DNA of 32,000 bases from Acaryochloris thomasi RCC1774 (GCF_003231495.1 NZ_PQWO01000009.1:180001-212000); one strand, 5' to 3'; counted from the stretch's first letter, positions 1 through 32,000 are shown. Notes: generated by a model from the letters alone, not told the origin. Program-made: numbers and translations.

Positions 1-197
1 TCTCGCACCGACTGCACAAACCCAGCCTCTCTCAACACTTTGAGATGATGAGAAAGCAGGCTCTGCTCTAGACCTAAGACCCGATTGATCTCATAAACAT
101 GCTGAGGACCATCCATCAGGAGCCTGATAATCGATAATCGGCTGGAGTCAGCTAAGATTTTTAACTTAATCACACAGCTCTGCGAGTTGTCGGCCAC
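1..197 (-). CDS. ArsR/SmtB-family winged-helix transcriptional regulator, partial (C-terminus lies beyond the window start)
   Basis: The minus-strand frame reads (V)ADNSQSCVIKLKILADSSRLSIIRLLMDGPQHVYEINRVLGLEQSLLSHHLKVLREAGFVQSVR. LSHHLKVLREAG is the classic ArsR recognition-helix motif. An in-frame stop lies just upstream of a candidate GTG start at 195-197. The ORF is too short or partial for the ORF track. Confidence 0.6.
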   Translation of the reverse strand, partial: MADNSQSCVIKLKILADSSRLSIIRLLMDGPQHVYEINRVLGLEQSLLSHHLKVLREAGFVQSVR

Positions 198-394
198 GGT
201 ACAGCTCAAGTTCCTAAAGAGAAAGCGAAGGTAGAGACTAGATCAAGATTGAATATACATTGATATCAATCTCTATTCATGAGTCGAATCTGAGTGTTCT
301 TTAAACCCTTGCTGAGCGTATCAGCCGTCACCGCTCATCAATATCGATAGAACCTGTGGATGAAGTAGGGCATGTTTTTCTGGGTTTGCTAGAC

Positions 395-577
395 CTAGCG
401 CAAAAGCTGGAGAGCCGTTAGTAAACCTGATACAAGCGTCAAAAGCAGCAGGATCCAGAGTACGTAACCCGGCAACATAGATAGAACCGCAAACCCACGG
501 AGGATATAAATGGCTAAAGTGCCAGCGAAGAAGAAGCTGAACCACTTCAAGGCCCAGGCAGAATTGGCTCTACTCAT
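395..577 (-). CDS. Possible small two-TM membrane protein (hypothetical)
   Basis: 60-aa ORF with two long hydrophobic stretches (WFSFFFAGTLAIYILRGFAVL and LPGYVLWILLLLTLVSGLL). It is co-directional with and upstream of the ArsR-like gene. I see no recognisable motif or clear RBS, and it overlaps another ORF (321..545) in a different frame. Confidence 0.25.
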   Translation of the reverse strand: MSRANSAWALKWFSFFFAGTLAIYILRGFAVLSMLPGYVLWILLLLTLVSGLLTALQLLR

Positions 578-790
578 GATTCTTCACAGCAGGGGGTAAG
601 ATTCTCTGATAGCAAGGATTTTGAGAGTTTGAGATGGTTAAGTTCTCTCATCTTATCGAGTCGTTGAGTCGGGGTTGCGATCGCACTTAGCTTAGCTCAC
701 TCGGGGCAAAGTTTCTTCAACTTTTTTATGCGGCCCACCATCTGCAAACTCTAACTCACAATCCCCCTTTCGTGAGTTAGGGTTATCTTT

Positions 791-1795
791 CTACCAATAA
801 GCTCCACGATCGCATACGCGAGAAAGATTTCCTGGTGTTTCCGTTGATAGAGGTCTCACCCAGTCACTATTATAGAGATTTTGATAACGTGGCCACTTGT
901 CCCATCGTGTGCCTCGAATGCCAAATAAAATCTGAACGGCTCCTCCAAGATGTATAGCTTTCTTGCCAATGTTTTTAACAAATGATGCTAAGGGCAGTCC
1001 GTAAGCACCAGCGCCAATAATTGCAATATCAAAATCTATGTTAGAAATTTTTTCACACATCCAGTCTAATGCTTCAAACCAACTTTCAAAGTCTTCGTGA
1101 TGACCATTGACTGACTGAATAGCCTTCAATGTTAGGAGTTCAAAGTCAGGAAGTACCCGTGGATCTTCAAACAGCAACTCACGCTTGAGATATTGCTGTT
1201 GAATACTCTTATCAAAGGGATGTATGACCAATACTTTCTTATTCTCTAATGCCATAGACCAAGGATTGTTATGATGATAAGGTTCTAAATCAATTAAAGG
1301 AACAGCCTTAGCCTGTTTCAAAAATGACGTCAAGCAAGATTCTCCATCTAACCATGACCCAAGGATATTGATATCTTGGATATCCGACAGCATTCTCTTA
1401 CAGAATTTGTCTAACATCACCTCATTTGATGGGAAAAAGCCTGAGTTAACCTGCATCTTATCTTTAATGAAATCATTCCACCAAAAATATCCTATGTCAC
1501 CCCTAATATATTTTATTGTTTTTGAGTATATATTCGGATTTTCTTGCATATTTCTATAAATCAAGATCGCTCTTAGCTCAGTTCGACCTAAGCGAGAAAT
1601 CATGCAAGGAGAACTATTAGTAAGCTGGTCTTTTATTAAACTGCCTGCTTCTTGATCTTGAGAATTAATCGTTAGTGGAGTGCCATCCTTAGGGACAAAA
1701 AAATCCCACTCATTTTCCCGCGAAGGACTAAATAAATTAATTCTTTTATAAATTCTTCTTGTTTTGTTTAGGATCAGTTCAGTTGTTTTATCCAT
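791..1795 (-). CDS. Hypothetical protein, possibly a GT-D-fold (DUF1792-like) glycosyltransferase
   Basis: Clean 334-aa ORF in a visibly AT-rich stretch. ISRLGRTELRAI resembles the RFGDGE-type N-terminal motif of the GT-D family, and FDIAIIGAGAYGLPLASFVKNIGKKAIHLGG resembles its C-terminal Rossmann-like motif. The family assignment is from memory only. Confidence 0.6.
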   Translation of the reverse strand: MDKTTELILNKTRRIYKRINLFSPSRENEWDFFVPKDGTPLTINSQDQEAGSLIKDQLTNSSPCMISRLGRTELRAILIYRNMQENPNIYSKTIKYIRGDIGYFWWNDFIKDKMQVNSGFFPSNEVMLDKFCKRMLSDIQDINILGSWLDGESCLTSFLKQAKAVPLIDLEPYHHNNPWSMALENKKVLVIHPFDKSIQQQYLKRELLFEDPRVLPDFELLTLKAIQSVNGHHEDFESWFEALDWMCEKISNIDFDIAIIGAGAYGLPLASFVKNIGKKAIHLGGAVQILFGIRGTRWDKWPRYQNLYNSDWVRPLSTETPGNLSRVCDRGAYW

Positions 1796-2067
1796 ATTTC
1801 TTGAGATTCAAATTGATATTTCTAGATTGAACTGGATGTTGCAAGAGATTCAAATATAGCCAAGTAAAGGACATAAAAATGGAAATACTCCTACTCAGTA
1901 ATTCCATTTTATTTTGGACTTTGCCGGTCAAATCAAATAGCCCTGAGCAAAAATCTTCTCTATTCCCCCCCCCCAGAGGACTACAACCTCAACGAACCTT
2001 TGACAGCATTACAAGGCTTTTATTAATTCGCTGTTCTCATGATTCTTTAGTTTACGAGTGATCACGC

Positions 2068-2757
2068 TTACAACCACAGCTCATTGCACAGAAAGCAGAG
2101 CGCTGCACTGCCCAGGGGAACACTCAGGTTATCGACACCAAATTTCGAAATTGATTCTAGGGCGGTAGCGGCAACTGCGACCAGAAGTGCACTAACCCAT
2201 ATCTGCCAGCTATTACCCTGGGTAAAAAGCAAAATCAAGACCACAATGGCACCACTCACGCCCGCCATCGTCAACGAACCTTCCCAGCTCTTATTCATGC
2301 CCCAAAGCTGATACGGATGCCTTCCCCATCGCTGACCCACAATGGCCGCAAGGCCATCTCCCCAAGTCATGATTAAGATGCCGATGGCCGCATATTGGGG
2401 CAAGGCCAGGGGCCAAAACCAGCCCACCAATAACCCGATACTAACGGCATAGAAAAATGTACCCAGGCTCTTACGTCCCGTACCGCTGGTGCTAGACAAA
2501 ATTGGATATCGGTAAGATAGCAGCATCACAAGGCTGAAAAAGACAGAAGCTGTTAGCCCAATCCAGGTCGGAAACTGGAACCACCAAGCCAGTAAAACAA
2601 CGTTGCCGACGCCAATGTGGACAACTTTACGATTCACTTCTGGGTCCGTTTTACCCTGATGCTTCAGGTATTCTGCAAGTCCAAAAACACCTACAACCCA
2701 GGCCCCCGCCAGTGCGAGCTGAAGATAAAACTGAAGTGGAGCAATAAGCCAATCCAT
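2068..2757 (-). CDS. Phytol kinase / polyprenol kinase-like integral membrane protein (CTP-dependent cytidylyltransferase-type family)
   Basis: 229-aa polytopic membrane ORF. NRKVVHIGVGNVVLLAWWF and TWGDGLAAIVGQRWGRHPY match motifs of cyanobacterial VTE5-type phytol kinases and the dolichol kinase family. Confidence 0.65.
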   Translation of the reverse strand: MDWLIAPLQFYLQLALAGAWVVGVFGLAEYLKHQGKTDPEVNRKVVHIGVGNVVLLAWWFQFPTWIGLTASVFFSLVMLLSYRYPILSSTSGTGRKSLGTFFYAVSIGLLVGWFWPLALPQYAAIGILIMTWGDGLAAIVGQRWGRHPYQLWGMNKSWEGSLTMAGVSGAIVVLILLFTQGNSWQIWVSALLVAVAATALESISKFGVDNLSVPLGSAALCFLCNELWL

Positions 2758-2970
2758 ACAGCAGAACGTTGCGAATGTCGTTGATGTCGCTCCTGCTCAG
2801 GCAGCAAGCCGTTCAGAAACCCACGCATCTTACTGTAGTTGATTGCGGTTTCATCTGAACAGAGACAGAGAAACGCCTCATGCCTGACTTCGCGGAGGTT
2901 TTTACTTTTGCGAATTGTGAGAGAGAGCCAACGATGAAACAGCCCGACTCAACAGCCCGACTCAACAGCC

Positions 2971-5073
2971 TCAGACTTGGGCGTACTCTCCGGTCAGCTT
3001 AGTCAGCTGCTGTACCAAAAGACTGAGGAATAGGCCAACATCGGTGACAACGCCGATCGACTCAATGGAACCGCGATCGCTGAGCTTTGTTACCACCGCT
3101 GGATTAATATCCACACAGACCATCTTCACGCCCGCAGGCGTCATGTTGCCCACACCAATAGAATGCAGCATCGTTGACAGCATCAAAATCAGGTCTGCGC
3201 CTTCAATCAGGCGCGCATAGTCGGCCTGAGCCTCCAGTAAGTCCATCTTGGTATCCGGCAGGGGGCCATCATCTCGGATCGACCCAGCCAGAGAGAAGGG
3301 AACGTTGTGCTTGACGCATTCGTACATCACGCCGCTGCGTAAGGTGCCCTGCTCCACCGCGTTAGCAATACTGCCGCAGCGACGAATGGCGTTAATCGCC
3401 TTGAGGTGATGACGGTGCCCGCCATGAACGGAGACGCCCCGCTTCATATCCATCCCCAGGGAGGTGCCCATCATGGATTGCTCGATGTCGTGAACGGCGA
3501 TCGCATTTCCCCCCAGAAGCGCATGAACATACCCCTCTCGAATCAGCCTGTTGAGATGCTCACTACCGCCGGTATGGATGACCACCGGCCCCGCCGTCAC
3601 CACGACTTTGCCGCCCTGATCTCGAATCCGGCGCAAGTCCCAGGCAATTTGTTCGACGACTAATTCCACGCGACGCTCACTGGAAACGCCAGCGCCCATG
3701 AAGCCAAATTCTTCCGATGCGCCTTTTTTGAGCGTTGTCGCTGTGCGCTTGGTGCGAATGCCCTCACTGCCGACCACAACTGATTCGCCGACCTGTAAAT
3801 CTCTCAGTAGCTTGCAGCGGGCAGCGATACCACTGTTAGTTTGAGTGATTGCGATCGCACCATCCATCCGCTGACCTTGAACCCTGATCCATTGCCCCTC
3901 GATCAAGACTTCGGTGGGATAGATCGCCGTCACATAGAAATCATCCGGCGCAACGCCCGCCTGAACAACGGCCTCTAGCTCAGCATCAACCGCTTCTTCC
4001 GTGACGCTCACCGCACCGAGGTCCACTAACTGCCCCATAATGTCGGCAATGACGTCCGTATCCGGGGCTGAAACCTTGACTTCTGCAGTCGAAATATCCT
4101 GACGCTGTTCGCCCAGATCAAAATTTAGAACCTGGAAACTGCCGCCCCCCGCCACAATCGTATCCAGCGCTCGATTGACTAGACCCGTATCGAGTAAATG
4201 GCCTTCAAGATGAACAATACGACTTTGAATCGTGGAAGCCTGGGGCGAAGCGTGGCGCGGCTCTGTGGTCCTTAGAGTCAGACATTTGGCAGCCCCACCC
4301 GCCTTCAGAAATTCTGTGAGGGGCGTTTCAACCACGGTAAAGCCACAATCGCCGAGGCTTTGCTTGAGGCGATCGCTAACGTGGTTCATCACCACCACGC
4401 GATCAATATTTACGGCGTTACAGGCAAAGGTAACGGCATCTACCTCCTCAACCGCAATTCGCTTCTCAGCCGGGACACGCCGCTCAATCAAGTGATTGGA
4501 GTAGGTGTCAAAAGCTGGCGGATAGTAGAGCAGATACCCGTCCGTAAGCGGACAAAAGCAGGTATCTAGGTGGTAGAAGCGCCGGTCGACTAACCGCAGG
4601 GACAGCACTTCTACATCTAACCACTGGGCCAAATAAGGGTGGGAGTCCAGTTCAGAGCGAAACCCGTAGCCCGCCCATAGCCAGCCTCCGGCCCGATCGA
4701 GCAGCGCATCTCCGGCTCCTTCAAAGGGCAGGCTTTTGGGCAACGTATGCACGGTGTAGCCCTGATCTGTAAACCACTGTTGGAAATAGGGTTCTTCACC
4801 CTGCCGTTCAGGATGGAAAAAACGACTGAGCACGACGGTGTTGTCTAGAACCAGCCCTGCATTAGCGGTAAAAACCATATCTGGCCACCCCGGTTGAGGC
4901 TCCACTAGATCAACCGTCGCGTAGGTTTTCAAGACCCGATGCAGCTCATCCCACTGCAGTTCAGCACGGTCCCGCGACGAACGATGGATATTGCCCTCCA
5001 TCCAAGGGTTGATCACGTAATCGACATCATAATGATGCGGGGCACACATCAAAATTCGTACTGAATCGGTCAT
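2971..5073 (-). CDS. agrE: Bifunctional arginine dihydrolase / ornithine cyclodeaminase-like enzyme (guanidine-removing N-domain plus LOR/SDH-like C-domain)
   Basis: 700 aa. The N-terminus, MTDSVRILMCAPHHYDVDYVINPWMEGN...WPDMVFTANAG...FEGAGDAL...FYHLDTCFCPL...GGAAKCLTLR, is the amidinotransferase-fold signature that I recognise from Synechocystis ArgZ (Sll1336) and Anabaena AgrE (Alr4995). Both length and two-domain layout match. Confidence 0.88.
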   Translation of the reverse strand: MTDSVRILMCAPHHYDVDYVINPWMEGNIHRSSRDRAELQWDELHRVLKTYATVDLVEPQPGWPDMVFTANAGLVLDNTVVLSRFFHPERQGEEPYFQQWFTDQGYTVHTLPKSLPFEGAGDALLDRAGGWLWAGYGFRSELDSHPYLAQWLDVEVLSLRLVDRRFYHLDTCFCPLTDGYLLYYPPAFDTYSNHLIERRVPAEKRIAVEEVDAVTFACNAVNIDRVVVMNHVSDRLKQSLGDCGFTVVETPLTEFLKAGGAAKCLTLRTTEPRHASPQASTIQSRIVHLEGHLLDTGLVNRALDTIVAGGGSFQVLNFDLGEQRQDISTAEVKVSAPDTDVIADIMGQLVDLGAVSVTEEAVDAELEAVVQAGVAPDDFYVTAIYPTEVLIEGQWIRVQGQRMDGAIAITQTNSGIAARCKLLRDLQVGESVVVGSEGIRTKRTATTLKKGASEEFGFMGAGVSSERRVELVVEQIAWDLRRIRDQGGKVVVTAGPVVIHTGGSEHLNRLIREGYVHALLGGNAIAVHDIEQSMMGTSLGMDMKRGVSVHGGHRHHLKAINAIRRCGSIANAVEQGTLRSGVMYECVKHNVPFSLAGSIRDDGPLPDTKMDLLEAQADYARLIEGADLILMLSTMLHSIGVGNMTPAGVKMVCVDINPAVVTKLSDRGSIESIGVVTDVGLFLSLLVQQLTKLTGEYAQV

Positions 5074-5190
5074 GGTTCACTCATTGAAAAATTTTTCTAG
5101 ACTGAAAGCAACGGAGCGCTTCCCTTCATAAAAGGCCTCATTAATAGTAGCGATTCGTGCTCTGCTCGAATACGTCGAATCGCTGAATTT

Positions 5191-5226
5191 TCCCTTCTAA
5201 AGTCAAAAGTCTATGACTTTAGAAGG
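5191..5226 (-). terminator. Perfect 14-bp stem-loop between the DUF2283 gene and agrE (possible terminator or insulator)
   Basis: CCCTTCTAAAGTCA-aaagtcta-TGACTTTAGAAGGG, about 40 nt downstream of the DUF2283 stop. No U-tract follows on the minus strand, so intrinsic-terminator status is doubtful. Confidence 0.3.
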
Positions 5227-5266
5227 GATGACGATCTAAGTTGAGGGATAGGACAAGTGTTGTTGC

Positions 5267-5500
5267 CTAACTTTTTGCACTGGGCTGAGGTTTGTTAACG
5301 TTCGCTTCGCCCACCAGATAGGCAATGGAGTATGGATTATCAACCTTTGTCGAAGCTTTTCTGATCTCTACGCCCACAACGGTACCGTCTTCGTCATAGT
5401 CTAAGACCAAGCCTGGTGCGATTTGCGTCGTTTCCTCAATGACGGTTGTAATAAAGGCAATTTGTAAAATATCTTTGTCTGGGTCGTAAACAACTTTCAT
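5267..5500 (-). CDS. DUF2283 domain protein (small antitoxin-like protein)
   Basis: 77 aa. MKVVYDPDKDILQIAF...PGLVLDYDEDGTVVGVEIRKAS is the canonical DUF2283 pattern (YDxexDxLyI...vlDyDxxGxivGiEi). Confidence 0.75.
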   Translation of the reverse strand: MKVVYDPDKDILQIAFITTVIEETTQIAPGLVLDYDEDGTVVGVEIRKASTKVDNPYSIAYLVGEANVNKPQPSAKS

Positions 5501-5771
5501 GCAATATGATGTCCTTCATCTTGATAACGCACTGTTCGCCAACATGAACGGGGCAGAGTCGAAGCTCTGGAAACAGCCCATGTTTGATAACCCCAATTAC
5601 AAACAATGAGCATAAATCATACGGATAGACCGGATCAATCAACTGCATCATCCATCACATAAAGGAAGTCTCTCGCGTTTGCTTCCAGCAGGATCCTTCA
5701 ACCCCTGCGGGGACAGATTTGTATTGACAGCGGAGGCTATAGTATTGAGTGATCCTGAGTCTAGTTAATTT

Positions 5772-7484
5772 ATGTCGAAGCCTGAATGCATGTCTCCCGA
5801 TGCTTCACTGCAGCATTCTACCGTTCGTCCCATCGGTGTATATGCCCTCACAGGACTGACGACGGATGGCGATCGCATCTTGGCCGTTGATACCGTTCGG
5901 GGCTACCTGCTCTCTATTGATCCACTCACGAATAACACCATTATCCTGAACCCTCATCAGGTTTCAGACTGGCTCGATGTCACGGGATTAACCCTGCACC
6001 AGGATACGTTCTGGTTTGCGAAGGATCAGGAGGTGTTTTGTTGCGATAGCCAAGGGCTGCTCGGAGACCATCGCGCGCCCCTAGAACAAAGGCATTTTGC
6101 TCACCTACCGTATCCTGTCGCCGGGGTGGCCGTGGGGCCGTCAGCGATCTATGTGAGCTGTCAAAAGTCTGGCTATATCCATGTTTTTGACCCCGCCACC
6201 GGCAAACCGTTAGATAAATTTCCTCAGCCCGGTGTGGGTTCTGAAACATTGACGGTGGCGGATGAACGGCTGTGGGTTTGCGATCGCGATGAGCAAACGG
6301 TTTATTGCCTCGATCCCGCCACTGGAGCCATTCAGTACAGCGCTCTAACCCCCTTCAGCTCCCCTACAGGAATCGCATTTTATACACCGAAGAATCAAGT
6401 GCCCATTTGCTATGTGGTGTACACCGATGAAGAACCCTATATACGGGATGATCCCAATGCCGAATCGCCCTATCAGCTGACCTTTCGCGATCGCACCTTT
6501 ATCCATCCCCTGTGTCTCCACCACAACCCAACAGAACATTACACACTCTCCAATGGTTACTTGGTAGAGCTGTCCTACGTCGAAGAACTGCTCTCCATCG
6601 AAGACGTAACCCTCAATAACGTTGAGTGGCGCATTGCCCTACCTTCTGAGACACAGCGTCAGCGCATCCGCCATATCGAGCCAATCGGCCATCCGTTCAC
6701 AATCGAAGAACAGAATGGGCAAAAGGTGGCCGTTTTCAAATTCGACCAGATCAAGCCCGATCAAGGCGGTCTTTTGGGCTGGAAAGCCACTGTTGAAATG
6801 TATAGCCTCAAGTATTCTCTAACCCCCGACGATATCGACTCGAATCTGACACTTGCTCCCGAGCTGCAAGCGCAATATTTGGTCGATGACGATGATCTGG
6901 CAATGGATACGTTCACTATTCAGGCCGCTGCGAAAGAGGCCGCAGGCACAGAAACAAACGTGCTACGGAAGATGCTCAAAATCCGCAACTACGTCTACGA
7001 TCGTCTTTCCTACGGCATCCGGCCCAAAATTGATACGCCTGATGTGGCCTTGGAGCGGGGCATTGGCTCCTGCGGCGAATACGTCGGGGTCTTGCTCGCC
7101 CTAGCTCGCCTGAACGGAATTGCCTGTCGCACCATTGGCCGCTACAAATGTCCTCAACATCCTGAATATCGCCATCTGCCCTTAGAGCCAGACTTTAACC
7201 ATGTGTGGCTAGAGTTTTATGTTCCTGGGATTGGCTGGCTACCGATGGAATCCAATGTCGATGACGTCATCGATCGCGGCCCGTACCCTGAGCGTTTCTT
7301 CATGGGCCTATCCTGGTATCACACTGAACTGGGCAAAGGTATCCCCTTTGCAAAAATGAAGGCTGACAACAAGCCAGAAGGTCTTTCCATGGGAGACTTA
7401 GCCATCAATCATATTCGCTTTAGGATTTTAGATGAGCTAATTCCTCAGCCTGTTGGCACAGACTCGGGAGTTGAGAGTCGTTGA
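5772..7484 (+). CDS. Transglutaminase-like (TGc) cysteine-protease-core protein with an N-terminal repeat (beta-propeller-like) region
   Basis: 570 aa. The C-terminal core reads GIGSCGEYVGVLLALARLNGIACRTIG...FNHVWLEFYVPGIGWLPMESN, a Cys/His/acidic arrangement as in the transglutaminase-like superfamily with Glu in the usual Asp position. The N-terminal half has repeated strand motifs (YIHVFDPATGKPL, VYCLDPATGAI). Confidence 0.8.
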   Translation: MSKPECMSPDASLQHSTVRPIGVYALTGLTTDGDRILAVDTVRGYLLSIDPLTNNTIILNPHQVSDWLDVTGLTLHQDTFWFAKDQEVFCCDSQGLLGDHRAPLEQRHFAHLPYPVAGVAVGPSAIYVSCQKSGYIHVFDPATGKPLDKFPQPGVGSETLTVADERLWVCDRDEQTVYCLDPATGAIQYSALTPFSSPTGIAFYTPKNQVPICYVVYTDEEPYIRDDPNAESPYQLTFRDRTFIHPLCLHHNPTEHYTLSNGYLVELSYVEELLSIEDVTLNNVEWRIALPSETQRQRIRHIEPIGHPFTIEEQNGQKVAVFKFDQIKPDQGGLLGWKATVEMYSLKYSLTPDDIDSNLTLAPELQAQYLVDDDDLAMDTFTIQAAAKEAAGTETNVLRKMLKIRNYVYDRLSYGIRPKIDTPDVALERGIGSCGEYVGVLLALARLNGIACRTIGRYKCPQHPEYRHLPLEPDFNHVWLEFYVPGIGWLPMESNVDDVIDRGPYPERFFMGLSWYHTELGKGIPFAKMKADNKPEGLSMGDLAINHIRFRILDELIPQPVGTDSGVESR

Positions 7485-7682
7485 AAAGTCAATCAGAGAG
7501 GACAGAAATCTAGATTGCTTTCTATGAAAAATGCTGCTGCTGGCACAATACACTTGGGCAAAATTTACTGTCGAAAGAATAGATCTTCAACTCCCCTAGA
7601 AGGGAAGGTTTTGGGGCAAGATGTAGCAGACGGGAGGTTGACCCTACAACCTTTTGGGGCCAAAGCATCCAAACACTCTGTA

Positions 7683-7908
7683 AGTAGCGAGGCAGAATCA
7701 AGTTAAAGATCAGATATTAGCAAATGCTCTACATGGCCCTCACCCCCAGCCCCTCTCCCAATGTTGGGAGAGGGGAGAAAGATCCCCTCGCTATCTGCCT
7801 TTCTCCCCCTTCGCCCAGTATTGGGAGAGGGCGGCTGGGGGGGGTGAGGGCCAATGCAACGATATTGAATTTAATCAGGAATCTTCAAGTCAATTAAGCC
7901 TATCTACT
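7683..7908 (+). mobile_element. MITE copy A (about 226 bp) with imperfect terminal inverted repeats, TA flanks and a GC-rich central palindrome
   Basis: Flanked by TA at 7681-7682 and 7909-7910. The ends are AGTAGCGAGGCAG...GCCTATCTACT. The core is GGCCCTCACCCCCAGCCCCTCTCCCAATGTTGGGAGAGGGG...GGTGAGGGCC. It is the reverse complement of the element at 22846..23013, except for an extra internal segment of about 55 bp (about 7768..7823) that looks like a degenerate duplication of one hairpin arm. Confidence 0.75.
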
Positions 7909-7937
7909 TACTCACTTAGTTCTTTACTAAATAAGCA

Positions 7938-8870
7938 ATGTCAAATTCTTATTCCTTGATGATTCATGGTGGTTCAGGTTCTTTGGAGGATCTGAAATAC
8001 GAGGCAGGCGAAGCCGAGTTCAGGGAGAGCATCAACACAATTCTAGAGAAGGGCCGTCATCGCCTAGAACAAGGAGATAGCGCCCTAGATGTGGTGGAGT
8101 ACTGCGTAACGCTTTTAGAGAATGATCGACTTTATAACGCAGGGCGAGGATCTGTTCTCAATGCCAAGGGAAAAGTAGAAATGGATGCCGCGATCATGAG
8201 CGGGAGAGATCTAGGGGCAGGGGCAGTAGCCTGCGTTGAGCAGGTTAAAAACCCGATCGCTGTGGCGCGTCGCGTGCTGGAGAAAGGAGAGCATGTCCTG
8301 CTGATGGGGTATGGAGCATTAGAATTTGCAAAATTGTGCCAGCTCGAAACCTGCCCTGAGGATTATTTCATTACTGAAAACCGGATTCAGCAGTTAGCAG
8401 AGGCACAGGCTGCAGGGCGAATTACGTTAGACCATGAGCGCGTCAAGCCACACTCCGAAAAACTAGGAACAGTGGGAGCTGTTGCCCGCGATCTGCAAGG
8501 TGATCTTGCAGCGGCAACTTCTACGGGGGGATTGGTGAACAATCACTGGGGCCGAGTCGGGGATACGCCAGTCGTTGGGGCGGGCGTATATGCCGACAAC
8601 CAAAGCTGTGCAGTCTCGGCAACTGGCTATGGAGAGGAGTTCTTGCGCACGGTGTTAGCGAAAACAATTTCTGTGTTTGTTGAATTTAAGGGCATGGATG
8701 CTGAGGCGGCAGCGAAGGCCGGGGTTGATTATCTAGTCAGGCGCGTGCAGGGAGAGGGTGGAGTGATTGTTATTGATACTGCGGGGCGTTGTGCTGCAGC
8801 TCAGTCAACGTCGGGCCTGATTTGCGGCTGGATTGAGATGGGGGGAGAAGCACACTGCACCTTAGGTTAA
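7938..8870 (+). CDS. iaaA: Isoaspartyl peptidase / L-asparaginase (plant-type Ntn hydrolase); candidate beta-Asp-Arg dipeptidase
   Basis: 310 aa. It starts LMIHGGSG, has the autoprocessing and nucleophile site EKLGTVGAVARD, then STGG and VVGAGVYAD. These are the standard motifs of the IaaA/All3922 family. Confidence 0.88.
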   Translation: MSNSYSLMIHGGSGSLEDLKYEAGEAEFRESINTILEKGRHRLEQGDSALDVVEYCVTLLENDRLYNAGRGSVLNAKGKVEMDAAIMSGRDLGAGAVACVEQVKNPIAVARRVLEKGEHVLLMGYGALEFAKLCQLETCPEDYFITENRIQQLAEAQAAGRITLDHERVKPHSEKLGTVGAVARDLQGDLAAATSTGGLVNNHWGRVGDTPVVGAGVYADNQSCAVSATGYGEEFLRTVLAKTISVFVEFKGMDAEAAAKAGVDYLVRRVQGEGGVIVIDTAGRCAAAQSTSGLICGWIEMGGEAHCTLG

Positions 8871-9047
8871 ACGTATTAGCAAGCTTACAAACTTGAGACT
8901 ATATTTTGAATCACCCATAGCTGCCTTGTCATCCCTAAAGCATTTCTAGGGATGGCCTGACTGTCGTGCGAGTGTTACATCTTTTGGGCCATTTCTGACA
9001 AAAGCCCACGAGTTCAATACTGTGTCTGCTAAGGCTCAGAGCACAAT

Positions 9048-11000
9048 CTAAATCAGCTCTGGATCAGACATGATTTCTACTAAGGCAGGCCCTTGGTGCG
9101 TTAGCGCTTGAGCGATTGCGTCATCAAGTTCGTTCTGCTGTGTAACTCGGATACCGAACCCACCGCAATTCTGAGCATATTTAGAAAAATCAGGATTGTG
9201 CAATGAGGTTTGCCAGACATCCCATTCGCCTGCCCGCTGCTCTTTAGAGATTTTACCCAACTGATCGTTATGGAGCAGGATATGGGTAATGTTCATCTGG
9301 TATTTTACGGCTGTTGTAAATTCAGCCAAATATTGACCAAAGCCTCCATCTCCTGAGACTGAGATAATGCGGCGCTCATGGCCTGCGGCGGCCCAAGCTC
9401 CCATCGCAGCAGGGAAGGCAAATCCGATGGAGCCAAGGTAGCCCGACATTAAAACGGACTGGGCCTGACATTCAAAGTAGCGACCAAAGGAGTAGGTGTT
9501 GTTACCCACATCTACGGCAATCACGGCATCGGCAGAGACTTGGCGGGTCATGGCAGCAAAGATAGAGGCTGAGTTTAACCCTTGGCCTCGATCATCGGCT
9601 TCGCGACGAGCTTTTTCAGTTCGCCAAATGGTCCAGTGGTCTTGAATTTGCGATCGCACATCCTCTGTATCCACCTGCCCTGTAAGCGCTGTATTCAACT
9701 GCTCCACCACAACGCTGATTTCGCCCCAAACCGGCACCTCGACGGGATGGAATTTCCCTAGCGCCAGCGGGTCAAAATCCACTTGGATAATCGGCTTACC
9801 AGGATAAATTCCGGTGTGATTAGAAAACGAGGCTCCTAACACCAGCAACACATCAGCCTCATTCATGAACCAACTGGCAATGGGGGTGCCACTGCGTCCC
9901 AAGACTCCGCAGCCGAGGGGGTGACGGTCCGAGATCTGTCCTTTCCCCTTAAAGGTCGTGAGAATAGGCGCTCCCAATAGTTCTGCAAGTTCCGTAATAG
10001 CAGGCATATGGAAACGGGCACCATGCCCAACAATGATCACCGGGCGGCGGGATTGCTTGAGGCGATCAATAGCCTCAAGCAACGACTCAGGCGGCGGCGC
10101 AATCTGTAAGGGTGTCATCCGTCCGGCGGGGTTAGAAGCAGGTACATCCACCGCAGGCTGCATCTGAACTTCATCAGGAAAAATCAGGTGAGAGACATTT
10201 CGCTCTAATAGGGCATGTTTGACGGCTAGGGTCATTAACTCAGCGTGTTGGCTGTGGCTGAGCACCGTTTGGCTCCAAGCAGCTACGCCACTGAAGGCGG
10301 CCTGTAAATCACACTCTTGAAAATTGCCTGTGCCCAAAACCTGAGAATTGACCTGTCCCGTCAAGGCTAAAATCGGAGCGCGATCGACTTTTGCATCCCA
10401 CATGCCCGTGAGTAGGTTTGTTGCACCCGGTCCGGCAATAGTTAAGCAGGCCGCAGGTTTACCTGTCAGCTTTGCGTAGGCTGAGGCGGCGAAGGCAGCA
10501 GCTCCTTCATGGCGAATGCCGATATAGGTGAGCTTACCTTGTACCTCTTGACGGCGGAGTGCGTCTGCGAGGCCTAAATTAGAATGACCCACCATGCCGA
10601 AGACATGGGTGATACCCCAGTTCACCATCGTTTCCGCCATCACATCACTCACGGTGCGGGTGTGGGGTTGTTCAACGGGTAAGCCGACGTATATGCCATC
10701 CGCACGCACCTCTACTGGAAAGGTTGCGAGGGCATCATCAACGTCCAAAGCGTCGGGGGACTTGCCGGTTAGCGGGCAGTAGTCCCACCCGTGCCAAGGG
10801 CAGCGTAGGAGACCGTTTTCAATGGAGCCCTCACCGAGGGGACCGCCTTGGTGGGGACAGCGATTATCGAGGGCACCATATTGGCCTTTGTAATGGGTTA
10901 AGGCAAGGCTTTTATGGCCCGCCACTACAGTTTTGACACGGCTCTCAGGTAATTCGTCCAAACCTAGAACGCGGTACCACTGGGTTGTTATCTCCGGCAT
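9048..11000 (-). CDS. Rieske [2Fe-2S] domain fused to a thiamine-diphosphate-dependent enzyme (acetolactate synthase / pyruvate oxidase superfamily)
   Basis: The N-terminus carries the Rieske motif CPHQGGPL...(16)...CPWHGWDY. The TPP N-domain follows (IRHEGAAAFAASAYAKLTGKPAACLTIAGPGATNLLTGMWDA), then the TPP-binding motif GDGGFGQYLAEFTTAVKYQMNITHILLHNDQLG. The ORF track starts at a TTG (11015). I prefer the ATG at 11000, which is preceded by GAGGAGAGAG. Confidence 0.85.
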   Translation of the reverse strand: MPEITTQWYRVLGLDELPESRVKTVVAGHKSLALTHYKGQYGALDNRCPHQGGPLGEGSIENGLLRCPWHGWDYCPLTGKSPDALDVDDALATFPVEVRADGIYVGLPVEQPHTRTVSDVMAETMVNWGITHVFGMVGHSNLGLADALRRQEVQGKLTYIGIRHEGAAAFAASAYAKLTGKPAACLTIAGPGATNLLTGMWDAKVDRAPILALTGQVNSQVLGTGNFQECDLQAAFSGVAAWSQTVLSHSQHAELMTLAVKHALLERNVSHLIFPDEVQMQPAVDVPASNPAGRMTPLQIAPPPESLLEAIDRLKQSRRPVIIVGHGARFHMPAITELAELLGAPILTTFKGKGQISDRHPLGCGVLGRSGTPIASWFMNEADVLLVLGASFSNHTGIYPGKPIIQVDFDPLALGKFHPVEVPVWGEISVVVEQLNTALTGQVDTEDVRSQIQDHWTIWRTEKARREADDRGQGLNSASIFAAMTRQVSADAVIAVDVGNNTYSFGRYFECQAQSVLMSGYLGSIGFAFPAAMGAWAAAGHERRIISVSGDGGFGQYLAEFTTAVKYQMNITHILLHNDQLGKISKEQRAGEWDVWQTSLHNPDFSKYAQNCGGFGIRVTQQNELDDAIAQALTHQGPALVEIMSDPELI

Positions 11001-11022
11001 AGTCTCTCTCCTCAATCAAAAT

Positions 11023-11754
11023 TTAGATTAGCAATAGCAAGCCGGTATAGAGCGCAATCCCACCGATAAAAGATCCGAAGCAGCTCTTCTTTTCGTCCGG
11101 CAATTCTCGCGCCAATATGTTGAGAATGAGGCTCCCGGCCAAAAAGGACCAGACAATCGAAACGGCTGCTTCATCAAAGCGAGTGGCTTGACCTGCGATC
11201 GCACCTACCATAATTGCAGCTGTTAAGAGCCAGCGACCTAGTTTGTCATAGGGCTTTTTGTGGTGCTCCCGCAAGCTGTGATCAATGATGAAAAAGTGCA
11301 GAGCCACCGCGATGAAATACAGAGCGCACTGCAGCAAGGTGTGGTCAGCGATATCTTGGAGCAGGTAACCGAAAATGATGTTCAGTACCGCAAAGGCTGA
11401 GATATGAATCCAAAATACAGCGGGGCTGGTAGTATCAACATCGTTTTCAAAGCGATTTTGCCGTCGAGAAGTGAGGGCCAGAATATCTAGGCCGTAAAAC
11501 ACAAGCAGTCCAAGGAGGGCCAAGATATAAACGTGATTTTCTAGGTAGGCCACGAAGGGCAAGGCGGAATGTTCTAGCTCTTCCTGGGCATGACTGAGTT
11601 CTGGAAAGATTTCTAGAAAGACATAGCCAATGGAAACGCCGCCGGCAAAGGACATCCAGCGATGTTCAGGGATAACGTTGACAACATTCAGTTTCGAGAT
11701 GAAGGCATGCATCAACGCTAAGCCAATCGCTAAATAAAGACCGGGGCCTTCCAT
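11023..11754 (-). CDS. Polytopic integral membrane protein, possibly a ZIP-like metal-ion transporter (weak)
   Basis: 243 aa with about 7-8 hydrophobic segments and His/Glu-rich motifs (FLEIFPELSHAQEELEH; ALHFFIIDHSLREHH). Its stop lies only about 20 nt upstream of the Rieske-TPP start, which suggests co-transcription. Confidence 0.65.
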   Translation of the reverse strand: MEGPGLYLAIGLALMHAFISKLNVVNVIPEHRWMSFAGGVSIGYVFLEIFPELSHAQEELEHSALPFVAYLENHVYILALLGLLVFYGLDILALTSRRQNRFENDVDTTSPAVFWIHISAFAVLNIIFGYLLQDIADHTLLQCALYFIAVALHFFIIDHSLREHHKKPYDKLGRWLLTAAIMVGAIAGQATRFDEAAVSIVWSFLAGSLILNILARELPDEKKSCFGSFIGGIALYTGLLLLI

Positions 11755-11870
11755 GATGCATTGCCTCTAGATTTTGATCGGATGTTGATCGTGCTTTCAC
11801 GAATTTACTGGAGAGTGTTGACGATTCAGCACTTTCCCCACAAGACTTATGCTCTGCAATCAACGAATTG

Positions 11871-13418
11871 CTAGAGCCTTTGGCTTTTGATGTGCTCAGC
11901 CACTCTTAGGGTTTGGGCAATGATGGTGAGTGTAGGATTAACAGCACCTGCAGAGACAAAAAAGCTGCCATCTGTGACAAAGACATTATCTAGTTCATGG
12001 GGTTTACAGTAAGGATCCAAGACAGACTGACTCGCATCTGTTCCCATTTTCATCGTGCCCATCGTGTGTCCGAGTGGGACGCCCACCATGCTGCCTAAGT
12101 ACAAATCAACATTGTGAGTGCCGGGGTGACAACCAATGCAGTCCAGGAAGTCAGTGAGTCGTTTTTTGAGCTGAGTCGCAGGTTCTACATTATTGGCTTG
12201 GTAGTCAAAGACCACCTGACCTGAGCTGTCGTAAGAGATCCCGTTTTCGATTCGGGGCAAATCTTCACTTTGGAGCCAAAAGTCTAAAGAGTGGGACGCC
12301 ATTTCGGCATGGGTCATCCCATTTAGGGGTTCTGGAGACTCTAATTTCATTAGGGCTTCGTTAAAGTTACCCAGCATTTGAATCAGGCCCATTGGATATT
12401 TAAATTCGTCATCCCCCCAGTAGTAATCGGCCAGGGCTAGCGTTTTTTCAAAGGTGGCATCATTGGGTGTTTTGCTAATGGCGATCAACGTCGCGTTGTT
12501 GTGTCCCATAAAGTTGCGCCCCACTAGGCCCGTGGCGTTGGCGAGACCGTTGGGGTGTTTGGGATGTTGCGATCGCAAAAACAAAAGTGCCGACCCCAAA
12601 GCTCCCGCCGCCACAATCACTAGGTCTGCCTTATATTCAATCGTTTCCCCCGCCTCAGTTTTCACCACCACTGTCTCCACCTTTCGACCAGAGGCATCGA
12701 CTTCAAGACGCTCCACAGGGCTATTGGTTTTCAGAGTCACGTTGTCGTGCTGCAGCGCAGGGCGAATCCCGACAATGTGAGAGTCTGCCTTGATCTCATA
12801 GGGATCAGGGTAGCCATCAAATTGCGGCCATAAATCTAAGCTACTGGTGGCTCCATCTTCTCCGTCATGGCCCATTCGCATTCCCATCGGAATGGGGAAC
12901 GGATGCAGTCCCTTGTTCGCTAAATCATCATTGAGTCGCTGAATGCGAGGCTCATGCTGCAGCGGTTCATAGGGATAGGGAGAACTGCGCTTCGGTTCAG
13001 TGGGATCGGCTCCGTCTTCACCGTGAACGTAATACCATTTTTCACTGATCGCGTAGTAAGGCTCTAGATCTGTGTAGGAGATGGGCCAAGCTGGGGAAAT
13101 GCCGTCATGGTGTTCAACTTCTTCAAAGTCTTTTTCCCGCAGACGGAAGAGGGCTGATCCGTAGAACTTGGTATTGCCGCCCACGTAGTAGTGGGGGTGG
13201 CTAGGGCGGAAGGGTTCCCCCTCGTGATACCAGGTAACGTCGGGAGTGTATCGCTTTTCCACCCAGTTCACATGAGGGTCAAAGTTGTCCATCTCACGAG
13301 GGATAAAACCTCCTTTTTCTAGAATTAAAATACTTTTTCCGGTAGGAGCTAGCGCTCTAGCCATTGTGCCGCCGCCTGCGCCCGTGCCAATGATGATGAT
13401 GTCGTATTGGTTATCCAT
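11871..13418 (-). CDS. GMC-family FAD-dependent oxidoreductase
   Basis: 515 aa. FAD fingerprint YDIIIIGTGAGGGTMARALA...ILILEKGG. The C-terminal GMC motif reads HTMGTMKMG...VLDPYCKPHELDNVFVTDGSFFVSAGAVNPTLTIIAQTLR. Confidence 0.88.
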   Translation of the reverse strand: MDNQYDIIIIGTGAGGGTMARALAPTGKSILILEKGGFIPREMDNFDPHVNWVEKRYTPDVTWYHEGEPFRPSHPHYYVGGNTKFYGSALFRLREKDFEEVEHHDGISPAWPISYTDLEPYYAISEKWYYVHGEDGADPTEPKRSSPYPYEPLQHEPRIQRLNDDLANKGLHPFPIPMGMRMGHDGEDGATSSLDLWPQFDGYPDPYEIKADSHIVGIRPALQHDNVTLKTNSPVERLEVDASGRKVETVVVKTEAGETIEYKADLVIVAAGALGSALLFLRSQHPKHPNGLANATGLVGRNFMGHNNATLIAISKTPNDATFEKTLALADYYWGDDEFKYPMGLIQMLGNFNEALMKLESPEPLNGMTHAEMASHSLDFWLQSEDLPRIENGISYDSSGQVVFDYQANNVEPATQLKKRLTDFLDCIGCHPGTHNVDLYLGSMVGVPLGHTMGTMKMGTDASQSVLDPYCKPHELDNVFVTDGSFFVSAGAVNPTLTIIAQTLRVAEHIKSQRL

Positions 13419-13436
13419 TGCGTGTTTTCTAATTGT

Positions 13437-14183
13437 TTAGTGATCTCGAGCCGTCAGGGGAATGCGATAGCGATCTCCGAAAGGAGGCAGATAATCAAGC
13501 TGCAGCGTTTTCCAGGCATAGGCTCCTGCAGGAATACCGATATCCGCCAGAGTGAGTTCTCCTGTTCTCTCAGGCAAAAGACCTGTTTTCGGTAGGGCCA
13601 GCGTCATCGTCCCCTGGGCATGAATAAAGGCTCCCGGCGTGTCTCCAGTCGTAGAATCAACCCCAGAAGGGATATCAAGCGATAAAATGGACGCATCTAA
13701 ACGATTGGCCCACTCAATTAAATCTAAAGCATTACCTCGGGGAGCCGCTCGGAGACTGTAGCCAATCAAGGCATCAAGAATTAGATCGATCGGTTCATCA
13801 GTCGCGAGAAGATCCTCAATGGCAATCTCTTGACCATTTGTGGCTTGAAAAATCCGTCGCTGCCAAGCAGGAACTTCTTTGAGCCGCTCAACGGAGGATA
13901 GACACAGCTTTACGTTGGCTCCTCGGTTGGCTAAATGTCTGGCGGCACAAATGCCACCGCCCCCATTGCCACCGCTTCCAGCCAAGACAATGATGTTGGC
14001 CTGCTGCCACTGGCCGTTGAGAGTTGAGATCGCCTGCAGCGCTAAATTGCGTCCTGCATTTTCCATCATCTGAAATAGATTGGGGCCAGTCTCCTCTGTT
14101 GCCACACGGTCGACTTCAATCATTTGCTCCGCCGTCACCGAAGGTATTTCCAGGCCCGTATCTGTAAAGAATTTCAGTTCCAT
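13437..14183 (-). CDS. NAD(P)H-hydrate epimerase (stand-alone YjeF N-terminal domain)
   Basis: 248 aa. Motifs are MIEVDRVATEETGPNLFQMMENAGRNLA, VLAGSGGNGGGGICAARHL and LDALIGYSL...SLDIPSG. The stop is 18 nt upstream of the GMC start. Confidence 0.78.
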   Translation of the reverse strand: MELKFFTDTGLEIPSVTAEQMIEVDRVATEETGPNLFQMMENAGRNLALQAISTLNGQWQQANIIVLAGSGGNGGGGICAARHLANRGANVKLCLSSVERLKEVPAWQRRIFQATNGQEIAIEDLLATDEPIDLILDALIGYSLRAAPRGNALDLIEWANRLDASILSLDIPSGVDSTTGDTPGAFIHAQGTMTLALPKTGLLPERTGELTLADIGIPAGAYAWKTLQLDYLPPFGDRYRIPLTARDH

Positions 14184-14239
14184 TACTCAGAATATGTGCC
14201 GTTTTTTCAATCGTTACCACTTGTGACAGCAGAACTAGC

Positions 14240-14653
14240 TTAGTAATTTACAGTAGGGTAAACCACTGTCAGATCATCATTTTCCCAATGAGTATCGGCA
14301 TTGGCTTTACGAGTTTGCCCCTCCGCCTCCCATTGAGGTTTCGTGTCGCCTAGCCGACCGTTATAAAAAAGGTACAGCTTGTCATTTTCGACAATGTAAC
14401 TCTTGGGATCAACGGGAAAGGTTTTGCCTTCTGAAACCGCTACAGCACAAAAACCACCGTACTGCGGGGCATATTGCGAAGGTGCAGCATCAAATGTTGT
14501 CTTATTAGCTTGGCTACTGAAGTAGTAAATTGCACCGTTATGCGTTGAGGAGATTTCGGTGCTTCCCTCAACGGGTTGATTCTCGAAGTAAGAAACAGGG
14601 TCATATCCTTGAATTGCAACCCCTGTTTCATTGAGATTTTGCAAGTGTGCCAT
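14240..14653 (-). CDS. YHS-like domain protein
   Basis: 137 aa. VAIQGYDPVSYF...GAIYYFSSQANKTTFDAAPSQYAPQYGGFCAVAV...KLYLFYN matches the YHS-domain (seleno)protein family pattern (GYDPVxYF...PqyGGyCA). Confidence 0.72.
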   Translation of the reverse strand: MAHLQNLNETGVAIQGYDPVSYFENQPVEGSTEISSTHNGAIYYFSSQANKTTFDAAPSQYAPQYGGFCAVAVSEGKTFPVDPKSYIVENDKLYLFYNGRLGDTKPQWEAEGQTRKANADTHWENDDLTVVYPTVNY

Positions 14654-14767
14654 AAGTAGTACCCTTTCGATGACTAGTGCTAATTGAGCTGAATTTTGTG
14701 CACAGATACCATGCCTCTAGAGCATATTGAGCTAAAGAAGAGGATTACAGAGTATCGATGTATTGAG

Positions 14768-15163
14768 CTAAAATTTAGCCTCGGCTAAAGGAACACCAAA
14801 TTTCTCACACCAAATTGTGAGTTCATCGTAGTTGCCTACATCTAGAGTTGCAGGCAAACGATAAATTTGCTTGCCGCTGTCAAGGTTAAGTCCTGAGAAC
14901 GTACTAGCACTCGCAAACGAATCATTGTTTGAAAAGCCCAGGCGAGGGTCAGGGGCGCCATCAAATGAGAAGTCCTCGCCCAATATTAGATAGTAGATAT
15001 CACCTTGTTTGACAATCTCAACTTTGCCGCTGACGGTATGATCGTTTTCCCCAGTGAAACTGGAGGATTGAATCAAACTTGCTCCTTCCAAGACATCAGC
15101 CGCTTGAATAACGGTTGGCGAGAAAGCAAGGATTGTACCGGCTAAAAGTAATGATTTAAGCAT
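14768..15163 (-). CDS. Secreted DM13 domain protein
   Basis: 131 aa. Signal peptide MLKSLLLAGTILAFSPTVIQA, then a DM13-like pattern (F.G..DHTVSGKVEIV...YYLILGEDFSFDGAPDPRLGF...IWCEKFGVPLAEA). Confidence 0.72.
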   Translation of the reverse strand: MLKSLLLAGTILAFSPTVIQAADVLEGASLIQSSSFTGENDHTVSGKVEIVKQGDIYYLILGEDFSFDGAPDPRLGFSNNDSFASASTFSGLNLDSGKQIYRLPATLDVGNYDELTIWCEKFGVPLAEAKF

Positions 15164-15931
15164 ATCTAAATTTTCCTCTCTCTATGGAGTTTTGGATTGC
15201 ATTTTTTGAAAAACGATATCTTGCACTAGTGGTGTAGTTATCGTGATGGAGTTTTACTTTCTCAGCTACTAATGGCTTAAAGAAAGTCAGCGCATCTTTG
15301 TGGTTGCCAGCATGAGGTACCTGCAATTCATACATGCAATAACAGCATTATCTATACAGAAGATTAGAAAATTAATTTAATCTGAGCTTGAGGTGAAGAA
15401 TTCTTAGGATTTATTTATGAGTGGGATGTACAAATGATGATTCTTAGTTAGTCTCTTGATTTATTGGCCACTCATCGAGGAGTATTGAGTGGCTACAGTA
15501 GCACGAGGGAGCATGTCGCCTTTTTGAGAGGAAAATGTCTCTTATACTCATGCTGCGGCGGATTTTGTGGTCTTGACGGGTATCAAAGTCAGCTCAGAAA
15601 CGTAGCAACGTTTGGTTCATCGACAAATCTTCGGTCCATCGCCTGAGGAGAAAGAGGTCACACAGCTTAGATGGCGGCAATATTCGTCTCCTTACTCCCA
15701 GGGGGCGACCGTGCCAGTAGCGCAGTTACAAGGCCATTTGGAAACGGTGATGGGGTTGGCCTTGCTGACTATCGAGACAAGGTCAGATTCATACAGAACA
15801 AGTCAAGGGTGTGAAGAAAGCAGATGCCATAGGACAGCTCTCTTTTTTCAATGAACTCTTCGGAGGGGCGGCTTAGGACCTAAACTGGTCAGGGGATTCT
15901 TCCACCTAGACGGATGATTTGCGACACAGCC

Positions 15932-18900
15932 CTAATTCTCAATCAACCGTTTTTGATAGTCTTGGACCGTCAGTTTCTGCTCAATATCGGCTCTGACCCG
16001 AACGACGCGCTTATGAATCTTGCTCAGGCGATGGACAAAGCGAGTTTTCACGTCAGGATTGAGCTTCCTATTAGTGTAAACAGGTGTTCCATTTTTGAGA
16101 TGAACATCAACGCCTCTGTTCGTCTGTTGAAAAATAAACACTTCGCCTTCAAATCGTCCGTTTTTACCCAGTATATTGATCACATCTTTCAGCGCAGGAT
16201 CGAGAGTGTTGGAATCAACTGATGGCACGGTTTTCTCAGGCTTCTCTCGGGCGATCGCACCTAATTCTCTGCCCATTTCGAAGGTCATCTTGGCTGCGAT
16301 GCGAGTAAAGACAAATGAGATCGCAACTACTGTCCCTCCAATATCAAGAACCTGTTCAGCAACCTGCTTCGCAACGGGTGCTTTTTCTTTAGTCCAGCGC
16401 CTGATCTTGACCTCTTGCTGAGCCTCCCACGCTTTGATATCGTGCTGCTTAATAGCCTCAGACAACGCAGCCAATTCCTGACGTGCTCGTTCAGCCGTCT
16501 TCTCCGCCGCACTGACTTCAGACTGTATTGTCTCGATCTGAGTGCGGATCAGACTGCTCTTCTTCTGCTCCAAATTTGTTTGCGCTTCTGGAGAATCGAG
16601 TTCTTCAGACACAGCGAGAGCAGGAGCAACGGTCGTTCTTTCAGGCGCAGCAACAACTGCAGAGGCCTGGGAAATATAGTTCTGCAAAACAGTCTGTGGC
16701 TTAAGACCATTCTTGAATTGGACCCACAGATTCGTCGGATCATTTTGATCGGACAACTGTGAATCTTCTGTACTTAAGTCACTTTCAAGATCTAGATTTT
16801 CGTGAGCGATGGCAGATTCCTTTCTTTGTTGCTCCTTCTCAGAGACGATTTCAGTCCTAGACTCTGCATCTGATGCCCTCGGTTCTACCGCAAGAGAATC
16901 TGTGGCCGTGAAAGTCCCCCAGAATTTGAAGCCGTTGAGTTGTGTAGGCTTCTGCACTTGTACTAGGAGCTGTGGATTGGATGGGGCATACCGGAACGCT
17001 GGATACTCTTGACATAGCTCTCTAACTTGTTGCGCTGCCGACGCATCGCAAAGCAGCGGCAATGGCTCTTTAGACGTCGTTAGCACCACGTCTTTTAAGT
17101 TTATATATCGCTTAGGCACATTCGGCTGACTATCATCATCGAAAAAGTCCGCTGGCTCTGACGGTTTCTGATCGAAGCTGCGATAGGTCTGCAACGCTGC
17201 CCGGATCTGCTCTACTGTTACTCCTTGCACATAAGCAGTCAGGCTTGCGGCTAAGGCAGAGGCAATGGCAGCCGGCGAACAGCCACGGACTGTCAGCGGC
17301 AGATGTGCAACTTTTTCAATCCGCTTTACTTCGTCTTGCTGCAGAATCGAGAGGTAGCCCTGTTCATAGACGGCAGCGATTCCACCCTGCTGGAGATGAG
17401 ATCGCAACACCAAATTCTCAGGATCCATCGAGAAGTAGGCAACCTGGCCCTGAACCTGCTCCGCCATCGTGACAACCCGCTCGTCATCAGCATTCAGCAC
17501 AGCATAGCCATCTGCATGGACAGCGCCAGAAATCACAGATAGCGCTCTCGCCCTGTGGTCAAGCGTACAGGGACTTTGATCCGATGGCACATTCAGGACC
17601 ACCCCCACATCACAGTGCGAGAAGCCTAGCCCCGATCGCAAAATGCTGCTGTGGGAAGTCTCCAAAACAGCCATATCCACCGTCGGATCTTGCAAAATTA
17701 TCTGAGCGCTTTGAGCGTCGGTCGCACGGCCCTTTTTGACAGGATACTGACCAATAAAAGCACCATCTGCCGTTGTATAGCCCACAGAGTCCTTCACTTG
17801 ACCTAAGATATGCGAGATCAGAGGCGTAGGCGTTTCTGAGCCCCCCGTTTCTGCCACCGCCACCACCGGAATCTGAGTCGGCGCGCCGGCTGGGAACAGC
17901 ATGTCGAGAATTGGAGCTGCAACATTTCGGGCCACACCTTCGCTGGGGGCCATATGCATGCGCAGCCCAGGAGCCGCATTGACCTCCACAATCACGCCAT
18001 CCACGTCTTTTAACGGCTGGGTAATATCGGTCGTAATCACATCTATGCCAACAATATCGAGATCGATGATCCGTGAAGCCCGCTCTGCCAGCCACAGCGT
18101 ATCTGGATGGATCTCATCAGTCCGGTCAATTGCAGTCCCGCCCGTACTCAGATTGGCATTTGCCCGCAGGTAGCAAATTTGGTCCGGCTGTAAAACGGTA
18201 TCAAGGGTAAACCCTTGACGGCTCAGCATTTCATCGGTAGCGTTATCGAGCTTTATTTTAGTGAGCGGCGTATCGTGGCCTTCGCCCCGACGAGCATCTT
18301 TATTCTCTAGTTCAACCAAGTCAAAAATTGTGCTTTGGCCATTACCAACGATATGGGCAGGGACCCGCTCGGCTACCGCGACAACCTTGTGATTAACAAC
18401 TAAAATTCGATGATCTCGGCCCTGATAGAAATGCTCAACAATCACGCCATCAGAGATATCCTTAGCTCGGTCATAGGCAAACTCTGCCTGCCGCCAAGAG
18501 CGAATATCAATTGTGATCCCGCGACCTTGGTTCCCGTCTAGAGGCTTAACCACAATGGGATAGCCGCCCAGGTCATCAATGGCCTCTTCTAGATCGCGAA
18601 AGGCATAAATGACCTTCCCTAATGGAACGGGAGCGCCCATGCTCGTCAAAATTTCTTTGGTTCTTTCCTTATCACAGGCCAGCTCCACACCCAGAACGTT
18701 GCTGTGAGATGTTAGCGCTGCCTGAATCCGCTTCTGATGCTTGCCGGAACCAAACTGAAACAGATCACAGGTCTCTAGGTGTGTCCAGGGAATGCCTCGG
18801 TTTTCTGCTTCTTGAATCAATGCCTCAGTACTTGCTCCCTGAGCGGCTTCACTCCGTAAATTTCTCAGATCATCTAGATCTATTTGTAGTTCAGATTTGG

Positions 18901-19327
18901 GATAAACGCCCTTATCAAGGATACTTTGGCATAAACGCAGCGCAGCTCGGGTTGCATAGCGTCCGGCGTCTTCATTTTGGTACTCAATGGCAACCTGATA
19001 AGCGTCAGGAGAAGCTGTCTCGCAAGTACAGCCAAACGCCACTGGCATATCGGCCAATACCTGAAGTTCTAAAGCGACGTGCTTCAAAATATGCCCCATC
19101 ATGGAGCCTTGTAGTTCCTGATCTAGAGATGCTCCTCGATATTCTGGGGCATAAAGTTTTTGTTTCAGGCTGGGTAAAGTCTGCGTGAGACCATCCAAAA
19201 AGCCTGGAAGAGTATTAGAGGGACCATCGGAAACATCCTCCAAATCCAGCAGCACAACGATGAGCTTTGAGCAGCTAACGCTCCAATAGTTTGGACCTCG
19301 AAGCGTCTGAGTTTGAAGGATTTTCAT
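15932..19327 (-). CDS. Cyanophycin synthetase paralogue with an intact N domain and ATP-grasp (G) domain, a degenerate Mur-ligase (M) domain, and a novel C-terminal extension of about 410 aa
   Basis: From MKILQTQTLRGPNYWS (ATG at 19325-19327) the protein aligns colinearly with the CphA1 at 26107..28797 through ...VTVEQIRAALQTYRSF. Conservation in the G domain is very high (for example GVELACDKERTKEILT.MGAPVPLGKVIYAF; GVIVEVNAAPGLRMH). M-domain motifs are lost: GTNGKTTT becomes AETGGSET, ETARGG becomes ETSHSS, NVAADHLG becomes NVPSDQSP. The TPGR/DYAHNP/GGPGDRRD lobe is absent. It is replaced by an acidic/Ser-rich linker, a heptad-like region (EQKKSSLIRTQIETIQSEVSAAEKTAERARQELAALSEAIKQ), a hydrophobic segment (VLDIGGTVVAISFVFTRIAA) and a basic terminal domain. 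The 39 upstream codons in the ORF track are probably not translated. Confidence 0.88.
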   Translation of the reverse strand: MKILQTQTLRGPNYWSVSCSKLIVVLLDLEDVSDGPSNTLPGFLDGLTQTLPSLKQKLYAPEYRGASLDQELQGSMMGHILKHVALELQVLADMPVAFGCTCETASPDAYQVAIEYQNEDAGRYATRAALRLCQSILDKGVYPKSELQIDLDDLRNLRSEAAQGASTEALIQEAENRGIPWTHLETCDLFQFGSGKHQKRIQAALTSHSNVLGVELACDKERTKEILTSMGAPVPLGKVIYAFRDLEEAIDDLGGYPIVVKPLDGNQGRGITIDIRSWRQAEFAYDRAKDISDGVIVEHFYQGRDHRILVVNHKVVAVAERVPAHIVGNGQSTIFDLVELENKDARRGEGHDTPLTKIKLDNATDEMLSRQGFTLDTVLQPDQICYLRANANLSTGGTAIDRTDEIHPDTLWLAERASRIIDLDIVGIDVITTDITQPLKDVDGVIVEVNAAPGLRMHMAPSEGVARNVAAPILDMLFPAGAPTQIPVVAVAETGGSETPTPLISHILGQVKDSVGYTTADGAFIGQYPVKKGRATDAQSAQIILQDPTVDMAVLETSHSSILRSGLGFSHCDVGVVLNVPSDQSPCTLDHRARALSVISGAVHADGYAVLNADDERVVTMAEQVQGQVAYFSMDPENLVLRSHLQQGGIAAVYEQGYLSILQQDEVKRIEKVAHLPLTVRGCSPAAIASALAASLTAYVQGVTVEQIRAALQTYRSFDQKPSEPADFFDDDSQPNVPKRYINLKDVVLTTSKEPLPLLCDASAAQQVRELCQEYPAFRYAPSNPQLLVQVQKPTQLNGFKFWGTFTATDSLAVEPRASDAESRTEIVSEKEQQRKESAIAHENLDLESDLSTEDSQLSDQNDPTNLWVQFKNGLKPQTVLQNYISQASAVVAAPERTTVAPALAVSEELDSPEAQTNLEQKKSSLIRTQIETIQSEVSAAEKTAERARQELAALSEAIKQHDIKAWEAQQEVKIRRWTKEKAPVAKQVAEQVLDIGGTVVAISFVFTRIAAKMTFEMGRELGAIAREKPEKTVPSVDSNTLDPALKDVINILGKNGRFEGEVFIFQQTNRGVDVHLKNGTPVYTNRKLNPDVKTRFVHRLSKIHKRVVRVRADIEQKLTVQDYQKRLIEN

Positions 19328-19580
19328 AGTGATAGATGAGTTTCTAATGATGCTACATAGGCCGTTCAAGCCTGGGCTTTGATAAACCGACAGGACTTCA
19401 ATATAGGCTGAAAGATTTGAACCCTGAAGTTCACCGGGATACAAAACTCAACAATTATGTCGTTTTTATGACATCTTTATGAGTGATTGCTGCTGTTTGC
19501 GATCGCAAATGAGACTAACCCTGAACGAAGCGAACAAAACCGGGAAAGGCTCCAAACTCATTTCAGATCAGTGAAGCTAT

Positions 19581-22500
19581 CTACTCTATGCCCTCAATCG
19601 GAGCAAAGCCCTGTCGCTGAATATTCTCTGTAACAGTACGGGGATCAAGAAACTGTAGTAAATAATCTGGCCCCCCAGCTTTAGAGCCAACCCCTGAAAG
19701 CTTATATCCCCCAAAGGGTTGCCGAGCGACGATCGCACCTGTAATGCTGCGATTGATGTATAAATTCCCTACTTCAAACTCCGTTTTGGCTTGTTCAATA
19801 TGGGATGGGGTGCGAGAGTACAGTCCACCCGTGAGCGCGAAGTTCGTGTTGTTTGCGATCGCAACTCCCTCTTCAAAACTCTGCGCCTTAATCACTGACA
19901 GAACCGGACCAAAAATTTCTTCCTGAGCCAGCGAACTGTGCGGATCAACCTCAGTAAAAATCACTGGCCCCACAAAGTAACCCGTCTCAGGCGCAGGCAA
20001 TTGCAAAGCCAGATTAGCTTCCGTCTTACCCTTATCAATCGTTTCACGAATTCGCTGCTGGGCTGCTTCATCAATCACGGGGCCAACCTTGGTCCCCGGA
20101 TCGGCGGCAATGCCAACATTCAGCGATTTTGTCGCTTCAACTAGCCGCGCCACAAACGCGTCGTAGACGGATGCTAGAACGACTACCCGAGAGCAAGCTG
20201 AACACTTTTGGCCGCTATAGCCAAAGGCGGAATACACAACTCCCTGGACCGCCTGGTCTAAATCAGCACTTTCATCAACGATTATGGCGTTTTTACCCCC
20301 CATTTCAGCTACCACACGCTTCAAATGCCTTTGACCGGGCTGCAGAACAGCAGCGTTGGCGTAGATTTCGCACCCCACTTCTTGAGAACCCGTAAACACA
20401 ATCATCTGGACTGCGGGATGTTTGACGAGGTGAGCGCCTACGGTGGAACCGCTACCTGGAACGTATTGAAATACCCCTTTAGGTATCCCGGCTTCCACAA
20501 GAATTTCGCTAAGTTTAGCCGCGATCACAGAGGTTACAGCGGCAGGCTTTAGCAAAACACAGTTTCCGGTGACTAGGGCCGCAACCGTCATCCCTGTAGG
20601 GATCGCAAGCGGAAAGTTCCAGGGGGAAATCACCAGCACAATGCCCTTGGGACGGTAGAAGTAGCGATCGCTCTCCCCGGCCACATCGTAGATAATCTTA
20701 GGATCCAAACGCTCCATCTCTGCTGCGTAGTATCGACAGAAATCTACAGCCTCTGAGACTTCTACATCGGCTTGCTGGAGAGGCTTGCCTGCTTCAAACA
20801 CCATCCAGGCATTGAGTTCATGACGACGCGCTTCAAGTAGATTTGCGGCCCGTCGCAGGATGTCGGCCCGCTCTTTCGCTGATGTGCGTTTCCAAGTTTG
20901 GAAAGCGGCTTTTGCGGCTGCGATCGCATCCTCTGCCTGAGCAATATTAATCTGCCCGACAGTCCCCACAATTTCTGTCGGATTAGATGGATTAACGGAT
21001 TGAACCTTCTTCTCTGTCTGCACCCGTTCTCCATCAATTAGCGGCCAATATTGTTGACCTAACTGTTGTTTGACGGCAGTGAGGGCAGATTCGGCTTGGG
21101 TTCGGTGGGTTGCGATCGCAAAATTAGTATCTGCAGAAGGATCAATCTGAGTCGCGGTCGTCGTCACGGGCATAGGCGTCGGTTCCACTTCGCTACCGTC
21201 CTGATCGCCCTCTCTCCACTGAGGCGCTGCTAACAGTTCTTCAATCGGAGTCTCGGTTAAACTTTGCCGCAGAAAAGAGCTATTGGCAGTGTTCTCTAGC
21301 AATCGTCGAATCAGATAGGCCATCCCTGGAATCAAAGCGCCGTAGGGACAGTAGACTCGTACTCGATGCCCCTGTTTTGCTAACGCTGCTGCTAGGTTGT
21401 CGGCCATACCGTACAAGACTTGAAATTCAATGTGTCGCTGCGGAATATTGAGGGTTTGAGCAATTGAGATCGCATGGGCCTGAGACCGAACATTGTGGCT
21501 ACCGATGGCGGCGTACAGATGCTCATGATTTTCTAAGAGCAACTGTGTCATGCGCTCAAAATTGGCGTCCGTGGAAGACTTGTGATTATAGACGGGCGTG
21601 GGCCAATGATTCTGGCGAGCAATGATGGTCTCTTGATCCCAGTAGGCTCCTTTGATCAGCCGCACCGTGATCGGTTTGCCCCGCTGTTTCGCCCATTCAA
21701 TCAGATCCTTCAAATCACCGTAGCTATCCCGGAGATAGGCTTGGAGTGTGATGCCGATGTTGTTGCGATCGCAAAACTCTTCCTCCATTAACAAAGACTT
21801 TAACGTCGCTAGCGTGGCATCTTTATAGCGGTACTGTTCCATATCAAAATGAACATCGGCACCCACTTCCTGCGCTCGACGGAGGAGAATGCGGATGCGA
21901 TCGCACACCGTTGTCTGAGACCCCTCTACATCTAACGGATCAAACTGAGAGTAAAACGCTGTCAACTTTAACGTCACCTGGACCTTAGCTAAATCATCCC
22001 CGTCAGCAGCGTCAATCTGGGGTACCGAAGACCACCGCCGAGAAACCTCTGTAAGCTGTCCCATTAACGCTAGATATTGATCGAGATAAGACTGAGCTTC
22101 TTTTTCCGTGATCACTGCCTCGCCTAAAACATCGATAGCGAAGGTCATCGATTGTTTACGGAGACGATTAATGGTCTTGAGAACCTGCTTCAGCGTTTCG
22201 CCTGCGATATATTTTTGTGCCAGGGTTGCAACTGAGGTGGACAGAGTCGTCGCCGCAACTTGTCCCGGTATTGAATCGGAAGCCGTGAAGTTAAGCAGCC
22301 GTTTCAACGCTTCCGGTAGTTCTACATCAGGAACGCTCAGATACTCCTGAAGATGACGGGCCATTTCAGCTTTGGTGGTCAAAGACGGCAAACAATCGAT
22401 CAGACGAAAGAGCTGCACCCGCAAACTGGGGTTGTCCATTGTCCAATTGAGCAGCTTATCGTCCCACCGGAATTGGTCTTGTATTTTAGCGAGGAGCGAT

Positions 22501-22604
22501 CGCTTTTCTGCGGTCTGCGCCAACAGCTCCCGCGCAATGGCCTGGGTCTTTTCTTCATAGAGAGGCGGAGTCGTAAGTTCAGAACGAGACGGATTCACAG
22601 TCAT
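19581..22604 (-). CDS. putA: Bifunctional proline dehydrogenase / delta-1-pyrroline-5-carboxylate dehydrogenase
   Basis: About 1007 aa. The N-terminal PRODH region reads FDMEQY...LQAYLRDS...VRLIKGAYWDQE...GSHN. The C-terminal ALDH has the catalytic Glu (VAEMGGKNAIIVD) and Cys (GYSGQKCSACSRVVV). The ORF track starts at a TTG (22625); the ATG at 22604 (MTVNPS) is more likely. Confidence 0.9.
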   Translation of the reverse strand: MTVNPSRSELTTPPLYEEKTQAIARELLAQTAEKRSLLAKIQDQFRWDDKLLNWTMDNPSLRVQLFRLIDCLPSLTTKAEMARHLQEYLSVPDVELPEALKRLLNFTASDSIPGQVAATTLSTSVATLAQKYIAGETLKQVLKTINRLRKQSMTFAIDVLGEAVITEKEAQSYLDQYLALMGQLTEVSRRWSSVPQIDAADGDDLAKVQVTLKLTAFYSQFDPLDVEGSQTTVCDRIRILLRRAQEVGADVHFDMEQYRYKDATLATLKSLLMEEEFCDRNNIGITLQAYLRDSYGDLKDLIEWAKQRGKPITVRLIKGAYWDQETIIARQNHWPTPVYNHKSSTDANFERMTQLLLENHEHLYAAIGSHNVRSQAHAISIAQTLNIPQRHIEFQVLYGMADNLAAALAKQGHRVRVYCPYGALIPGMAYLIRRLLENTANSSFLRQSLTETPIEELLAAPQWREGDQDGSEVEPTPMPVTTTATQIDPSADTNFAIATHRTQAESALTAVKQQLGQQYWPLIDGERVQTEKKVQSVNPSNPTEIVGTVGQINIAQAEDAIAAAKAAFQTWKRTSAKERADILRRAANLLEARRHELNAWMVFEAGKPLQQADVEVSEAVDFCRYYAAEMERLDPKIIYDVAGESDRYFYRPKGIVLVISPWNFPLAIPTGMTVAALVTGNCVLLKPAAVTSVIAAKLSEILVEAGIPKGVFQYVPGSGSTVGAHLVKHPAVQMIVFTGSQEVGCEIYANAAVLQPGQRHLKRVVAEMGGKNAIIVDESADLDQAVQGVVYSAFGYSGQKCSACSRVVVLASVYDAFVARLVEATKSLNVGIAADPGTKVGPVIDEAAQQRIRETIDKGKTEANLALQLPAPETGYFVGPVIFTEVDPHSSLAQEEIFGPVLSVIKAQSFEEGVAIANNTNFALTGGLYSRTPSHIEQAKTEFEVGNLYINRSITGAIVARQPFGGYKLSGVGSKAGGPDYLLQFLDPRTVTENIQRQGFAPIEGIE

Positions 22605-22753
22605 CAAACAACCTGCTTCATACAAACCTAGACAATCTTCGACAAACAGGTCGATATTTAATTGGTGTTTTAGAACTGGAGTGCCCCTCCAGCTTCATAT
22701 CAATCTTAATAACTGAAAAGGTATCCCGCACTCAGTCACGCCGTGTCTGCTGA

Positions 22754-23878
22754 TTAAATATCTAGGGGGCTACGAACGCTCAAAGTACCTTGATTGAGAA
22801 CATGGGTATAAATCATCGTGGTTTTTACGTCTTTGTGCCCTAATAAGTAGATAGGCTCAATTGACTTGAAGATTCCTGATTAATTTCAATATCGTTGCAT
22901 TGGCCCTCACCCCCAGCCCCCCTCTCCCAATGTTGGGAGAGGGGGGCTGGGGGTGAGGGCCATGTAGAGCATTTGCTAATATCTGATCTTTAACTTGATT
23001 CTGCCTCGCCACTTAGCTCCTGAACGGTACGAATGTCATAGCCGTTTTGCCGCAAATGAGTCGCAAAGCTATGGCGAAGCGTGTGACAGCTTACTTTCTT
23101 AGCTATTTGAGCTTGGTGGGCTGCTTTCTTGAGCGAGTGCTGCAGAAAACCATCGCCTAAACGATGTCGCTGTTCTCTACCACTGCGAGGATCGGTGCTG
23201 CGCCGTTGAGCCGGAAAAACATATTGCCAAATCCATTCTTGTTCTGCGTTGGGATATTTGCGATCAAGGGCGTGGGGTAACGGTGCTATATCCTTGAGCT
23301 AGCTCATCTTGCTGCAGTTGCTTAACGTAGACGAGATGGGCCTGTAGGAGTTCAATGAGACTTTGTGGAAGAACGGTGATTCGGTCTTTATTACCTTTGG
23401 CATTCCGCACCATCACTTGAGACTGACCAAAATCAAGATCTTTCACTCGCTAGGCGTAGCCCTTCTTTGACCCGCATCTCAGCTTAGCCAAGAGCTGTTG
23501 AATCCCCTCTAGTGCCTGCAATAAACGCTGAAACTCATCGGCCGTCAACACTGTAGGTAAATGCTTGGACTGTCTGGCCCGAACTACATCAATAGATTCG
23601 GCTAAAGGCTGTTTCAGTACCTGCCGATAGAGAACCAGCAAGGCACTGAGCGCTTGATTTTGGGTGGATGCTGCCACATCTCCGTTAACGGCTAAATGGG
23701 TGAAGAATGCCTTTACTTCGGCCTCGCCCATTTCTTGGGGATGCCGTTTATGGTGAAACAGAATAAAGCGCCGGATCCACCAAACATAAGTTTTTTCTGT
23801 GCGATGGGCATAGTGCTTGACTCGCAGTGCATCGCGCACCTGATCAAGCAGCTTTCTGGGCTTGGTGAGTTCTTCCAT
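22754..23878 (-). pseudogene. intI: Integron-type tyrosine recombinase (IntI-like) pseudogene, disrupted by frameshifts, an in-frame stop and a MITE insertion
   Basis: N-terminus: LDQVRDALRVKHYAHRTEKTYVWWIRRFILFHHKRHPQEMGEAEVKAFFTHLAVNGDVAASTQNQALSALLVLYRQVL. A stop and frame changes occur around 23445-23490 (the GMRVKEGLRL stretch sits in another frame). VKDLDFGQSQVMVRNAKGNKDRITVLPQSL follows. A frameshift occurs near 23283. Next comes [41 protein letters not shown], which is the IntI-specific extra domain, then [14 protein letters not shown]...[10 protein letters not shown]. The MITE interrupts at this point. The frame resumes after it with [29 protein letters not shown] and a stop. Confidence 0.85.
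22846..23013 (-). mobile_element. MITE copy B (168 bp), inserted in the intI pseudogene with a TA target-site duplication
   Basis: Flanked by TA at 22844-22845 and 23014-23015. Removing the element plus one TA restores gtt cag gag cta tta ggg cac, which reads VQELLGH. That is exactly the conserved recombinase box II junction. The centre is a 29-bp perfect inverted repeat (22902..22961, GGCCCTCACCCCCAGCCCCCCTCTCCCAA tg TTGGGAGAGGGGGGCTGGGGGTGAGGGCC). Confidence 0.85.
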
Positions 23879-24168
23879 ATGAGCTGGATAATAGCTATGG
23901 GAGGAAATTTATATAGATGAATGCAGTCTAAATCGCTACCACTTCCTAGGCAAAAGCTTCTAAAACTCCTATGGAATGATGCATATAGCGATTTCAGGAT
24001 TGGTTTCTATATTTAAACCTTACAAGATATGTATTCGTGAAGACTCAGGTGTTACTCTTCTACAAAAGCTGCCAAATTTAGACTTTAGCAGTTAATGACT
24101 CTAAATAAGCAAGCTTTTTAGTCCGCGAACTGCAGACTAAATATAGTCAGACCTTTGATATTGACATC

Positions 24169-24546
24169 ATGGATTTTGATAAATTTTCAATTAGTGAGTT
24201 TCAAAGGCGAGGTCTTAACAGTACTTCTTCTCGTAAGCTAGCAGATGAACTTGAGGAAGCTGCATTGCAAGAGATTCATAGTGTTCTAATGCCGACGATG
24301 AATAAAATCATTGATGAGCTTAATAAACGTGGGCACCAACTGACATTTTATGAAGATCCGATACCAGGAGATATTTCATATAGACACAAAGATGGTGATG
24401 GAGAGATGGGGTTAAGAATTGCTGTTGACACTATCATTTCAACTGGATATTCTCACCTATATGACAACAATCAATCAGATGAAGAGATAATTGAAGAAGT
24501 GGTTGATAATTTATGTAAGCTTATCGAGCCGACAGATCTAATTTGA
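24169..24546 (+). CDS. Hypothetical acidic protein (integron cassette ORF 1)
   Basis: 125-aa ORF, AT-rich, with no HIP1 and no motif that I recognise. It is the first ORF downstream of, and divergent from, the intI pseudogene, and an attC-like site follows it. Confidence 0.55.
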   Translation: MDFDKFSISEFQRRGLNSTSSRKLADELEEAALQEIHSVLMPTMNKIIDELNKRGHQLTFYEDPIPGDISYRHKDGDGEMGLRIAVDTIISTGYSHLYDNNQSDEEIIEEVVDNLCKLIEPTDLI

Positions 24547-24590
24547 GAGTTTTTTTCGATTATCACAAAATCCATACTTTCTGAGCTATG

Positions 24591-24683
24591 GTTTAACTAG
24601 ACCATACAGCGGGACGCTCGAAATACCCTATTACTCAACGCTTTAAATTAATTCTCGCGCCCCTGATGGGGTAGCCGTTAGGC
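24591..24683 (+). other. attC-like recombination site 1 (93 bp)
   Basis: Bounded by GTTTAAC (fits RYYYAAC) and GTTAGGC (fits GTTRRRY). The internal arms are imperfectly complementary with unpaired bases (ACCATACAGCGGGACGCTCGAA versus the reverse complement ACCCCATCAGGGGCGCGAGAA). The next ORF starts 8 nt after the GTTAGGC. Confidence 0.5.
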
Positions 24684-24690
24684 ATATGCC

Positions 24691-25236
24691 ATGAATTTCG
24701 AAACGCAGATCGAAAAATGGGTTTCTGAGGACAGCTCAAGAATTCATGCTCTAGAGATAGCCTCCGAACTTAAACTCAACGATTGGTGTCTGGCTGCGGG
24801 GTTCGTAAGAAACATGGTTTGGGATAAACTCCATGATCGCCATTTCCCAACACCGCTCAATGACATCGATTTAATCTACTTCAATCGTGAAGAATCTTCG
24901 TTGGAAACCGACCAGGACTTGGAATCCATTCTTAAGACTAAATTGAACAAGCCTTGGTCTGTGAAAAACCAAGCGCGAATGCATCTAAGAAATAAAGATG
25001 CGTCATATACATCGACGGAAGATGCAATGAGTTATTGGGTTGAGGTGGAAACTGCAATTGGAGTCAGGTTAAGCCCTACGGACGGTCTGGAACTTGTTGC
25101 ACCATTCGGACTTTCATCGCTGTTTTCAAGTACCGTTACCATTAACGATAAGCGCAGAAAGCCAAAAGAATTTTATGAGCGAGTCCGTTCAAAGAAGTGG
25201 CTGCAAACGTGGCCGAAGTTGAAAATATATGCCTAA
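24691..25236 (+). CDS. Nucleotidyltransferase-family protein (PF06042/DUF925-like); integron cassette ORF 2
   Basis: 181 aa. LAAGFVRNMVWDKLH...PLNDIDLIYF...WSVKNQARMH matches my memory of the NTP_transf_6 family. The stop codon lies inside the next attC-like site. Confidence 0.7.
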   Translation: MNFETQIEKWVSEDSSRIHALEIASELKLNDWCLAAGFVRNMVWDKLHDRHFPTPLNDIDLIYFNREESSLETDQDLESILKTKLNKPWSVKNQARMHLRNKDASYTSTEDAMSYWVEVETAIGVRLSPTDGLELVAPFGLSSLFSSTVTINDKRRKPKEFYERVRSKKWLQTWPKLKIYA

Positions 25237-25281
25237 AAAGTCGCTGCAACGGACCCTTGCACGCTGAGCTAAGCGTTAGGC
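25231..25281 (+). other. attC-like recombination site 2 (51 bp)
   Basis: GCCTAAA...GTTAGGC. The outer boxes are complementary in 6 of 7 positions. The inner arm AGTCGCTGCAA pairs with TTGCACGCTGAGCT if three bases are extrahelical (AG[C]TC[A]GC[G]TGCAA on the complement). The unpaired bases sit on the 3' arm, which is atypical. The site is shorter than most attC sites. Confidence 0.5.
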
Positions 25282-25407
25282 TACTTTAATCGTCGGGAGG
25301 ACAGTCTGAAAGCTAGTTATGGTGGAGCAGAGTCGGGTTATAGTGTGCGTTGAATATTTGCAGTCTAGCTACGTGTAAGCACTACATAGATCTTCAGAGG
25401 AGTTTTC

Positions 25408-25803
25408 ATGCTTCAAGGTAAAATTGTGCGTGTTGCTCGCCCAACTGACCAATTAGAGGAAGTCGTCAAATTCTACACAGAAGGTCTAGGGTTTCAAATT
25501 CTCGATCATTTTGAGAATCATGAAGGATTTGATGGTGTAATGCTTGGAATACCAGGAGAACCTTACCATTTTGAGTTTACACAGCAGCAAGAACACAGTG
25601 TTGGTCGTGCTCCAACGCAAGACAACCTGATTGTTTTTTACTTTCCAGATCAACAAGAGTGGCAATGTGCCGTTGATCAAATAAAAGTGAGTGGATATAA
25701 GCCTATACAGTCTTATAACCCTTATTGGGATAGAAGTGGAGTAACCTTTGAAGATCCAGATGGATACCGTATCGTCTTACAAAATGCTACTTGGGAGACA
25801 TAA
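25408..25803 (+). CDS. VOC-family protein (glyoxalase / bleomycin-resistance / dioxygenase fold); integron cassette ORF 3
   Basis: 131 aa. VARPTDQLEEVVKFYTEGLGFQILDHFENHEGFDGVMLG...HFEFTQ...TFEDPDGYRIVL is a typical VOC beta-alpha-beta-beta-beta pattern. GAGGAG lies 7 nt upstream of the ATG. Confidence 0.75.
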   Translation: MLQGKIVRVARPTDQLEEVVKFYTEGLGFQILDHFENHEGFDGVMLGIPGEPYHFEFTQQQEHSVGRAPTQDNLIVFYFPDQQEWQCAVDQIKVSGYKPIQSYNPYWDRSGVTFEDPDGYRIVLQNATWET

Positions 25804-25915
25804 CGTGTTGGGCCAGCACCCAACAGCACCGTGCAAAGGATGCTTGAAACACACTTCTCGTTGGACATTTTTTATTCTGCTCACGCCCGTGCAGTGATCG
25901 GGGGTTGTGACAATT

Positions 25916-26023
25916 GAGAGGGATCATATATTTCTCGACCAAGATCTTCTCATGATCGAAGACATCCATATCTTGATCGGTTACTTCCCCGTGCAGCAAT
26001 AGAGGCATGCCTACCTTTTTCAT
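25916..26023 (-). pseudogene. pyrC: Dihydroorotase (class II PyrC) internal fragment, truncated at both ends
   Basis: The first 36 codons of the 25787..26023 ORF read KKVGMPLLLHGEVTDQDMDVFDHEKILVEKYMIPL. This closely parallels E. coli PyrC ...[34 protein letters not shown]. The similarity stops abruptly afterwards. The region that should encode the PyrC N-terminus is occupied by the cphA1 3' end. Confidence 0.6.
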
Positions 26024-26106
26024 CTACGAATATCCGTCACCTCAAAGTCTAAATTGATTGCTGCACCAACTAGAACGTACTATTCAATCCTATAGACTTT
26101 CGCTTC

Positions 26107-28797
26107 TTAAGTCTTGATTCCATCCAGGCAGATATCTGCATTTTTAAAATCGGCTGATCGTGCCTCCTCTGGCTTTTCAACAATTGGATTTCGAGCCTTA
26201 ATCAATGAGATTGTTCGACTAACATTATCAGGAAAAACAACGACAAGCGACTCTTTAGGGGCATTATCTAGTGCCCATATAATGGCCTCTGCTTCGTCTA
26301 GGCGAACAGAGTGGGAGGCTGCCGACTCAGCCCCGCCCTGACAGATGCCCTGAACAATTAGCTCTGCGGCATTACCGGGAGCGCGACCCCGCCCATCATC
26401 ATCTTCTTTAACAATAATCTGATCGAAGAACGTCGCCGAGAGTTTGCCGAGATCAATTAAATCTTGATCGCGGCGATCACCCGGTCCCCCGACCACGCCA
26501 ATGGCAGGGCCAGTCCAGTTTTTGACAAAGCCCCCTACCGCTTTATATCCGGCTGGGTTATGGGCATAGTCCACCAGTACGTGAAATTGGCCGAGGTTGA
26601 AGAGATTCATACGTCCCGGCGTCTGCTGTTCTGAGGCTTTAAAACTGTGCAGAGCCGCCTGAATCTGCTTGACGGTCACGCCTTGGACATAGGCAGCTAG
26701 ACTTGCCGCCAGAGCATTAGCAATCATGAACGGAGCCATTCCACCCAGCGTTACCGGAACTTGTTTAACGTGCTCAATACGGTGAACCTGATCCTGCTGC
26801 ACAATGGTTAGGTAGCCTTGGTCGTAGACGGCAGCGATTCCACCCTGCTTGAGGTGCGATCGCAACACTTCATTTTCAGGATCCATCGAAAAATAGGCCA
26901 CTTTTCCGGGCACCTGCGCCGCCATTGCCGCGACTCGCGGATCATCAGCATTAAGAACAGCATAGCCATCGGGATGCACCGTCTCAGCGATCACTCCTTT
27001 GACCCTGGCCAACTGATCAACGGTATTAATATCTCCTAGCCCCAAATGGTCCGCCGCCACGTTCAGAACGACTCCCACATCACACTGTGAAAAGGCCAAG
27101 CCCGAACGCAAAATACCGCCCCGAGCTGTTTCAAGAACCGCAATATCCACCGTCGGATCCTGCAGAACCATTTGTGCACTCAGGGGGCCTGTGGTGTCTC
27201 CCTTCTCGACGAGGCGATCGCCGATATAGATGCCGTCGGTGGTCGTAAAGCCCACAGCATCATAAACCTGACGGCAAATATGGGCAATGAGTCGCGTGGT
27301 GGTGGTTTTGCCATTGGTACCCGTCACCGCCACAATGGGCACCCGAGTCGGCGTCCCCGGCGGAAACAGCATCTTAATGATGGGTGCTGCCACATTACGA
27401 GCGCGGCCTTCACTAGGTGCAATGTGCATCCGTAACCCGGGTGCTGCGTTAACCTCAACAATCACGCCATCTGCCTGGCTCAGGGGTTGAGTGATATCAG
27501 TTGTAATCACATCAATCCCTGCAATATCGAGGTCAATAATGCGAGATACCCGTTCCGCTAACCAAACAGTTTCTGGATGAATCTCATCGGTGCGGTCAAT
27601 GGCAATGCCGCCCGTACTGAGGTTGGCTGTTGCGCGCAGGTAACCAATTTGATTGGGCTGCAAAACAGTGTCAACGGTGAACCCTTGACGGCTCAGCATG
27701 GCATCAGTGGCGTCGTCCAGTTGAATATGGGTGAGGATGTTGTCGTGCCCCGCGCCCCGACGATGATCTCGATTCTCTTGTTCAACAAGGGCTGCAATTG
27801 TGTCTTTACCATTGCCAACTACGTGAGCCGGGACGCGCTCTGCAACCGCGACAACTTTGTGGTTAACGACCAGAATGCGATGATCTCGGCCCTGATAGAA
27901 ATGTTCGACAATCACGCCTGTAGAAATATCCTTGGCTCGGTCGTAGGCAATTTCTACCTGTTCTTTTGACTGAATATCAATGGTGATCCCGCGACCGTGA
28001 TTTCCATCTAAGGGCTTTATCACAATCGGATAGCCACCCAAGTCTTCAATCGCGTTATCTAATTCGCTAAAGGCATAAATCACTTTACCCAATGGAACCG
28101 GCGCACCCATACGCGTCAGAATTTCTTTAGTCCGTTCCTTATCGCAGGCTAATTCGACCCCCAAAACGTTGCTATGGGAGGTGAGTGCTGCCTGTAGTCG
28201 CTTTTGGTATTTGCCGTATCCAAGCTGATGGAGATCGCAATTCTCTAGCTCCATCCACGGGATATTGAGGGCTTCTGCCTCGCGGATCAGCGCCTCGGTG
28301 CTCGCCCCTAGGGCGGCTTCAGTACGCAGCTCAACCAAATCTTCTAAATCCGTTTGCAGTTCAGCTTCAGGGTAGGTGCCTGTTTCAGCCAAGCTCTTAC
28401 ATAAACGGTGGGCAGCTCGGGTGGCATAGCGACCGGCGGCTTCATTTTGATATTCAATTGCAACTTGATAAACGCCGGGGGTTACCGTCTCGCGGGTACG
28501 ACCAAACCCCACCTCCATGCCCGCTAAAACCTGGAGTTCTAGCGCCACATGCTCTAGGATATGCCCCACCATGGTGCCTTCCTGGACCCGGCTGAGAAAC
28601 CCACCCCGACACCCTGGCGAGCAGTGATGCTCTTCTAGGCTAGGTAAAACCGAGATTAATCCGTTGTAGAACCCTGGAATCGTATCAGACGGACGGTTAG
28701 CCAAGTCCTCCAGGTCCAGCCGAATGAGAATCAACTTTGCCCGACGAATACTCCAGTAGTTAGGGCCTCGAAGCGTTTGGGTTTGGAGAATTTTCAT
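26107..28797 (-). CDS. cphA: Cyanophycin synthetase (CphA1 type; N, ATP-grasp G and complete Mur-ligase M domains)
   Basis: 896 aa. Starts MKILQTQTLRGPNYWS and has an ATP-grasp core. The P-loop VTGTNGKTTTTRL is at about 27295-27330. ETARGGILR, NVAADHLG, TPGRMN, VDYAHNPAGY and GGPGDRRD are all present. Confidence 0.95.
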   Translation of the reverse strand: MKILQTQTLRGPNYWSIRRAKLILIRLDLEDLANRPSDTIPGFYNGLISVLPSLEEHHCSPGCRGGFLSRVQEGTMVGHILEHVALELQVLAGMEVGFGRTRETVTPGVYQVAIEYQNEAAGRYATRAAHRLCKSLAETGTYPEAELQTDLEDLVELRTEAALGASTEALIREAEALNIPWMELENCDLHQLGYGKYQKRLQAALTSHSNVLGVELACDKERTKEILTRMGAPVPLGKVIYAFSELDNAIEDLGGYPIVIKPLDGNHGRGITIDIQSKEQVEIAYDRAKDISTGVIVEHFYQGRDHRILVVNHKVVAVAERVPAHVVGNGKDTIAALVEQENRDHRRGAGHDNILTHIQLDDATDAMLSRQGFTVDTVLQPNQIGYLRATANLSTGGIAIDRTDEIHPETVWLAERVSRIIDLDIAGIDVITTDITQPLSQADGVIVEVNAAPGLRMHIAPSEGRARNVAAPIIKMLFPPGTPTRVPIVAVTGTNGKTTTTRLIAHICRQVYDAVGFTTTDGIYIGDRLVEKGDTTGPLSAQMVLQDPTVDIAVLETARGGILRSGLAFSQCDVGVVLNVAADHLGLGDINTVDQLARVKGVIAETVHPDGYAVLNADDPRVAAMAAQVPGKVAYFSMDPENEVLRSHLKQGGIAAVYDQGYLTIVQQDQVHRIEHVKQVPVTLGGMAPFMIANALAASLAAYVQGVTVKQIQAALHSFKASEQQTPGRMNLFNLGQFHVLVDYAHNPAGYKAVGGFVKNWTGPAIGVVGGPGDRRDQDLIDLGKLSATFFDQIIVKEDDDGRGRAPGNAAELIVQGICQGGAESAASHSVRLDEAEAIIWALDNAPKESLVVVFPDNVSRTISLIKARNPIVEKPEEARSADFKNADICLDGIKT

Positions 28798-29183
28798 AGG
28801 TTATGGAGAGTGCTTGAGCCGATTCCAGCAGTTTAATGACAGTCTTGAGCGTTTAAATAGGCGTTGTTAAGGACTCAACTCAAGATTAATTTGTTTACGA
28901 ACGCTATTATTTGTTAACCCCAAGTTCTGTAGTTTTAGCTACATATGTGCGTAGTAGATTAGTAGTCTCAGGCTTTCTTAGGTCTGCTTTGAAGCACTCA
29001 AATCCATTCAGGGCTTGAGGTATCGTAACATGCTGAAATAGCCGATAAATCAGACTATTTCAATCCTATATAAGTGGCTTTGCGGGTTTTGGCCATTCGT
29101 ACAGGACTATCAGATTAACCGCATCGAGCAATTTCCCATGATTACAAATCTCGCTCTAATTCTGGGACGCTTAAAAAGCTGCG

Positions 29184-29993
29184 CTAAGACGGCAAAACAG
29201 TCCGATGCTGATAGTGGTAGAGATCGCCCCGGTTTAGAATGTGCACGGTTAGATTGTGCAAACTGAGGGGAGACGTTTCGTCTGACTCTGGGTGATTCGT
29301 ATAGGCCAATTCCCCTGGATCGATGACGGTGATCGACCCCTTACCCAATATTTCAAAGCTCCCATCCCCTCTGAAGGCAGCACAGGTATCTTCGTCAATG
29401 CCCATCCCTAGCTTCTCAGGATACGTTGCGATCGCACTGAGTAATCGAGCCATCCGATTGCGATTATGGAAGTGCTGATCCACCAACACTTCAGGAATAA
29501 TTCCTAACCCATCCATCAAATCGACGAGTGAGCGGTTGGGAGATTCACCACTGCTGCCCCCCGAGATCATTTTTTCGCCCATAATGGCAGCGCCAGCGCT
29601 GGTTCCAGCAAGGACAAGCGAGCCCAGATGAAGCCGCTTTCTGATAGCTGCAATAAATTTACTATCGTTGATGAAGTGGAAAAGACGAACCTGATCGCCA
29701 CCTGTCACAAAGACACCCGTACAGTCATCTAAGATATCGAGCCAGCGCAGCTCATCACACTCATGGGGTCGCCGAATATCAAGAACCTCAACCCGGTGCG
29801 CCCCCATTCTCTTGAAGATCTGGTAATAGCGATCGCCGACCGCACTGGGTTCTTGTGAAGCGCAGGGAATAATGCCGATGGTTGCTAGCTTTCCGCCTGC
29901 ACTCTCGAAAAAGGCGGTTAATATACTGCACTCATTGACCTTATCTTCTGCTCCACCAATAACCATAATTGGGTACTGGGTCGGAATTACCAT
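29184..29993 (-). CDS. cphB: Cyanophycinase (S51 serine peptidase)
   Basis: 269 aa. Motifs are IMVIGGAEDK, VFVTGGDQ, the catalytic-Ser motif LAGTSAGAAIMG, and VDQHF..RNR..RL. It sits upstream of and co-directional with cphA, the classic cphBA arrangement. Confidence 0.93.
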   Translation of the reverse strand: MVIPTQYPIMVIGGAEDKVNECSILTAFFESAGGKLATIGIIPCASQEPSAVGDRYYQIFKRMGAHRVEVLDIRRPHECDELRWLDILDDCTGVFVTGGDQVRLFHFINDSKFIAAIRKRLHLGSLVLAGTSAGAAIMGEKMISGGSSGESPNRSLVDLMDGLGIIPEVLVDQHFHNRNRMARLLSAIATYPEKLGMGIDEDTCAAFRGDGSFEILGKGSITVIDPGELAYTNHPESDETSPLSLHNLTVHILNRGDLYHYQHRTVLPS

Positions 29994-30046
29994 AGATTCT
30001 TACACTAAAATTTTTCTCTGGAGCACAAAGCGATCCCAGGTCACGA

Positions 30047-30075
30047 ATTATATAACCGTGGCGGAGCAAAATCAA
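30047..30075 (-). promoter_or_regulatory. Candidate sigma-70-type promoter for cphB
   Basis: The minus strand reads TTGATT-(17 nt)-TATAAT (-35 at 30075..30070, -10 at 30052..30047). That places a transcription start about 45 nt upstream of the cphB ATG. This is a sequence match only. Confidence 0.35.
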
Positions 30076-30155
30076 AGCGTCTGTTAGTCATTGGGCGCCC
30101 GATCGTTGATATAGCAGCGCCGCTGATCTCAAACAAAGGGAATAGACAAACAAGA

Positions 30156-30226
30156 GCGGATGATCGGACTCGAACCGACGACATTCAGCTTGGGAAGCTG
30201 ACGTTCTACCACTGAACTACACCCGC
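30156..30226 (-). tRNA. tRNA-Gly (anticodon CCC), 71 nt, CCA not encoded
   Basis: The minus strand reads GCGGGTG-TA-GTTC-AGTGGTA-GAAC-G-TCAGC-TTCCCAA-GCTGA-ATGTC-GTCGG-TTCGAGT-CCGAT-CATCCGC. It folds into a full cloverleaf with a 7-bp acceptor stem (one G-U pair) and a GTTCGAGTC T-loop. Confidence 0.9.
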
Positions 30227-30316
30227 AAGAGGTGGATACTAAGATAGCATCCGAACTTCGTCTGTAACGCCGTAGCTCATAATATTTTATGAACTTGTCG
30301 CGGTGAGAACGACTGG

Positions 30317-31771
30317 GTGGAGCATTCATCAGCAACTGACTACTTTCAGAAGCGCCTGCATGAGCAGTGGCTATTGGGTATTGATGGCTGGACCGTTCGG
30401 ACCCAAGCAAGACTCCATCAGCTTTCTTCCTTGACGCAAGCTGGCACTCATCCAAGAATTCTATTGAACCTGCAGGACCCATTAGAGTTTCTTGCCGCCT
30501 TCATGGCTGCGTGCATAACTGAATCTCCTGTCTTTCTGGGCAATCCGAGCTGGAGTCGAGCAGACTGGGAACAAGTCATCGCCTTATCTCAGCCCCACAT
30601 TATCTGGGATGCAGCAGGGCAAACGTTCACAGAAAATCCGTTTACCCCCCATCAAAAAAGCTGGATCATGGTCCCAACGGGCGGCTCGTCTGGGAAAATT
30701 CGATTTGCAATTCACACATGGTCAACTCTAATGGCCTCTGTGCAAGGCTGCCAACAATACTTTGAGTCACCCACCATCAACTCTTGCTGTACGCTGCCTT
30801 TACACCACGTTAGTGGGCTGATGCAGTTTCTGCGCTCCTTTACGACTGGCGGTCGGCTGGCGATTCTTCCTTTCGATGATTTTTTGAACGGCGTTAGCTC
30901 CAATCCAGCTCTCGCAGCTTTTCTTGACAGTCAATCCCAAGAAGTGCAAGCGTTCTTTCTATCTCTTGTTCCTACGCAGCTTCAGCGATTGCTGCAAAGA
31001 CCAGAACGCCTTCCTTGGCTAGCTCGTTTTCAGACTGTGCTGCTAGGGGGTGCCCCTGCATGGCCTGAGCTTCTCAATGCGGCCAGAAAGCATAAAGTTC
31101 GGTTGGCACCGACCTATGGCATGACCGAGACAGCATCTCAGGTCGCGACGCTAAAGCCGGATGATTTTCTTGCAGGTCATTACAGTAGTGGACAAGTTTT
31201 GCCCCACGCTCAAGTCTTGGCTCAGGATGATGATCAGAGGTTCCTTCCTCGGAATCAAACGGGCAGAATCGCGATCCAATCTCAGTCCCTTTGCTTGGGG
31301 TATTATCCTGAACGGTTTGCAAATCCTGAAACCTTTGTAACGGACGACCTTGGATATCTTTGCGATGAGCAACCTTCAGCCTGTAGGCAAGAGCAGGACG
31401 CTCACATCTCCGGGAAGACTCCACATTTACATGTTGTTGGCCGCGACAGCCGCAAGATTATCTCTGGAGGTGAGAATATTTTCCCGGAGGAGGTGGAGGC
31501 AGCGATTCGAGCCACGGGACTAGTCAAGGATGTTTATGTAACAGGCGCTCCTGATTCTGAATGGGGAGAAGTTGCGATCGCACTTTACGTCCCCATCACA
31601 CCGAGCAGGTCAGTTCTAGAAATACAAGCCGCACTGCAAAACACGCTCAGCAAACTCAAGTATCCAAAGCGGTGGATTGCGGTAGAACAGATCCCTCGCA
31701 ATGCTCAAGGCAAAGTTAGTCAAATGCAGGTTGCAATGGAGGTGCGATCTCATCTCTCCAACGGTGGCTAG
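30317..31771 (+). CDS. menE: 2-succinylbenzoate--CoA ligase (adenylate-forming enzyme family)
   Basis: 484 aa. VPTGGSSGKIRFAIHTW is a cyanobacterial MenE-type variant of the AMP-binding P-loop. LAPTYGMTETAS, VTDDLGYL, GRDSRKIISGGENIFPEEVE and PRNAQGKV are also present. The annotated start is a GTG, so the exact start is uncertain. Confidence 0.78.
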   Translation: MEHSSATDYFQKRLHEQWLLGIDGWTVRTQARLHQLSSLTQAGTHPRILLNLQDPLEFLAAFMAACITESPVFLGNPSWSRADWEQVIALSQPHIIWDAAGQTFTENPFTPHQKSWIMVPTGGSSGKIRFAIHTWSTLMASVQGCQQYFESPTINSCCTLPLHHVSGLMQFLRSFTTGGRLAILPFDDFLNGVSSNPALAAFLDSQSQEVQAFFLSLVPTQLQRLLQRPERLPWLARFQTVLLGGAPAWPELLNAARKHKVRLAPTYGMTETASQVATLKPDDFLAGHYSSGQVLPHAQVLAQDDDQRFLPRNQTGRIAIQSQSLCLGYYPERFANPETFVTDDLGYLCDEQPSACRQEQDAHISGKTPHLHVVGRDSRKIISGGENIFPEEVEAAIRATGLVKDVYVTGAPDSEWGEVAIALYVPITPSRSVLEIQAALQNTLSKLKYPKRWIAVEQIPRNAQGKVSQMQVAMEVRSHLSNGG

Positions 31772-31831
31772 GTTTTTAACGGTTTTGCGCCATCGACTAC
31801 ACTAGAAATACATTGCTCAACGGTATATTCA

Positions 31832-32000
31832 ATGGTTGCCAATGCGGTTCGCTGGACCACTCAAGACCTAGAGGTCATGCCCGATGATTGGGGCTGGAAG
31901 CGCTACGAAATCATTGATGGGGAATTGTTTGTGACCCGCGCTTCTCATATTAGCCATTAAGATGCAGGCGGTAACCTTCATGTAGAGTTGGCCCTTTAGT
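31832..32000 (+). pseudogene. Uma2-family (DUF820) putative endonuclease, N-terminal part, with in-frame stops; runs off the window
   Basis: ATG at 31832 gives MVANAVRWTTQDLEVMPDDWGWKRYEIIDGELFVTRASHISH, then TAA (31958-31960), then DAGGNLHVELAL, then TAG. The pattern WT..d...mp....kryEiIDGELfVt.apH..Hq...gnL...L is the Uma2 signature. TAA sits where Gln (CAA) is expected and TAG where Trp (TGG) is expected. Confidence 0.45.

Follow-up and report, generated by a model that had tools for sequence, protein, structure and literature searches.

The steps catalysed by CphB and isoaspartyl dipeptidase are established, and cphA1, cphB and iaaA or iadA are clustered in about one third of the genomes that hold all three (Sharon et al, 2023; PMC10206079). 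The AgrE and PutA steps are likewise established (Burnat et al, 2019; Zhang et al, 2018; summarised in PMC8262935). N2-fixing cyanobacteria additionally have CphA2, a beta-Asp-Arg polymerase encoded beside cphB2 (PMC10273328), with an N domain lacking the Cx19HxxEH signature, a conserved G domain and a truncated, inactive M domain (PMC9262961, PMC10273328). Finally, scavenging bacteria have loci that combine a cyanophycinase gene with iadA or iaaA and a transporter gene (cited in PMC10206079). The locus described here, from Acaryochloris thomasi RCC1774, resembles the clusters of Sharon et al (PMC10206079) in that cphB and cphA1 are adjacent and the gene for an Ntn-type isoaspartyl peptidase lies nearby. 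However, it also encodes ArgZ/AgrE and PutA, which would take arginine on to glutamate, and it carries a conserved transglutaminase-like gene and, as often in its relatives, a paralogue of CphA1 that we call CphA-L. The co-localisation of depolymerase and dipeptidase is shared with the scavenger loci, but those are without cphA1 and serve the uptake of external polymer, whereas the conserved set of the A. thomasi type includes the synthetase and no transporter. With the AgrE/ArgZ and PutA pathway of Anabaena PCC 7120 and Synechocystis PCC 6803 (PMC8262935), the locus has in common the domain architecture and the inferred Arg to Orn to Pro to Glu chemistry. We found no description of a cyanophycin-to-glutamate cluster in the searchable literature. 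In the model strains, we take the two genes to be dispersed (alr4995 and alr0540 in Anabaena, sll1336 and sll1561 in Synechocystis), whereas the present clade links them physically to each other and to cphBA.

The window, that is, the whole stretch of DNA analysed, is 32,000 nucleotides long, and its exact proteins are A. thomasi RCC1774 PZD72677 to PZD72696, on a 215-kb contig. A preliminary description had placed cphB, cphA1, a second cphA-like gene, iaaA, agrE/argZ and putA together in this stretch. HMM and Pfam searches recovered all six of them, intact and at the places given. The main features are as follows:

2971-5073, minus strand: argZ/agrE (NF052231 bifunc_ArgZ)
5772-7484, plus strand: transglutaminase-like gene, 570 aa (Pfam Transglut_core)
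7681-7910, no strand: MITE-like GC-rich palindromic repeat
7938-8870, plus strand: iaaA, plant-type (Ntn) isoaspartyl peptidase/asparaginase (Pfam Asparaginase_2)
9048-15163, minus strand: six-gene lineage-specific insertion (domain searches; absent in relatives)
15932-19327, minus strand: CphA-L gene, 1131 aa (similarity to cphA1 over 734 aa, then an unrelated tail)
19581-22604, minus strand: putA, bifunctional proline dehydrogenase/P5C dehydrogenase (PutA_N, Pro_dh and Aldedh)
22844-26023, no strand: lineage-specific insertion between cphA1 and putA (domains, repeat, spacing in relatives)
26107-28797, minus strand: cphA1, cyanophycin synthetase 1 (TIGR02068)
28929-28942, no strand: putative NtcA-type palindrome GTAN8TAC, 132-145 nt upstream of cphA1
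29184-29993, minus strand: cphB, cyanophycinase (TIGR02069)
30154-30226, minus strand: tRNA-Gly(CCC), bordering the cluster (ARAGORN; Rfam tRNA, 71 bits)

Gene identities were assigned from curated HMM cutoffs and PDB relatives which, together with the literature on the individual steps, uphold both the identities and the pathway logic of the preliminary description. The cphA1 product scored 1210 against TIGR02068 (equivalog cutoff 850) and has the N, G and M domains and the lid of a CphA1 (Pfam Cyanophycin_syn, RimK, Mur_ligase_M and Mur_ligase_C), with three intact active-site signatures (C59...H79ILEH83, corresponding to Cx19HxxEH; DGNHGRG; and GTNGKTT, ARGG and DHLG). The cphB product is a cyanophycinase by TIGR02069 (293, cutoff 127) and Pfam Peptidase_S51 (E = 3.9e-26). 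PutA is a bifunctional single polypeptide with PutA_N, Pro_dh (E = 3.7e-100) and Aldedh (E = 3.1e-154) domains; it exceeded the cutoff of TIGR01237 (781 versus 660) but not that of the proteobacterial equivalog NF008869 (699 versus 747). The argZ product matched NF052231 over model positions 1-696 with 1353 bits (cutoff 1025), and also NF052232 (526, cutoff 450) and TIGR00300 (587, cutoff 411). It is full length, combining an N-terminal guanidino-modifying domain (Arg_dihydro, residues 4-268) with a C-terminal LOR/SDH-like cyclodeaminase domain (TIGR00300, residues 282-693; Pfam ArgZ-like C-terminal domains), as expected of the bifunctional enzyme, and is predicted to convert Arg to ornithine and then proline.

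IaaA has the Ntn-class fold (Pfam Asparaginase_2, E = 1.6e-97), the autoproteolytic GT178VGAVA site (Thr178) and the TSTGG and GRVGD motifs, including the Asp-binding residues. Among solved structures it comes closest to that of the E. coli EcAIII/IaaA precursor (2zak, 217 bits), compared with about 133 bits for glycosylasparaginase and about 105 for taspase, and it is therefore a plant-type asparaginase/isoaspartyl peptidase, although it scored only 249 against the E. coli-specific equivalog model (cutoff 567). Cleavage of beta-Asp-Arg to Asp and Arg is its putative physiological role, on the basis of genomic association. IaaAs encoded in clusters stay promiscuous (PMC10206079) and the sequence gives no substrate specificity, which counts against a firm pathway assignment.

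Two conserved modules jointly encode every step from cyanophycin synthesis to glutamate. Module 1 is cphB-cphA1-putA, whose genes share a strand and are closely spaced, and module 2 consists of argZ and a putative operon of the transglutaminase-like gene and iaaA. CphA1 would build cyanophycin and CphB would cut the polymer to beta-Asp-Arg, from which IaaA would free Asp and Arg; ArgZ/AgrE would then convert Arg via ornithine to proline with release of ammonium, and PutA would oxidise proline to glutamate. In some relatives both modules are fused into about 12 kb, while A. thomasi has kept their order and orientation but spread over 27 kb, owing to three insertions specific to its lineage: a MITE, an integrase-remnant cassette and, beside the CphA-L gene, a redox island of six genes. 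We consider it very probable that this is a clade-conserved cluster for cyanophycin turnover and for funnelling the arginine of the polymer to glutamate.

Conservation was surveyed from two anchors. Around putA (80 GTDB species representatives plus one further locus, L001), 20 of the 22 evaluable species with a PutA of 73% identity or more have cphB-cphA1-putA contiguous, cphA1 being the immediate upstream neighbour of putA; in the other two (L010 and L013) there are no cph genes in the vicinity of putA. In contrast, none of the 41 cyanobacterial loci with PutA below 73% identity had cphA1 directly upstream of putA. argZ was also present in seven loci of this survey, and the five enzymes plus the transglutaminase-like gene all occurred in four (L011, L017, L027 and L028). 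The second survey, anchored on the transglutaminase-like gene, covered 80 metagenome loci. Within the clade this gene was linked to argZ at 12/12 loci and to iaaA at 15/18, with cph or putA genes at 7/22, but it was linked to neither argZ nor iaaA in 58 more distant loci; in most cyanobacteria it lies among unrelated housekeeping genes. Additionally, argZ orthologues (81-89% identity) adjoin the transglutaminase-like gene or cphB in related loci. The preliminary description had spoken of a supercluster assembled or retained by this genome, and retention is what these data indicate: the same genes are linked in many relatives, often more tightly than here, which rules out strain-specific happenstance, a refuting outcome that the description itself had named. 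Relatives share this gene set, in many cases inside 12 kb; the proximity has thus been inherited, and it probably serves a function and is no accident.

The window does contain mobile-element traces (a broken integrase and MITE copies), genes acquired horizontally and, at the border of the cluster, a tRNA-Gly, as might be expected if the proximity were an accident of this strain or the product of recent mobile-element shuffling in A. thomasi. We regard such an origin as extremely improbable. Linkage of these genes recurs in more than 20 other species and on many metagenome contigs, and the mobile DNA between the modules spreads them apart rather than bringing them together. Furthermore, if argZ, iaaA, putA and cphBA are treated as four independent units placed at random in an assumed genome of about 6 Mb, the probability of finding all within 27 kb is, by our own arithmetic, P ~ 4 x (27/6000)^3 ~ 4e-7, so that chance is negligible as a cause of the co-localisation.

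The modules are joined in several ways: compactly in L096, L097 and L103, convergently in L086, L088 and L089, and split in L090. Another compact form, the 12-kb L017, has spacers of about 20-230 bp, and its transglutaminase-like gene overlaps iaaA by 8 nt. Given this variety of arrangements, compact form included, the 27-kb neighbourhood represents an expanded copy of an ancestral cluster. Sharon et al count genes as clustered at distances of <=5 kb. In the window cphB and cphA1 are separated by 386 bp, but iaaA lies 7.1 kb from the CphA-L gene, the nearest cphA-like gene, and 17 kb from cphA1; in L017, L086, L089 and L096 the genes lie within the 5-kb limit.

Unrelated DNA between the modules makes a single transcript impossible in this window, and promoter and terminator scans of the region gave results at chance level. 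The best sigma-70-like site of the region (TTGATT-17-TATAAT, 30075-30047) is just upstream of cphB. The palindrome upstream of cphA1 is one of three matches in the window, versus 2.9 expected by chance; a motif of this type occurs at a comparable position in five other cphA1 upstream regions, and is absent from the window upstream of argZ, putA and iaaA. It may perhaps be an NtcA-type site. No regulatory motif was common to all cluster members. In the compact L017, the short spacers and the overlap of the transglutaminase-like gene with iaaA are signs of probable co-transcription, and the genes of the cluster may be co-expressed.

The lack of a shared motif would fit a history in which proximity reflects phylogenetic inertia alone, with neither selection for proximity nor shared regulation. 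Once PutA falls below 73% identity, or the transglutaminase-like protein below about 63%, the genes are abruptly no longer linked, and linkage within one clade could be partly inherited synteny; indeed, in the Phormidesmis group, neighbours unrelated to the pathway (helicase, DoxX, YchJ and DUF4404 genes upstream of cphB) are conserved as well. Yet the pathway genes have remained neighbours in no fewer than four different orders and orientations, while the DNA between the modules has been freely replaced, by patatin and acyltransferase genes in L011, an epimerase gene in L027, Uma2 in L028 and the redox island here. In the compact forms, moreover, the genes share a strand and are closely spaced, with a single overlap. 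Inertia as the sole explanation therefore appears unlikely to us, and we favour a functional cluster.

The insertions that stretch the A. thomasi copy comprise the following genes and repeats, in addition to the first MITE-like repeat:

9048-11015, minus strand: Rieske-TPP enzyme (domain search)
11023-11754, minus strand: membrane protein (domain search)
11871-13418, minus strand: GMC oxidoreductase (domain search)
13437-14183, minus strand: YjeF_N NAD(P)HX epimerase (domain search)
14240-14653, minus strand: YHS protein (domain search)
14768-15163, minus strand: DM13 protein (domain search)
22844-23015, no strand: second MITE copy, inverted relative to 7681-7910
23264-23878, minus strand: broken tyrosine integrase (part of the cphA1/putA insertion)
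24169-24546, plus strand: ORF of 125 aa (part of the same insertion)
24691-25236, plus strand: NTP_transf_6 (part of the same insertion)
25408-25803, plus strand: YycE-like glyoxalase (part of the same insertion)

The MITE-like repeat and its inverted copy give arms of 77 nt and 71 nt that are 97% complementary. Because the repeat at 7681-7910 was inserted there, the spacer between the transglutaminase-like gene and iaaA is 453 bp, compared with -8 to 150 bp in most relatives. The gap between cphA1 and putA in relatives is mostly tens to a few hundred bp, and at most about 1.1 kb. None of the 21 other cluster-bearing putA loci has the six-gene island, nor does the closest relative, L170. Its Rieske-TPP enzyme shares 63% identity with proteins from haloarchaeal plasmids, and on a Haloferax plasmid a YjeF_N gene lies at a distance of 1.2 kb; the GMC (90%) and DM13 (73%) proteins have homologues in A. 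marina CCMEE 5410, encoded after tal-pgi, gnd, zwf and fbp. The partners of GMC and DM13 in A. marina are thus upstream pentose-phosphate genes. The preliminary description had nominated all the interleaved uncharacterised genes as candidates for cyanophycin or arginine metabolism. For the Rieske-TPP, GMC, DM13 and YHS genes this did not hold, as none is beside the cluster in other loci, L170 included. The YjeF_N and membrane protein genes were likewise not beside it in any other locus examined. All six are a lineage-specific insertion and not pathway members. The nomination did hold for the transglutaminase-like gene, which is found between argZ and iaaA clade-wide, and for the CphA-like fusion; of the interleaved unknowns, only these two travel with the cluster.

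CphA-L starts at the ATG at 19327; a TTG at 19444 was rejected as its start. The protein is 70% identical to the cphA1 product over 734 aa, and consists of N, G and M-core regions (aa 1 to about 730) followed by a tail of about 400 aa in place of the Mur_ligase_C lid. It appears to represent an undescribed family: 22 members, from other organisms and with the same architecture, were found among the top 120 matches. CphA-L genes adjoin cphB-cphA1(-putA) in 4/7 contexts examined and putA in two more (the contexts include L170, L172-L175 and a remnant in L001), and the tree places CphA-L at the base of the local CphA1 subclade. Against TIGR02068 it scored 842, just below the cutoff of 850. It does not qualify as a CphA1, since the M-domain P-loop (AETGGSE for TGTNGKT), the DH motif (DQ; H584Q) and ARGG (SHSS) have degenerated and an unrelated tail stands in place of the lid. 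In the N domain H57K, C59Y, R70Q and E82K are found, and its site is predicted to be dead (C59Y, E82K). Family members differ by degrees in how far their N and M sites have decayed.

These features recall CphA2: Cx19HxxEH is missing, the ATP-grasp G domain is conserved, the M motifs and lid are lost and the gene lies beside a cyanophycinase gene. However, CphA-L is not of the CphA2 lineage. It is much closer to CphA1 structures (879-889 bits, 889 to 7wac) than to CphA2 (251 to 7ta5, 226 to 8fxh), has 1131 aa rather than about 630-640, and keeps a full M-core of about 240 aa as well as the tail, which is absent from CphA2.

The loss of three catalytic signatures (C59Y with E82K in N, the M P-loop and H584Q) raises the question of whether CphA-L is a decaying pseudogene, created by rearrangement with a mobile-element gene and without a role in the cluster. 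Long helices, a hydrophobic segment and a small beta domain are predicted for the tail, which has a free-standing homologue encoded beside a TraG-like coupling protein, and L001 retains only a 223-aa remnant. Furthermore, the position of H267, whose replacement by Ala kills the G domain of SuCphA1 (PMC9262961), is Q in CphA-L; but Q is native there in RimK, an active ATP-grasp ligase. Despite a dS of about 2, the 1131-codon reading frame is intact, with dN/dS of 0.06 in G, 0.12 in N and 0.14 in M-core, and of the positions that do not vary among CphA1 orthologues, CphA-L retains 96% in G (130/135), 78% in N and 68% in M-core. With the architecture also maintained in other organisms, a pseudogene seems unlikely. 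CphA-L is a recurrent extra member of the cluster, a CphA1 paralogue with a constrained G domain in which the peptidase site of N, the ATP site of M and the lid are gone. We infer that it would work via the G domain only, as does CphA2 in re-polymerising beta-Asp-Arg.

The second travelling protein combines a beta-propeller, a beta-sandwich and a Transglut_core domain (Pfam, E = 3.6e-19), and its gene is divergent from argZ and upstream of iaaA. Residues C434 and H477 are invariant in 31 homologues, as are the acidic candidates E493, D497 and D498. The AF2 model is confident for the propeller (residues 25-217) and poor for the catalytic core.

Taken jointly, these observations raise the tentative possibility that the cluster of this clade incorporates CphA-L and the transglutaminase-like protein as two hitherto undescribed parts of cyanophycin metabolism. 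CphA-L would then be a third cyanophycin synthetase-like type, arisen from CphA1 independently of CphA2, using its G domain alone, for example, for beta-Asp-Arg re-polymerisation, chain capping or priming. Its tail might anchor or regulate the protein, with a beta domain borrowed from a gene beside that for the TraG-like T4SS coupling protein. The propeller and transglutaminase-like protein, in turn, might be a cysteine amidase or isopeptidase that attacks cyanophycin or products derived from it, and would act upstream of IaaA or in parallel with it.

The gene map of the window, built from its ORF listing and from Pfam and NCBIfam scans, is as follows.

2971-5073, minus strand: argZ/agrE, above the NCBI curated equivalog cutoff
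5772-7484, plus strand: transglutaminase-like protein of 570 aa (ORF listing and Pfam/NCBIfam)
7938-8870, plus strand: iaaA, Ntn-type isoaspartyl peptidase (ORF listing and Pfam/NCBIfam)
9048-11015, minus strand: Rieske-TPP
11023-11754, minus strand: membrane protein
11871-13418, minus strand: GMC oxidoreductase
13437-14183, minus strand: YjeF_N (NAD(P)HX epimerase)
14240-14653, minus strand: YHS
14768-15163, minus strand: DM13
15932-19327, minus strand: cphA-like gene (CphA-L), with its true ATG at 19327
19581-22604, minus strand: putA, with all three PutA domains
23264-23878, minus strand: broken integrase
24169-25803, plus strand: three small genes
26107-28797, minus strand: cphA1, above the NCBI curated equivalog cutoff
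29184-29993, minus strand: cphB, above the NCBI curated equivalog cutoff
30154-30226, minus strand: tRNA-Gly(CCC), the sole Rfam match in the window

The preliminary description had placed all six cyanophycin-to-glutamate genes in one stretch of about 27 kb, and both the gene identities and the coordinates were borne out. By our own arithmetic, which assumes a genome of about 6 Mb, random placement would give such a co-location with a chance of about 4e-7. The IaaA assignment was examined against related families: its best match was the E. coli EcAIII/IaaA precursor, scores against glycosylasparaginases and taspases were far lower, and the autoprocessing site Thr178 is kept. The proteins encoded in the window are identical to Acaryochloris thomasi RCC1774 PZD72677 to PZD72696. 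The cyanobacterial HIP1 palindrome GCGATCGC is present in most of the short direct-repeat families (for example at 3850-3857, 12568-12575, 19499-19506, 21111-21118 and 29427-29434), which fits the taxonomic assignment. The tRNA gene lies 160 bp upstream of cphB and has a divergent gene for an AMP-binding enzyme on its other side.

Conservation of this arrangement was surveyed around putA in 80 loci from GTDB species representatives, taking 10 kb either side and placing homologues of the window proteins by tblastn. The clade count was confined to the 22 loci that had sufficient upstream sequence and a PutA of 73% identity or more. In 20 of them cphA1 and putA shared a strand, with cphA1 directly upstream, and in 18 of those 20 cphB lay upstream of cphA1. 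In contrast, cphA1 was upstream of putA in 0 of the 41 loci with PutA below 73% (e.g. Microcoleus, Elainellaceae, Coleofasciculaceae and Oculatellaceae). The proximity is therefore not specific to this strain. The second group of genes was found close by in several cases. Immediately upstream of cphB, argZ was present in three Chamaesiphon MAGs (L006-L008) and in a further locus, L017, where the order within 12 kb is iaaA(-), transglutaminase-like(-), argZ(+), cphB(+), cphA1(+), putA(+), with spacers of about 20-230 bp and an 8-nt overlap between iaaA and the transglutaminase-like gene. In three other loci (L011, L027 and L028) a variable stretch of about 3 kb separates cphB-cphA1-putA from the iaaA(-), transglutaminase-like(-) and argZ genes that follow; in L011 and L027 order and orientation are exactly those of the window read along its minus strand, and in L028 argZ is reversed relative to these two. 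For two clade members with PutA 77-78% identical (L010 and L013, one of them a Chamaesiphon MAG), the 10 kb on either side of putA contained none of the cph, argZ or iaaA genes, so the cluster has been lost or dispersed in some lineages. In the Phormidesmis group, the helicase, DoxX, YchJ and DUF4404 genes that are conserved upstream of cphB look like plain synteny.

A second survey, of 80 metagenome loci, was anchored on the transglutaminase-like gene and split at 63% protein identity. At or above this value, argZ was within 2.5 kb upstream in 12/12 loci, and iaaA was downstream on the same strand in 15/18. Below it (58 loci) linkage was essentially absent, with iaaA linked in 1/45 and argZ in 1/35. 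Genes for cph functions or putA were also present in seven loci of this survey, in varied arrangements: compact (L096, L097 and L103), convergent (L086, L088 and L089) and split (L090). Two modules are conserved, then: cphB-cphA1-putA on the one hand and argZ / transglutaminase-like gene -> iaaA on the other. They are repeatedly joined. The DNA between them is freely replaced and the grouping persists through several rearrangements, which argues for more than residual synteny but falls short of proof of selection. The suggestion that this genome retains a supercluster for cyanophycin mobilisation is upheld, since the same modules are linked in related loci of both surveys. The cluster is real and its conservation extends over one clade. 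Judged by homology, it would probably act through cleavage of cyanophycin by CphB and of the resulting beta-Asp-Arg by IaaA, followed by conversion of Arg to Pro by ArgZ/AgrE and of Pro to Glu by PutA.

The difference between 27 kb here and 12 kb in the most compact arrangement is due to three lineage-specific insertions. The first is a MITE-like repeat of about 230 bp (7681-7910) that sits in the spacer separating iaaA from the transglutaminase-like gene; a second copy lies inverted upstream of putA (22844-23015). The element is GC-rich and hairpin-forming, and its two inverted copies are 97% complementary, with arms of 77 and 71 nt. They flank a 15-kb segment from iaaA to putA that could be inverted through them; its current orientation agrees with that of relatives at both junctions. 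The second insertion, between cphA1 and putA, is an integrase-remnant cassette. Its tyrosine recombinase (23264-23878, minus strand) is broken in two, a SAM-like N-terminal domain of 142 aa and a detached piece of 60 aa, and is therefore a pseudogene; NTP_transf_6 and a YycE-like glyoxalase accompany it. The third is the six-gene redox island (9048-15163, minus strand) adjoining CphA-L.

None of the six island genes was found beside the cluster in any other locus of the putA survey, nor in L170, where the transglutaminase-like gene follows 194 bp after CphA-L with no island between. L170 is the closest relative found (PutA 85% and ArgZ 89% identical). Its putA (5513-8546) is split into ORFs of 228 and 776 aa, an apparent frameshift or assembly error, and no iaaA separates CphA-L from the transglutaminase-like gene. 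The island genes have affinities elsewhere. Rieske-TPP, in which a Rieske [2Fe-2S] domain is fused to a pyruvate-oxidase-like TPP enzyme, shares 63% identity with haloarchaeal plasmid proteins (Haloferax, Halorubrum and Halorarius) and 55% with a Mycobacteroides abscessus plasmid protein. On the Haloferax plasmid (L164, 8001-9983 and 11137-11868) the distance from Rieske-TPP to a YjeF_N gene (44% identity) is 1.2 kb, and the two are likewise partners in the window, which points to a cross-domain mobile module. When proteins are clustered at 90% identity, the GMC oxidoreductase falls into a group of 42, some of them from A. marina strains. In the CCMEE 5410 strain of A. marina (L166, 8345-11548), DM13, glyoxalase and GMC genes come directly after tal-pgi, gnd, zwf and fbp, and identity to the window is 90% for GMC and 73% for DM13. 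Since other orthologues of A. thomasi and A. marina are about 61-83% identical (PMC8949462), the GMC value suggests recent transfer or unusually strong constraint. Cyanophycin genes are absent from all A. marina strains but one (PMC8949462), yet CCMEE 5410 carries this GMC, as do several further A. marina strains among those listed. With these other affinities, and absent beside the cluster elsewhere, the island genes are poor candidates for cyanophycin or arginine metabolism. Guilt by association, as proposed for the interleaved genes, thus holds for the transglutaminase-like gene and CphA-L, but not for Rieske-TPP, GMC, DM13 or YHS.

More than 2000 homologues of the transglutaminase-like protein were found at E <= 1e-10, the best 120 of which are 73-84% identical. 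Invariant residues include C434 and H477, together with E493, D497 and D498 as acidic candidates. In the AlphaFold (AF2) model, which also has a beta-sandwich, only the N-terminal beta-propeller (residues 25-217) is confident, and the catalytic core is poorly modelled. Foldseek searches with this model returned generic propellers; the best compact matches were papaya and Zymomonas glutaminyl cyclases (target TM about 0.6), a possible resemblance that we regard as no more than a lead. The gene's neighbours in other lineages are unrelated housekeeping genes, and those in distant cyanobacteria (P-type ATPase, RecF, HisA/F, DUF928, an RRM protein and Pth) gave no functional hint. Because of its operon-like pairing with iaaA and divergent pairing with argZ within the clade, the protein is a reasonable, though not a strong, candidate for a player in the cyanophycin pathway.

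CphA-L (1131 aa) is 70% identical to the neighbouring cphA1 product over 734 aa, and scores far closer to CphA1 than to CphA2 structures. Where 21 CphA1 orthologues do not vary, the share of positions retained in CphA-L is 96% for the G domain, 78% for the N domain and 68% for the M core; dN/dS against cphA1 is 0.06, 0.12 and 0.14, respectively, at a dS of about 2. The peptidase motif of the N domain, Cx19HxxEH (PMC9262961), is destroyed (C59Y, E82K). The M domain has lost its P-loop (K497S), ARGG and DH (H584Q) motifs, and about 400 aa stand in place of the Mur_ligase_C lid. At the position of H267 CphA-L has Q; SuCphA1 H267A has an inactive G domain (PMC9262961), and the native residue aligned here in the active enzyme E. 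coli RimK is Q. A tail-only search, which found three relatives only, had suggested a one-off chimera. This was overturned by searching with residues 1-734, which revealed a family of 22 proteins (970-1154 aa) among the best 120 matches, all without Mur_ligase_C and with the same tail. Members of the family differ by degrees in how far their N and M sites have decayed, and all keep the G-loop GN[HQ]GRG. CphA-L thus follows the functional logic of CphA2 (PMC10273328), although it lies outside the CphA2 lineage; polymerisation of beta-Asp-Arg would be a possible activity.

The tail had no match in the plasmid collection, and its AF2 model is of low confidence (pLDDT 50). Over its last 180 or so aa it shows homology to free-standing proteins 450-474 aa long. 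In two loci (L002, 191-3676, and L003, 211-3696) the second gene downstream of a coupling protein of the TraG/VirD4 type encodes such a homologue (450 aa), and the tail domain may therefore derive from a conjugative element. The position of CphA-L varies. It precedes cphB, cphA1 and putA, in that order, in L172, L173 and L174, the last of which also has argZ, and precedes cphB and cphA1 in L175; it follows putA in the window and L170, and is unlinked in L171. In L001 (GCA_965187715.1, 10001-10672) a 223-aa ORF occupies the CphA-L position upstream of cphB-cphA1-putA. It joins a CphA N domain directly to a small-beta-domain fragment of the CphA-L tail, has E55K, C63Y and R102C in common with the CphA-L of the window, and looks like an internally deleted remnant.

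Scans of the window for consensus promoters and terminators gave counts at chance level, and the Rfam scan gave nothing beyond the tRNA. The NtcA motif GTAN8TAC was not enriched (3 in the window, 2.9 expected). One of the three sites lies 132-145 nt upstream of cphA1, and none is upstream of argZ in the window; comparable upstream sites accompany cphA1 in five other loci and argZ in 8 of 22. We infer that the cluster genes may be co-regulated.

As described so far, cyanophycin clusters consist of cphA1-cphB, occasionally joined by a dipeptidase gene, and the Arg-to-Glu branch (AgrE/ArgZ, PutA) was worked out in strains with scattered genes. The extent to which cphA1, cyanophycinase and iaaA/iadA genes cluster has already been quantified (PMC10206079), and the AgrE-PutA route is established (PMC8262935). 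A full-text search of the openly accessible literature returned no account of a linkage of cphBA with putA and argZ, none of CphA-L, and nothing relevant on CphA3, C-terminally extended CphA or agrE clustering. The linkage of all steps, sometimes within 12 kb on one strand, provides independent genomic support for regarding cyanophycin -> Arg -> Pro -> Glu as one physiological route, and the compact clusters are natural operons usable for heterologous reconstruction. Candidates for new players are cut from eight interleaved genes to two, the highly conserved transglutaminase-like protein and CphA-L. The graded loss of two of the three active sites in CphA-L offers a natural experiment in how CphA2-like enzymes may evolve from CphA1.

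Follow-up and report, generated by a model that had tools for sequence, protein, structure and literature searches.

Cyanophycin synthesis is explained by two types of enzyme: CphA1, which carries three active sites, and CphA2, which has a G site only. In CphA1, a primer-generating motif of the N domain, Cx19HxxEH, was defined in PMC9262961; it is present in about 80% of the sequences and is thus typical rather than obligatory, and the E82Q substitution abolishes the primer-independent activity of SuCphA1 (PMC9262961). Deletion of Mlid from the M domain strongly cuts the activity of TeCphA1 (PMC9427784). In CphA2, the M domain is inactive and truncated, the N motif is absent and the G domain holds the only active site (PMC10273328, PMC9262961); the protein ends at about 636 aa, with the domain limits of StCphA2 taken from PMC10273328.

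Here we describe a cyanophycin-synthetase-like gene of Acaryochloris thomasi RCC1774, found in a stretch of 32,000 nucleotides (the window) that also contains a bona fide cphA1. Like CphA1, its product has colinear N, G and Mcore regions in which the catalytic G-domain residues are nearly all kept, and its gene is linked to cphB; unlike CphA1, it lacks Mlid, working M motifs, the Cx19HxxEH motif and H267/T390, and carries a tail of about 410 aa. As in CphA2, only the G domain is plausibly active, the M domain is vestigial, the N motif is absent and a cyanophycinase is encoded alongside (PMC10273328, PMC9262961); however, CphA2 proteins are about 630-640 aa long, with an M remnant of about 150 aa and no tail, whereas this protein combines an Mcore of 235 aa with the 410-aa tail.

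A second, long-tailed cphA gene in the window

The gene occupies 15932..19327 on the minus strand and is translated, from an ATG start to a stop codon, into 1131 aa. We call this long-tail CphA paralogue LT-CphA. Its sequence matches, at 100% identity, a protein of A. thomasi RCC1774 that bears the annotation 'Cyanophycin synthetase'. The window's CphA1 (896 aa; 26107..28797, minus strand) contains both Mur_ligase_M and Mur_ligase_C. The original prediction of a second paralogue colinear with this neighbour was borne out by BLASTP: the two proteins share 513/734 identities (70%), and the similarity stops at about aa 722 (nt ~17162), where they diverge. The pair had also been claimed not to be an assembly duplicate. 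Indeed, dS between the two genes is about 1.9 and their nucleotide identity 70%, which excludes an assembly duplicate and shows that the duplicate is old and was kept. The gene is resident, as had been argued from a HIP1 site in the extension: this site was found inside LT-cphA at 16251..16258, and the window contains 25 such sites in total for 0.45 expected.

Since the catalytic motifs are destroyed and low-complexity sequence follows the junction, one may ask whether LT-cphA is a duplicate in decay, or whether an error of assembly or annotation has joined a truncated cphA to a separate downstream gene. Against this, the LT-cphA ORF has no stops and the identical, unbroken fusion occurs in at least 28 protein clusters (975-1154 aa, without PF02875) from independent genomes and metagenomes, which also answers whether the same fusion exists elsewhere in cyanobacteria. 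Moreover, dN/dS is 0.15 overall against the closest relative and stays below 0.4 in every segment, linker included: for the N, G, Mcore, linker and C-module regions, we obtained 0.26/0.047/0.115/0.32/0.14 against P0003 and 0.16/0.12/0.30/0.37/0.18 between P0005 and P0006 (0.05-0.37 over all regions). Purifying selection on linker and tail (0.14-0.37), together with the recurrence of the fusion and the age of the duplicate, supports the proposed single ORF across the junction and makes decay or artefact hardly credible. LT-cphA is confirmed as a real second cyanophycin-synthetase gene that selection maintains; its Arg-adding domain is dead and its tail is new.

The M and N active sites are destroyed

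Of the Mur-ligase-like M domain, an Mcore remnant (aa 486-720; 17168..17872, minus strand) keeps its fold, with AF2 pLDDT >90 over aa 490-720, and has lost its catalytic motifs. By translation, the M P-loop reads AETGGSET at 17831..17854; the change itself had been recognised correctly, but its coordinates (17825..17854) had not. ETARGG has become ETSHSS at 17645..17662, and NVAADH has become NVPSDQ at 17576..17593. As a check for tolerated variants, we compared the altered positions with the nearest CphA1 sequences, in which they are invariant (90/90), so that the predicted destruction of the M motifs holds. The Pfam Mur_ligase_M score drops from 92 bits to 21 bits, below threshold, and Mur_ligase_C (PF02875, corresponding to Mlid) is absent from LT-CphA in a Pfam search. 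Because Mlid is missing and the P-loop Lys, the GG and His584 are lost, the M domain cannot work.

The N domain (aa 1-160; 18848..19327, minus strand) is recognised by PF18921 at 92 bits. Its Cx19HxxEH metallopeptidase motif is destroyed: translation shows C59Y at 19151..19153 and HILKH in place of HILEH at 19079..19093, and the changes at the peptidase site are C59Y, E82K, H57K and R70Q. This dead site had been overlooked previously.

The G domain is strongly conserved and carries two active-site substitutions

The G (ATP-grasp) domain (aa 161-485; 17873..18847, minus strand) had been described as almost unchanged. In bulk this is correct: LT-CphA retains 97% of the CphA1-invariant G positions (n=164), compared with 81% in the N and 68% in the M domain. 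The description fails at the active site, where two of the five changes at invariant G positions fall. We compiled a site table with residue roles from PMC9427784. Among the residues that this paper names as binding ATP, Mg, the acyl-phosphate or Asp, only H267 is changed; thus, of the set E215, K220, K261, H267, R309, R323, N394, S396, G456 and R458 (Te numbering), 9/10 are kept, as E215, K220, K261, R307, R321, N392, S394, G454 and R456 of LT-CphA. H267Q (18527..18529) lies in the G P-loop, and T390N (18158..18160; T392 in Te) in the large loop. H267 belongs to the acyl-phosphate loop and T390 to the large loop that binds substrate, and H267A lowers the activity of both Te and Su CphA1 (PMC9427784). 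Q267 and N390 are fixed in 8/8 members of the A. thomasi branch, across dS >1.3, whereas most members of the family described below retain H267 and T390.

The dead N site, together with the fixed H267Q and T390N, keeps alive an alternative that we consider unlikely, namely that LT-CphA is a non-catalytic pseudoenzyme or scaffold on a CphA1 fold, which would bind chain ends or co-assemble with CphA1 tetramers while its tail positions, nucleates or regulates granule synthesis. Indeed, each of the three CphA1 sites carries substitutions at experimentally important residues in the A. thomasi branch (C59Y and E82K; H267Q and T390N; the M P-loop, GG and His), E215, the contact to cyanophycin across the G-G dimer, is kept together with the interface-forming Mcore, and a long disordered linker that ends in a binding domain is a typical tether layout. 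However, a G-domain dN/dS of 0.047 and the retention of every ATP, Mg and phosphate ligand (K220, K261, R307, R321, G454, R456) are more than binding alone needs. The fixation of Q267 and N390 looks like retuning rather than decay, and the presence of H267 and T390 in most of the family also speaks against a scaffold. Finally, CphA2 is active with another residue at this position: Lys occupies position 267 (GHKG) in the two CphA2 structures that have been solved, so that H267Q need not kill a dipeptide polymerase.

LT-CphA belongs to a family derived from CphA1

LT-CphA narrowly misses the cut-offs of the cyanophycin synthetase models, with 841.8 bits against 850 for TIGR02068 and 871.6 bits against 877 for NF010623 (the local CphA1 scores 1209.6 and 1172.5 bits, respectively), and its match stops at model position ~714-728 of 862-871. 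Compared with solved structures, it scores 889 and 880 bits against the CphA1 structures TeCphA1 (7wac) and SuCphA1 (7lg5), and 251 and 226 bits against the CphA2 structures 7ta5 (GcCphA2) and 8fxh (StCphA2). In an unrooted NJ tree restricted to LT sequences and 92 CphA1 sequences, the LT clade was obtained with a bootstrap of 92/100 and the A. thomasi branch with 100/100; LT-CphA branches among Thermosynechococcales-type CphA1 sequences. The family shares the derived states PTPL for TTRL and DE, DD or SS for GG560-561. LT-CphA thus belongs to a small family that arose from a duplicated cphA1, has been maintained by vertical descent and is apparently undescribed so far.

LT-CphA has traits of the CphA2 type, a catalytically dead M domain and an absent N-domain motif, and the dead M domain, the loss of the N motif and the linkage to a cyanophycinase gene (PMC10273328) could be taken to mean that it is a canonical CphA2 to which an appendage has been added. 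This candidate was rejected on the scores against structures (889/880 versus 251/226 bits) and the 70% identity to the local CphA1; the placement among CphA1 in the tree, the full Mcore and a G P-loop that reads GNQG, in contrast to GHKG in CphA2, further argue against it, and we regard it as practically untenable. The question posed by the original prediction, canonical CphA2 or independent loss of the M domain, is therefore answered in favour of the latter: the GNQG P-loop, the full Mcore and the CphA1-like scores indicate, at the level of sequence comparison, that LT-CphA lost M function independently of CphA2.

The tail is related to proteins of conjugative-transfer modules

In place of Mlid, LT-CphA carries an acidic, Ser/Pro/Gln/Thr-rich linker (aa 721-920; 16568..17167, minus strand), which is predicted to be disordered (pLDDT <40 over aa 720-922) and has a net charge of -15; it is poorly conserved, yet its dN/dS is 0.32. 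The helical part of a conserved tail module follows (aa 921-1035; 16223..16567, minus strand), as delimited by AF2 helices and by alignment of the clade with stand-alone relatives. It comprises a long helix (918-960), an 'RW.KEKAPVAKQ' element and a hydrophobic helix (993-1011; 16295..16351). The C-terminus is a small, basic alpha/beta domain (aa 1036-1131; 15935..16222, minus strand; AF2 core pLDDT 93-97) with the motif GK.GRFEGEVF.FQQT..GVDVHLK.GTPVY, which is common to the clade and to conjugative-element proteins. A novel tail made of an acidic linker, a coiled coil and a basic end had been proposed to replace the Mur-ligase C-lobe. The linker, helices and basic domain are there, but the C-terminal half is also found in conjugative-element proteins and is not unique to this tail. 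Likewise, the hydrophobic segment of about 20 aa that had been read as a membrane anchor or amphipathic helix exists at 993-1011, but its best Kyte-Doolittle 19-residue window, 1.70, is borderline for a membrane span, which leaves it a candidate membrane anchor; AF2 pLDDT is low there, and the equivalent region of relatives has Arg, Asp or Lys inside, or amphipathic repeats instead, so that hydrophobicity is not universal.

Profile and structure searches, as the original prediction had recommended, gave no match for the tail in Pfam or NCBIfam and no fold match for the C-terminal domain in PDB or BFVD, and the tail corresponds to no known CphA2 appendage. A tail profile found 31 representatives among 1.84 billion, with stand-alone proteins at E 1e-33 to 1e-5. 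These stand-alone proteins are the sole non-LT relatives of the tail; in P0125, P0127, P0135 and P0152, for example, the last ~200 aa are homologous (profile E 1e-12 to 1e-33). Common to them and the LT-CphA tail are helices that bear 'W.KEQAPV.K' elements, as well as the GKDGRFEG..F.F....G..V.LKDGTPV domain; unlike in LT-CphA, their N-terminal domain is unrelated, they contain helical repeats, and none is fused to an enzyme. In 4/4 loci, they are encoded in cyanobacterial conjugative-transfer modules of the order T4CP - 111-aa - X - AAA ATPase, with the type IV coupling protein on one side of them, the AAA ATPase on the other and a TrwC relaxase close by, whereas LT-cphA in the window lies outside such a module, in a chromosomal cph/arginine cluster. 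The conserved C-terminal half of the LT tail is homologous to the C-terminus of these conjugative-transfer-module proteins.

LT-cphA is linked to genes of cyanophycin and arginine metabolism

In the window, LT-cphA follows putA (proline dehydrogenase / P5C dehydrogenase; 19581..22625, minus strand), which is immediately upstream on the same strand and 82% identical to putA of locus L012; there, putA stands after cphA1, and the Pfam annotation is that of the orthologue in L004. Besides cphA1, the cluster contains cphB (cyanophycinase, Peptidase_S51 type; 29184..29993, minus strand), identified by translation and by 75-77% identity to the Peptidase_S51 genes that L012 and L014 have between LT-cphA and cphA1. 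As context, it also includes an iaaA-type isoaspartyl dipeptidase/asparaginase gene (Asparaginase_2, Pfam 327 bits; 7938..8870, plus strand) and an argZ-type arginine dihydrolase gene (Pfam ArgZ-like_C domains and Saccharop_dh_N; 2971..5073, minus strand); contig L003 likewise has argZ close to its LT gene. In L002, L004, L012 and L014, the gene order is LT-cphB-cphA1(-putA) on one strand, with the LT gene directly upstream of cphB-cphA1.

Linkage to cphA1, cphB, putA, iaaA and argZ would also fit a neofunctionalised ATP-grasp ligase, one that may extend an Asp-only backbone or make primers for CphA1, or use another amine or acceptor, and that H267Q and T390N would have retuned in the A. thomasi branch. 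Two coupled, fixed changes, in the acyl-phosphate loop and in the loop for the incoming substrate (roles from PMC9427784), could be read in this way. However, the unchanged CphA1-type G site in most of the family needs no new substrate, and poly-Asp without Arg is a product that CphA1 chemistry normally leaves unused; we find this possibility doubtful.

Proposed function

Our preferred reading, which we hold tentatively, is that LT-CphA may be a G-domain-only ligase, convergent with CphA2 and tethered by its tail. In this family, the mobile Mlid of a duplicated cphA1 was replaced by the long tail of disordered acidic linker, amphipathic helices and small basic alpha/beta domain. After this swap, the M active site decayed throughout the family, with intermediates: some members keep the M P-loop, and P0059 has all motifs intact. 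The N-domain peptidase site decayed in many members, and both sites are fully destroyed in the A. thomasi branch. The G domain stayed under very strong constraint. On our reading, the G domain would most likely work by itself: it would take hold of a cyanophycin chain at its C-terminus, use ATP to convert that end into an acyl-phosphate, and lengthen the chain, most plausibly with beta-Asp-Arg dipeptides that the co-encoded cyanophycinase, CphB, sets free. What decides between beta-Asp-Arg and Asp has yet to be worked out for CphA2 itself (PMC10273328), and the substrate of LT-CphA therefore cannot be read from its sequence. Functionally, LT-CphA would thus be an analogue of CphA2 that arose by convergence: the CphA2-like dipeptide polymerase proposed originally stands as the best functional guess, but not as a member of CphA2. 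The Mcore remnant might serve as a structural and oligomerisation scaffold, and, as pure inference, the flexible tail might act as a tether that holds the enzyme at a surface or to a partner, for which the granule, a membrane and another protein are candidates. Two observations weigh against such a ligase: with H267Q and T390N, the G site of the A. thomasi branch may be altered or dead, and its GNQG is unlike the GHKG of CphA2.

It is also conceivable, if rather improbable, that the family forms a third functional class of cyanophycin-synthetase-like proteins and not merely a CphA2 look-alike. In that case, the ends of cyanophycin chains would be bound by a G site that has been retuned or silenced (with Q267 and N390 in the A. 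thomasi branch). The conjugation-derived tail would fix the synthesis and turnover of granules to a particular place in the cell, or organise them there, and the proteins might form mixed oligomers with CphA1.

Discussion

The capture of a conjugative-element domain by a core nitrogen-storage enzyme is documented here. In Acaryochloridaceae and Thermosynechococcaceae genomes, 'cyanophycin synthetase' annotations conceal proteins that are unable to add arginine. In the LT family, CphA1 would have given rise for a second time, and independently, to a protein that is G-only or non-catalytic, with intermediates still visible. It provides a natural series from which to learn which features of CphA1 are needed for what, and how the specificity for Asp or beta-Asp-Arg is encoded, and it also allows one to ask whether cyanophycin granules have dedicated organising proteins.

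Substitutions in all three active sites of a long-tail CphA paralogue

The 1131-residue product of the ORF at 15932..19327(-) is identical in sequence to an A. thomasi RCC1774 protein annotated 'Cyanophycin synthetase', and the 896-residue product of 26107..28797(-) is the CphA1 of the same strain; both genes lie on one 215-kb contig. The two proteins share 70% identity across 734 aligned residues, and their similarity ends at about residue 722. Pfam detects the CphA N domain and the ATP-grasp (G) domain in both proteins alike. Mur_ligase_M scores 92 bits in the local CphA1 but 21 bits in the long-tail protein, from which Mur_ligase_C (the lid of the M domain, Mlid) is absent. The last 409 residues gave no Pfam or NCBIfam match. 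Because dS between the two genes is ~1.9 and their nucleotide identity 70%, the duplication is old.

The M-domain motif changes quoted in the original prediction were correct when confirmed against the coordinates. They are not tolerated variants, since 27 of 27 scored catalytic or motif positions are invariant in the 90 closest CphA1 sequences. What the prediction had missed is a dead N-domain site and two substitutions in the G site. Most CphA1 enzymes hold a primer-generating Cx19HxxEH metallopeptidase site in their N domain, and primer-independent activity was abolished in SuCphA1 E82Q (PMC9262961). In the long-tail protein C59 is replaced by Tyr and HILEH by HILKH, and H57, R70, R100 and R102 are likewise substituted. 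The G domain retains 159 of 164 CphA1-invariant positions, and two of the five changes fall in the active site: H267Q in the phosphate-binding loop, and T390N in the large loop, which binds the incoming substrate. H267 was proposed to stabilise the acyl-phosphate, and activity is lowered by H267A (PMC9427784). Taken with the N and M changes, H267Q and T390N thus place substitutions in all three CphA1 active sites, the G site being otherwise intact.

We compared codons between nearest relatives, A. thomasi versus P0003 and P0005 versus P0006. The most constrained region of the long-tail protein is the G domain, with dN/dS of 0.047 and 0.12 in the two pairs, respectively; the values were 0.26 and 0.16 for the N domain, 0.115 and 0.30 for Mcore, 0.32 and 0.37 for the linker and 0.14 and 0.18 for the C-terminal module. 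Since dN/dS is low throughout, the single ORF over the junction is real and functional. A pseudogene or an assembly artefact is effectively excluded.

Phylogeny and distribution of the long-tail proteins

A full-length search recovered 28 clusters (975-1154 aa) in which Mur_ligase_C is missing and the sequence leaves CphA1 at a common point. In neighbour-joining trees of residues 1-720, the unrooted split between these 28 and 92 CphA1 sequences was recovered in 92/100 bootstraps, and an eight-member branch including A. thomasi in 100/100. With midpoint rooting the long-tail clade appears paraphyletic, which we attribute to accelerated rates in the clade; the single-clade reading therefore relies on the unrooted split and not on the midpoint root. 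Long-branch attraction is a caveat for this split, because the clade evolves faster than CphA1. The members share derived states (TTRL to PTPL; GG to DE, DD or SS; His584 to Gln or Arg), and these together with the common tail support a single origin of the clade. The decay is graded: many members retain the M P-loop lysine and the N motif, which the A. thomasi branch has lost, and Q267 and N390 are present in all eight members of that branch. The Altericista protein (CP137338), for example, has H267 and an undamaged M P-loop. P0059, a 1072-aa protein on a 3-Mb ENA contig, carries the C-terminal module and lacks Mlid, with N, G and Mcore motifs fully intact, and is placed with CphA1 and not with the long-tail clade in the neighbour-joining tree. 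It may represent an early stage or intermediate, or else a separate acquisition of the module.

A genome scan, run with an alignment narrower than the 34-sequence set, found relatives confined to Acaryochloridaceae, Thermosynechococcaceae and Kovacikia MAGs; one long-tail gene also occurs in a complete Altericista genome (CCNU0014). When patterns taken from a two-sequence tail alignment were used to scan genomes and metagenomes, there were no matches, in a genome collection that evidently lacks the source genome; exact-sequence contig look-ups with the window protein likewise returned no record. A word-indexed search with the tail only, which is not sensitive, returned a single match, the fragment P0001, in which the fusion was confirmed. 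A 223-aa protein, P0138, combines the CphA N domain (PF18921) with a partial match to the tail profile (E 7.6e-10), and shares a 43.8-kb contig with the CphA1 P0025; it could represent a long-tail gene, truncated or reduced to a remnant, beside a normal cphA1.

Structure and origin of the tail

In the AF2 model, residues 720-922 are disordered (pLDDT <40), residues 918-960 form a long helix, further helices including the hydrophobic 993-1011 segment are of low confidence, and residues ~1039-1117 fold into a compact alpha/beta domain, where pLDDT reaches 97. Net charge is -15 in the acidic linker and +7 in the basic terminal domain. Helix 993-1011 is borderline for a membrane span (Kyte-Doolittle 1.70 in a 19-residue window), and its hydrophobicity is not conserved. 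Foldseek comparison of the tail model with PDB and BFVD gave no usable match (best E-values 0.46 and 0.078), and a PDB sequence search with the tail gave none. The tail and ten stand-alone relatives yielded only sub-threshold coiled-coil noise against Pfam and NCBIfam.

An exhaustive search of 1.84 billion representatives with a tail profile matched only 31 proteins, namely fragments of the clade and stand-alone proteins of 300-870 aa. The latter combine a different N-terminal domain, helical repeats made of 22-residue 'KEQAPVVKEAVIAGAKQ'-type amphipathic units, and the C-terminal domain of the tail. At all four loci examined, these stand-alone relatives (L008, 4913-7417; L009, 6942-9197 and 4479-6095; L010, 2324-3676; L016, 10001-11089) sit in a conserved conjugative module with the order type IV coupling protein (TraG/TrwB), 121-aa gene, ~550-aa paralogue, 111-aa gene, stand-alone protein and AAA ATPase. 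L009 and L016 also carry a TrwC relaxase near the module; the contigs of the remaining two loci are too short to show one. This setting makes capture from a protein of a mobile element the most likely origin of the tail module. A tblastn search of PLSDB plasmids with a stand-alone relative gave no match. This protein family of conjugative modules is without database annotation.

Gene context

The window holds a cyanophycin and arginine-catabolism supercluster: argZ (2971-5073, -), a transglutaminase-like gene (5772-7484, +), an isoaspartyl dipeptidase (Asparaginase_2; 7938-8870, +), the long-tail gene, putA (19581-22625, -), cphA1 (26107-28797, -) and cphB (29184-29993, -). In L002 (Altericista), L004 and L014 (Acaryochloridaceae MAGs) and L012 (a Thermosynechococcus-labelled MAG), cphB and cphA1 are immediately preceded by the long-tail gene on the same strand, and putA follows cphA1 in two of these four. 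In the window, L003 and L005, which represent the A. thomasi branch, the long-tail gene has been relocated directly downstream of putA. The order is thus long-tail cphA - cphB - cphA1 - putA in most of the family and cphB - cphA1 - putA - long-tail cphA in the A. thomasi branch, the same branch whose N and M sites are fully dead and which carries Q267 and N390. On the metagenomic contig L003, argZ and the transglutaminase-like gene also border the long-tail gene.

In L004 and L012 putA adjoins cphA1; in the window an apparent insertion (22626-26106) separates them. It carries small ORFs along with a truncated integrase-like ORF (23450-23878, -) and an NTP_transf_6 nucleotidyltransferase (24691-25236, +), and the GC content drops to 0.39 between 24 and 25 kb of the window. 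Elsewhere, a 655-aa ORF (9048-11015, -) joins a Rieske [2Fe-2S] domain, at the N terminus, to the full set of thiamine-pyrophosphate enzyme domains (TPP_enzyme_N, M and C), an uncommon combination. The window has 25 copies of the HIP1 octamer GCGATCGC versus 0.45 expected, eight of them in putA and only one in the 3.4-kb long-tail gene, within the tail. Promoter and terminator counts around the long-tail gene were not above those in shuffled sequence.

Comparison with CphA2 and possible function

CphA2 is an N-G-M enzyme of ~636 aa in which M is truncated and inactive and G is the sole active site (PMC10273328), and the N motif is likewise missing from CphA2 (PMC9262961). The long-tail protein has this functional pattern in common with it: an inactive M, no N motif and a remaining G domain. 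The two differ in other respects. Against solved structures, the long-tail protein reaches 889 and 880 bits with cyanobacterial CphA1 but 251 and 226 bits with the two CphA2; its Mcore is complete (AF2 pLDDT >90), whereas M is truncated in CphA2; and its G P-loop reads KPLDGNQGRGIT, compared with KPLDGNHGRGIT in CphA1 and KPV(I/A)GHKGIGVT in CphA2. On these three grounds a canonical CphA2 is effectively excluded.

The architecture, the missing Mlid, the lost catalytic residues in M and N, the strongly conserved G site, the conserved fusion and the linkage to cphB and cphA1 are direct observations. By analogy to CphA2, we tentatively favour a ligase whose G domain would act on cyanophycin chain ends, most plausibly to re-polymerise beta-Asp-Arg made by CphB, while the linker and terminal module would tether the protein. 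CphA2 has Lys at the position of His267 of CphA1, so dipeptide polymerisation can tolerate a residue other than His there. The main rival, a non-catalytic scaffold or regulator, seems to us rather unlikely for the long-tail protein; it is especially relevant to the A. thomasi branch, where both Q267 and N390 are fixed. A ligase retuned to another substrate is more doubtful still. In the literature open without subscription, we found no prior description of the long-tail clade or of its tail. The long-tail proteins are a third architecture among cyanophycin synthetase-like proteins, convergent with CphA2 in their losses and unusual in their gains.
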